64,000 nt of DNA from Macrostomum hystrix (lineage: Eukaryota > Animalia > Platyhelminthes), in the NCBI GenBank assembly GCA_950097015.1, contig CATNEN010000024.1, positions 6,076,001 through 6,140,000 on the forward strand, in the 5' to 3' direction. Positions 1-64,000 of this stretch are shown piece after piece; position 1 is the stretch's first letter, and each line of letters opens with the position of its first letter. Under the pieces are notes generated by a model, which saw nothing but the letters and a program-made list of their open reading frames with translations, did no database searches and was not told the origin of the DNA. The translations under genes were made by a program, and so were the position numbers.

Positions 1-312
1 GCTTAAGATATTTGATTTAATAAAACAGAACACCAGCTTACATAATACGCTACTATAAGTAGCTGCATTGAACACAGACAAACTGTTAGAAAAAATGTTT
101 CTTTCCAGCGAATCTGCCATTTCGGAGTAAAATCGTCAAATCTCATTCAATGCTGAGTCTCCCAGCTGGCCACCGGTGCAACTGACGTTTCGACGTCGAG
201 TAGATCGCTAAAAGTGCACGCGATGGAAAAATTTGGCGATAGGCTCACAACTGTTTATCTGTACCCAACGGACATACAGTATTACTATACTGTAGGTACT
301 CGTGGATTTTAA

Positions 313-485
313 GAATTTCGATGAGAGAAACGCGTATCGTACACTGCCCTGACGTCTAGGGTGGGAGCTAGGGTAAGAGGTAGGGTGAGAGGTGGGGTGG
401 TTAGAGGGTTTTGATACTGACGCAATACATACTACTACTGCCTAACAGGGCAGTAGTATTATACGCGTTTTTCTCATTGAAATTC
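313..485. mobile_element. MITE-like fold-back element with telomere-like interior
   Basis: 313-337 (gaatttcgatgagagaaacgcgtat) and 461-485 are inverted repeats matching at 23/25. There is an internal 10-bp hairpin (433-442/449-458) and degenerate TAGGG repeats at 356-410. No ORF, and no TSD was established. Confidence 0.5.
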
Positions 486-617
486 TGAGAAACCACTAGG
501 TCCTGTGCACGAATAGTAGTGCTGGCACCCAATTAATATCAGTGTGAACTGAAGCGCTAACCTCTAGGCTTAGGCTTCAAGCTCTAGCAATTTTGTTCCA
601 CGCGTATTAGATAATTC

Positions 618-3600
618 TCACCTGATTGATGCCCAATTAACTTTAGCGAAATCTTCATCTTCCTCGGCCGAGTCCCCGCCACCTCGCGCTCGCCTGACTA
701 GACAGGCCGCTTCCTTAGACGACAGGCGCAGCGGCAGCAGCAGCAGGCGTGCTCGTTGATCGCTCAAGTCTACACCGGTGCGACCGCTGCCCCGCAGCAG
801 CCGGAGCATGCGGAAGCTCTGCGACCGGGCGATCACCTGCAACACCTGTGCGGCATCAGCCTGTAGCCGCTGCTGCAACTGCAAGCTGGGCGGGCCGCCC
901 GCTCCATCAGCAGCTCGTCGAGGATTCGCCAGTCCGACTGGCAGGGCGCCGGGACTCAAGCTCAGCGATTCGAACTTCAGACGCAGGTCGGGACGAACCG
1001 CCGGCAGGGCGGCAGCCAAGGTGTGATAGGTGATGCTCACATTCTGCTCAGGTTAGAGAAGTATTTAACATTATTTCTCATATTCCTACTACATTAGCAG
1101 AAATACAAAGACATGGGATTGCCAAGCCAACCTTCATGTCCAGCAGCTTCAGAGCGGAGCTGTCGTTGTTCATCAGCATGCCGAGGATCTCTTCGGCGCC
1201 CTGAGCCGTGAATGAGTTCTGGTCCAGCTTCGATTGGGGACGAGAGATTAGAGAGACTTCATTCGTATTCTTGACATTATTCACTTTAGACATGATGTGA
1301 AATCAAAAAGACACTCACAAACAGCTCCTGCAGGCAGTTGTTGACCGCCAGCATTTGGCCAATAGCTTTGGCGCCCTCCAGAAAGATTCGATTCGAAGAC
1401 AAGTTCAGCGTCGTCAACGAGGCATTCCTAAGTAGGCCGCTGGATAGGGCTGCCGTGCCCGCGTCGGCGAAGCCGTTTAAGCTGACGTCGAGCCACTGCA
1501 GGCTGGAATTCGTCTGGCCAAGAAGAACGCGTTGATGTGGCTTGTAGGGAGTCTACTCTATTTTTTAGGGAGTCTACTCAAGTCTACTCAAACTTTTAGC
1601 GACTCTAGAGTCTACTCTCGTTTGTAGGGAGTCTACTCTAGTTTGCAGAGAGTCTACTCTAGTTTGTAGGGAGTCTACTCTAGTTTGTAGGGAGTCTACT
1701 CTAGTTTGTAGGGAGTCTACTCTAGTTTGCAGGGAGTCTACTCTAGTTTGTAGGGAGTCTACTCTAGTTTGTAGGGAGTCTACTCTAGTTTGTAGGGAGT
1801 CTACTCTAGTTTGTAGGGAGTCTACTCAAGTCTACTCAAACTTTTAGCGACTCTAGAGTCTACTCTCGTTTGTAGGGAGTCTACTCTAGTTTGCAGAGAG
1901 TCTACTCTAGTTTGTAGGGAGTCTACTCTAGTTTGTAGGGAGTCTACTCTAGTTTGTAGGGAGTCTACTCTAGTTTGCAGGGAGTCTACTCTAGTTTGTA
2001 GGGAGTCTACTCTAGTTTGTAGGGAGTCTACTCAAGTCTACTCAAACTTTTAGCGACTCTAGAGTCTACTCTCGTTTGTAGGGAGTCTACTCTAGTTTGC
2101 AGAGAGTCTACTCTAGTTTGTAGGGAGTCTACTCTAGTTTGTAGGGAGTCTACTCTAGTTTGTAGGGAGTCTACTCTAGTTTGCAGGGAGTCTACTCTAG
2201 TTTGTAGGGAGTCTACTCTAGTTTGTAGGGAGTCTACTCTAGTTTGTAGGGAGTCTACTCTAGTTTGTAGGGAGTCTACTCAAGTCTACTCAAACTTTTA
2301 GCGACTCTAGAGTCTACTCTCGTTGGTAGGGAGTCTACTCTAGTTTGCAGGGAGTCTACTCTAGTTTGCAGAGAGTCTACTCTAGTTTGTAGGGAGTCTA
2401 CTCTAGTTTGCAGGGAGTCTACTCTAGTTTGCAGGGAGTCTACTCTAGTTTGCAGGGAGTCTACTCTAGTTTGCAGGGAGTCCACTCTAGTTTGCAGGGA
2501 GTCTACTCAACCCGGAAAATCGCTGCAAATCCCCAACAGAAAGTTCATCTCACCGCCAGCGCAGCGCCGATGTCGACGGCTCCCTGAAGCCGAATCTCGC
2601 ATGCCGACAGGTTCAGACGGCGCAGCTGGCAGCCGCTGCCCAGCGCCGCTCCGATCAGCTGACAGCCTTGACTGCCCAGCCGACTGGAGCTGATGTCCAG
2701 CTCCCTGAGGCTCGACAGCTGGTTGAAAGTGGATAGATAATCAATCCGCAAATATATATACTTGTATGAGGTTGTAGCCTAGTGGTTAAGGCGTCGGACT
2801 CACGACTTGAAGGTCGGGGGTTCGATTCCCGACTCCACTGGAACAATTTGCGTCCTTTAGCAAGACACTTAACTCTGCATTGCTTCAGTTCACCCAGCTG
2901 TTAAATGGGTACCAGCATCAGCTGGGATAATTGAAGGTGGGTGTGGCGTCCCCCCAGTCCGTGGACTGAACAGCTGTACGCAGCCTTCAGATGCGCCGCG
3001 CATTAGCTGCGGCTGTGCTGTCGGCTGCACATCTGACCCAATTGAGGCAGGTGTAATAAAAAAAAATATATATATATATATATTGCGCGAAAATATGTGG
3101 GCAACGAATAGCTGGTCAGTGGGAGGCCGTTAATTGGAGGCCGTGAATGAATGCTGTGAATGGGCGACCGTGAATGAATGCTGTGAATGGGCGACCGTGA
3201 ATGAATGCTGTGAATGGGCGACCGTGAATGAATGCTGTGAATGGGCGACCGTGAATGAATGCTGTGAATGGGCGACCGTGAATGAATGCTGTGAATGGGC
3301 GACCGTGAATGAATGCTGTGAATGGGCGACCGTGAATGAATGCTGTGAATGGGCGACCGTGAATGAATGCTGTGAATGGGCGACCGTGAATGAATGCTGT
3401 GAATGGGCGACCGTGAATGAATGCTGTGAATGGGCGACCGTGAATGAATGCTGTGAATGGCACGCCGTGACTTGGAGGCCGTGAAGGTGACGCTGTGACT
3501 TGGAGGCCGTGAAGGTGACGCTGTGAGTTAGAGGCCGTGACAGGGAGGCCGTGACTGGGAGGCCGTGACTGGGAGGCCGTGATGGGAGCCTGAGAGTGGG

Positions 3601-6143
3601 AGGGTGTGAATGGCAGACGGCCTATCACAGACCTGCATCAGCCTGACCAGCTGCTGAGCGTCCTTCTCGCCGAAGTCGTTGCCAGCCAGATTGAGCGTGG
3701 CCAAGGCGACGAAGCTGGTGCAGCCCTCGGCCAGGTTGACCAGCGCTCTGCTGTCTAGCCGGTTTAAGCTGAGGTCCTTCAGGTAAAAATCGGATGCCAG
3801 TTCCAGCTCTATTTTTTAGAGTTTTTTAGGAATACAGTAGGGAGGCTACAAAAGAGGTTGTAGCCTAGTGGTTAGAGCGTCGGACTCACAGCTTGAAGGT
3901 CGGGGGGGGGTTCGATTCCCGACTCCACTGGAACAATTTGTGTCCTTTAGCAAGACACTTAACTCTGCATTGCTTCAGTTCTCCCAGCTGTTAAATGGGT
4001 ACCAGCATCAGCTAGGATAATTGAGGGTGGGTGTGGCATCCCCCCAGTCCATGGACTGAACAGCCGTACGCAGCCTTCAGATGCGCCGCGCAATAGCTGC
4101 GGCTGTGCTGTCGGCTGCACACCTGACCCAATTGGGACAGGTGTAGTCAATTATTATAGGAATACAAAACTATTTAAGCAGTTCCAGTACTTTAATCTCT
4201 CATAAAAGTCTCACATAAGAGACTCACCAAAGTTGTCAGGTGGGCCAGTTCGCTGGCTGCCGTGACCAGAGCGTCTATGGCCAAAACTGTCAGCACGTGA
4301 CCGGACAGGATGATCTCACGCACGTTCTCCTTGCGCTTCGTAACATACATGGATGATGATGGGATTAAACGAGGAATTAAATTAGGTATAATGAGTTTTA
4401 GAAGTTGAAAGACCTCGGGGGGGTACTTCAAATACTTCACTGCCAACTTCACGATAGCTCCCAAACCGAATGAACGATTTTCGGGATTGTCAAAATTACC
4501 CGCCCTTTACGATCAACTAACTTTCAAAGCAGACAACGTCAGCATCATCGAGATATTCCAGCGACTCTTCTCGAAGACCCTCGCCCGGTGACAACTAACA
4601 TTGCTTTGTATAACACGGGACACTGAATGACCTGGAGGTAGCCACGGGACACTGAATGACCTGGAGGTAGCCACGGGACACTGAATGACCTGGAGGTAGC
4701 CAAGGGACACTGAATGACCTGGAGGTAGCCACGGGACACTGAATGACCTGGAGGTAGCCACGGGACACTGAATGACCTGGAGGTAGCCAAGGGACACTGA
4801 ATGACCTGGAGGTAGCCACGGGACACTGAATGACCTGGAGGTAGCCACGGGACACTGAATGACCTGAAGGTAGCCACGGGACACTGAATGACCTGGAGGT
4901 AGCCAAGGGACACTGAATGACCTGGAGGTAGCCACGGGACACTGAATGACCTGGAGGTAGCCACGGGACACTGAATGACCTGGAGGTAGCCACGGGACAC
5001 TGAATGACCTGGAGGTAGCCACGGGACACTGAATGACCTGGAGGTAGCCACGGGACACTGAATGACCTGGAGGTAGCCACGGGACACTGAATGACCTGGA
5101 GGTAGCCACGGGACACTGAATGACCTGGAGGTAGCCACGGGACACTGAATGACCTGGAGGTAGCTCTCACTCGCCCAGAAACTTACTGCCAAAGGCACGC
5201 ACGCGGCCACAACGTCGGCATCCCGCAGGCCCAGGCCGGTGACGGTGATCCTGCTGCCAGGACCAACCAGTTGGGCCCGTACCTGGCTCAACGCAGTCAC
5301 CCGCAGACGTCGGCATGCCCGAGTGTACAGGCGCCCCAAGCTGCTCGACAGCTCTTCAGCTCCGCTCTCGGCGCCATCTAGACTCCCTGAGCTGTCAGAC
5401 TCTCCGCGCTTCCCTCCCCTAGGCGTTGCCGTTGTCGTCGATGTGCCCGACCTCGCTTTCCAGGCGTCCTCCAGATCAGTGTCCGTGTCTGAGGAGGACT
5501 CGACTAGCGTCGCTGCTGCCGCCGCAGTCGCCGCTGTTGTGGCAGCCCGGTTGTCCTGCGCATTCCTGACCAGCCCGCCCCCAACTCGGCGGCCGTCCTC
5601 TGCCATGGAACCCTGCTGCTGACGTCGCTCTTGTCGATGGCGCCATCGTCTGCGCCGTCGTCGACGTCGGTCGGCATCGGCCCCTGCGTCACCTCCGCCG
5701 GCCTGGGCCTCCTGCCACTCGGCCAGCTCGCGCCGGAATTGCTCAACCGCCTCCTCAGCCTGGCCCTTGCTGCCGGGTGAAAACCAGGTGAAAAAAATCA
5801 CTGTAAATGCAGAAACAACGGCTAGAGTCTTATACTCATTGGAAATCCCAATGCGACAGGTGAAATTCTGAGAAATCCCAATGCGACAGGTGAAGTTCTG
5901 AGAAATCCAAATGTGACAGATGGAATTCTGAGAAATCCCAATGTGACACAATACTGTAAAGAAATCACAACGCGACTGACAAAGCCTTTTGCAGATATCC
6001 ACAAGCCAAGATACTTTTAGCAAAGAATTATTTTTAAATTACAAGCTTCTGTGCTCCGTCAAAGCTTGTCAGAATTCTGCTTACCGTCTTTTAGTCTTGA
6101 CCAGTTGAGTGCCGCCAAGCGTTGACTCCTCTTTAAAGCTCAT
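618..6143 (-). CDS. LRRC74: LRRC74-like leucine-rich repeat protein (RI-like LRRs plus C-terminal degenerate EF-hand-like region), 8 exons, about 591 aa
   Basis: Exons: 6143-6085, 5769-5187, 4335-4228, 3776-3633, 2718-2554, 1513-1319, 1227-1132, 1043-618. All junctions are GT-AG and phase-compatible (1776 nt). The joined protein gives continuous LxxLxLxxN repeats (LTTLDLSLNRL, LATLNLAGNDF, LRELDISSSRL, LQWLDVSLNGF, LTTLNLSSNRI, LQELFLDQNSF). N-terminal LYTRACRRLRV and C-terminal LKLLDMKNVSI are colinear with the vertebrate LRRC74A sequence as I recall it. The last exon could alternatively splice at 621. Confidence 0.85.
1543..2509. repeat. 21-bp minisatellite (GGGAGTCTACTCTAGTTTGTA) with higher-order structure, in an LRRC74 intron
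   Basis: Direct tandem copies. A spacer variant (aacttttagcgactctag) recurs at 1591, 1839, 2045 and 2293. Confidence 0.95.
2768..3058 (+). mobile_element. tRNA-derived SINE family A (CORE-type), full-length copy
   Basis: A box TAGCCTAGTGG, B box GGTTCGATTCC, CORE-like GTCCTTTAGCAAGACACTTAACTC...CTGTTAAATGGG and an A-rich tail. AAATATATATA occurs on both sides (possible TSD). A near-identical copy lies at 3854-4148. Confidence 0.9.
3141..3460. repeat. 27-bp minisatellite (GTGAATGAATGCTGTGAATGGGCGACC)
   Basis: About 12 near-perfect tandem copies, with degenerate flanks to about 3620. Intronic. Confidence 0.95.
3854..4148 (+). mobile_element. SINE family A, full-length copy
   Basis: Aligns along its full length with 2768-3058; A and B boxes intact. 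Confidence 0.9.
4615..5163. repeat. 29-bp minisatellite (GGGACACTGAATGACCTGGAGGTAGCCAC)
   Basis: About 19 tandem copies inside the LRRC74 intron 4336-5186. Confidence 0.95.
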
Positions 6144-6855
6144 TTTGTTGCAAAATGTCTTCTTTTAGTAAGTTAAAATTCGCTTCTCTAACAATTTATT
6201 GATTATGTTTGCTGTTTTCACGATTTTATAAGATTTTTAACCTAAGAGTTGCTAAGGTGTGCAATGTGCAGTTGAGTTGAGTTCAGCTCACCAGTACACC
6301 CGCCTCCTTATTCCTGTCGCATTGTTGGTCCCGGATGTGTGGGAACAGGAAATTGAGCCAATTCAATGATAAAATAGTGTCCCACCTCTTAAATGACTTT
6401 GAGCATGCGAAAGAGCATAAATTTCCGGGATCCACCTTTGCAGGCGCATCCCAACTCTTCAGGGATTATTATCCCATCCGTTCTGAAGTTTGCAGTGGTG
6501 CACTTTAACAACACCTTTGATTCATTGAACTATTTAAGCAAGCTATATTATCATTTAGAAAAGGCCAGCAATATAGTTCCAACTTGGAGTTTAAATACTT
6601 TTTTAGTTCATAAATTATAATTTTAACTAAAATGTGAGAATGTGAGATTCGACGCATTAAAAAAGGAAGACATGAGTGATCACTAAGTATCACCAACAAG
6701 AAACTATACAGTACGAGTAAGTAGTGCACTTTAGGATTTTAACATGATTAAAACATGAAAGTTCGCGTACCGCCAAAGCGATGTGCTCAATTTCTAAGTG
6801 AGAAATCTTTGGTTTGCTTGTGATCCCTGACTAAAGCACTTAGCACTTTGTTTGA

Positions 6856-7624
6856 GCCCCTGAAGGAGTGGGAAGGGTTGGCGATGGAGCCCCTGAAGGA
6901 GTGGGAAGGGTTGGCGATGGAGCCCCTGAAGGAGTGGGAAGGGTAGGCGATGGAGCCCCTGAAGGAGCGGGAAGGGTTGGCGAGGGAGCCGCTAAAGGAG
7001 CGGGAAGGGTTGGCGATGGAGCCCCTGAGGGAGCGGGAAGGTTACGCGATGGAGCCCCTGAAGGAGCGGGAAGGGTAGGCGATGGAGCCCCTGAAGGAGC
7101 GGGAAGGGTTGGCGATGGAGCCCCTGAAGGAGCGGGAAGGGTAGGCGATGGAGCCCCTGAAGGAGCGGGAAGGGTAGGCGATGGAGCCCCTGAAGGAGTG
7201 CGAAGGGTAGGCGATGGAGCCCCTGAAGGAGCGGGAAGGGTAGGCGATGGAGCCCCTGAAGGAGCGGGAAGGGTTGGCGATGGAGCCCCTGAAGGAGCGG
7301 GAAGGGTTGGCGATGGAGCCCCTGAAGGAGCGGGAAGGGTAGGCGATGGAGCCCCTGAAGGAGTGCGAAGGGTAGGCGATGGAGCCACTGAAGGAGCGGG
7401 AAGGGTAGGCGATGGAGCCCCAGAAGGAGCGGGAAGGGTAGGCGATGGAGCCCCTGAAGGAGCGGGAAGGGTAGGCGATGGAGCCCCTGAAGGAGTGCGA
7501 AGGGTAGGCGATGGAGCCCCTGAAGGAGCGGGAAGGGTAGGCGATGGAGCCCCTGAAGGAGTGCGAAGGGTAGGCGATGGAGCCCCTGAAGGAGTGCGAA
7601 GGGTAGGCGATGGAGCCCCTGAAG
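6856..7624. repeat. 33-bp G-rich minisatellite (GATGGAGCCCCTGAAGGAGCGGGAAGGGTAGGC)
   Basis: About 23 tandem copies between the LRRC74 start and the toxin-like gene end. Confidence 0.95.
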
Positions 7625-7812
7625 AAAGGTTAAGTAAAATAGTATTTTAAGAACTAGAATTTTTGTCAATAAACTTTCAGTTCAGGACAGCAACTGTCAG
7701 TAGCTGTGACATTTTGGATATTTCAATGGGCTAATTTTCAGTAAATTTTACTTTGTAAGCGTGGAGTAATAACAAATCTCAAAATCAGCAGCGGTCTCAG
7801 AGACCAAGTGAA

Positions 7813-8700
7813 TCAGTTGGCTGTCGTTGGCACAATCCTGACACGCTGAGACACTCCGAATCGCGTGTGAAAAGTGCCGGCCGTAATGAAAGCCACCTTG
7901 CTGGTGCCCTCCGGGTGTCGGAAGCCCAGGTTACGCTGGAACACCTGGCGCAGATTCGGTATAACAATGGGCAACAGGTAGCGATTGTCCTTACTGTACA
8001 GGCGGACCTTGATGCGGCCAGACAGGTAGGTGATGGCCGTGAACCTGGCCTTGAATTCATTCTCCTCGATCACAATCTCAGCCTCCACCTGCGAAGGCCG
8101 GCCGTCCCGGCTGCCCGGCACCCGAATCTCCGTGTTGATGGCCCAGGTGACCTCTGACTCAACGGATTTCTCCGACTCCTTCTCCATGCTGAACTCGGCG
8201 CTGAAGCCGGCGTTGAGCTCCAGGATGTCCTGCGGCAGCGCCAGTTTGAGGCCGAACTCCTGGTTGAGCACGAGGCCGCGAGTGACCCGATAGCAGCAGG
8301 TGGACTTCGTGGTCCGGCTGGTGTTGATCTGGTTGACGATGTCGTGCGGGCACTCGTTGGTATAGACTGTGCGGAACGCGCAGGAGCTGCTGGTGGTCGG
8401 GCGCAGGACCCGGCCCTGGGCGACCACGGTGACAGCGTCCGAGGCCAGGACATGGTCTGGATCGTCGCCGGCACCTCCTTGGTCGCCCCTGGCAGCCTCA
8501 GGTTCATAGTTGGGCACAGCGGTGACCACCTGCAGTTCGCGAGTGTCGATGTCGCGCCGCAGGTCGCCCCACGGCAAGCGACAGCCCAGCGCCTTCTCCA
8601 GGTCCTTGCGCTCGTTCTTCTCGTAGATGGCCTCGGCGAAGCGGTCCACAATGTCGTCCAGGTTGACGATCTGCTCCTTGAGGCCTGTCTCGTCCGTCAT
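7813..8700 (-). CDS. aerolysin-like / ETX-MTX2 family beta-pore-forming protein (LIN-24-like), 295 aa
   Basis: Uninterrupted, GC3-rich ORF. It has the ETX/MTX2 pattern: FRTVYTN, Ser/Thr-rich strand TSRTTKSTC, amphipathic hairpin GLVLNQEFGLKLALPQDILELNAGFSAEFSM, then EVTWAINTEIRVP...VEAEIVIEE...FTAITYLSG. An acceptor-like site lies 6 nt upstream of the ATG. No signal peptide is evident. Confidence 0.8.
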   Translation of the reverse strand: MTDETGLKEQIVNLDDIVDRFAEAIYEKNERKDLEKALGCRLPWGDLRRDIDTRELQVVTAVPNYEPEAARGDQGGAGDDPDHVLASDAVTVVAQGRVLRPTTSSSCAFRTVYTNECPHDIVNQINTSRTTKSTCCYRVTRGLVLNQEFGLKLALPQDILELNAGFSAEFSMEKESEKSVESEVTWAINTEIRVPGSRDGRPSQVEAEIVIEENEFKARFTAITYLSGRIKVRLYSKDNRYLLPIVIPNLRQVFQRNLGFRHPEGTSKVAFITAGTFHTRFGVSQRVRIVPTTAN

Positions 8701-9089
8701 TACCGGCTATGGGTGAAAGTGGAGAGTGAAACGACAATTCGGTAGCAAACACAGGCAGCACTGAGCTCATGGGTGTTAATAAACTCCTCTTATTTCTCTG
8801 GTCTCCTATTTTGTCGTCTCTATTGATCGATTTATTGCCCCCTCAACTATACTCAAATCTATGCTCAAATCTTCCCTAGCCGAAAGCCCATTGAGGGGCA
8901 CTTGAAAGGAAGCAGAAAAGCTTTATCTGAGCACAGATCTGGGTCTAAAGCAAAAGCAATCATAATATTCGCATGCAGTGAAGACCTTTCAATGCAGCGT
9001 GCATTGCTGTTGCCTGGGTATTAACCCGTATTCCCCAACCATTCACTGGGATTTCTTTTGTCCGGCGAAAACTCATTTATTACTGGGCT

Positions 9090-9270
9090 TCGTAGCCTTG
9101 TGCTTTAGAGCGTTGGAATCGCGACTTGAAGGTCGGGGGTTCGATCTCGACTCCACCGGAGCATCGCCTATCCTTTAGCAAGACACTTAACTCTGCAAGT
9201 CCATGGACTGAACAGTTTGTACGCAGCCTTCTGATGCGGCTGCCCATCTGTCCTAATTGGGGCAGTTACA
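9090..9270 (+). mobile_element. SINE family A, internally deleted copy
   Basis: Contains GACTTGAAGGTCGGGGGTTCGAT, CCTTTAGCAAGACACTTAACTCTGCA and GTCCATGGACTGAACAG shared with 2768-3058; middle segments are missing. Confidence 0.8.
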
Positions 9271-9791
9271 ATATATTATTACTATATTTTACTCGTATTA
9301 ACTGTGAAATTCGGCTTTAAGATTGTTCTAGACACGTACTTTTCAAGAAAATATAAAAAACTGACCACAAAGTCATAAAAGATTTAGCATAACAAAGGTT
9401 TAAGTCCATCACGTCAATCATCTGATAAATTTCTCTCATCTCACCTGTACTAATTCTTGTGAAAGCAGAAGATCGCCCTAGTGTCGCACAATGGTCTGCC
9501 TAAGGATGCACAGAGCCAACTTGCTTTGAAATAAAAGAAATGAGTGCTAATTTCGCGGAAGAGAAAACTAAATTGTGCGATTTAATTCCACATTGGTCAG
9601 ACCAATTATGATGAGGCAACTATGCAGTTGAATGCATTTAAACAAAGTCTTCTTTGTTAAAAAACGGTAAACGCGAATAGAGAAAATGTTCACCCTCTAA
9701 GCTATTTACATGCATTAGAAAAATTTCACGGAAATGACCGTTGAAAAATTAATTTTTTTAAAGTTTGAAATAGTTCCTGGCAGTTATTTTC

Positions 9792-11341
9792 TATAACAGG
9801 AAAGTTTTGTCTTCCTGTTACCTTCTGCCACAGCAACAGAGAGATAAACGCTCCACGGGCCAGAGGCCCGTTTCTGTGTGGACTCCGGAGTCACATGAAA
9901 AGCGGCAGCCAAGCTCTGCCTCTCGCTTCCAGTGTATTTAAATTCAAGCAGCGCGCACAACAGAGGCAGAATGGGGAGAGAGGGAGAAACGCTGGGAGAT
10001 TGCTAACACAGTGGCAGCTGTTTCTTTGTCCCACACGCACACGCTCCCCAGCGAACGCTCGCCGAACTTCTTCCTCACATTCCTGGGCCGTATCGATCCA
10101 CGGACGACTCGTCGTGTACGCGAATCATGTGAGCCATGCAAATACAATGTTCTGAAGCGTATTTGCAAGGCTTACATATACCCCCGTTTTTCTAACTGAC
10201 ACTCCTGTCAGTGCTTTGGCAGTCTGGATCGCGTTCTTCTTGAATTGTCCTGATGATGACGTTGTCTCGGGGTGACACGACGCGTAGTTCCGTACCAGCC
10301 AGTTGGTTTGCCTAAAAATTGAGGGAGATAAAATTCTAGTCAGCAGCTTCTGTTCAGTTTAGGCCAGGTTTTCTTCCAAGTTGCTTCAGATGAGCCGTGG
10401 GATCCCGATTTGGTCTTCTTATTGCAGCAATTGTCCTGGCCTGCACCCACTATCCACAGCCTCTTCGGACTTGCTGGGTTGCAGCTCAGGCTTCTCTTCG
10501 AGCATTTGCAGTCGAGTTGGTTAATCGGTGAAGCTCACCTGCTTCACGTAGGGCATGTCTTTTGTGCATGCAAATTTAGTGTCAGTGAGAAACTGGCTCG
10601 TAGGCCAAAACACGATTAGAGCCTACTGCGACCGCATTTGTTTTTCATTGTCACATGCTGCCGTAGTCTGACCAAATCCAAAACTAGTAGAGCATTTGAG
10701 GTTAACTTGCAGTTTTTTGTCCAGGTTGATGGTCGTGAATTGTAGATAGTTACTGCCAGTACTGAATTGTAGATAGTTACTCAGTTGCTGGTACGTTGAC
10801 TGCGTCGCATAGCTTTTTCTGCTGATGTTACGTTCGTTCTGTTCGTTTCTCTCTGAAGCCGTTGCAGGAATCTGGTGTCTCGCGGTGTAGGAACCTTTCG
10901 GCAATCACCCATCGTTGACAAAGGCGAAAAGGGTGACTCTCTCTCAGGGAACCACGTATAACAGGAAAGTTTTGTCTTCCTGTTACCTTCTGCCACAGCA
11001 ACAGAGAGATAAACGCTCCACGGGCCAGAGGCCCGTTTCTGTGTGGACTCCGGAGTCACATGAAAAGCGGCAGCCAAGCTCTGCCTCTCGCTTCCAGTGT
11101 ATTTAAATTCAAGCAGCGCGCACAACAGAGGCAGAATGGGGAGAGAGGGAGAAACGCTGGGAGATTGCTAACACAGTGGCAGCTGTTTCTTTGTCCCACA
11201 CGCACACGCTCCCCAGCGAACGCTCGCCGAACTTCTTCCTCACATTCCTGGGCCGTATCGATCCACGGACGACTCGTCGTGTACGCGAATCATGTGAGCC
11301 ATGCAAATACAATGTTCTGAAGCGTATTTGCAAGGCTTACA
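9792..11341 (-). mobile_element. intact non-autonomous LTR retrotransposon (TRIM/LARD-like), 1550 bp
   Basis: Two 385-bp LTRs (9792-10176, 10957-11341) that are identical by eye. TTTTC TSD at 9787-9791 and 11342-11346. On the minus strand the PBS TGGTTCCCTGA lies 2 nt after the 5' LTR and the PPT AGAAAAACGGGGG lies just before the 3' LTR. The 780-bp interior has no recognisable RT or integrase ORF. Confidence 0.93.
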
Positions 11342-11797
11342 TTTTCTATTGCAAGACAAAATTTTAAACTACTTAAAGTAGTATTTAGTAGTCGAAGTAC
11401 TTATGCAGCATTTCCAGTCCTATCATTACAGATATCTGTAGCTTTTCTGTGTTTTTCGTACAGTTTTTTGTCCGAGAATAATTGCATTCGCGATTTTATT
11501 ATATTGTCAGCGTTTTGAAACATACAACCTAACAGTACTTGGAATTGTATTACTTTTGTAAATTTATTTTAGTAAAGTAAACTAACTCTATACATACTAC
11601 TCAGCAATGAAGTAGCATAAGTACCACTTGTAGAAATCAATTAAAGCTAACGAGTGAGAGAAGCCGACTCCTATTTTAGCTGGCTCGCGTTTCTCTAAGC
11701 TACTTATAAGTAGTACGTGACATTTTGTGTAGCGTTGTCCACTGCATGTAAACCGGTATTTGTCGTACATTGAGAACTATAAAACTAATTAAAGCAA

Positions 11798-12085
11798 GAG
11801 CCGCAGCTAGCGACGAGGCAATTCTGCCCATTTTGCCGAATCCTGAGCAGACACGCACACAGATGCCGTGCGCAGGCACACGCTCACACAGGTGTGTACA
11901 TCTGCCCCGACTTTCTCATCATCAGGCAGTGTACACTCTCATTGTGCCTTGAAGGTTGGCCCTTCAAGGGCGCAAATTGCACGACAAGCCCCCAAGCCTT
12001 CTCTCCGCGGCTGCGCCCCAAAAGAATGTGGCCTTGCCGCCTCGCCGCGGCAAGGGACCTTGGTGGGAAAGGCAAACGCGTTATA
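11798..12085 (-). mobile_element. tRNA-derived SINE family B copy
   Basis: Aligns with copies at 22686-23065, 31378-31705 and 35555-35850. Confidence 0.85.
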
Positions 12086-12703
12086 CTGTAATACAAATAT
12101 TTAATTACTATGGGTCTAATGCCACGCCTGCCGGGATCAGACATCGACGTGATTGTAATATTTTCTAAAGCTCGTACCAAAGCGAAAATCTAGTTGCCTA
12201 ACAATAAGAGACAAGTGTGCCCCCTCAGAGCCCTCTAGAAAGCTGTCATAAATTTCTCAGCCGTATAAAATATGCATCAGACAGTAAAATGTGCCATTGT
12301 CATTGTGTCTGGCGAGATTGTGCCAATATATACCACAAGAGCAACTTAGAAAGTGATGTGGCGCCTTCTTAATAAACTCAAGCTGCGAATAAGATTGCTC
12401 AGGAACTGTGTGTGTGTGTGTGCGTGCTTGTGTGTGTGGGCAGTAGCTACATTGTAAAAGTAAACTTAACAACCAATCTCTGGTACTTCAGGATTCAGAT
12501 TGTGTCACGCACTGTGAGTTAATTCGCCCTGAGTATTATCTGATGACCGACCGCACGGGTGGCCGGGCTGCTCAACAACTTAGTATGGATTGGATGAGTA
12601 AAAAAAGAGAGAATAAACAGTAGACTTAGGGCATGGCAAATTGAGCACAGACCCTCCTACATAGACTGGTTTCTACCTGGGTGTCTCTGTTCTCTGTTGT
12701 GTA

Positions 12704-12949
12704 ATGCCACCCCGTCTCACTTTCTTCGTCGCTTTGATGGCGACCATTGTGGCTGTGTGTGTGAGCCCCCGCTAGGCTATTTAACTGACCTTGCTGGTCC
12801 CAGGCGCAATAGGGGAGAAAGTGTTCTTTTGAGCTTCTCAACTGACAGACAGTCGGCCTTTGCCACTTTCTCTTCTTGAGCCAGACTGCCGAGTCTGATG
12901 ACTTCAAGCCAGAGAGTCTTCAAGGCGCCATATCGCCTATCATGTCGCC

Positions 12950-12983
<34 letters not shown>

Positions 12984-13356
12984 ATTGTTACTGACTGACC
13001 CTTCCACAGCTAAATGGAAGAGCCGTCTAATGCAAGTCGCGACAGTCGACAAAGACGCCGGCTCCGGCTCCGATAAATCCGAATCTTTAGACATGGACGA
13101 CGCTCCTCCGACTGTAACTTCGACGTCGTCGAAAGCATCGTCATCATCAACATCGTCATCATCTTCTTCATCAGAGATGTCAGCAAAGGAGGCGGCGGCA
13201 TCGTCCTCGGAGGCTACTAGAAAGAAGTCGGTGAATTTCCGCCTGTCGCCGGAGGAGGAGGCGGCGGAGAAGGAGGCTGAGCTGCTGGCCTCGCTGGGTA
13301 TCGAGTTCAGGCCAGGCTGGTCGCAGCCCTACGGCCGTGGAAAGCGTTGGCGATGA
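12704..13356 (+). pseudogene. candidate secreted prohormone-like gene (2 exons) carrying an apparent 4-bp frameshift duplication
   Basis: Exon 12704-12760 encodes the signal-peptide-like MPPRLTFFVALMATIVAVC and ends at a GTGAGC donor. An acceptor CAG ends at 12884. The phase-0 frame stops at 12996-12998 inside CTGACTGA; removing one CTGA joins it to the GC3-rich frame ending ...RKKSVNF...GWSQPYGRGKRWR*. Confidence 0.45.
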
Positions 13357-13622
13357 CGACTCGCTTCTGGCGGCCTCTGGCTCGTTGTTCATCCGGTCTA
13401 TGGTATTTTTTATAATTCTAACAGTGTTCAATAGAGTTGGAACAGATAATGTATTTAGAGCATGATCCCAGTGTCCGCAAATGCCACCAACACTACTCGT
13501 CAGATGAATTTCAATTCCGTACTCTGGTTCACATCAAATAGAATTGTCTCCTCTATTATATACACTGTCTACTCAAAAGCCTACTTTGTCTACTTTACTA
13601 TTAACTTATAGGCTAACTTTTT

Positions 13623-13802
13623 GAGCGTCGGACTCACACCCTGAATGTCAAGGGTTCGATTCCCGTCTCCACTGAAGGACACTTTACTGAAGGACAGCTT
13701 TAGTTCACCCAGCTGTTTAATGGTGCCCGCATTAGCTGGGGTAATCGAGCCGTACGCAGTCTTCAGATGCGCCGCGCAATAGCTGCGGCTGTGCTGTCGG
13801 CT
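13623..13802 (+). mobile_element. SINE family A, degenerate copy
   Basis: Contains GCGTCGGACTCAC, GGTTCGATTCCC, AGTTCACCCAGCTGTT and CAGATGCGCCGCGCAATAGCTGCGGCTGTGCTGTCGGC. Confidence 0.8.
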
Positions 13803-14508
13803 TAATGTATCTACTCAATCATTTTTCTTGTCGTCTCCGCAACAAACGAGTACTCAGTCTATTCTAAAACTGAAATTGTCTATACTGTACCACTTAATTT
13901 TTTCGCCTCTACAATCTACCTTGCCTTCTCAACCTACCTGCCTGCCAATCTACTATATCTACTCTATCGTCTATTTGTCTACTCTTCAGCACACATTGTC
14001 TACTTTCCAATCTGCCATTTCCAATCTTACAGTCAGTCTGTCTACTCGATTTCACTCAACTCTAGCCCGTACACTTGCCCCGCATGCCACTGATTGTGGA
14101 TGCTGTTTGTCAACGCAAAATGTAAATTTTTCTCGATATTCGATAAAAACTTCAATTTATCGAGAAAAGAAAGTACTTCACAATAACGAATCCTCCGTAC
14201 AGGTTGGAATTATTAAAAAAATGTAACAGACTTTTCATTTCAAATTCTTTAATTATTATTTTATTGCTTTTCATTGTAAATGCCAAGTGAAAGTCACCGA
14301 TGCAGAGCGTTTCAATTAAGTTCAGATTTGGAGTGGCTTGAAATTTGACACCTCACTTCTACTTGCATGGCTTCCTGGCAAACAAAGGAAAATGGGATCT
14401 CATTTCCAGGGCGGTGCCAGGGATCTACTCGTAGCATCAAGTGGCATTAAGTAGCTGTCAAAGAAAATCGATTGCAACCTTAGATTTGTGATTGGCAGCT
14501 TAGATCTT

Positions 14509-14730
<222 letters not shown>

Positions 14731-15353
14731 CGTCGCCCTCTTAAACACGAAGCCAAGTGTTTTCCATCGGCGCTGAAGCGTGAGGAACAAAGCTGAGCCT
14801 CTGGGTAGCAGTCTTAGAAAATTGCCAGGGAAAGCACGAAGGCCGGGCAATGAAGGAGAAAACAGCTCCGGTGAGGCCAGAGAACAGATAGAGAAGCAGC
14901 AGACCTGAGCCTTGGAGCATTTAGGAAAGAGATCCACCCATTGGTGATTCGGGCAGAATGCGTGGCAGACACTGGGAGCAAAGAAGAGCGGAGGGTGCGG
15001 CAGCAGCAGCGGTTTGGCGGATTGAAAATAGGGAAAATAGGAGACCAAAAGGGGGGCAGATTTTTGGTGCCGGGAGACCGCGAGTGGAAGAAGGCAGGCG
15101 TGGGTAGAGGGGGTAGCGGAGGAAGGGGAACGGCACGCGGAGCGGGGCGGGCTTCCAGACTGTTAGGAGAGAGGAGGGTGGAAATAAAAGCTGCACGGAA
15201 GAAAGGCCGGCTGAGCCTTGCCCTAGTGTGGCGGAGAGCACCCGGATCTGGGGTCAAGAAAATAAAAGAAGAAGCAGAAGAGAAGCCGGCGGAGCCACCA
15301 GAAGAGATTTCCAGTTGATTTTGTTCGCTCGACAAGCCGTGAAGCCGGGCGCA

Positions 15354-16400
15354 ATGTACGCCGGCGGCTCAGCGCTACCAGACTATGCCAATGTGGAGGC
15401 GATGCGGCACCACCGGGCACAGCAGAAGCGGCCAGCATCGCCGTCGATTTCCATCAAGTCCGGAAGCTGCGGCAACAGCGGCGGCAGCGATAATCAAGAG
15501 AATGACGGATGCTGCTGCTGCTGTTGCTGCTCCTGCTGCGGAAGCCTGCAGGGCGAGTTGGACGATCGGGCGGGCCGGTTCGCCAGCGCGCTGCTGCTGT
15601 TGGCAGCCCTGCTGCTGTCCGTTGATGCGGCTCGGCTGACGATGTTCGGCTGGCACTCGGACGGCGACTATTTGAAGTTTAACTTTGCCGGCATCGGCAA
15701 CGATGTCGACTGGCCCCGTTGCGTTGGCGTCGGCGGCGGCTTTGTCGGTGGCGTCAACGGCGGCGGAACTGGCGCAGCGGCTCCGGCCATCAGCCGTTCG
15801 GCTCGGGACACGACCGGCTGGCTGACGGAGGCCCACCAGACCCTGACCGCCGGCCTCCTGCTGGCTGGCGAAGCAGTTGACGCCGGACTGCGCTTGCCAC
15901 CACCACGGCAGCCGCCGAAGCCGCTGACTCTGGCTTTGAATCACATCGGCTGGGCTGCCAGCGTCTGCCTGCTGGCCGCCGCCATCCTGCCTGCCTGCCT
16001 GCGGTCGCGCCGGCCCGCCCGCTGTTCCCTGATCTCAGGAGCCGTCCTGTCGGCTGCGGCTGTGCTCCTGGCCCTGATGGCCACCTCCGCCTGCCTCGTG
16101 AAGATCTACTTCTTCTCGCTGTGCGAGGTGGGCAGCTCGCAGGCGCGGCCGCCGCGCTACGACAGTCTGGTGCCGCCCTGTCCGCTGCTCCGCAAGGCCT
16201 TCTTCTGCGCCGAGTGCTTCAGCCTCCTGGTGCTGATTGCTGCTGCTTGTATGGCCGCCTGCCTGCTGGCCTTCCTCAGCCGGGCGCTGTGCGACTGCGG
16301 AGACGGGCAGCGGCGGCGACGTCGGCTGGGGCGACCGCGTCGGCTGCAGCGGAGGCAGGACGCAGACTGCTACGAAGACAGTGCCGGATTTACTGTGTGA
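15354..16400 (+). CDS. intronless four-transmembrane protein with claudin/PMP22-like topology, about 348 aa
   Basis: GC3-rich ORF from ATG 15354 (open from GTG 15228). Four hydrophobic segments (ASALLLLAALLLSV, IGWAASVCLLAAAIL, LISGAVLSAAAVLLALMA, FSLLVLIAAACMAACLLAFL), a large first loop, a poly-Cys tract before TM1 and C-terminal FTV. Family assignment rests on topology only. Confidence 0.75.
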   Translation: MYAGGSALPDYANVEAMRHHRAQQKRPASPSISIKSGSCGNSGGSDNQENDGCCCCCCCSCCGSLQGELDDRAGRFASALLLLAALLLSVDAARLTMFGWHSDGDYLKFNFAGIGNDVDWPRCVGVGGGFVGGVNGGGTGAAAPAISRSARDTTGWLTEAHQTLTAGLLLAGEAVDAGLRLPPPRQPPKPLTLALNHIGWAASVCLLAAAILPACLRSRRPARCSLISGAVLSAAAVLLALMATSACLVKIYFFSLCEVGSSQARPPRYDSLVPPCPLLRKAFFCAECFSLLVLIAAACMAACLLAFLSRALCDCGDGQRRRRRLGRPRRLQRRQDADCYEDSAGFTV

Positions 16401-17374
16401 GAATGAGGATAATAGAGAGCTGGTTTAGCTGCCAGCTTATACTTGCTACATTTTTACTTTGGTCCTGCAAAAGAGAAGTTCTGAGAAAAAAATTAACAAA
16501 ATTTTCCGTGACAAGATTTACGGCTTTCAGTAACTCCCAGATCTCATACACTTTTATGCATGTAGCTTAACTCTCCTTATCTCTTATCTTTTCCCTTCCC
16601 TCTTCTCTTACCCCTCTCTCCTCCTGCCTCTTCCCTCTCTCCTCTTCCCTCTCCCCTCTTACCTCCTCTCTCTCCTCTTCCCTCTCTCCTCTTCCCTCTT
16701 CCCTTTTTTTCTCTCCCGAAGCATCCCTAATTTTTCAGTTTATCCTATATTCCCTATTGTCCCAACCCATCCATCCCCGCTTGTTTCACCAAACCTCTTT
16801 CTAGCATCAGTTTCAAACTTAGGGATTAGTACCTGACGCAATTTTGGTATATTTTAATTTTGCCTAGCTCTTGATGTTTTATAATATATGACATAACAAT
16901 ATTTTAATTAAATTTACAGATTAACTTGCCGAATGGCGAGATTAACCCGACGGAGATTTAATTACGAGCCCCAATTTCCTGAAAGATATTCTTAGTAATC
17001 TCTCCTCTTTCTATTTAACTGCAGAGCCGGTATATACATATATGTATAGATATTAAAGCTACACAGTACTTCAGTATCATTTCACAGAGGCTCTTTTGCT
17101 AAGTTCGTTGCTTCAATGTTCTTTTTTGCTTCCTGTGAGTTTGTATTGCTTCTGTTCTGTAATAAGACTGCAAAATATGCAAGCCTTAGATTTATCGAAA
17201 GCTTAATAAAAAACTTTCACAGCTACCATTCAGCATTGTGCAGTCACGTAATGAATCAAATCAGAACACAATGATTGATCTGACTTCAAAGGGTATGAAA
17301 ATGTTGTATATAAGAGAGTAATGGGACGGAAAGGAGAGGAAAAAGAGAGAAGCATGACAGGTGAACGGAGTAAG

Positions 17375-17900
17375 GAAAGTTGAAGGAAAGTGGAAGGAGA
17401 GGGGAAGGAAAGTGGAAGGAGAGGGGAAGAAGAGGGGAAGAAGAGGGGAAGGAGAGGGGAAGGAGAGGGGAAGGAGAGGGGAAGGAGAGGGGAAGGAAGT
17501 AGAAGGAGAGGGGAAGGAGAGGGGATGGAGAGGGGAAGGAAGTAGAAGGAGGGGGGAAGGAGAGGGGATGGAGAGGGGAAGGAAGTAGAAGGAGGGGGGA
17601 AGGAGAGGGGATGGAGAGGGGAAGGAAGTGGAAGGAGAGGGGAAAGAAAGTGGAAGTAGAGGGGAAGGAGAGGGGAAGGAGAGGGGAAGGAGAGGGGATG
17701 GAGAGGGGAAGGAAGTGGAAGGAGAGGGGAAGGAGAGGGGAAGGAGAGGGGAAGGAGAGGGGAAGGAAGTGGAAGGAGAGGGGAAGGAAGTAGAAGGAGG
17801 GGGGAAGGAGAGGGGATGGAGAGGGGAAGGAAGTGGAAGGAGAGGGGAAGGAGAGGGGAAGGAGAGGGGAAGGAAGTGGAAGGAGAGGGGAAGGAGATGG
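17375..17900. repeat. polypurine GGAAGGAGAGG-type low-complexity array
   Basis: Almost pure G/A tandem repeats. Confidence 0.9.
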
Positions 17901-18309
17901 GAAGGATGGAGACAGGCGATCTTCCCTCATGACTGACGGATTGATGGCGAGTCCAAGTAGACAGCCGGGCAATTGCGAGGAAGCGAGAGAAGCGGTCGAA
18001 CGAAGAGTCAGGAAGCTGGACCCGAGCTCTAATCCGCAGTGACAGGCCTCCGTAATGGAGGCTCAGCCGTATCACGCTGGGTGGTGGTGCAAAAAATAAT
18101 CGAACTTTTAGCAACTCGACTCTCGGATTTCTTGGGTAACGATTTTTCCACCAACTATGCAAGCTGAGAAGATTTTGAGCATAAAAAAAAGCTTGGTGTC
18201 TGATCCGCAAAACAAGATTCTATTACGATAATCGACAAGTCGCTGTGTCTTTGCCCGTAAAAAGACGCCTTGATATAAAAAATTCCCTTCCTTAGAACAT
18301 GAGTAATCC

Positions 18310-18808
18310 CAGACTGTTGGGATCTCGAATGTGACAGGGGATCAGACTGTTGGGATCTCGAAGGTGACAGGGGATCAGACTGTTGGGATCTCGAAGGTGA
18401 CAGGGGATCAGACTGTTGGGATCTCGAAGGTGACAGGGGATCAGACTGTTGGGATCTCGAAGGTGACAGGGGATCAGACTGTTGGGATCTCGAAGGTGAC
18501 AGGGGATCAGACTGTTGGGATCTCGAAGGTGACAGGGGATCAGACTGTTGGGATCTCGAAGGTGACAGGGGATCAGACTGTTGGGATCTCGAATGTGACA
18601 GGGGATCAGACTGTTGGGATCTCGAAGGTGACAGGGGATCAGACTGTTGGGATCTCGAATGTGACAGGGGATCAGACTGTTGGGATCTCGAATGTGACAG
18701 GGGATCAGACTGTTGGGATCTCGAATGTGACAGGGGATCAGACTGTTGGGATCTCGAATGTGACAGGGGATCAGACTGTTGGGATCTTAAACGTGACTGG
18801 GGATCATA
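18310..18808. repeat. 33-bp minisatellite (GTGACAGGGGATCAGACTGTTGGGATCTCGAAG)
   Basis: About 15 tandem copies. Confidence 0.95.
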
Positions 18809-19667
18809 AATTGAAATCAGAAAAAGTTCTGCTCATGCTACACATTTTCTAAAGGAAGTACTTATTTTAGCAGAGCAATTCTCAATCAGAGGCGCGCATC
18901 CAGCGGCCCTCTTAACCAATAAATCAATCTCCCCTAGGCAGCCTACGGTTGCCCACTACCCCCTCACTCTGTCTGTCTCTCCAGCAGCTCTTAAGGGGAG
19001 ATAAATATCGGTTGGAAGGCATGGTTTGAGTACGCGAGTGAAGAGGCCCTTGATGGCTGCTGTTGCTGCTGCTGCTGCTGCTACCGACTGCTGGGTATTT
19101 GCCCAAGTCCTTGTTGTCCAGCTTCGCACATTTTGTACTTCTATGCAGAAAAAATTTGTTCGCTCATTGCCCAACTTAAACTCAAACATAATCTCGGCCT
19201 GGTTGGTGTAATCAGTTGAGGCGCAGTGCTCAATGGAAATTATTCAGCTAGCAGCGATTAGACTCTAATCCTCTGAGTCGGAAAATCGATTAGAATTAAT
19301 CGCGGAATTAGATAAGTGCATTAAATCCAAAATTTTACGAAGAAGAGCTGATCAGAAATTGTCGAGTAGTTTTTGCTGCCCCTAGTCACTGATGGGACAG
19401 GAGTTTGGCCTCGAAACGCTTTTGCATTTTTTTGCGTTTTGCATTATTGATTCAGATCCCAAAAAGGGAGCTGTGAAATTCAGGCAGACGGGTGGTGTAT
19501 TTTCTATTTATCCCTTATCGGGCAAAAACAGATTAGGGACTGCGGCGTTAAAGGGCCACATATGCCAAGAGCGTAGAGCGTCTATGCAAATTATTATTTT
19601 AATAAATGCACTTTTAGCCCATGAGGTATAGCACAAATTCTGTTCGAGCATACCAAGGACTGTATAA

Positions 19668-20540
19668 ATTCAGTTTGAGCACACAATTCCTATATAGAAT
19701 TCAGTTTGAGCACACATAATTCCTATATGGAATTCAGTTTGAGCACACAATTCCTACATGGAATTCAGTTTGAGCACACAATTCCTATATAGAATTCAGT
19801 TTGAGCACACAATTCCTATATGGAATTCAGTTTGAGCACATAATTCCTATATAGAATTCAGTTTGAGCACACATAATTCCTATATGGAATTCAGTTTGAG
19901 CACATAATTCCTATATGGAATTCAGTTTGAGCACACAATTCCTATATGGAATTCAGTTTGAGCACACAATTCCTATATAGAATTCAGTTTGAGCACACAA
20001 TTCCTATATGGAATTCAGTTTGAGCACACATAATTCCTATATGGAATTCAGTTTGAGCACACAATTCCTATATGGAATTCAGTTTGAGCACACAATTCCT
20101 ATATGGAATTCAGTTTGAGCACACAATTCCTATATGGAATTCAGTTTGAGCACATAATTCCTATATAGAATTCAGTTTGAGCACACATAATTCCTATATG
20201 GAATTCAGTTTGAGCACATAATTCCTATATGGAATTCAGTTTGAGCACATAATTCCTATATAGAATTCAGTTTGAGCACACATAATTCCTATATAGAATT
20301 CAGTTTGAGCACACATAATTCCTATATAGAATTTGGTTTGAGCACACATAATTCCTATATAGAATTTGGTTTGAGCACACATAATTCCTATATAGAATTT
20401 GGTTTGAGCACACAATTCCTATATAGAATTCAGTTTGAGCACACAATTCCTATATAGAACTCAGTTTGAGCACACATAATTCCTATATAGAATTTGGTTT
20501 GAGCACACATAATTCCTATATAGAATTAAGGTTTGAGCAC
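19668..20540. repeat. 31/33-bp minisatellite (AATTCAGTTTGAGCACACAATTCCTATATGG)
   Basis: About 27 tandem copies. Many units contain the small hairpin AATTCC-TATAT-GGAATT. Confidence 0.95.
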
Positions 20541-20885
20541 CCTAGAAACTATAAATTCAAAGACAGACACCTAATTCAATTTCCAATATCCTACTCGAAC
20601 AATTTGACTAACTAGAGTCTTTGAAGCAGATTGAAAAGAAGGCAGTTGCCACGCGATGCTTTTTGCTAATTTTCCCGCTAGAAAAAGTGCGAGCTACAGC
20701 TGCTGCGGGCTCCATCATTGCTGTCCCTTTTATGCAAATCAATTATTGATTAGAGCTCTGGCTCATTCTAGCATTGTAAGTAAATTAGTAAGGAGGGAGG
20801 AGACTATTGCTGAGGACTGTATAAATTATCAGGCTGTGTTTCAGGCTGTGAAATAGATGAGTTTTAAGCTCCTTGCAATGAGCAC

Positions 20886-22128
20886 TCACAGCACAGCAGA
20901 CATTGTGCTGAGCATTCACAACACAGCAGACATTGTGCTGAGCATTCACAACACAGCAGACATTGTGCTGAGTATTCACAACACAGCAGACATTGTGCTG
21001 AGTATTCACAACACAGCAGACATTGTGCTCAGCATTCACAGCACAGCAGACATTGTGCTGAGCATTCACAACACAGCAGACATTGTGCTGAGCATTCACA
21101 ACTCAGCAGACATTGTGCTGAATTTTCACAACACAGCAGACATTGTGCTGAATTTTCACAACACAGCAGACATTGTCCTGAGTATTCACAACACAGCAGA
21201 CATTGTGCTGAATTTTCACAACACAGCAGACATTGTGCTGAATTTTCACAACACAGCAGACATTGTCCTGAGTATTCACAACACAGCAGACATTGTCCTG
21301 AGTATTCACAACACAGCAGACATTGTGCTGAATTTTCACAACACAGCAGACATTGTGCTGAGTATTCACAACACAGCAGACATTGTGCTGAGCATTCACA
21401 ACACAGCAGACATTGTGCTGAGCATTCACAACACAGCAGACATTGTGCTGAGTATTCACAGCACAGCAGACATTGTCCTGAGTATTCACAGCACAGCAGA
21501 CATTGTGCTGAGTATTCACAACACAGCAGACATTGTGCTGAGCATTCACAACACAGCAGACATTGTGCTGAGTATTCACAACACAGCAGACATTGTGCTG
21601 AGTATTCACAACACAGCAGACATTGTGCTGAGTATTCACAACACAGCAGACATTGTGCTGAGCATTCACAACACAGCAGACATTGTGCTGAGTATTCACA
21701 ACACAGCAGACATTGTGCTGAGTATTCACAACACAGCAGACATTGTGCTGAGTATTCACCACACAGCAGACATTGTGCTGAGCATTCACAACACAGCAGA
21801 CATTGTGCTGAGCATTCACAACACAGCAGACATTGTGCTGAGTATTCACAACACAGCAGACATTGTCCTGAGCATTCACAACACAGCAGACATTGTGCTG
21901 AGTATTCACAACACAGCAGACATTGTGCTGAGCATTCACAACACAGCAGACATTGTGCTGAGCATTCACAACACAGCAGACATTGTGCTGAGTATTCACA
22001 ACACAGCAGACATTGTGCTGAGTATTCACAACACAGCAGACATTGTGCTGAGCATTCACAACACAGCAGACATTGTGCTGAGCATTCACAACACAGCAGA
22101 CATTGTGCTGAGCATTCACAACACAGCA
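20886..22128. repeat. 30-bp minisatellite (CACAACACAGCAGACATTGTGCTGAGTATT)
   Basis: About 41 tandem copies, abutting a SINE head. Confidence 0.95.
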
Positions 22129-22129
22129 A

Positions 22130-22205
22130 ATTCTTCCCATGGAGTCGGGAATCGAACCCCCGACCTTCAAGTCGTGAGTCAGACGCTAGGCTACACTAGA
22201 CAACA
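22130..22205 (-). mobile_element. SINE family A head only
   Basis: Minus strand reads GCGTCTGACTCACGACTTGAAGGTCGGGGGTTCGATTCCCGACTCCA and then runs into the 30-bp array. Confidence 0.85.
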
Positions 22206-22685
22206 AGCCCTGATTAGCGGTGTAGAGTCATTAAGAAAGCGGAAGCTTAACTATGGAGAGCATCGACTATAGGAGAGTGCCGTGACAAGTTTTCAAAAAG
22301 CGTCTTTTGACATACATTGTTTGCTGAATAATTGAGTGCTTCTGTTGGCGCGTGGAACGAAGGCTACTATCTAAGGAATCTAAGGAGGGAGCAGCTTTTG
22401 CATTTCCTGAATTTATTTATAACCTCAGCAGCAGTAGGAGCAGAATAAATGCACCTAAATTTGAAAGGAAATGGGTACTAGAAAGACCAACTATAGCTGC
22501 TGATAAATTTGATCAGTTTTTAACTAAGAAAATTGCATCGGTATATTGATTGTACAGTATTTTAAACAAGCGCGTGTTTCTCATTTTCTCTACACAAGTT
22601 TCACGTAAGGACTTAAGATATTTAGCACTTTTTAAAATGGTTTCAAAATAGGAGTGAAATGGAAATAAGATTTGAAAGCTGTCAA

Positions 22686-23065
22686 TTATAATAACAGAAA
22701 TAATAATAATAATAATAGCAAAAGGGCTGCTTGCAATGGCACACTAGACATTGGTGACACTAGACCCGCAGCCAGCGAGGAGGCAATTCTGTCCATTTCG
22801 CTGACTCCTGAGCACACACGCACACAGATACTGTACGCAGGCACACGCTCACACAGGTGTGTACATCTGCCCTGACTTTCTCATCATCAGGCAGTGTACA
22901 CTCTCATTGTGCCTTGGAGGTTGGCCCTCAAGGGCGTAAATTGCACGACAAGCCTCCAAGCCTTCTCTCCGCGGCTGCACCCAAATGAATGCGGCCTCGC
23001 AGCAGAATCGAGCTCAGGGACCTTGGTGCGAGAGGCAAAAGCGTAAACCGCTATGCCACTCACCC
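22686..23065 (-). mobile_element. SINE family B, full-length copy with (ATT)n tail
   Basis: A box TGGCATAGCGG, degenerate B box GAGCTCGATTC, shared body and TAT/ATT tail at 22686-22716. Confidence 0.88.
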
Positions 23066-23074
23066 TCCTTGGTC

Positions 23075-23258
23075 AATGATGATTGGCCAAGGTCAGTCCC
23101 GTGCCTGGCTAGCGAATGTTAAAAAGGTGGTTCCCGAAAACGTTTCTAAAAATAGAAACAATGATTGGTCAAGGTTAGTCCCGTGCCTGGCTAGCGAATG
23201 TTAAAAAGGTGGTTCCCGAAAACGTTTCTAAAAATAGAAACAATGATTGGTCAAGGTT
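23075..23258. repeat. 82-bp tandem duplication (about 2.3 copies)
   Basis: ATGATTGGTCAAGG recurs at 23161 and 23243, with near-identical sequence between. Confidence 0.9.
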
Positions 23259-23754
23259 AATCACGTGTTTGGCTTGAGCAATCTTAAAAAGTTGTTTTTT
23301 CTAATTGCTGCGTCAACCAAATAGAGTAGTCAATTATCCATTATCTACCTTTTATAATGAAATAGTATACTTATTTAATAAAAGAATAACTAGCATAAAT
23401 TTGAAAAACATAAATTGTTTTTAAGTACTAAATGGATCGATAATCGTGCACAAGCGTAGTCCATAAAATACGATACATTAATTTGCACATCACGAGAAGC
23501 CGTAAGGGCCCAAAAAAAATCTTACATTACTACTCAAGGGCTGGTGCACGCTCCTGTTCCGATTTAAAAAGGCCCAGACTTACATATCTCCTTAGGGAAT
23601 TGCCGAATTGGCATCTCGGGTCTCAGTGACAAATCGGATTGAGTTTTGAGATGGCGACCACTCTATTGCTCGTTAGTGGTTCTGAAATTCTGCATTTATT
23701 GAAATAAAGTTGAGTTCTAAGTACGACTATGGTCGGGGTAAAGTCAAAGAGAGC

Positions 23755-23870
23755 TTGTAGCCAAGTGCTTAGAGCTTTGTTCTTCCGACTGAGAGGTCTG
23801 GAGTTCGATTCTCAATCCATGGGGAAGCAGTGCGTGTCCGCGGACTGAAGACCTGTACACACAGCCAGGG
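23755..23870 (+). mobile_element. degenerate SINE family A-like fragment
   Basis: TTGTAGCCAAGTGCTTAGAGC, GAGTTCGATTCTC and GTCCGCGGACTGAA resemble family A head and 3' segments. Confidence 0.5.
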
Positions 23871-24504
23871 CTAGGTGTTATTTCTATCTTTTAACTAATC
23901 TGAGTACAAAAAGTATATTAAAAAAAGTTGCTTCTAATTGTTTAGTTAGTCCGCTATATCTGACGGTAATCAAATTTGAAAAAAGCTTTCAAGTTTATTT
24001 CGGTAGCAACAAATTATGACAAGTCAGGAGATTTGACAGATAATTTTAAGCGAAAAAGCTTTAAATAACTTTAATTTATTAGAAACTTGTAAAAATCTAA
24101 ATTATAGCTCGTACATCGAAGTATGCGACAAAAATTGCTCGCAATAGTGTAAGCTACTGTAAGTAGTCCTTGAGGAGTAAAACGTTATGATTCGCTTGAA
24201 TAACCTAAAGTAAAATGGCTTCTAACTAATAAATCACGAATCTTAGTAAAAAATTGATCCGTCAAAATTTATGGAACAAGCACATTGACACTACTTAACA
24301 ATCAGACGGCAGTAGTACTGCAGCGAAAGATAAAATACAGTTTTGGAAAACAGCGAAAGAATTAAAATTCAACCGCATAGGAAGACCTTCACCAAAAAGC
24401 TAATAGCAATGAACAATTATTATTAACAAATTAACAAGCTCTTTAACTAATTAGTTATTCGTGTGCGCCAGTTTGAAAAAAACTGATGCCCCGGTACGAT
24501 ATAA

Positions 24505-24830
24505 GCAACCCATTCTATTGCATAACACATGGGATAGATTAGCGTTTCCATCAATCGGATATATAAGCAATCTATTCTGTTCCTTCATCAATGTGATGGA
24601 TTAGCAATCCGTTCGTTCCTTTATCCATGGGATAGATTAGCAATCCATACGGTTCCTTTATCCATGGGATAGATTAGCAATCCAATATATTCCATCCCAC
24701 AAGGGATAGATTAGCAATCCAATCTATTCCATCACACAAGGGATAGATTAGCAATCCATTCTATTCCATACCACAAGGGATAGATTAGCAATCCATTCTG
24801 TTCCATCACACATGGGATAGATTAGCAATC
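24505..24830. repeat. degenerate ~37-39-bp tandem repeat (GGGATAGATTAGCAATCC core) in the FAXDC2 3' flank
   Basis: The core recurs about 8 times immediately downstream of the stop codon. Confidence 0.85.
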
Positions 24831-24856
24831 CCGTTGAGTTCAACCCAAGCTTGAGT

Positions 24857-27800
24857 TCACTTAGAAGCCTCAGCCTGGCGTCTCTTGTCGCCCCCCTTCT
24901 CATCCTCCGGGAACTGCTCACGCACTGGTACCAGGCTGAGCAGCAGGAAGTGCCTCTGGTAGGCCTTGCTGGCTCTGAACAGCCGATCTGTGCCGTGAAG
25001 ACTGTCAAGCACGCCGAGGACGCCGAAGTTGTTGACAAACTTCAGGTGGTGAAAGTCGTGAGCTTCAGGCGAGGGCAGTAGAGGAAAGTGGTAGCCGCAG
25101 TGGGCAATCGAGGTGGAGACAAGAGCCAGGCAGAACCAGACCCACACAGTGCCGATGTGCGAGCCCATGATCAGAGGCCCAACACACGGCGGCAGCAGGT
25201 TGGATAGCACGTGCTCAACTGGGTGCGCGTACAGGGATATTATCCCAATGGGAGCGGTCCACTCGTGATGAACCTTGTGAATATACCTGAAGACAAGAGA
25301 CTGGCATATATGTGAGAGTACATGAAAAATATTGTAAAACTTCAGGATCTGGGAGGATGGCAGCCCAGCATAAGGATCTGGGAGGATGGCAGCCCAACAT
25401 GAGGATCTGGGAGGATGGCAGCCCAACATGAGGATCTGGGAGGATGGCAGCCCAGCATGAGGATCTGGGAGGATGGCAGCCCAGCATGAAGATCTGGGAG
25501 GATGGCAGCCCAGCATGAGGATCTGGGAGGATGGCAGCCCAGCATGAAGATCTGGGAGGATGGCAGCCCAGCATGAAGATCTGGGAGGATGGCAGCCCAA
25601 CATGAGGATCTGGGAGGATGGCAGCCCAACATGAGGATCTGGGAGGATGGCAGCCCAACATGAGGATCTGGGAGGATGGCAGCCCAACATGAGGATCTGG
25701 GAGGATGGCAGCCCGGCATGAGGATCTGGGAGGATGGCAGCCCAACATGAGGATCTGGGAGGATGGCAGCCCAACATGAGGATCTGGGAGGATGGCAGCC
25801 CGGCATAAGGATCTGGGAGGATGGCAGCCCAACATGAGGATCTGGGAGGATGGCAGCCCAACATGAGGATCTGGGAGGATGGCAGCCCAACATGAGGATC
25901 TGGGAGGATGGCAGCCCAACATGAGGATCTGGGAGGATGGCAGCCCAACATGAAGATCTGGGAGGATGGCAGCCCAGCATGAGGATCTGGGAGGATGGCA
26001 GCCCAGCATGAAGATCTGGGAGGATGGCAGCGCAGCATGAAGATCTGGGAGGATGGCAGCCCAACATAAGGATCTGGGAGGATGGCAGCCCAACATGAGG
26101 ATCTGGGAGGATGGCAGCCCAACATGAGGATCTGGGAGGATGGCAGCCCGGCATGAGGATCTGGGAGGATGGCAGCCCAACATGAGGATCTGGGAGGATG
26201 GCAGCCCGGCATGAGGATCTGGGAGGATGGCAGCCCAACATGAGGATCTGGGAGGATGGCAGCCCAACATGAGGATCTGGGAGGATGGCAGCCCGGCATG
26301 AGGATCTGGGAGGATGGCAGCCCAACATGAGGATCTGGGAGGATGGCAGCCCGGCATGAAGATCTGGGAGGATGGCAGCCCAACATGAGGATCTGGGAGG
26401 ATGGCAGCCCAACATGAGGATCTGGGAGGATGGCAGCCCAACATGAGGATCTGGGAGGATGGCAGCCCGGCATGAGGATCTGGGAGGATGGTAGCCCAAC
26501 ATGAGGATCTGGGAGGATGCCTCCGATTGCTAAGAATTCTAGAATTCTAGAATTCTTAAGAATTTAAGAAGAAGATTCCCGGAGTCAATGACACGCGGGC
26601 CACTCACTTATAGATTCTGGGGTGGTGCAGCAGCCTGTGAGAGTAGTAGAAGAAGACCTCCTCCGCCAGCACGCAGACGCCAATCTCCAGGATGACCCAC
26701 TGCAGCGTGGGCAGCTCGCCGTGGAACACGCCGCCACGCAGTCGGAAGGCCTGGTAGGCGCAGTAGGAGAAGGGAATGCCCACAACCAGCTGGTTGAACA
26801 GCACCAGCCCGATGGCTTTGGCCAGCTGACGCCTATCCACCGGGGCATTCTTCTCTGGCTGAACCTGAGACGCCAATGCAGATGATCAATTTGATTCGGG
26901 AACGCACAACAATGGACTAAAAATCAAAATCCACTTAACAATTGCCTTTTTAAAAATTTACATACTTAACAATGACGCAACAAATAATTATCTGCTTTAT
27001 CAATGACCTACAATACTGAAACCTACTCAAGAATGTCCAACAAGCCAGAAACCTACTCAATAATGCCCTACAAGCCAGAAACCTACTCAATAATGCCCTA
27101 CAAGCCAGAAACCTACTCAAGAATGCTCTACAAGCCAGAAACCTACTCAAGAATGCTCTACAAGCCAGAAACCTACTCAAGAATGCCCTACAAGCCAGAA
27201 ACCTACTCAAGAATGCTCTACAAGCCAGAAACCTACTCAAGAATGCTCTACAAGCCAGAAACCTACTCAAGAATGCCCTACAAGCCCGAAACCTACTCAA
27301 GAATGCTCTACAAGCCAGAAACCTACTCAAGAATGCTCTACAAGCCAGAAACCTACTCAAGAATGCTCTACAAGCCAGAAACCTACTCAAGAATGCTCTA
27401 CAAGCCAGAAACCTACTCAAGAATGCCCTACAAGCCAGAAACCTACTCAAGAATGCTCTACAAGCCAGAAACCTACTCAAGAATGCCCTACAAGCCAGAA
27501 ACCTACTCAAGAATGCTCTACAAGCCAGAAACCTACTCAAGAATGCCCTACAAGCCAGAAACCTACTCAAGAATGCCCTACAAGCCAGAAACCTACTCAA
27601 TAATTCCCTACAAGCCTCAAAACTACTCAAGAATGCTCTACAAGCCAGAAACCTACTCAAGAATGCCCTACAAGCCAGAAACCTACTCAATAATTCCCTA
27701 CAAGCCTCAAAACTACTCAAGAATGACCTACATGCTCAAAACCTACTCAAGAATAACCTAAAATACCTAAACCAACGAACTTAGGAGTTCATTCTGGACT

Positions 27801-28179
27801 CCTAGAATGAGTCCAATGAGTCCATTCCATAGGTACTAGCCCGAAACCTTCTCAAGAATCAACTGACCTTGTAACGCATTAGAAATTTAGGCCAATTGAA
27901 AGTGTCCAAAAGAATCAACAGCAGATTTACAGACCAATAGACAATCATTGTGATGACAGTTGAGCCCCACAAGCTGGCAGAGGCATCTGTACCACCAAAA
28001 AAATCATAGGTCGCATCAAATGAGCTTTGCCAGAAATTGCCAGAGGCGCCCCAGAAGCGCTGGGCAAGATCAGTGACAGTGTTTCTGGCAGCCACAAAAG
28101 CCACAAGAGAGCTGCCGATGACAAAGGCGGCAGTGCGCAGGGAGTCAGTCCAATTTGGTGACAAAATGACTGCTGCCAT
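24857..28179 (-). CDS. FAXDC2: fatty acid hydroxylase domain-containing protein 2 (sterol desaturase family), 3 exons, 332 aa
   Basis: Exons 28179-27868, 26864-26608 and 25286-24857 (999 nt, phase-compatible). His boxes YYSHRLLHH, IHKVHHEW, HCGYH and HDFHHLKF are present, plus QRFWGASGNFWQ and WTAPIGIISLYAHPVEH, which match FAXDC2 as I recall it. Confidence 0.95.
25345..26520. repeat. 29-bp minisatellite (AGGATCTGGGAGGATGGCAGCCCAACATG) in FAXDC2 intron 2
   Basis: About 40 tandem copies filling about 89% of the intron. Confidence 0.96.
27004..27760. repeat. 30-bp minisatellite (TACAAGCCAGAAACCTACTCAAGAATGCTC) in FAXDC2 intron 1
   Basis: About 25 tandem copies. Confidence 0.96.
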
Positions 28180-30459
28180 ATTTTCTATAGCTGATTGATT
28201 TTAGACCTGAAATACAAATGCAGTGAAAAGTGTTTTAATGTCTTTAATAAAGTAAATGGATATTTGTATTTTTATATTCATATATCAGTTATTCAAAATA
28301 TTGACATACCTATACCTAGTTTTTTGTTCAACAGTTTGCAAGATTTCCATTGCAAAATGCTATAATGAAATAGCAAATAAGAAAAGCAAATTAGAAAGAA
28401 TAAACATAAAAGTAACAAGTAAACACATTTTCTCATTCTTATTTTTTTATTAATTTATCTAAAACAACAACAGAACAAAGTGGTATACTTAAAATTTGCT
28501 TATTGTCTTAAACATAATAGCTATCTGGCTATCAATTAAATGTATAATAAAAAGAAACAACAATTAAACATTGAACTACATTAACCAAGTAAATATATTA
28601 GTTACAGATTTTTTCACTTTCAGGTCTAGCTACCTAGAACTGGAAAGAAATTTGCAAAATTAAATATTAAAATTCACAAAAAAATATGGATACATAAAAT
28701 AAAATCAATATATATCAATATATCTATTCACAACTCATAAGCAATGATAGGCCTTTCTATCTCTAAATATATTTACACATACCCACAAACTTATACTTAC
28801 TCAAACATACTCAAAATAGACAGTGTTACAATTCTAGTTTACAGTCTGACAGACCCGGGGTACTGGGGTAGCATAGCAGTGTACAGTTATAATTGCTAAA
28901 GTTAAAGACCCAGAAATGGCCACACCCTACACTGTTGCAGCAATGAAAAAAAGAAACCACTGAGAATTTAACTTATTCTTTAAGTAAACTAGTCACGCGA
29001 TTAATGTAATCGAAGGTGCATAGCTTAAAATATCAGAGATAAGCATTTGCTGTTGGTTTGACGTAGTAGCCAGCCGATAACACGATTTTATATCCAAGCC
29101 CTTATAATTTAAAAGCGCAATAAGGTCAACAAAGTTAAAAAAAAACAAAAAATGCATGTGATTTGCTTTCTCTACTAAAAGCATTATCTTATTGCGCTTC
29201 AACGTAACAATTTAAACTTTTAAACCTGTTATGATGAATTAAGTAGCTCTAATAGGCAGAATTTTCAAAACATTTTAACATATGTTTGTTTTATTACGTG
29301 TCTTTACGATAATTAAACACGCACTCGATTTAAAATTAAAACTAACTTTCGCAATTCGGAAGTTAAGATATGTATTTTGAAATGCAATATGAAAAATGAG
29401 TGGAAACTTAGTGGAAAATAAAAAAATACACGATGGCCAAATTCTAATTTTTTCAAATCCCAGGACTCGCTCTTTCAGTCTTGGAATCAAACCGCGCTTC
29501 AGGAATTTTATTTATTTGTTTTTTCATTTTATATTTTAGATTTAACTCACGACTAAATATTAACGTTTATTCATGAAAATAAATAGGTGATTATTGATAA
29601 TTCAGTGAGGTATTCTGCACTTTTCATCTAAAATCGACAATATCGTCATACAATCACGGTTGAAAAAATGCGGACACATAAATGTATCGCGAAGTCTTCA
29701 TCTAGAATCTACCATACTTAAATTATTGTTCATGTTTAGTAAAGGCATAGTAAACATTCAATTCTAACTAAACATTCAATTTATTTTTCGTTACAATACT
29801 TTACTCTTCTAAAAAGTACTCTAATCGAAGCAAACTATGTTAATGAGCGAAATAAACTATGCACACGAAATTGTCAGTCACTTGTGAAAATGTACTTAAA
29901 TATTAGACTTAAATCGAAACACAAGAATTGCTTTAACGCTCAAAGAAGCATTTTCAAGCTTACGTTTTAAGGGGAGAGTTGGTGAGTAAAGACTGAGTGT
30001 TATCAGGGGAATGCGAGTTGAGCATTCAAGACTAGCTCAACTTATCAAGCACTTCTACAAGGATAAAATATTCTTTCTATTTAAAATAGGGAATCATAAG
30101 TACCAGAGAAACATTGGAGCGTGTATGAGTTCTGAAATCTCTGCGTGCTGAGGAAAACAACGCCAATGGATTCGCTAAGAAAAAAATTGCGAATGCAACA
30201 AACTTAAAGAGCTCGGCATTGCTCGCCGGGTGATATTAAACTGAGATTCGCTATGATTGTTAAAATTGTTAGGCGCACCAGATTGTTTGCATCTGGCTGG
30301 CCTTGCTGATCGAGCCCCGATCGCACCAAACTGAACAGTTGAGATTAATTTGTTTCTTGGCGGTTTCGCGACGCTTCTAGTCTAGCAAGAAGCAAATAGC
30401 AAAAATATTTATATTTTATAGGCGCGGACCGGGGTTCGAATTCCTGGGTGGCGCGAGTG

Positions 30460-31323
30460 TCAGAAGAAGCTCGTCTCTTCGCCGCTTGTCAGCTCCGGAC
30501 AATGGCAGTAGTACTGCAGGGCCCTTTGCTGCTTCTGCTGTTGCTGTTGCTGTTGCTGCTGTTTCTGCTCCTGACCGCTCGGACTTCCTGCAGCGGTTGC
30601 CAAAGGCAACGACTGAAGCGAAGCTCTGGCCGAGGCCTGCGACTCCTCCAGCAGTTGACCGTAGAAGCCGCGCCGGATCCAGATCTCAGCCTCCGGCGTC
30701 TCCTGCTGCTGAGCCGCCTCCCGGCCGCCGATTGCGCGAGCTCGATTCCGCCGATGCGGCAGCGACATGGAGGTGGCCATGGCGGCACCCGCCTCATCAG
30801 CGCCAGCGGCAACGGTATCAATAGACTTGGCGCCGGCTGCTGCTGCTGCTGCTGCTGCGGGATATTCTCGACCAGGCGAGCTCACTGACTGCGGCTGCTC
30901 TATGGCCGATGCTCCCCCGATGCCACCGCCACCTCCGGCTACGCTGAGGCCGCTGTCCCCGCTGGGCAGGCTGCGAAGAGGTCGATAAAAAAATGCGGTC
31001 GGATCGGGACTCCGGCGCTGCTGCTGCTGCTGATTGTGCTGGTGCTGATAGTGATTCTGCTGGATTTGCTGAGGAAGGAAGTGCATCTGCTGTCCGTGAG
31101 GGTTCGGCCTAGGCGCGTACTCGCGCGTTGTGGGCGGCGTCAGAAAATCCGGTGATATCGGCGGTGGCGGCGACGACATTGACATCGAGGACGGCATCAT
31201 GAGCAGCGGCGGTGGAGGAGACGGCGGCAGGGAGACAACCAGCTCCGCGGTGCAGATGTCGTGCTCAACATCGGTGCCGACAGTTCGAACTGAATGGCAC
31301 ATCGGGCGACCGGCCTGTACGCA
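30460..31323 (-). CDS. NRG: neuregulin-like gene, last exon (cytoplasmic tail)
   Basis: Acceptor ...GTCAACAG, 288 codons to TGA at 30460, phase 0 with exon 31837-31897. Confidence 0.8.
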   Translation of the reverse strand, partial: CVQAGRPMCHSVRTVGTDVEHDICTAELVVSLPPSPPPPLLMMPSSMSMSSPPPPISPDFLTPPTTREYAPRPNPHGQQMHFLPQQIQQNHYQHQHNQQQQQRRSPDPTAFFYRPLRSLPSGDSGLSVAGGGGGIGGASAIEQPQSVSSPGREYPAAAAAAAAGAKSIDTVAAGADEAGAAMATSMSLPHRRNRARAIGGREAAQQQETPEAEIWIRRGFYGQLLEESQASARASLQSLPLATAAGSPSGQEQKQQQQQQQQQKQQRALQYYCHCPELTSGEETSFF

Positions 31324-34300
31324 CTGTTGACGCGGTGGCAGGGAGTTGAGCAGTGTTTGAGCAGTGTTTGATTAAAATGAATAATAATTGCAGGAGGGCT
31401 GCTTGCAATGACACATCATTGGGTGACACTAGACCCGCAGCCAGTGAGGAGGCAATTCTGCCCATTTCGCTGACTCCTGAGCACACACGCGCACAGATAC
31501 TGTACGCAGGCACACGCCCACACAGGTGTGTACATCTGCCACATCTGCTCATCGTCAGGCAGTGTACACTTCACTATGCCTTGGAGGTTCGCCACAAGGG
31601 CGTAAATTGCATGACAAGCCCCCAAGCCTTCTCTCCGCGGCTGCGCCCCAAATAAATGTGGCCTCGCCGTGGAATCGAACTCAAGGACATTGGTTGGAAA
31701 GTGAGACGCGATACTATTTATTCGATCGAAATAACAAAATCATGGCAAATGCTTTAGATTTTATGAAAAAATCTAAAATATTCTGACTGCTCTACTTATA
31801 GTAATCTACTGAGGAGTTGTTTGGTAAAATTCTCACTTTGCATCGCTCGTTTTCTCGTTTAGCCTGCCTCCAGAAGTCGAAATCGCGTCTGCGCTGCCTG
31901 AAACAAAAGTACGAGCGTAGATTTAGGCCTGGGTGAGCACAGATGAGTAGATACTGATGAGGCTCTCGCGTGGCTGTTTAGATCTAATCATCGGGATGTT
32001 CGCCGAATCTTCCATTGTTGGCTTTCTCTAGGCTGTTTTGTTAGAAAGTTTAACCTGGGCCTCATCAGGATGTCAACTTGTCAGGCGGCACGCGATGCCA
32101 AATTTGGGAATCTGAGCAGGCACTATGGGAGCAGGTGCCCGCAGGTGTGGGGACCCTAATCCGCTCATCAAGAGTGTCAGCTTTCGCTTCGGATAGTTTT
32201 TTTCGATTCGACTGTCAGGTTTGGCACGAATCTTCCCAACTCTGACATCAAGGCTTGGTGTATTGAGTGAGCTATGAACACAAATTAGTTTGTTCGAATG
32301 GAAAACGATTGTGAGTTGATTTTGAATTGCAAATTGCTTTCGAGAACTTTTAGCATGGCTTTGCTAGGGTTGAGTGGGTGCTAAATTATATGAGCTGGTG
32401 TGAGGGTAGGGTGTGTCATTCTAGGAATAGGGTGTGAGGGTGTGTCATTCTAGGAATAGGGTGTGAGGGTAGGGTGTGTCATTCTAGGAATAGGGTGTGA
32501 GGGTGTGTCATTCTAGGAATAGGGTGTGAGGGTAGGGTGTGTCATTCCAGGAATAGGGTGTGAGGGTGTGTCATTCTAGGAATAGGGTGTGAGGGTAGGG
32601 TGTGTCATTCCAGGAATAGGGTGTGAGGGTGTGTCATTCTAGGAATAGGGTGTGAGGGTAGGGTGTGTCATTCCAGGAATAGGGTGTGAGGGTAGGGTGT
32701 GTCATTCTAGGAATAGGGTGTGCGGGTAGGGTGTGTCATTCCAGGAATAGGGTGTGAGGGTAGGGTGTGTCATTCCAGGAATAGGGTGTGAGGGTAGGGT
32801 GTGTCATTCTAGGAATAGGGTGTGAGGGTAGGGTGTGTCATTCCAGGAATAGGGTGTGAGGGTAGGGTGTGTCATTCCAGGAATAGGGTGTGAGGGTAGG
32901 GTGTGTCATTCCAGGAACAGGGTGTGAGGGTAGGGTGTGTCATTCCAGGAACAGGGTGTGAGGGTAGGGTGTGTCATTCCAGGAATAGGGTGTGAGGGTA
33001 GGGTGTGTCATTCCAGGAATAGGGTGTGAGAGTAGGGTGTGTCATTCCAGGAATAGGGTGTGAGGGTAGGGTGTGTCATTCCAGGAATAGGGTGTGAGGG
33101 TAGGGTGTGTCATTCCAGGAATAGGGTGTGAGGGTAGGGTGTGTCATTCCAGGAATAGGGTGTGCGGGTAGGGTGTGTCATTCCAGGAATAGGGTGTGCG
33201 GGTAGGGTGTGTCATTCCAGGAATAGGATGTGAGGGTAGGGTGTGTCATTCCAGGAATAGGGTGTGAGGGTAGGGTGTGTCATTCCAGGAATAGGGTGTG
33301 AGGGTAGGGTGTGTCATTCCAGGAATAGGGTGTGAGAGTAGGGTGTGTCATTCCAGGAATAGGGTGTGAGGGTAGGGTGTGTCATTCCAGGAATAGGGTG
33401 TGAGGGTAGGGTGTGTCATTCCAGGAATAGGGTGTGAGGGTAGGGTGTGTCATTCCAGGAATAGGGTGTGAGGGTAGGGTGTGTCATTCCAGGAATAGGG
33501 TGTGCGGGTAGGGTGTGTCATTCCAGGAATAGGGTGTGAGGGTAGGGTGTGTCATTCCAGGAATAGGATGTGAGGGTAGGGTGTGTCATTCCAGGAATAG
33601 GATGTGAGGGTAGGGTGTGTCATTCCAGGAATAGGGTGTGAGGGTAGGGTGTGTCATTCCAGGAATAGGGTGTGAGAGTAGGGTGTGTCATTCCAGGAAT
33701 AGGGTGTGAGGGTAGGGTGTGTCATTCCAGGAATAGGGTGTGAGGGTAGGGTGTGTCATTCCAGGAATAGGGTGTGCGGGTAGGGTGTGTCATTCCAGGA
33801 ATAGGATGTGAGGGTAGGGTGTGTCATTCCAGGAATAGGGTGTGAGGGTAGGGTATGTCATTCCAGGAATAGGGTGTGAGGGTAGGGTGTGTCATTCCAG
33901 GAATAGGGTGTGAGGGTAGGGTGTGTCATTCCAGGAATAGGGTGTGAGAGTAGGGTGTGTCATTCCAGGAATAGGGTGTGAGGGTAGGGTGTGTCATTCC
34001 AGGAATAGGGTGTGAGGGTAGGGTGTGTCATTCCAGGAATAGGGTGTGAGGGTAGGGTGTGTCATTCCAGGAATAGGGTGTGAGGGTAGGGTGCGTCATT
34101 TCAGGAATAGGGTGTGAGGGTAGGGTGTGTCATTCCAGGAATAGGGTGTGAGGGTAGGGTGTGTCATTCCAGGAATAGGGTGTGAGGGTAGGGTGCGTCA
34201 TTTCAGGAATAGGGTGTGAGGGTAGTATGTGTCATTCCAGGAATAGGATGTGATAGTAGGGTCGGTCATTAAATGATCAGGATGTGATAGTAGGGTCGGT

Positions 34301-37300
34301 CATTAAATGATCCGAATGTGATAGTAGGGTCGGTCATTCAATGATCAGGATGTGAGGGTAGGGTCGGTCATTCCATGATCAGGGTGTGAGGGTAGGGTCG
34401 GTCATTCAATGATCAGGATGTGAGGGTAGGGTCGGTCATTCCATGATCAGGGTGTGAGGGTAGGGTCGGTCATTCCATGATCAGGGTGTGAGGGTAGGGT
34501 CGGTCATTCAATGATCAGGGTGTGAGGGTAGGGTCGGTCATTCCATGATCAGGGTGTGAGGGTAGGGTCGGTCATTCAATGATCCGAATGTGATAGTAGG
34601 GTCGGTCATTCAATGATCAGGGTGTGAGGGTGGGGTCGGTCATTCCATGATCGGGATGTGAGGGTCAGTCATAGAATGAATCATGGAATCCTGTCACACA
34701 GACCTTGACAAGTACCAGGAGATGAGCAGTATGAGCATGAGCATGGTGAGAACCAGTCCGATGCCAGTGACAGTGAGAATTCTGTCAGTTCGATGGAAGC
34801 AGTCTGAAATGAAAAGACGGGAGCTTTGGTTGTATTTGGTAGACACAGATTTAGAAAGCGAGCACAGAAAGGCGAACACTGACCCAGAACTTTGCCCTTG
34901 CAGGTCTCGGTGAAATTTTTATACGGCAGCATGTTCCTCTCGCACCGATCGCCGTGAAATGGATATGTGCAGCTGCAAAAGAATTTTTTTCTGCTTTGTT
35001 TGAACCTTCAAAGATACAAAAGTGAAATGAGCATGGATGAGCAATAGGCAATGCTCAAGCATCAACTACTCAACGAATCAATGCTAATCTCTACAAATCG
35101 ATGCTGAGCCATGGAAGGTGTCAGGGATAATTAGGCTAGAGGACACTGATCCCGGGTCAAACAATAGTTTATCCCCAGTGGGGAACACTCCTTTACTTTT
35201 TCCTAGCCCCTCGGGGAGAGAGAAAGACAGGAATTGATGATCCTAAGCATGGTCATATCCCACTAATCCCTTGTAGTAACAGTTTCTAGCACTGGTTTAA
35301 GATAGAAATCTTATCATTGCTCTGGCCAAGTTAGCTGAAATTAATTTCGCATTAATACTGAATGAGGGATTCACTCTGCTGCTGCTGCTGCTGCTGCTCA
35401 GCGTGACTTTCCTGTCATTCTATCTGTCATTCTCACTTATTCCTTTATCGATTTATTATTTGGCTTGACCAAGGAAAATTGCTAATATCTTAAAGAGGTC
35501 GCACGAAAATTAATGGCAAATCATGTGTAATTTCTGGCACTTGTTGGATTTTGAGTGTGGCAGAGCTGCCAACGCGTTTGCCTCGCACCAAGGTCCCTGA
35601 GCTCGATTCCGCGGCGAGGCCACATTCATTTGGGTCGCAGCCGCGAAGAGAAGGCTTGGGGCCTGTCGTGAAATTTACCCGATTGAGGGCCAACCTCCAA
35701 GGCACAGTGAGAGTGTACACTGCCTGACGATGAGAAAGTCAGGGCAGAGGTACACACCTGTGTGGGTGTGTGCTCAGGAGTCAGCGAAATGAGCAGAATT
35801 GCCTCCTTGCTGGCTAAATGTCGACTGTGACCAGAAGATGTGTCATTGCCCACAGCCCAATGACACATTGCCCATTGTGTCATTGCCCACAACCCAATTG
35901 CCCACAGCCCAATGGCACATTGCCCATTGTGTCATTGCCCACAGCCCAATTGCCCACAGCCCACAGCAAATATGAATATTAATTATGATTAATTTCTTGA
36001 TACTAGTTTTTGTCTGATCATCATGCTTGCTATATTTAAAACTATGAAAACAAGAAAAACACGACAAGCGTAGAAAATTGTGACATGAAGTAAGGAACAT
36101 AGGGATATTTTCTTGTCTTGGTATTTATCGTTTTTTAACTAATTAAAAAAGGAAGATTGATGACCTGAGATTCCTACTGGATTATAAACTATTTAAGGAA
36201 AATACTGAAGTAGTTTAATCGGTTTGTTAATCAGTTTCTACGGGGAAGCTTCAGTAATCCAGGTGTGAATGACAAACGACCCAGCTAGCCTATCTTACCA
36301 GCAACTCATTATCTCTTCGAGTTCAAGACCGATAAAATTTTGCGCTATAAGCCAGCCAGCGGAGCTTCATAACTCACGCAAACTCCTTGAAGCATTTCTC
36401 CCGCCTCCCTCTCTCGATTTCTCCATTCTTTTAGCAGTGGAGTCCTCAGGGCATGAAAGCTAGCAAGGCACGGAGGCTCAAATTATCATAATAGTACTCA
36501 AAGCTTTGCTGCTGAGTTGCCCATGCTGGGTGAGCTGCTTAGATTATGAAATTATAGGCTTTGGTCAAGCTATGCTAGCCAGCAGATCCGTAGTGAGTAC
36601 AACTAAACTTGTTAGATTTATTTATTCATAACTAATTAGCCCCATTCTAATACTGAAACTGAGCGGCATGCACTTTGAAGTAGAAAGGAAAATAGGAAAG
36701 AGAGAGGAAGATAATGAGAGAGGGTAAGAATGGGAGAGGGTAAGAATGAGAGGGTAGGAATGGGAGAGGGTAAGAATGGGAGAGGGTAAGAATGGGAGGG
36801 GTAAGAATGGGAGGGGGTAAGAATGGGAGAGGGTAAGAATGGGAGAGGGTAAGAATGGAAGAGGGTAAGAATGGAAGAGGGTAAGAATGGGAGTGGGTAA
36901 GAATGAGAGAGGGTAAGAATGGGAGGGGGTAAGAATGGGAGGGAGTAAGAATGAGGGAGGGTAAGAATGAGAGAGGGTAAGAATGGGAGAGGGTAAGAAT
37001 GGGAGAGGGTAAGAATGGGAGAGGGTAAGAATGGGAGGGGTAAGAATGGGAGGGGGTAAGAATGGGAGAGGGTAAGAATGGGAGAGGGTAAGAATGGGAG
37101 AGGGTAAGAATGGGAGAGGGTAAGAATGGGAGAGGGTAAGAATGGGAGGGGTAAGAATGGGAGGGGGTAAGAATGGGAGAGGGTAAGAATGGGAGAGGGT
37201 AAGAATGGGAGAGGGTAAGAATGGGAGAGGGTAAGAATGGAAGAGGGTAAGAATGGAAGAGGGTAAGAATGGAAGAGGGTAAGAATGAGAGAGGGTAAGA

Positions 37301-40300
37301 ATGAGAGAGGGTAAGAATGGGAGGGGGTAAGAATGGGAGGGAGTAAGAATGAGGGAGGGTAAGAATGGGAGAGGATAAGAATCAGAGAGGGTAAGAATGA
37401 GAGAGGGTAAGAATGAGAGAGGGTAAGAATGGGAGAGGGTAAGAATGAGAGAGGTTAAGAATGAGAGAGGGTAAGAATGAGAGAGGGTAAGAATCAGAGA
37501 GGGTAAGAATGAGAGAGGGTAAGAATGGGAGGGGGTAAGAATGGGAGGGAGTAAGAATGAGGGAGGGTAAGAATGGGAGAGGATAAAACAGAAAGAATGA
37601 GAGAGAAAGGGAGAGGGAGAGAGAGATGGAGACTGAGAGATATTTGAAAAAACGATCACTCCAAGTAACTGTAGCGAAGTGAAATTGTAGAGACAGAGTC
37701 ACACTGGCCATTGAGAGTGAGTTTTCTGTTGTTTAGCAGACTCTGCTCTGCCCTTAAGCAACTATAGTCTGTCACACAGAGACAAGTTTTGCATCCTGCT
37801 ATTGCACAACCGAAAGCAAACAGTAGTGCAAAACAAAGGAGAATTGTTAGTGCCAGGTCTGTCATTTTTTCCATTAATAAATTATCAGACAGAGATGCAG
37901 ATGTGAAAGAAAGCGTAAAAATTGCTTAATTTTTTTCTTTTTAGTTTAGCGCGGCCAATTCAATTGGCAACCAGCTTTTCTAGCTGATGATAAACTCACA
38001 CAACAATAATTATTGTATAGTATAGCAACTACCCTGTGTTTAAGGAAAATCATTAGAATCATTTTAAACTTGTCAAGTTGTCCACACTTGAACTCTTGGC
38101 TAAAATTGCTTTCTAATTTAGCTTGAATTCTTTGAAAAGAGTTTTTATCTCTTGAGTATGGCATCTCAAGTTGAGATCGATACCGATTCTGGTCAATTAA
38201 TTGCTAGCTTTCCATTCAAACTTGAAACTGGTCTTCTCTCCGCGTCTTACCGCGAAAACACATCGGCAAGAATTACCGAAGTCAGAAAAGCGAAAATTAG
38301 ATTTAAAAAGCGAATTACGGACTCACTTGCAGAATTTAATACCGCCAGGATAGCTGCTGCAGCTACCGTTGTGCAGGCAGTACTGGGCTGGGCACGACTC
38401 TGCGGAGTAGGTAAAGGCTCGAGTGAGTCAAGGCTTCAGTGAGTGAGTCAAGGCTTGAGTGAGTCAAGGCTTCAGTGAGTGAGTCAAGGCTCGAGTGAGT
38501 CAAGGCTCGAGTGAGTGAGTCAAGGCTCGAGTGAGTCAAGGCTTGAGTGAGTGAGTCAAGGCTTCAGTGAGTGAGTCAAGGCTCGAGTGAGTCAAGGCTC
38601 GAGTGAGTGAGTCAAGGCTTCAGTGAGTGAGTCAAGGCTCGAGTGAGTCAAGGTTCGAGTGAGTGAGTCAAGGCTTGAGTGAGTGAGTCAAGGCTTGAGT
38701 GAGTGAGTCAAGGCTTGAGTGAGTGAGTCAAGGCTTGAGTGAGTGAGTCAAGGCTTGAGTGAGTCAAGGCTTGAGTGAGTGAGTCAAGGCTTGAGTGAGT
38801 GAGTCAAGGCTTGAGTGAGTGAGTCAAGGCTTGAGTGAGTCAAGGCTTGAGTGAGTGAGTCAAGGCTCGAGTGAGTCAAGGCTTGAGTGAGTGAGTCAAG
38901 GCTCGAGTGAGTCAAGGCTTGAGTGAGTGAGTCAAGGCTTGAGTGAGTGAGTCAAGGCTTGAGTGAGTCAAGGCTTGAGTGAGTCAAGGCTTGAGTGAGT
39001 CAAGGCTTGAGTGAGTCAAGGCTTGAGTGAGTCAAGGCTTGAGTGAGTCAAGGCTTGAGTGAGTCAAGGCTTGAGTGAGTCAAGGCTTGAGTGAGTCAAG
39101 GCTTGAGTGAGTCAAGGCTTGAGTGAGTCAAGGCTTGAGTGAGTCAAGGCTTGAGTGAGTCAAGGCTTGAGTGAGTCAAGGCTTGAGTGAGTCAAGGCTT
39201 GAGTGAGTCAAGGCTTGAGTGATTGAGTCAAGGCTTCTATGAATGAGTCATAAAGTTCCAATGAGTGAGTCATTAGGACTTGTATGAATGAGTCGTAGAG
39301 ACCTAAAATTAATCCAAGTGAAGAGAAAAAGTTAATTTTTTGAAAATTAGCAATTAATTAATGAAAGTGACTTTAGAGTCTCATTGCGCGCACAGAGCAC
39401 TGGTACAAAATGGGTTTGCAAAAAGTGCTTCATAAGAAGTCCATAGACGATGCTTGGCACCCAACTGAATCCCAGAGCAGATGAGATGATGTGGTAGAGA
39501 CCTCCTGCCTGTTGCACCAATGTCCCCACAATCGCATATAATGTCCCGCCAGCATTGGGCCTACTAATCTGTGCAATTAGCTTGAAATGATCGGAAAGTC
39601 TTGGACCCACTTATTCGGCAGTTGATGGATTGGCTGGCTCAATAGATGTCAGTTAAAGATGGGAATGTAGAAATTTTCCTAGAAGCCGTCATCTTTAGGA
39701 ATCATTTTGAGTAGCTGAGCGAGCTCGGCTAGTCCGCAGTTCTTTGCCTTTTAAATTTCCCTTCGTTCAGTCTCTTTCCCCAGTCCTTCAGGGTGCCAGT
39801 CTCTTTCCCCAGTCCTTCAGGGTGTCAGTCTCTTTCCCTCCAGTTCTTCAGGGTGTCAGTCTCTTTCCCACCAGTCCTTCAGGGTGTCAGTCTCTTTCCC
39901 TCCAGTCCTTCAGGGTGTCAGTCTCTTTCCCACCAGTCCTTCAGGGTGTCAGTTCCTTTCCCACCAGTCCTTCAGGGTGTCAGTCTCTTTCCCACCAGTC
40001 CTTCAGGGTGTCAGTTCCTTTCCCACCAGTCCTTCAGGGTGTCAGTCTCTTTCCCACCAGTCCTTCAGGGTGTCAGTTCCTTTCCCACCAGTCCTTCAGG
40101 GTGTCAGTTACTTTGAAGAAGAACCAATAAATTATAATTGTGACATTTTCTCACCGTCAATGGCAGTTGGCGCTGTTGTGGTGAGGGGTACAGTTGGCAG
40201 AACAGATTGCACTAAAAATTAAATGTTTTAAATATGTTAATTTACACATATTTTCACTGAGATCTGATTGGTCAATGCATTTTGCACCAATTATAATCGG

Positions 40301-43300
40301 GTATGTACATAAATGTAAACATTTTTCAGTGTCACCTAACTTTTTGATTTCTGATTGGTCGATTCCAACTAGCCAATCAGAATAAGTGGGAAGGGTATCG
40401 ATGTACGAGTACAAAGAAATGTACACAAAAACTCGCTGTTTTCAAATCAGCGCAAAATTTTTATTTAGTAAATCTCCGACTTAATTTTTATTCTTAGCAC
40501 GAATTCTTGTTTGCCAACAGGATAAAATTGTTAAATATATTTTTCACCTGGACAAGCGGACAAGCGACACTTGACATTTGAGATCCCACTTTACAAAGTG
40601 TAGCTACACAAATTTAAGGAAAGAGCATATACGTACTTAGGCTTACCTGCAACGTAGACCCACTTCTGTATTGAGCCGTGATTGTTCTCAGCTTTGCAGG
40701 TGTAGTTGCCGGAGTCGCCAACAGTGATACGCGATACCTGCAGTGTAGACACCAGCTGCCTGGGAATGGGGTTTGGAAGTTTGGAAAGTTGGACAAATCG
40801 TGCTCCGATGCGTTTGTGAGATAAGCTTTGATTGAGGAAGTTGCATTCCATTCTCTCAGAAAACTCAGAGAGTTACATCCCATTCTCTCAGAAAACTCAG
40901 GGAGTTGCATCCCATTCCCTCAGAAAACTCAGGGAGTTACATCCCATTCTCTCAGAAAACTCAGGGAGTTGCATCCCATTCCCTCAGAAAACTCAGGGAG
41001 TTACATCCCATTCTCTCAGAAAACTCAGAGAGTTGCATTCCATTCCCTTAGAAAACTCAGGGAGTTGCATTCCATTCTCTTAGAAAACTCAGGGAGTTGC
41101 ATTCCATTCCCTTAGAAAACTCAGGGAGTTGCATTCCATTCTCTTAGAAAACTCAGAGAGTTGCATTCCATTCCCTTAGAAAACTCAGAGAGTTGCATTC
41201 CATTCCCTTAGAAAACTCAGGGAGTTACATCCCATTCTCTTAGAAAACTCAGAGAGTTGCATTCCATTCCCTTAGAAAACTCAGAGAGTTGCATTCCATT
41301 CCCTTAGAAAACTCAGGGAGTTGCATTCCATTCTCTTAGAAAACTCAGGGAGTTACATCCCATTCCCTTAGAAAACTCAGAGAGTTGCATTCCATTCCCT
41401 CAGAAAACTCAGGGAGTTGCATTCCATTCTCTCAGAAAACTCAGGGAGTTGCATTCCATTCTCTCAGAAAACTCAGGGAGTTGCATTCCATTCTCTCAGA
41501 AAACTCAGGGAGTTGCATTCCATTCTCTCAGAAAACTCAGGGAGTTGCATTCCATTCTCTTAGAAAACTCAGGGAGTTACATCCCATTCCCTTAGAAAAC
41601 TCAGAGAGTTGCATTCCATTCCCTTAGAAAACTCAGGGAGTTGCATCCCATTCTCTCAGAAAACTCAGGGAGTTGCATTCCATTCCCTCAGAAAACTCAG
41701 AGAGTTACATCCCATTCTCTTAGAAAACTCAGGGAGTTGCATTCCATTCCCTTAGAAAACTCAGGGAGTTGCATTCCATTCCCTTAGAAAACTCAGGGAG
41801 TTGCATTCCATTCCCTTAGAAAACTCAGGGAGTTGCATTCCATTCCCTTAGAAAACTCAGGGAGTTGCATTCCATTCCCTTAGAAAACTCAGGGAGTTGC
41901 ATTCCATTCCCTTAGAAAACTCAGAGAGTTGCATTCCATTCCCTTAGAAAACTCAGAGAGTTGCATCCCATTCTCTCAGAAAACTCAGGGAGTTGCATTC
42001 CATTCCCTTAGAAAACTCAGGGAGTTGCATTCCATTCCCTTAGAAAACTCAGGGAGTTGCATTCCATTCCCTTAGAAAACTCAGGGAGTTGCATTCCATT
42101 CCCTTAGAAAACTCAGGGAGTTGCATCCCATTCTCTTAGAAAACTCAGGGAGTTACATCCCATTCTCTCAGAAAACTCAGGGAGTTGCATTCCATTCCCT
42201 CAGAAAACTCAGGGAGTTGCATTCCATTCTCTCAGAAAACTCAGGGAGTTGCATTCCATTCCCTTAGAAAACTCAGAGAGTTACATCCCATTCTCTCAGA
42301 AAACTCAGGGAGTTGCATTCCATTCTCTCAGAAAACTCAGGGAGTTGCATTCCATTCTCTGAGAAAACTCAGGGAGTTGCATTCCATTCTCTCAGAAAAT
42401 TCAGGGAGTTGCATCCCATTCTCTCAGAAAACTCAGGGAGTTGCATTCCATTCTCTCAGAAAACTCAGGGAGTTGCATTCCATTCCCTTAGAAAACTCAG
42501 AGAGTTGCATTCCATTCCCTTAGAAAACTGAGAGAGTTGCATTCCATTCCCTTAGAAAACTGAGAGAGTTGCATTCCATTCCCTTAGAAAACTCAGGGAG
42601 TTGCATTCCATTCTCTTAGAAAACTCAGGGAGTTACATCCCATTCCCTTAGAAAACTCAGAGAGTTGCATTCCATTCCCTTAGAAAACTCAGGGAGTTGC
42701 ATCCCATTCTCTTAGAAAACTCAGAGAGTTGCATTCCATTCCCTCAGAAAACTCAGAGAGTTGCATTCCATTCCCTTAGAAAACTCAGGGAGTTGCATTC
42801 CATTCCCTTAGAAAACTCAGGGAGTTGCATTCCATTCCCTTAGAAAACTCAGGGAGTTGCATTCCATTCCCTTAGAAAACTCAGGGAGTTGCATTCCATT
42901 CCCTTAGAAAACTCAGGGAGTTGCATTCCATTCCCTTAGAAAACTCAGGGAGTTGCATCCCATTCTCTTAGAAAACTCAGGGAGTTGCATTCCATTCCCT
43001 TAGAAAACTCAGAGAGTTACATTCCATTCTCTTAGAAAACTCAGGGAGTTGCATCCCATTCTCTCAGAAAACTCAGGGAGTTGCATTCCATTCTCTCAGA
43101 AAACTCAGGGAGTTGCATCCCATTCTCTCAGAAAACTCAGGGAGTTGCATTCCATTCCCTTAGAAAACTCAGGGAGTTGCATCCCATTCTCTTAGAAAAC
43201 TCAGGGAGTTGCATTCCATTCTCTCAGAAAACTCAGAGAGTTGCATCCCATTCTCTCAGAAAACTCAGGGAGTTGCATTCCATTCCCTTAGAAAACTCAG

Positions 43301-46300
43301 GGAGTTGCATTCCATTCCCTTAGAAAACTCAGGGAGTTGCATTCCATTCCCTTAGAAAACTCAGGGAGTTGCATTCCATTCCCTTAGAAAACTCAGGGAG
43401 TTGCATCCCATTCTCTTAGAAAACTCAGGGAGTTGCATTCCATTCTCTCAGAAAACTCAGGGAGTTGCATTCCATTCCCTTAGAAAACTCAGGGAGTTAC
43501 ATCCCATTCTCTCAGAAAACTCAGGGAGTTGCATCCCATTCTCTCAGAAAACTCAGGGAGTTGCATTCCATTCCCTCAGAAAACTCAGGGAGTTGCATTC
43601 CATTCTCTCAGAAAACTCAGGGAGTTGCATTCCATTCCCTTAGAAAACTCAGAGAGTTACATCCCATTCTCTCAGAAAACTCAGGGAGTTGCATTCCATT
43701 CTCTCAGAAAACTCAGGGAGTTGCATTCCATTCTCTGAGAAAACTCAGGGAGTTGCATTCCATTCTCTCAGAAAATTCAGGGAGTTGCATCCCATTCTCT
43801 CAGAAAACTCAGGGAGTTGCATTCCATTCTCTCAGAAAACTCAGGGAGTTGCATTCCATTCCCTTAGAAAACTCAGAGAGTTGCATTCCATTCCCTTAGA
43901 AAACTGAGAGAGTTGCATTCCATTCCCTTAGAAAACTCAGGGAGTTGCATTCCATTCTCTTAGAAAACTCAGGGAGTTACATCCCATTCCCTTAGAAAAC
44001 TCAGAGAGTTGCATTCCATTCCCTTAGAAAACTCAGGGAGTTGCATCCCATTCTCTCAGAAAACTCAGGGAGTTGCATTCCATTCCCTCAGAAAACTCAG
44101 AGAGTTACATCCCATTCTCTTAGAAAACTCAGGGAGTTGCATTCCATTCCCTTAGAAAACTCAGGGAGTTGCATTCCATTCCCTTAGAAAACTCAGGGAG
44201 TTGCATTCCATTCCCTTAGAAAACTCAGGGAGTTGCATTCCATTCCCTTAGAAAACTCAGGGAGTTGCATTCCATTCCCTTAGAAAACTCAGGGAGTTGC
44301 ATTCCATTCCCTTAGAAAACTCAGGGAGTTGCATTCCATTCCCTTAGAAAACTCAGGGAGTTGCATTCCATTCCCTTAGAAAACTCAGGGAGTTGCATCC
44401 CATTCCCTTAGAAAACTCAGGGAGTTGCATTCCATTCCCTTAGAAAACTCAGGGAGTTGCATTCCATTCCCTTAGAAAACTCAGGGAGTTGCATTCCATT
44501 CCCTTAGAAAACTCAGAGAGTTACATTCCATTCTCTTAGAAAACTCAGGGAGTTACATCCCATTCTCTTAGAAAACTCAGGGAGTTGCATTCCATTCCCT
44601 TAGAAAACTCAGGGAGTTGCATTCCATTCCCTCAGAAAACTCAGAGAGTTACATCCCATTCTCTTAGAAAACTCAGGGAGTTGCATTCCATTCCCTTAGA
44701 AAACTCAGGGAGTTGCATTCCATTCCCTTAGAAAACTCAGGGAGTTGCATTCCATTCCCTTAGAAAACTCAGGGAGTTGCATTCCATTCCCTTAGAAAAC
44801 TCAGGGAGTTGCATTCCATTCCCTTAGAAAACTCAGGGAGTTGCATCCCATTCTCTTAGAAAACTCAGGGAGTTGCATTCCATTCCCTTAGAAAACTCAG
44901 AGAGTTACATTCCATTCTCTCAGAAAACTCAGGGAGTTGCATCCCATTCTCTCAGAAAACTCAGGGAGTTGCATTCCATTCTCTCAGAAAACTCAGGGAG
45001 TTGCATTCCATTCTCTGAGAAAACTCAGGGAGTTGCATTCCATTCTCTCAGAAAATTCAGGGAGTTGCATCCCATTCTCTCAGAAAACTCAGGGAGTTGC
45101 ATTCCATTCTCTCAGAAAACTCAGGGAGTTGCATCCCATTCTCTCAGAAAACTCAGGGAGTTGCATTCCATTCCCTTAGAAAACTCAGAGAGTTGCATTC
45201 CATTCTCTCAGAAAACTCAGGGAGTTGCATTCCATTCCCTTAGAAAACTCAGAGAGTTGCATTCCATTCCCTTAGAAAACTCAGAGAGTTGCATTCCATT
45301 CCCTTAGAAAACTCAGGGAGTTGCATTCCATTCCCTTAGAAAACTCAGGGAGTTGCATCCCATTCTCTTAGAAAACTCAGGGAGTTGCATTCCATTCTCT
45401 CAGAAAACTCAGGGAGTTGCATTCCATTCCCTTAGAAAACTCAGGGAGTTACATCCCATTCTCTCAGAAAACTCAGGGAGTTGCATCCCATTCTCTCAGA
45501 AAACTCAGGGAGTTGCATTCCATTCCCTCAGAAAACTCAGGGAGTTGCATTCCATTCTCTCAGAAAACTCAGGGAGTTGCATCCCATTCTCTCAGAAAAC
45601 TCAGGGAGTTGCATTCCATTCCCTCAGAAAACTCAGGGAGTTGCATTCCATTCTCTCAGAAAACTCAGGGAGTTACATCCCATTCCCTTAGAAAACTCAG
45701 AGAGTTGCATTCCATTCCCTTAGAAAACTCAGGGAGTTGCATCCCATTCTCTCAGAAAACTCAGGGAGTTGCATTCCATTCCCTCAGAAAACTCAGGGAG
45801 TTACATCCCATTCTCTTAGAAAACTCAGGGAGTTGCATTCCATTCCCTTAGAAAACTCAGAGAGTTACATTCCATTCTCTTAGAAAACTCAGGGAGTTGC
45901 ATTCCATTCCCTTAGAAAACTCAGAGAGTTACATTCCATTCTCTTAGAAAACTCAGGGAGTTGCATCCCATTCTCTCAGAAAACTCAGGGAGTTGCATTC
46001 CATTCTCTCAGAAAACTCAGGGAGTTGCATTCCATTCCCTTAGAAAACTCAGGGAGTTGCATCCCATTCTCTCAGAAAACTCAGGGAGTTGCATTCCATT
46101 CCCTTAGAAAACTCAGAGAGTTACATCCCATTCTCTCAGAAAACTCAGGGAGTTGCATTCCATTCTCTCAGAAAACTCAGGGAGTTGCATTCCATTCTCT
46201 CAGAAAACTCAGGGAGTTGCATTCCATTCCCTTAGAAAACTCAGGGAGTTGCATTCCATTCTCTCAGAAAACTCAGGGAGTTGCATTCCATTCTCTCAGA

Positions 46301-49300
46301 AAACTCAGGGAGTTGCATCCCATTCTCTCAGAAAACTCAGGGAGTTGCATTCCATTCCCTTAGAAAACTCAGGGAGTTGCATCCCATTCTCTCAGAAAAC
46401 TCAGGGAGTTGCATCCCATTCTCTCAGAAAACTCAGGGAGTTGCATTCCATTCCCTCAGAAAACTCAGGGAGTTGCATTCCATTCTCTCAGAAAACTCAG
46501 GGAGTTGCATTCCATTCCCTTAGAAAACTCAGAGAGTTACATCCCATTCTCTCAGAAAACTCAGGGAGTTGCATTCCATTCTCTGAGAAAACTCAGGGAG
46601 TTGCATTCCATTCTCTCAGAAAATTCAGGGAGTTGCATCCCATTCTCTCAGAAAACTCAGGGAGTTGCATTCCATTCTCTCAGAAAACTCAGGGAGTTGC
46701 ATTCCATTCTCTCAGAAAATTCAGGGAGTTGCATCCCATTCTCTCAGAAAACTCAGGGAGTTGCATCCCATTCTCTCAGAAAACTCAGGGAGTTGCATTC
46801 CATTCTCTCAGAAAACTCAGGGAGTTGCATTCCATTCTCTCAGAAAATTCAGGGAGTTGCATTCCATTCCCTTAGAAAACTCAGAGAGTTGCATTCCATT
46901 CTCTCAGAAAACTCAGGGAGTTGCATCCCATTCTCTCAGAAAACTCAGGGAGTTGCATCCCATTCTCTCAGAAAACTCAGGGAGTTGCATTCCATTCCCT
47001 TAGAAAACTCAGGGAGTTGCATCCCATTCTCTCAGAAAACTCAGGGAGTTGCATCCCATTCTCTCAGAAAACTCAGGGAGTTGCATTCCATTCCCTTAGA
47101 AAACTCAGGGAGTTGCATTCCATTCTCTCAGAAAACTCAGGGAGTTGCATTCCATTCTCTCAGAAAACTCAGGGAGTTGCATTCCATTCCCTTAGAAAAC
47201 TCAGAGAGTTGCATCCCATTCTCTCAGAAAACTCAGGGAGTTGCATTCCATTCTCTCAGAAAACTCAGGGAGTTGCATTCCATTCCCTCAGAAAACTCAG
47301 AGAGTTACATATTCTAGCTTTACTCTAAAGTTGGCGCGCACGCAAAGCATTCCAGCCCTTCAGTTCTCTACAGTGAAGTCCGCAACCAATTGGCAGAACT
47401 GCAGAGGCTGTCCATGAGAATCCGGGCTCAACAGGGAATCCGAAACCATCCCCACCCGAAACTTCGGTCTCAGCTGGGTCTCAATTCTCTGATCCCGCAT
47501 CCAATGGTCTCCGCTAGCCCGGACCTTCGGAGAATCAATCCCTCAAAGCGATCGTTAAGTCCCCTATTAATTGGCGGATTTCGGGTGCTAGGGGGAATCA
47601 TGGTACGCGTGTCTGCCGATTTCTTAGAAACGCGTCACTTTACGCGCGAGAGCATCTCTGACGATTCATTACTGTACAGGGGTTGTGCCATGATTTGGCC
47701 GGACAGAACTCTTGGATTCGATGTCACATGTAATTCTATGTCGTTAATACGAGTTGACGAAACTGTTTTTTAAAGGCCTTTTTCAATCCAATGCTTCCTA
47801 TTTTATTGTGCAGTCCGAAAAAAGGCAATCTGAAACCTGAAACTGAAACTGAATCTGAATCTGAATCCGAATCCGAATCTGAATCTGAATCTGAATCTGA
47901 ATCCGAATCCGAATCTGAATCTGAATCCGAATCCGAATCTGAATCTGAATCTGAATCTGAATCTGAATCCGAATCTGAATCCGAAATCGTGGTCCGAATT
48001 CGGGATCTCGGTCGCTCTGTACTAAATACGGCTCAGAGGCCACTCGTTGAGGAGTCACTGAGCGGGCGCAGGTGGCAACCGTTGCTAGGAAAACTATTAG
48101 CACTGGAAAATTCCCAGATACTCTCGCACCCGGCGGGCGAGCTTAATGACGGCAGTTCCTTCAGGAGAACCTTGGCAACGTCTTCTGAAGGACGGCAGAG
48201 CATAAAAAGACAGCGTCTGACGCTGAAACACAAACACACTTGCAAGCCAGCTCATCCAACTTAATCATAGGCCTTTGAGCAGTGCGCGTGTGCGTGCTCA
48301 AACTGAGTCTATTTGAGTCGATGGGGGTTCAAATTTAGTCAGATATTACCTCTATGCAAGAATTGAGCATTTCAAAGGACCCCGCATGCAGTCCGCATTG
48401 TCTGAGCAGCTCTTAGCCATTATTTTGCTAACTAGTAAAACAAAAAACAAATTATTAAAACAATAATTTAGTTTTAATCCTAAATAGAGTTTTCATTTGT
48501 GAAACTTATGAGAACTTGTGTAATGAGTACAGTGCAGCACAGAGAATGGGAGCCTTCAAGCTGGTCTTGGTCAGCTGGCTGCAATTTGCGCGCTCTGGAT
48601 CGAATTTCAGATTGTTGTCAATGCGATGGGGTTGAGAAAATGGAGAAAAATTGCCTTGCGAGGCTGATTGGTCTGAGAGAATGCTCCGGCTGCCGCTGTG
48701 AGTCTCTACTCCACCATGTCTCTTGAACTGAACCTGTCCTTCTCCCTTTCCTTCTCCCTGCCCTTCTCCCTGCCCTTCTCCCTGCCCTTCTCCCTGCCCT
48801 TCTCCCTGCCCTTCTCCCTGCCCTTCTCCCTGCCCTTCTCCCTGCCCTTCTCCCTGTCCTTCTCCCTGCCCTTCTCCCTGCCCTTCTCCCTGCCCTTCTC
48901 CCTGTCCTTCTCCCTGCCCTTCTCCCTGCCCTTCTCCCTGTCCTACTCCCTGTCCTTCTCCCTGTCCTTCTCCCTGTCCTACTACCTGTCCTTCTCCCTG
49001 TCCTTCTCCCTGTCCTACTCCCTGTCCTTCTCCCTGTCCTACTCCCTGTCCTACTCCCTGTCCTTCTCCCTGTCCTACTCCCTGTCCTTCTCCCTGTCCT
49101 TCTCCCTGCCCTTCTCCCTGCCCTTCTCCCTGCCCTTCTCCCTGCCCTTCTCCCTGCCCTTCTCCCTGCCCTTCTCCCTGCCCTTCTCCCTGCCCTTCTC
49201 CCTGCCCTTCTCCCTGCCCTTCTCCCTGTCCTTCTCCCTGTCCTTCTCCCTGCCCTTCTCCCTGTCCTTCTCCCTGTCCTTCTCCCTGTCCTTCTCCCTG

Positions 49301-52300
49301 TCCTACTCCCTGTCCTTCTCCCTGTCCTACTCCCTGTCCTACTCCCTGTCCTTCTCCCTGTCCTACTCCCTGTCCTTCTCCCTGTCCTTCTCCCTGTCCT
49401 TCTCCCTATCCTTCTCCCTGTCCTTCTCCCTGTCCTACTCCCTCCTCTTCTCTTGTCGCCGCATCTTAACTCTTTCTTTCTCTCTCATTAACAAAATATT
49501 TTTAGTTTGAGAGCTCGAACCGCACCAGAAATTCTCAGCAACGCACTCCCAAAGCAGACGGACTAAAACTTTAAGCAGCCCCCGCTCATCCCCTCAAAGG
49601 TGTGTCAACTCCACCTTCAAGCCACCAGCCAGGCGCCCGCTTTCTCCGCCCCACATGCTGTGAAACTCCGCCAGCTGCTGGGGGTTGTCACTTGTGCTGG
49701 GTCGGCCGTAACAGCGGAAGACAAGACAGAAAAGGTGGCTAGTCATAGTTCCTACAGTTGGCATTGAGCACTACTCAACTACTCATGACTCAAGTGAACC
49801 AGTCTATGCAAGCGCTCGATTCGAAGGTACTTAGCGCCAAAATATAGTGAGAGACAGAGGAGAAAGAAAATGAGCCTATAGAGAGAAAGATTATAGTGAG
49901 AACTGTGGGTGCTTGTCGGCTAGCCTGACAAGCAGTTCACGTTTCAACTCCACTTGTTCTACTGGTGTGTGTGGTGTAAGTGTTTTTTTCCCGAATTTTC
50001 AATATTGAAGTCAGACGTGCGAAGGAATGACCGGCAACTCTGTTGATTTTCTTCCTGCCACTGAACTCAGCGGCTAACCTGCCACTCAGTCTCACCACAC
50101 TGAGACCGTCCCACCGTCTCTTTGCCTCACTCTCACCCGTTCAGCCTTTGTCTCACCCTCTCGCCCTCTCGCCCTGTATCTCTTGGTCTGGCACTCTATC
50201 TCTTGGTCTCGCCCACTATCTCTTGGCCTCTCCCTCTCGCCCTCTATCTCTCGCCCTCTATCTCTCACCCTCTATCTCTCACCCTCTATCTCTCACCCTC
50301 TATCTCTCGCCCTTTATCTCTCGCCCTCTATCTCTCGCCCTCTATCTCTCGCTCTCTATCGCTCGCTCTCTATCTCTCGCTCTCTATCTCTCGCCCTCTC
50401 CCTCTCGCCCCTATCTCTCGCCCTCTCCCTCTCGCCCCTATCTCTCGCCCTCTATCTCTCGCTCTCTATCTCTCGCCCTCTCGCCCATTTTTCGGTTTTC
50501 TCGCTCTCGCTCCTACTTTTGTTGTATCTTCCAGTCATCTATAAAATATATGAAACTCAGACTTAAGACTGACATGCCCGAACTCATAAAATCCAATATT
50601 TTTAAATCAGACAAGAGGGGATTTGAAGCTGCAAGTACACTTTAGTGCATTTAGCATTGTATCATTTGTGCGGATTGTAAATGCATTTTGAGATCAGTTG
50701 ATAAAGTGTCTCATTGGCGATGGGTCGATAGAAATGTGAAGAAAATTATGCTCAGAGAAGCGGTGCTGGTGATGAGTGCTAGGGCATAGAATTACAATTA
50801 TCTACAGTCAAATCAGAGCAAACCAGAAAGGTAGCTATCAGTAACCTGGATTTTCCAACACTTTATTTTTTTGCACAAAAGGAAACGTTTATAAAAACAC
50901 ATTAAACCTTCCACTGGTTTGATGCATATCAGTGTGGCTGCAATGCGATCTGTGCTAAGCGGTTTGGCATCTCAGAGATTAGTAGCGAATAAAATTTTCC
51001 AACATTTAGTACATCTTCAATTCAACTGAGAATAGGAGATTGAGAAATCTAGGCACCAAGCTAAAATGTGAGATTAACCCGATTGGGTCAAGAACTGAGG
51101 GAACAATGTAGAGTGCATTGTGAGAGAGAGTGAGGGAGAGTGACAGTGAGTGAGTTAGAGTGACAGTGAGTGAGTTAGAGTGACAGTAAGTGAGGTAGAG
51201 CGACAATGAGTGAGGCAAAGTGACAGTGAGTGAGGTAGAGTGACATTAGGGAGGTAAGTGACAGTGAGTGAGGGAGAGTGACATTGAGTGAGGTAGAGTG
51301 ACATTAGGTGAGGTAAGTGACAGTGAGTGAGGGAGAGTGGCAGTGAGTGAGGTAGAGTGACATTAGGTGAGGTAAGTGACAGTGAGTGAGGTAGAGTGAC
51401 ATTGAGTGAGGTAGAGTGACAGTGAGTGAGGGAGAGTGACAGTGAGTGAGGTAGAGTGACAGTGAGTGAGGTAGAGTGACAGTGAGTGAGGTAGAGTGAC
51501 ATTAGGGAGGTAAGTGACAGTGAGTGAGGTAGAGTGACATAAGGTGAGGTAAGTGACAGTGAGTGAGGGAGAGTGGCAGTGAGTGAGGTAGAGTGACATT
51601 AGGTGAGGTAAGTGACAGTGAGTGAGGGAGAGTGACGGTGAGTGAGGTAGAGTGACAGTGAGTGAGGTAGAGTGACAGTGAGTGAGGTAGAGTGACATTA
51701 GGGAGGTAAGTGACAGTGAGTGAGGGAGAGTGACAGTGAGTGAGGTAGAGTGACAGTGAGTGAGGTAGAGTGACATTAGGGAGGTAAGTGACAGTGAGTG
51801 AGGGAGAGTGACATTGAGTGAGGTAGAGTGACATTAGGTGAGGTAAGTGACAGTGAGTGAGGGAGAGTGGCAGTGAGTGAGGTAGAGTGACATTAGGTGA
51901 GGTAAGTGACAGTGAGTGAGGTAGAGTGACAGTGAGTGAGGTAGAGTGACATTAGGGAGGTAAGTGACAGTGAGTGAGGGAGAGTGACGGTGAGTGAGGT
52001 AGAGTGACAGTGAGTGAGGTAGAGTGACAGTGAGTGAGGTAGAGTGACAGTGAGTGAGGTAGAGTGACATTAGGGAGGTAAGTGACAGTGAGTGAGGGAG
52101 AGTGACATTGAGTGAGGTAGAGTGACATTAGGTGAGGTAAGTGACAGTGAGTGAGGGAGAGTGGCAGTGAGTGAGGTAGAGTGACATTAGGTGAGGTAAG
52201 TGACAGTGAGTGAGGGAGAGTGGCAGTGAGTGAGGTAGAGTGACATTAGGTGAGGTAAGTGACAGTGAGTGAGGGAGAGTGGCAGTGAGTGAGGTAGAGT

Positions 52301-52884
52301 GACATTAGGTGAGGTAAGTGACAGTGAGTGAGGGAGAGTGACATGAGTGAGTAAGAGTGCAGAAGAGTGAGGGAGAGTGACAGTGAGTGAGGGAGAGTGA
52401 CAGTGAGTGAGGGAGAGTGACAGTGAGTGAGGGAGAGTGACAGTGAGTGAGGGAGAGTGACATTGAGTGAGGGAGAGTGACAGTGAGTGAGGGAGAGTGA
52501 CAGTGAGTGAGGGAGAGTGACAGTGAGTGAGGGAGAGTGACAGTGAGTGAGGGAGAGTGACAGTGAGTGAGGGAGAGTGACAGTGAGTGAGGGAGAGTGA
52601 CAGTGAGTGAGGGAGAGTGACAGTGAGTGAGTAAGAGTTCAGAAGAGTGAGGGAGAGTGAGACAGAGTTCCTGACAGCAGAGTAACGGACTCACTGGGAC
52701 TCCTGGTCCGTATTTTCCTCCTGCTGCACATTGACATTCTCCTTCATGACGAGGTCGCGGCCGCCCCGGCTCCACACAATCTTGGGGTTGGGCTTGCCCC
52801 TCGCCCGGCACTTCACAATGAGCGTCTTGCCTTCGCCGATGTTGATACTGTTCTGAATCGGGTACACTACTTCCGGCTCAGAGG
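30460..52884 (-). CDS. NRG: neuregulin/vein-like EGFR ligand precursor (Ig I-set + EGF + TM + cytoplasmic tail), core 8 exons
   Basis: Phase-compatible GT-AG exons: 52884-52695 (Ig N-half, [14 protein letters not shown]), 40759-40647 (Ig C-half, [11 protein letters not shown]), 40211-40155 (Thr/Pro stalk), 38399-38327 (EGF C1-C4), 34972-34884 ([11 protein letters not shown]), 34803-34704 ([27 protein letters not shown]), 31897-31837 and 31323-30460 (Pro/Gln-rich tail, stop). The TM motif resembles the neuregulin RVLTITGI motif. Confidence 0.88.
31378..31705 (-). mobile_element. SINE family B copy
   Basis: Aligns with 22686-23065. Its tail ends about 55 nt upstream of the last neuregulin acceptor. 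Confidence 0.85.
32400..34668. repeat. 34-bp minisatellite in two subtypes (AGGGTGTGTCATTCCAGGAATAGGGTGTGAGGGT, then AGGGTCGGTCATTCAATGATCAGGGTGTGAGGGT)
   Basis: About 54 copies of subtype 1 to about 34230, then about 13 of subtype 2. Confidence 0.96.
34704..34972 (-). CDS. NRG: neuregulin-like gene: EGF C-terminal exon (34884-34972) and TM exon (34704-34803)
   Basis: [29 protein letters not shown] / [34 protein letters not shown], separated by an 80-nt GT-AG intron. Confidence 0.9.
35555..35850 (+). mobile_element. SINE family B copy
   Basis: Contains CACCAAGGTCCCTGAGCTCGATTCC and the shared body; the tail runs into a short tandem repeat to about 35965. Confidence 0.85.
36715..37585. repeat. 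15/16-bp minisatellite (AGAGGGTAAGAATGGG)
   Basis: About 55 tandem copies in the intron that splits the EGF domain. Confidence 0.95.
38327..38399 (-). CDS. NRG: neuregulin-like gene: EGF N-terminal exon
   Basis: CCGCAG acceptor, [25 protein letters not shown]|GTGAGT donor; phases 1 and 2 fit both neighbouring exons. Confidence 0.9.
38415..39236. repeat. 16/20-bp minisatellite (GAGTGAGTCAAGGCTT)
   Basis: About 45 tandem copies starting about 15 nt from the EGF exon acceptor. Confidence 0.96.
39768..40108. repeat. 31-bp minisatellite (CCAGTCCTTCAGGGTGTCAGTCTCTTTCCCA)
   Basis: About 11 tandem copies. Confidence 0.93.
40155..40759 (-). CDS. NRG: neuregulin-like gene: Ig C-half exon (40647-40759) and stalk exon (40155-40211)
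   Basis: [37 protein letters not shown] / [19 protein letters not shown], with canonical splice sites. Confidence 0.88.
40843..47310. repeat. 6.5-kb 32-bp satellite (GAAAACTCAGGGAGTTGCATTCCATTCTCTCA)
   Basis: About 200 tandem copies with a few recurrent variant positions, inside the intron that splits the Ig domain. Confidence 0.97.
47836..47985. repeat. (GAATCT/GAATCC)n hexamer repeat
   Basis: About 25 copies. Confidence 0.95.
48735..49445. repeat. 12-bp pyrimidine-rich minisatellite (CTTCTCCCTGCC/CTTCTCCCTGTC)
   Basis: About 59 copies. Confidence 0.95.
50155..50485. repeat. 14-bp minisatellite (TCTATCTCTCGCCC)
   Basis: About 23 degenerate copies. Confidence 0.9.
51122..52670. repeat. 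compound GTGACAGTGAGTGAG(G)-based minisatellite
   Basis: Interleaved units AGAGTGACAGTGAGTGAGGG/GT and AGTGACATTAGGTGAGGTA; begins about 25 nt after the Ig exon donor. Confidence 0.95.
52695..52884 (-). CDS. NRG: neuregulin-like gene: Ig N-half exon
   Basis: [41 protein letters not shown]; TTTGCAG acceptor and CA|GTGAGT donor. Confidence 0.9.
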
Positions 52885-53074
52885 CTGCAAAGTGGTTGTT
52901 GAGGGTTTTTACCTAGACATTTCAAGGTCTCGTATATAGCGTAATTTAAAAACGTTATAAAACATAATGCGAACATTCTATTGCTCTTGTCTCTGTGGTG
53001 ATAACAATTTGTTTTAGGGTTGAGCTTTATTTTGTCTCGGGATGAGATTTTGTCGAATTTAATTTTTGGCGTCT

Positions 53075-55026
53075 CAGGGTGAGATTTTTTAACAGTTTAT
53101 CTCAGGGTGAGATTTTGTAGCATTTAGTTTCAGGGTGAGATTCTGTAGCAGTAAGTCTCAGGGTGAGATTTTTAACAGTTTATCTCAGGGTGAGATTTTG
53201 TAGCAGTTAGTCTCGGTGAGATTCTGTAGCAGTTAGTCTCAGGGTGAGATTTTGTAGCAGTTAGTCTCGGTGAGATTCTGTAGCAGTTAGTCTCAGGGTG
53301 AGATTCTGTAGCAGTTAGTCTCAGGGTGAGATTCTGTAGCAGTTAGTTTCAGGGTGAGATTCTGTAGCAGTTAGTCTCAGGGTGAGATTCTGTAGCAGTT
53401 AGTTTCAGAGTGAGATTCTGTAGCAGTTAGTTTCAGGGTGAGATTCTGCAGCAGTTAGTTTCAGGGTGAGATTCTGTAGCAGTTAGTTTCAGGGTGAGAT
53501 TCTGTAGCATTTAGTCTCAGGGTGAGATTCTGTAGCAGTTAGTTTCAGGGTGAGATTCTGTAGCAGTTAGTCTCAGGGTGAGATTCTGTAGCAGTTAGTC
53601 TCAGGGTGAGATTCTGTAGCAGTTAGTTTCAGGGTGAGATTCTGTAGCAGTTAGTTTCAGGGTGAGATTCTGTAGCAGTTAGTTTCAGGGTGAGATTCTG
53701 TAGCAGTTAGTTTCAGGGTGAGATTCTGTAGCAGTTAGTTTCAGGGTGAGATTCTGTAGCAGTTAGTTTCAGGGTGAGATTCTGTAGCAGTTAGTTTCAG
53801 GGTGAGATTCTGTAGCAGTTAGTTTCAGGGTGAGATTCTGTAGCAGTTAGTCTCAGGGTGAGATTCTGTAGCAGTTAGTTTCAGGGTGAGATTCTGTAGC
53901 AGTTAGTTTCAGGGTGAGATTCTGTAGCAGTTAGTCTCAGGGTGAGATTCTGTAGCAGTTAGTTTCAGGGTGAGATTCTGTAGCAGTTAGTCTCAGGGTG
54001 AGATTCTGTAGCAGTTAGTTTCAGGGTGAGATTCTGTAGCAGTTAGTTTCAGGGTGAGATTCTGTAGCAGTTAGTTTCAGGGTGAGATTCTGTAGCAGTT
54101 AGTTTCAGGGTGAGATTCTGTAGCAGTTAGTTTCAGGGTGAGATTCTGTAGCAGTTAGTTTCAGGGTGAGATTCTGTAGCAGTTAGTTTCAGGGTGAGAT
54201 TCTGTAGCAGTTAGTTTCAGGGTGAGATTCTGTAGCAGTTAGTTTCAGGGTGAGATTCTGTAGCAGTTAGTCTCAGGGTGAGATTCTGTAGCAGTTAGTT
54301 TCAGGGTGAGATTCTGTAGCAGTTAGTTTCAGGGTGAGATTCTGTAGCAGTTAGTCTCAGGGTGAGATTCTGTAGCAGTTAGTTTCAGGGTGAGATTCTG
54401 TAGCAGTTAGTCTCAGGGTGAGATTCTGTAGCAGTTAGTTTCAGGGTGAGATTCTGTAGCAGTTAGTTTCAGGGTGAGATTCTGTAGCAGTTAGTCTCAG
54501 GGTGAGATTCTGTAGCAGTTAGTCTCAGGGTGAGATTCTGTAGCAGTTAGTCTCAGGGTGAGATTCTGTAGCAGTTAGTCTCAGGGTGAGATTCTGTAGC
54601 AGTTAGTCTCAGGGTGAGATTCTGTAGCAGTTAGTCTCAGGGTGAGATTCTGTAGCAGTTAGTTTCAGGGTGAGATTCTGTAGCAGTTAGTCTCAGGGTG
54701 AGATTCTGTAGCAGTTAGTCTCAGGGTGAGATTCTGTAGCAGTTAGTCTCAGGGTGAGATTCTGTAGCAGTTAGTCTCAGGGTGAGATTCTGTAGCAGTT
54801 AGTTTCAGGGTGAGATTCTGTAGCAGTTAGTTTCAGGGTGAGATTCTGTAGCAGTTAGTTTCAGGGTGAGATTCTGTAGCAGTTAGTTTCAGGGTGAGAT
54901 TCTGTAGCAGTTAGTTTCAGGGTGAGATTCTGTAGCAGTTAGTTTCAGGGTGAGATTCTGTAGCAGTTAGTCTCAGGGTGAGATTCTGTAGCAGTTAGTC
55001 TCAGGGTGAGATTCTGTAGCAGTTAG
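53075..55026. repeat. 28-bp minisatellite (GTAGCAGTTAGTTTCAGGGTGAGATTCT)
   Basis: About 70 tandem copies. Confidence 0.97.
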
Positions 55027-56176
55027 CCTTATGAGTGTGATCATTTAGTTTTGATCTTTAATATTTCAACAATGACGATTGAAACTTAATCGGCATCGGT
55101 GAGATTTTGAAGCTGTCAGCAAATCTCAGTTAGATGAGATCTGGAACACAGTCTTACCCCGGTAGACACTCCAGAAAATATGAACAAACTGGCTGTCCAT
55201 TCTACTGCTGCTGCTGATGCTACTAACAATGCAAGTTTTGCTTAGATTCTAGCTAGCTAGGATCGTGTGATACAAGTGAAAACGTGCGTTTTTCAATCTC
55301 TTTCTAGCAATGGAATGCTGATCATTATGCCTCTCGCAGTTTTTCCAAGACAGCTCCGGATTGGCTGGCATCCACGAGGCGAACAAAAAGACTGACCCTC
55401 CAACCACCATTGGCCAATCAGAAAGCTTTGTATTTCCTTATTCTTTAGTAAAATGCGGGCATTTCTAAATTGAATTTCTGTGAATATTCGTCGCTTACAT
55501 TTGCATAATCACTAATAAATAGAATGGTGACAAAGGCACTGAATAAACATTCTCTGTGCTATAGAAAAACTTGTCCCATAGTGTTGTAGTCTACGTTTGA
55601 CGTGAAAATTCTAATCACCCTACTGTTGCTTCACAGTTAGTAGTATGTCTTGAGTGTGACATTTGTTTTTAAAGAAAAGAGACACTGTTTAAGCGAAAAA
55701 TTAGAAATGTTTACAAACATCATAATCTATTAATGCCAGAACTGAAAAGACTTACATTTTTGTACTTTATTATTTTTATACATATACTAGGCTGTTAACA
55801 TTAGAATAAACACGGAGGTAAAATAAATGCCCACGTTTTTCATTTTCTGTATCTCACAAAATATTATAATAATGAAAATCCGGAGCACGGGCTAACATTT
55901 TCCGCTCTATTCGATGAAACAGCTTCCAGATTAACAAAACATCAGCATCCACAAGATATTCAACGAATATCTCGACGATTGCTGACTCGGACGGCGTTGA
56001 AAATTTGTTCATCGTCATCATCAGGACGGAAATTAGCGCGGTCTCATTCTACTGCTAAGGGTTCACGTCGTACTTAACAAAAATTAGTCATTTATCTAGT
56101 AAAGAAACTAATTTGAAAGGCCTGCTCAATCTGTATGTTTCTCTATACTCAAGCTCTGCCTCTGACATGAGCTCAC

Positions 56177-59100
56177 GCACAAAATGGCGCGAATAAATTT
56201 TCAGCCAGTTTTTGCGTCTGTCTCGGACAGCCAGCCAGCCAGGCCGGCAGGCATCTTCGAAGATGGCTTCGTAGATCTTCCCTTTGAAGATGCTAACACA
56301 AACACGTAGACTGGGGAAAGCAAGACGCTGCTTTGACCAGGAAAAGCTGGATTCGGCCTCTCTGTAGATTTCTCTGGCCAGCCGATCTCCGAGGATAATT
56401 GAGCGTAAAGCCTCACTTATCTCATTTTCTCTTGGAGGAAAAGAATATCTCTACCAGGCCGCTGCTACTAGGAGGATGAAGAGGTTAATCCGGAAGTTGA
56501 TTAAAGAGACAAAATTCTTGGTGGGCCGTTGTCTGTCGGTGGCTGATAGTAAATTATCCAGAAGGAGAGGGGAGGTCCAGATTAAAATTTTCCCAAACGC
56601 GGGTCCAAGTCAAGAGCAAAGAGCTCGCAATCAAAGTGTGAGAACTATGTACATTTATTCTCCGAGTAAATTTTCTTCTCCGACTGTACATTCTACCGAC
56701 GAAATCTCTAACGAGGTCCAGTGAAGCCCCTAAATCTCTTTGCCTAACGTACGTTCTCCTAAATAAATCTCTAACCTAGAATGTACATTTTCTAAATTAA
56801 ATCCCGACTTACCGTGAATGAAATTTCTCCGTAAGAAATTTCTATCCTGAACGTGCATTTCCTCCACTAAATCTCTACCCCGAATGTACATTTTCGCGGC
56901 AGAATCTCTTTCTCGGAATGTACATTCCCCCTTCTAAATCTCTACCCAGAATGTACATACTTCCCCCTTCTAAATCTCTACCCAGAATGTACATACTTCC
57001 AAATAATCACAATCCGCCAAATAGCCATAGACACTGTGCAAGCTTCGAATCTGTTTATGAAGCTGCGTGCATGCATGCTTTTGCGCAGGAGAGCAGACGA
57101 AAAGAATACTGAATTTTGTACGATGGCGCGTGGGAACAAAACTAGGAAATCGATCTGTCCACCAATTTTGCCAAACAAAATGCTACTTTTTTCGGGTTTG
57201 CAGACGAATAAAAAAATAGGACTAGATTAAACAAAGTGGCAGGTAGCGGATTGGCAGTGATTATAGAAAGGGAGACGACGACACAAGAAGAGCAGTGGCC
57301 CGGCGGCCCGCCTCATTCTCAGCCAGAAGCCAATTAGTCTGGCAAGATTTTTTTCACTGCGCAAGCAGAACTGCTGCAACAATCTTCTGAAGCTGGGGCC
57401 TTGGGTTGAGCTCTTTGTCCGTAAAAAAGTGCTCAACCCAATGACCGATGACAGACTACTCCCACCTGATTCCCTCGCTTACTCAAAAAGAACTTTTTTA
57501 ACAATAAACGATCACAATCTAAGGAATGTGAGAACTCACTAATTATAAATAAGGTTAGAGATTGCAGCAGTGTTGGCTCAGCCAGGTGGCTTTGCAGTTA
57601 ACAAGTGGAATAGAAATAGACGCCGAATCGATGCAAAATCACAATTTTGAACGGGCTGCGATAGAAATGCGGCTCAAACAGATTTCTGTTACTCTTATTA
57701 GTCATAATCTTACTCTTTTAATCTCTTTAACTATCAATTCTGCATTGCATATCAGAATCTTCCCAATCAGAATCTTCCCAATCAGAATCTTCCCAATCAG
57801 AATCTTCCTAATCAGAATCTTCCCAATTAGAATCTCCCCCAATCAGAATCTTCCCAATCAGAATCTTCCCAATCAGAATCTCCCCCAATCAGAATCTTCC
57901 CAATCAGAATCTTCCCAATCAGAATCTTCCCAATCAGAATCTTCCCAATCAGAATCTTCCCAATCAGAATCTTCCCAATCAGAATCTTCCCAATCAGAAT
58001 CTTCCCAATCAGAATCTTCCTAATCAGAATCTTCCCAATCAGAATCTCCCCCAATCAGAATCTTCCCAATCAGAATCTCCCCCAATCAGAATCTTCCCAA
58101 TCAGAATCTCCCCCAATCAGAATCTCCCCAATCAGAATCTCCCCAATCAGAATCTTCCCAATCAGAATCTTCCCAATCAGAATCTCCCCCAATCAGAATC
58201 TTCCCAATCAGAATCTTCCCAATCAGAATCTTCCCAATCAGAATCTTCCCAATCAGAATCTTCCCAATCAGAATCTTCCCAATCAGAATCTTCCCAATCA
58301 GAATCTTCCCAAGCAAAATCTCCCCCAATCAGAATCTTCCCAATCAGAACCTTCCCAATCAGAATCTTCCCAATCAGAATCTCCCCCAATCAGAATCTTC
58401 CCAATCAGAACCTTCCCAATCAGAATCTCCCCCAATCAGAATCTCCCCAATCAGAATCTTCCCAATCAGAATCTTCCCAATCAGAATCTTCCTAATCAGA
58501 ATCTTCCCAATCAGAATCTCCCCCAATCAGAATCTTCCCAATCAGAATCTCCCCCAATCAGAATCTTCCCAATCAGAACCTTCCCAATCAGAATCTCCCC
58601 AATCAGAATCTCCCCAATCAGAATCTTCCCAATCAGAATCTTCCCAATCAGAATCTCCCCCAATCAGAATCTTCCCAATCAGAATCTTCCCAATCAGAAT
58701 CTTCCCAATCAGAATCTTCCCAATCAGAATCTTCCCAATTAGAATCTTCCCAAGCAAAATCTCCCCCAATCAGAATCTTCCCAATCAGAATCTCCCCCAA
58801 TCAGAATCTTCCCAATCAGAATCTCCCCCAATCAGAATCTTCCCAATCAGAACCTTCCCAATCAGAATCTCCCCCAATCAGAATCTCCCCAATCAGAATC
58901 TTCCCAATCAGAATCTTCCCAATCAGAATCTCCCCCAATCAGAATCTTCCCAATCAGAATCTTCCTAATCAGAATCTCCCCCAATCAGAATCTTCCCAAT
59001 CAGAACCTTCCCAATCAGAATCTCCCTCAATCAGAATCTCCCCAATCAGAATCTTCCCAATCAGAATCTTCCCAATCAGAATCTCCCCCAATCAGAATCT

Positions 59101-62100
59101 TCCCAATCAGAATCTTCCCAATCAGAATCTTCCCAATCAGAATCTCCCCCAATCAGAATCTTCCCAATCAGAATCTTCCCAATCAGAATCTTTCCAATCA
59201 GAATCTTCCCAATCAGAATCTCCCCAATCAGAATCTCCCCAATCAGAATCTCCCCAATCAGAATCTTCCCAATCAGAATCTTCCCAATCAGAATCTCCCC
59301 CAATCAGAATCTTCCCAATCAGAACCTTCCCAATCAGAATCTCCCCAATCAGAATCTTCCCAATCAGAATCTCCCCCAATCAGAATCTTCCCAATCAGAA
59401 TCTTCCCAATCAGAATCTTCCCAATCAGAATCTTCCCAATCAGAATCTTCCCAATCAGAATCAACCCAATCAAGAATGTTAAGAATCCCTATTAAAAATC
59501 TTCCCTATATTCCAACGTACCGAGAGCAGATGAGGACACAAGGATCCATATCAATCAATAGTTTGCACATTTTAGTGTCTATCGATAAAACCAGAACATA
59601 GAGTGAGGAAATCTGGACTACGCGTCTTGACTAGCAAATCAGAACCCATGCTGAACTCAGCTGATGCTCACTGTTTTGTGCCTGAGCTGTCGCTGCCCTG
59701 AGTATCATCCCGCTGATAGAAGAGCCGGATGTTGGACTTTGAGCACACCAAACACGCCCAGCTTCGACTCGCGTCCCTAACAGGATTAGCGAGCGGGCCT
59801 TTGTCCACCGCGTCGTGGAGTCTCTAAAGCCGCACTGATCAAATTAGTCGCCGTCGATAAATTCGACAGTTTTGAGCGAAAGGGCGGAGATGCAGTGAGC
59901 ACCAGAGAGGTGCATGCATCTTCAAGGAGAAACTTATAGTGCACAGCTGTTGGGTTGCATTTACACTGCATATTGTCTTCTGTGTGTCTTCTCCTCCTTA
60001 ATGTGATTGCAACCACATCGGATGAGTCACAGTTCACTTTATACGTGCAGTGTATTGTACAGTATCATCACTTTAGGCGCGACACCCACCTTACTCCGCT
60101 TCACACGTCCGTCAAGCACCCACCTCACTCCGCTTTACGCATCCGTCAAGCACCCACCTCACTCCGCTTTACGCATCCGTCAAGCACCCACCTCACTCCG
60201 CTTTACGCCTCCGTCAAGCACCCACCTCACTCCGCTTTATGCCTCCGTCAGACACCCACCTCACTCCATCAGACACCCAGCTCACTCCGCTTTATGCCTC
60301 CGTCAGACACCCACCTCACTCCATCAGACACCCACCTCACTCCGCTTTTTGCCTCCGTCAGACACCCACCTCACTCCACTTTACGCCTCCGTCAGACATC
60401 AACCAATTGTACGATAAACTCCAACCTTTCAGAAATCCATCTCACTCCGCATTATCACAAATTTACAGCGTACATTCGTTCCATTGCTTAGTATTCTGCG
60501 CATTCAAGTTATAGCCTACTTAAAAATGTCACGAACCGTCACCTTTCGTCAAATATTTGCTTTGGCTCTCATTTTACACATTTACTTTTTGCCTAGCGAT
60601 TAGGCGCAAAATTAAAGATAGGATTTCGAAGTTGTCTAGAAACCAACATGCAAGCCTTCCACTTCAGAGTTTGTGTTGTATCCTCGGGTGAGGAATACAA
60701 AAATCCTACCTATTAATCATAATAAAGGTGAAAGATTTGGTCGAAAATAATCGATAGTAGAATTCGCCTCAATCATTCGCTTCCCAACGATTCTCGTCAT
60801 CATCCCCATCAGCTGCCGTGTCTCACAAGATGCATTTCTAATACAGAAACAGTAAAGGTGAGTTTTGCATCCAGACACAGCCCCACAGCCTTACACATCA
60901 TTGCTTGCTTCCACTTTTAACGCTTCGATTCTCAACGGACATGGACTGTCTATAAGACTCTTATAGACAGCAGTCAGCCGGGTGTGGGCCGCCAGCCCAT
61001 TCGCTTCACACGCTCTCACCTGCCTGACCATGGCCCGTGCCAGTCTGTCAGTCCGATTGTGACTCTTACGGCATTATTCTGCTTGTGCACTGTCTAGAAT
61101 ATAGAGGCCATTACTTAGTAAGGCCTGCTTGACTTGCTGCCATTCTCCCTGTCTGCCTCTCCCTGTCTGCCTCTCCCTGTCTGCCTCTCCCTGTCTGCCT
61201 CTCCCTGTCTGCCTCTCCCTGTCTGCCTCTCCCTGTCTGCCTCTCCCTGTCTGCCTCTCTCTGTCTGCCTCTCCCTGTCTGCCTCTCCCTGTCTGCCTCT
61301 CCCTGTCTGCCTCTCCCTGTCTGCCTCTCCCTGTCTGCCTCTCCCTGTCTGCCTCTCCCTGTCTGCCTCTCCCTGTCTGCCTCTCCCTGTCTGCCTCTCC
61401 CTGTCTGCCTCTCCCTGTCTGCCTCTCCCTGTCTGCCTCTCCCTGTCTGCCTCTCCCTGTCTGCCTCTCCCTGTCTGCCTCTCCCTGTCTGCCTCTCACT
61501 GTCTCCCTATCCCTGTCTCCCTATCCCTGTCTCCCTATCCCTGTCTCTTTCTGAGAAAGCATTAGCGTGTCTCATTTACTGTTCTTTCATTTGATACGCG
61601 CTAACATCTGAACCGTTTTGAAATAAAATCGCGGGTTTGCTAACTTTCCACGACAAGCTTCGACAAAGACTTTGCAACAATCACCCGGAAATAAGAAGTG
61701 AAACTGAATTTCAAGAAAAAAATTCCCACCCTAACAAGCCTTCCGCTGATCGCCTAATCAAAAGACTGACAAATTCACGGCTCAGATCGGATGGTTGGAA
61801 TTTAATTCGCAGTTCACAATGTGACTTTGAAATTCTAGTGAGCCCCAAGCTGCCAGATTTAAACCAGAGAGTCGAGTGTTTAATTAGAAAAGGTGTTAAA
61901 TAATTCGAGTGATACTCTCACATCTAATTTGGAAAGTGAATTCACGATGGCAAAGAGTCGCGGCAGCCATATTTTCCAAGATTCACTCCTATGGGAATTG
62001 GTCGAGTGAATCTTCTGCCTGAATAGTATAGAGATCGATTGATTTGAGATATTGCTCAGAGGGGCGCGGGCTGCCTAAATCTGCTGGATTGTTCTAAAGT

Positions 62101-63868
62101 CAAAATAAAACAATCAAAAACATTATTTTCTTCTTCTTGTGTTTAAGATACTTGGAAACCAACATTTCACCTACCAGTCTACTCAGAAACCTACCAGTCT
62201 ACTCAGATACCTACCAGTCTACTCAGATACCTACCAGTCTACTCAGATACCTACCAGTCTACTCAGAAACCTACCAGTCTACTCAGAAACCTACCAGTCT
62301 ACTAAGATACCTACCAGTCTACTCAGATACCTACCAGTCTACTCAGATACCTACCAGTCTACTCAGATACCTACCAGTCTACTCAGAAATCTACCAGTCT
62401 ACTCAGAAATCTACCAGTCTACTAAGATACCTACCAGTCTACTAAGATACCTACCAGTCTACTAAGATACCTACCAGTCTACTCAGATACCTACCAGTCT
62501 ACTCAGATACCTACCAGTCTACTCAGATACCTACCAGTCTACTCAGAAACCTACCAGTCTACTCAGATACCTACCAGTCTACTCAGATACCTACCAGTCT
62601 ACTCAGAAACCTACCAGTCTACTAAGATACCTACCAGTCTACTCAGATACCTACCAGTCTACTCAGATACCTACCAGTCTACTCAGATACCTACCAGTCT
62701 ACTCAGATACCTACCAGTCTACTCAGATACCTACCAGTCTACTCAGATACCTACCAGTCTACTCAGAAACCTACCAGTCTACTAAGATACCTACCAGTCT
62801 ACTCAGATACCTACCAGTCTACTCAGATACCTACCAGTCTACTCAGATACCTACCAGTCTACTCAGATACCTACCAGTCTACTCAGATACCTACCAGTCT
62901 ACTCAGAAACCTACCAGTCTACTAAGATACCTACCAGTCTACTCAGATACCTACCAGTCTACTCAGATACCTACCAGTCTACTCAGATACCTACCAGTCT
63001 ACTCAGAAATCTACCAGTCTACTCAGAAATCTACCAGTCTACTAAGATACCTACCAGTCTACTAAGATACCTACCAGTCTACTCAGATACCTACCAGTCT
63101 ACTAAGATACCTACCAGTCTACTAAGAAACCTACCAATCTACTCAGATACCTACCAGTCTACTAAGATACCTACCAGTCTACTCAGATACCTACCAGTCT
63201 ACTCAGATACCTACCAGTCTACTCAGATACCTACCAGTCTCCTCAAATACCTACCAGTCTACTAAGATACCTACCAGTCTCCTCAAATACCTACCAGTCT
63301 TCTCAGATACCTACCAGTCTCCTCAGATACCTACCAGTCTCCTCAAATACCTACCAGTCTACTAAGATACCTACCAGTCTACTCAGATACGTACCAGTCT
63401 CCTCAAATACCTACCAGTCTACTCAGATACCTACCAGTCTACTCAGATACCTACCAGTCTACTCAGATACCTACCAGTATCCTCAGAAACCTGCCAGTTT
63501 CCTCAGATACCTACCAGTCTACTCAGATACCTATTAGTCTACTCAGACACGTACCAGTCAACTCAGACACCTACTAGTCTCGTTCGAAACCTACTAGTCC
63601 TGTCAGATTACCTACTAGTCTCCTTAGATTCCAGTCACCCCACCCTATCAGTCTCACCGGTGACATAGTCCACCTCAACCTCAATGAGGTACCGGGCTCG
63701 AATCCCGTTGCCAACCGGACTCGCCGGAACAGTCGCAGGAGCGGCCACCGTTGCCGGATGCAACGCCTGACTCCCAACTGTCGCACTACCGATGTGCAGC
63801 GGCAGAAACAGCATCGTTGCTATGACAACAGCTCGAAATTGCAGTCGTGAATGCTTCGGAGAAATCAT
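56177..63868 (-). CDS. candidate 5' exons of the neuregulin-like gene (signal peptide and unknown N-terminal domain)
   Basis: Candidate exons: 63868-63658 ([29 protein letters not shown]..., G|GTGAGA), 61089-61020, 59823-59672 and 56430-56177 (84 open codons, C|GTGAGC, phase 1 fits the Ig exon). Donors are strong, but joining all four needs at least one second-choice acceptor, so the exact structure is uncertain. Confidence 0.5.
57749..59470. repeat. 15-bp minisatellite (CCAATCAGAATCTTC)
   Basis: About 115 tandem copies. Confidence 0.97.
60083..60370. repeat. ~34-36-bp minisatellite (CACCCACCTCACTCCGCTTTACGCCTCCGTCAAG)
   Basis: About 8-9 degenerate copies. Confidence 0.88.
61125..61545. repeat. 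14-bp minisatellite (GTCTGCCTCTCCCT)
   Basis: About 30 copies. Confidence 0.95.
62172..63620. repeat. 20-bp minisatellite (CTACCAGTCTACTCAGATAC)
   Basis: About 72 copies, starting about 40 nt after the candidate exon-1 donor. Confidence 0.97.
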
Positions 63869-64000
63869 ATTTTGCGGTCCTAACTTCGTCGGTTAACAAT
63901 AGAAGAAGTTTAAACTCAACTGCTGCTCACTTACTTCGCGCTCTAATTCTTTCTAGCTAGCTCTGCTTCTGTGCTATTAAGCGCCAATAAATAATAACAC

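Follow-up and report, generated by a model that had tools for sequence, protein, structure and literature searches.

The window, a 64,000-nt stretch of Macrostomum hystrix DNA, contains eight exons of one gene on its minus strand (52884 to 30460; Table 1), which are bounded by AG acceptors and GT donors throughout and whose phases form an unbroken chain. In this order, the exons encode an I-set immunoglobulin (Ig) domain, a Thr/Pro stalk, a six-cysteine EGF module, a transmembrane (TM) helix, a juxtamembrane segment of basic character, and a tail of 287 residues. It is confirmed that the window holds a real, intact gene that is under selection, with eight exons observed. The exons total 1,544 nt and, together with 1 nt from an upstream exon, give 515 codons.

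Table 1. Exons of the gene and the intron that splits its Ig domain (window positions; a slash marks the splice junction)
Feature	Position	Strand	Length (nt)	Phase in	Phase out	Remark
IgA exon	52884..52695	minus	190	1	2	donor CA/GTGAGT
Intron splitting Ig domain	40760..52694	minus	11,935			mostly tandem arrays (TRF)
IgB exon	40759..40647	minus	113	2	1	
Stalk exon	40211..40155	minus	57	1	1	
EGF-N exon	38399..38327	minus	73	1	2	donor AA/GTGAGT
EGF-C exon	34972..34884	minus	89	2	1	
TM exon	34803..34704	minus	100	1	2	
Juxtamembrane exon	31897..31837	minus	61	2	0	
Tail exon	31323..30463	minus	861 (without stop)	0		TGA stop at 30462..30460

The introns measure, from 5' to 3', 11,935, 435, 1,755, 3,354, 80, 2,806, and 513 nt, in agreement with the sizes of 11.9 kb and 3.35 kb that the initial annotation had given for those dividing the Ig domain and the EGF module. 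The tandem arrays of the Ig intron include, for example, a 32-nt unit repeated in 202 copies at 40835-47310 (TRF), and the counterpart of this intron is only 1.5-3.7 kb long in three paralogs. Across the 22.4-kb span of the gene, tandem arrays account for 60.6% and exons for 6.9% of the sequence. The introns have been swollen by satellites and an interspersed repeat, and it is this inflation that causes ORF-based views to miss the gene; the locus is a clear case of satellite-inflated introns (60% of the gene) concealing exons of 57-190 nt from such views. An 87%-identical block in the last intron was considered as a conserved regulatory element and rejected, being an interspersed repeat with thousands of copies, and a tRNA-like stretch 3' of the stop codon was rejected as a tRNA. 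A search of the gene region against Rfam gave no match.

Ortholog, paralogs and selection

Homology searches were run exon by exon, with the natural Macrostomum lignano protein serving as the full-length stand-in. This protein, PAA60932.1 (551 aa; BOX15_Mlig018232g1; UniProt A0A267EJI3), is annotated as 'hypothetical protein / Ig-like domain-containing protein' and aligns to 8/8 exons in order, with 87-100% identity over the Ig, EGF, TM, and juxtamembrane exons. In both species the gene is flanked on its upstream side by a TMTC-like gene and on its downstream side by a gene for a fatty-acid hydroxylase, and on these grounds PAA60932.1 is the positional ortholog of the window gene. The two share a nine-part layout, the flanking genes, the tail motifs, and the C-terminus ...EETSFF, whereas identity at the DNA level is 83-88% in the exons, change at synonymous sites approaches saturation, and the introns fail to align. 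The M. lignano GenBank annotation derives from an RNA-seq-guided transcriptome (PMC5730564), and in the literature searched PAA60932.1 was not found named or discussed as a neuregulin. The suspicion that annotation had fragmented the gene is borne out in one instance, the M. lignano UniProt entry A0A1I8HZ81, a 90-aa fragment in which translation continues past the EGF-N donor, while the RNA-based GenBank model is whole. The M. lignano cluster was found only by a protein search with the open frame around IgB. No homolog was returned with the 303-aa frame of the tail, the ortholog (551 aa) being just above the length limit of the search, or with ortholog residues 1-240, the cluster representative being the 90-aa fragment outside the length range; matches to the IgA exon in phmmer were dominated by giant multi-Ig proteins.

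Three colinear paralogous loci in the same genome (C3, C35, and C39) retain the exons together with the positions and phases of their splice sites, whereas the intron sequences fail to align, and because of this conservation, and because the M. lignano protein follows every exon in order, the exon set lies far beyond chance. Splice sites, phases, ortholog, and paralogs thus all agree with the eight phase-compatible exons, giving Ig-stalk-EGF-TM-tail, that the initial annotation had proposed; the predicted exon joins in the M. hystrix gene rest on the ortholog and on conservation. Strong purifying selection acts on the gene, with a dN/dS of 0.036 against the ortholog (pN 0.047, pS 0.63) and of 0.13-0.17 against the C35 and C39 paralogs, where synonymous sites are near saturation; the third paralog is too saturated for an estimate.

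The Ig domain is divided between IgA, the N-terminal half (strands A' to D), and IgB, the C-terminal half (strands E to G). The two halves cover successive stretches of a single Pfam I-set profile (8-55 and 56-84), with 1.3e-8 for IgA and a match of IgB to ig/I-set, and the Ig region of the ortholog is one I-set domain (3e-16, profile 8-89). IgA is 92% identical to PAA60932.1 residues 8-71 and 61-73% identical to the three paralogs, with the acceptor and donor conserved. IgB is 87% identical to the ortholog; the similarity of its DNA to all paralogs and to M. lignano begins at 40762, and the AG acceptor occupies the same place in 5/5 sequences. An upstream, in-phase AG at 40825 was rejected as the IgB acceptor, since the paralogs conserve, and the ortholog uses, only the one at 40759. 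The Thr/Pro-rich stalk exon comprises 19 codons and is 68% identical to ortholog residues 109-127; it is included in the ortholog CDS and is poorly conserved in the paralogs. As this exon is in phase 1 at both ends, its skipping would keep the frame.

The TM exon encodes an extra cysteine, the sequence HRTDR, and then the membrane helix, and is 100% identical to the ortholog and 91-97% identical to the paralogs in protein sequence, with 47-74% of synonymous sites different. In a single-sequence AlphaFold2 model of the ortholog (mean pLDDT 47), this helix is the only confident part (pLDDT 81-94). The juxtamembrane exon, which encodes a basic, cytoplasmic stop-transfer stretch, surfaced as a conserved block in the comparison with the three paralogs (83-94% identity; 90% with the ortholog). 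The tail exon, whose 287 codons encode a disordered, low-complexity cytoplasmic tail, carries conserved short motifs and a C-terminal ETSFF; it is 63% identical to ortholog residues 236-551 with many indels, and its acceptor was placed at caacag/TGC because the ortholog alignment fixes the boundary. The same motifs are found in the tails of the paralogs and in a polyclad protein, Prostheceraeus vittatus NRG-2. The vertebrate Neuregulin intracellular domain (PF02158) gave no Pfam match to the tail or the whole ortholog at E up to 10, and the tail bears flatworm-specific motifs instead.

The start codon is absent from the eight-exon model, whose exons correspond to coding exons 2 to 9. The first coding exon of M. 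lignano is 22 nt long (MAAEPLE plus one base) and lies 17 kb upstream. A counterpart was found neither in the whole M. hystrix genome with the M. lignano 5' region as a DNA query nor in the window by a degenerate pattern, and short-word BLAST and fuzzy matching gave nothing convincing in the 41 kb upstream. A pattern scan returned one weak candidate, MSSMTEE followed by G/GTAAGA, ~13.5 kb past the end of the window. The ortholog begins with MAAEPLEA and passes directly into the Ig domain, without the signal peptide for secretion of the Vein type, and the protein encoded in the window is likewise predicted to have no signal peptide.

The EGF module and its ErbB-ligand features

The EGF-N and EGF-C exons together encode a single EGF module with the cysteine pattern C-x4-C-x5-C-x9-C-x-C-x8-C, which is conserved in the ortholog and paralogs. 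EGF-N carries Cys1 to Cys4 and EGF-C carries Cys5 and Cys6, and the intron between them (38326..34973) interrupts the lone codon that separates Cys4 from Cys5 (TGC AA/gt...ag/C TGC). The same position is used in M. lignano, in both genome and CDS, and at the inspected paralog sites (the donor in C3 and the acceptor in C35). EGF-N is 87% identical to the ortholog, with the donor conserved in C3 and M. lignano; EGF-C is 91% identical to the ortholog and 50-66% identical to the paralogs, with the acceptor cag/C TGC conserved. Alternative EGF-C exons in the style of NRG1 alpha/beta were not found in the gene region, the EGF-C exon being single.

Beyond the EGF module, EGF-C also encodes an extracellular segment near the membrane that contains a conserved N-x-S/T sequon and an additional cysteine, the first of two between the module and the membrane; the second lies in the TM exon. 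Cys6 is separated from the start of the helix (ILTVTG...) by 27 residues. The residues up to Cys6 are F-H-G-D-R-C in the window; at this place the ortholog and two of the paralogs have G-D/E-R-C, and the remaining paralog has G-V-R-C. The window gene thus shows the features by which Stein and Staros recognized ErbB ligands (PMC1618406), namely a splice site between Cys4 and Cys5, proximity of the EGF module to the TM segment, and an arginine before Cys6, and the statement in the initial annotation that an intron between Cys4 and Cys5 typifies these ligands accords with theirs and with the position found here. Some proteins that are not known as ligands also have EGF modules with a Cys4/Cys5 splice site (PMC1618406).

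The Cys1-Cys2 loop of 4 residues and the Cys3-Cys4 loop of 9 are both shorter than those of mammalian ligands. Pfam scored no EGF domain on the ortholog, and in searches of solved structures with the EGF-N and EGF-C exons the only match was a generic EGF-like one, to protein Z; with the whole ortholog, only Ig domains were among the matches listed. In the ESM Atlas, all neighbours of the EGF-TM region belong to EGF families, with two pro-neuregulin-4 clusters among them, and serve as a lead only.

Relationship to known neuregulin-type ligands

Neuregulin (NRG)-type ligands have been defined by the combination of an EGF module, an I-set Ig domain, and a TM segment (Barberan et al. 2016, PMC4914847), and the window gene contains all three in its I-set domain, EGF pattern, and TM exon. 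For P. vittatus NRG-2, human NRG1/2, and Vein, motifs were read by eye in the OCR text of the supplement to that paper and do not represent a computed alignment. On this reading, the nearest described relative of the window gene is P. vittatus NRG-2, and the shared motifs place the two in the same subfamily. Both are without a signal peptide, have an Ig domain ending in ...KKWVFLAV, a 4-residue first EGF loop, and an extra cysteine pair before the membrane, and have in common the TM region (DRTLTYVGIGL...ISWFMARQRR in NRG-2) and the tail motifs SVRTVGVDV, PLRSMPSGES, and AEIWI. P. vittatus differs in belonging to a distant flatworm order, and the overall identity is much lower.

The Ig isoforms of vertebrate neuregulin-1/2 are alike in combining an Ig domain, a glycosylated spacer, one EGF module, and a TM segment in a membrane-anchored pro-ligand, and NRG1 type I also has no signal peptide. 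The TM segment starts K-R-V-L-T-I-T-G-I in human NRG1/2 and D-R-I-L-T-V-T-G-I here. Unlike the window gene, the vertebrate proteins possess the Neuregulin intracellular domain (Pfam), a first EGF loop of 7 rather than 4 residues, and alternative alpha/beta exons in place of one EGF-C exon; the window gene differs further by its two extra juxtamembrane cysteines. Drosophila Vein is also an Ig plus EGF ligand with a very similar EGF pattern (C-NFDY-C-FHNGT-C...C-R-C-PTEYFGNR-C), in which, as in P. vittatus NRG-2, the Cys1-Cys2 loop has 4 residues, and it has the Cys4/Cys5 splice site (PMC1618406); Vein is, in contrast, secreted, with a signal peptide and a long N-terminal region and without TM or tail. 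The 'neuregulin/vein architecture' with an RxLTxTGI start of the TM segment, as first described for this locus, therefore stands for neuregulin, which the order of Ig, EGF, and TM and the start of the helix resemble, and is imprecise for Vein, which has no TM segment. The start of the helix also resembles that of other invertebrate NRG-type ligands (PMC4914847 supplement).

The published M. lignano NRG, Smed-nrg-1, and EmNRG are of the same class by architecture and of a different subfamily. RNAi of Smed-nrg-1 affects regeneration. A signal peptide and a long N-terminal domain characterize the published M. lignano NRG, whose EGF module, TM segment, and tail are unrelated to those of the window gene, which is therefore an additional, unreported Macrostomum NRG-type gene. 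In the only survey of Macrostomum ligands, a single EGF-like gene and a single neuregulin-like gene are listed.

Alternative explanations and proposed mode of action

The eight exons probably make up the main body, coding exons 2 to 9, of an intact gene whose product is a neuregulin-type pro-ligand of the EGF-receptor family. A gene that is real but encodes an Ig and EGF-like membrane protein acting elsewhere than on EGF receptors, for example in adhesion or other signalling, appears unlikely. Such a protein would fit the absence of an EGF ligand-type domain from the Pfam matches of the ortholog, the short A and B loops, the extra cysteine pair near the membrane, and the Delta-homolog and Notch-like clusters among the ESM Atlas neighbours, and non-ligand proteins obeying the same splice-site rule exist (PMC1618406). 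It accounts poorly, however, for the joint occurrence of all published hallmarks (a single EGF module, the Cys4/Cys5 splice site, membrane proximity, and aromatic-x-G-x-R-C), and the TM start and the Ig, EGF, and TM order match NRG-type ligands of many phyla; moreover, a flatworm NRG-type protein, EmNRG of Echinococcus, binds the EGF receptors EmER1/2 (PMC12963305).

The remaining alternatives concern the locus itself. The start exon that was not located and the satellite-swollen introns might be taken as signs of a silent or decaying paralog, with only the copies elsewhere in the genome in use, but 8/8 exons are open with canonical splice sites, the window locus rather than any paralog is the syntenic ortholog of an expressed M. 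lignano gene, and the excess of pS over pN dates from after the species split, so that decay is very improbable. Hardly credible is the notion that the exons belong to two adjacent genes, one for an Ig protein and one for an EGF-TM protein, that are merely joinable: the Ig exons could splice directly to many phase-1 acceptors, and the UniProt entry is a 90-aa fragment, but that fragment itself joins IgB, stalk, and EGF-N, the 551-aa RNA-derived CDS joins all exons, and the exon order is kept at four loci.

As a neuregulin-type pro-ligand whose ortholog shows no signal peptide, the protein would probably be inserted with its N-terminus outside, the TM segment acting as an internal signal, as it does in the vertebrate Ig-neuregulins (NRG1). 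Such an orientation agrees with the conserved N-x-S/T sequons and with the basic residues that follow the helix. An EGF receptor would then encounter the EGF module while this is still anchored in the membrane or once it has been released by cleavage within the short juxtamembrane stretch, and the predicted protein would have ligand activity on EGF receptors; the conserved tail motifs may act in sorting or in signalling within the cell that carries the ligand.

Genes of this type have been described before, so the locus constitutes a solid annotation rather than a surprise and leaves the understanding of how such ligands work unchanged. It is conceivable, and put forward here only tentatively, that Macrostomum has a whole unreported subfamily of signal-peptide-less 'NRG-2-type' ligands, with four old paralogs and a second quartet of related membrane-anchor exons, and with a set of tail motifs, among them a C-terminal S-F-F, that also occur in polyclads. 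Such a subfamily would speak for a conserved role of the tail in sorting or reverse signalling within the cell that bears the ligand, and for a set of ligands that expanded in parallel with the many EGF receptors of the worm. EGF-receptor signalling steers flatworm stem cells and regeneration, and Macrostomum is a flatworm model with working transgenesis. Together with its three paralogs, the locus shows that the Macrostomum neuregulin-type repertoire is larger than the single NRG listed. One member of this subfamily, which is shared with polyclads, is expressed in M. lignano, where it is labelled 'hypothetical protein', and the set as a whole provides concrete candidates that can be tested as partners of the expanded EGF receptors.

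Exon structure, repeats, and encoded domains

The gene spans window positions 30460–52884 on the minus strand, and its exons were read directly from the sequence, with borders set by splice motifs and phase arithmetic. The initial annotation had proposed eight phase-compatible exons encoding an Ig–stalk–EGF–TM–tail protein, and this proposal holds, since the phases chain, all acceptors are AG and all donors GT, and tblastn of the Macrostomum lignano ortholog PAA60932.1 against the window matches all eight exons in order. Together with one base of an upstream exon, the exons (1,544 nt in total) make 515 codons; they are separated by introns of 11,935, 435, 1,755, 3,354, 80, 2,806, and 513 nt, the first and fourth of which agree with the 11.9 and 3.35 kb given earlier for the Ig and EGF introns. 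An in-phase AG at 40825, which would lengthen the IgB exon by 22 codons, was rejected as acceptor because conservation with all four relatives starts only at 40762. The AG at this point is conserved and serves as acceptor in the ortholog CDS, and the I-set profile runs continuously only with the short exon.

Positions and identities of the exons, repeats, and related features (window positions unless a contig, C, or fetched locus, L, is named)
Feature	Position	Strand	Phases	Identity to PAA60932.1	Protein identity to paralogs
IgA	52884..52695	minus	1-2	92%	61–73%
IgB	40759..40647	minus	2-1	87%	70–87%
Stalk	40211..40155	minus	1-1	68%	
EGF-N	38399..38327	minus	1-2	87%	
EGF-C	34972..34884	minus	2-1	91%	50–66%
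TM	34803..34704	minus	1-2	100%	91–97%
Basic juxtamembrane	31897..31837	minus	2-0	90%	83–94%
Tail	31323..30463, then TGA	minus	0 in	63%, with indels	
32-nt satellite	40835-47310				
~335-nt repeat, last intron	31380-31713				
~335-nt repeat, EGF intron	35626-35892				
~335-nt repeat, elsewhere	L019:15254-15507 and 38578-38815				
Fatty-acid hydroxylase match	28015-28154				
Second-quartet anchor exon	C35:630633-630848				
Second-quartet anchor exon	C3:5740240-5740374				
Second-quartet anchor exon	C39:6547552-6547683				
Second-quartet anchor exon	C24:6245313-6245456				

Tandem Repeats Finder reports ten arrays within the gene, covering 60.6% of its span (the exons cover 6.9%), including a 32-nt unit in 202 copies and a 34-nt unit in 67 copies. 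The 32-nt satellite (94% matches) gives rise to dozens of spurious plus-strand ORFs of 48–300 aa, which dominate the regional ORF list. In the paralogs, the Ig intron measures only 1.5–3.7 kb, so its 11.9 kb in the window is due to satellite growth. An interspersed repeat of ~335 nt lies in the last intron and the EGF intron, and its copies also occur in paralog introns and in those of the M. lignano ortholog; on first look it has >3,000 candidate copies genome-wide, all 40 scored copies are 90–94% identical (the query's own copy excepted), and it matches neither Rfam nor a tRNA.

The Pfam I-set profile matches IgA over positions 8–55 (E 1.3e-8) and the open frame around IgB over positions 56–84 (E 4e-6); the two exons are consecutive halves of one Ig domain. 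The EGF intron falls within the single codon separating Cys4 from Cys5, the membrane helix begins 27 residues after the EGF module, and a basic stretch follows the helix. The stretch between module and helix contains one N-x-T sequon and two further cysteines (T-C-KGKVLD-C-F, window 34884-34803, at the end of EGF-C and the start of the TM exon), a pair kept in the ortholog and in each of the four paralogs, which may close a small disulfide loop where shedding is likely to occur. Pfam matched nothing in the tail exon and, on the ortholog, scored neither the EGF module nor any neuregulin tail domain, while exon-by-exon searches of solved structures gave no informative match. The ESM Atlas neighbours of the EGF–TM part all belong to EGF families, including pro-neuregulin-4 and Delta-like proteins; a single-sequence AlphaFold2 model was too poor for use.

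The M. lignano ortholog and three paralogous loci

The open frame around IgB, used as query, retrieved one cluster with two members, both from M. lignano. UniProt A0A1I8HZ81 (protein P0151) is a 90-aa model joining IgB, stalk, and EGF-N, whose start lies inside the Ig intron frame and whose end is a read-through of the EGF-N donor (…FCK, then stop), bearing out the earlier suspicion that automated annotation fragments this gene. Its role as representative of the 90% cluster keeps the full-length protein out of sight of searches limited by length. The other member, PAA60932.1 (551 aa), is deposited as 'hypothetical protein BOX15_Mlig018232g1', and its junction residues (Q, V, D/E, N, D, and R) are those predicted from the phases. 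The M. lignano annotation derives from an RNA-seq-guided transcriptome (StringTie/TACO and de novo assembly, with TransDecoder ORFs; PMC5730564), so that the exon joins are RNA-derived in that species. Its gene is flanked upstream by a TMTC-like gene, whose counterpart lies 27–29 kb beyond the window end, and downstream by a fatty-acid hydroxylase gene, an exon of which matches within the window (88.6% DNA identity) and indicates conserved gene order; the shared neighbours make the PAA60932.1 gene the positional ortholog. Exon DNA is 83–88% identical between the species and introns do not align, with pN 0.047, pS 0.63, and dN/dS 0.036; the window thus belongs to a Macrostomum-like flatworm other than M. 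lignano.

The window gene model has no start codon. The first coding exon of M. lignano comprises 22 nt (MAAEPLE + G) and lies 17 kb upstream of IgA, and its counterpart was not found in the window or 30 kb beyond. A weak candidate, 'MSSMTEE' + G/GTAAGA, lies on the minus strand at about 77548 in window-like coordinates (fetched locus L021), ~13.5 kb past the window end; it equals the M. lignano exon (G/GTGAGA) in length and phase and has no other support. In the C3 paralog, a similar candidate, 'MEAANYTKFE' + G/GTGAGA, precedes IgA by 5.5 kb and likewise has no other support.

Single-exon searches of the 220-Mb assembly, in which the window is C24:6076001-6140000, revealed three further colinear loci, on contigs C3, C35, and C39. 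In DNA comparisons with the window, the conserved blocks are the exons only, which brought the juxtamembrane exon to light, and the splice sites occupy equal codon positions and phases across all copies. Synonymous sites are near saturation (pS 0.58–0.75, with pN 0.14–0.17); the loci are old paralogs under selection, and neither recent copies nor products of gene conversion. GC donors occur at conserved splice positions of the C39 TM exon (AG/GCAAGA, L015) and the C35 juxtamembrane exon (CAG/GCAAGC, L012), and the two introns are probably GC-AG introns.

Membership among NRG-type ligands and proposed mode of action

Stein and Staros define ErbB ligands by a Cys4/Cys5 splice site in the EGF module, by a module adjoining the TM, and by a conserved Arg that precedes Cys6 (PMC1618406), and the window gene has all three features; the earlier reading of the Cys4/Cys5 intron as an ErbB-ligand trait is thereby upheld. 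The gene also falls under the NRG-type definition of Barberan et al. (EGF, I-set Ig, and TM; PMC4914847). The neuregulin/vein architecture with an RxLTxTGI TM start, as initially proposed, is correct in its NRG-type order and TM start, but Vein has no TM; it is reported to have the Cys4/Cys5 splice site in all species (PMC1618406). According to the supplement of PMC4914847, the TM start reads K-R-V-L-T/A-I-T-G-I in human NRG1/2 and amphioxus NRG and D-R-V/L-I/T-T-I in several invertebrate NRGs, compared with D-R-I-L-T-V-T-G-I here, and in the EGF module of Vein the first loop likewise has 4 residues, with 'C-FHNGT-C' in place of 'C-LHNGS-C'. In the same supplement, NRG-2 of Prostheceraeus vittatus resembles the window gene family in lacking a signal peptide and in its 4-residue loop and extra cysteine pair, and shares with the window gene the TM, the 'ARQRR' stretch, and the tail motifs SVRTVG-D, PLRS-PSG-S, and AEIWI. 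These motifs recur in the paralog tails; the tail exon is therefore coding, and what different flatworm orders have kept of it are short motifs set in low-complexity sequence. PMC4914847 also lists an 'M. lignano NRG', which is another protein: it carries a signal peptide and a long N-terminal domain, and its EGF and TM are unrelated.

The initial observation and interpretation stand, with three corrections: a first exon is missing from the model, the IgB acceptor is the one at 40759, and Vein lacks a TM. The gene has an ortholog already deposited but unnamed in M. lignano, and a described relative in a polyclad; the literature searched neither names Mlig018232 nor discusses additional Macrostomum ligands.

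The product is likely a membrane-anchored pro-ligand with extracellular Ig domain and EGF module, an orientation suggested by the conserved N-glycosylation sequons, the Thr/Pro stalk, and the basic residues after the helix, and it would probably be inserted without a cleaved signal peptide. The EGF module would be presented to the EGF receptor directly, or after cleavage within the 27-residue juxtamembrane stretch. The architecture and NRG1 biology suggest this mode. In Echinococcus, an NRG-type ligand binds its receptors (PMC12963305), which points the same way.

The Macrostomum ligand repertoire

The literature gives a single NRG-type gene for Macrostomum, whereas at least four genes of the window gene's subfamily are present here, together with a second quartet of related TM exons, a finding of modest wider interest. 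The second quartet (loci L005–L007) encodes a similar membrane anchor (e.g. 'RRLDRIMTAVGLTIAG...LLLSWYLAR') and lies on the four contigs carrying the four paralogous genes; its C24 member, ~105 kb beyond the window end, marks a neuregulin-like gene there. The duplications may thus have involved two related ligand subfamilies at once.
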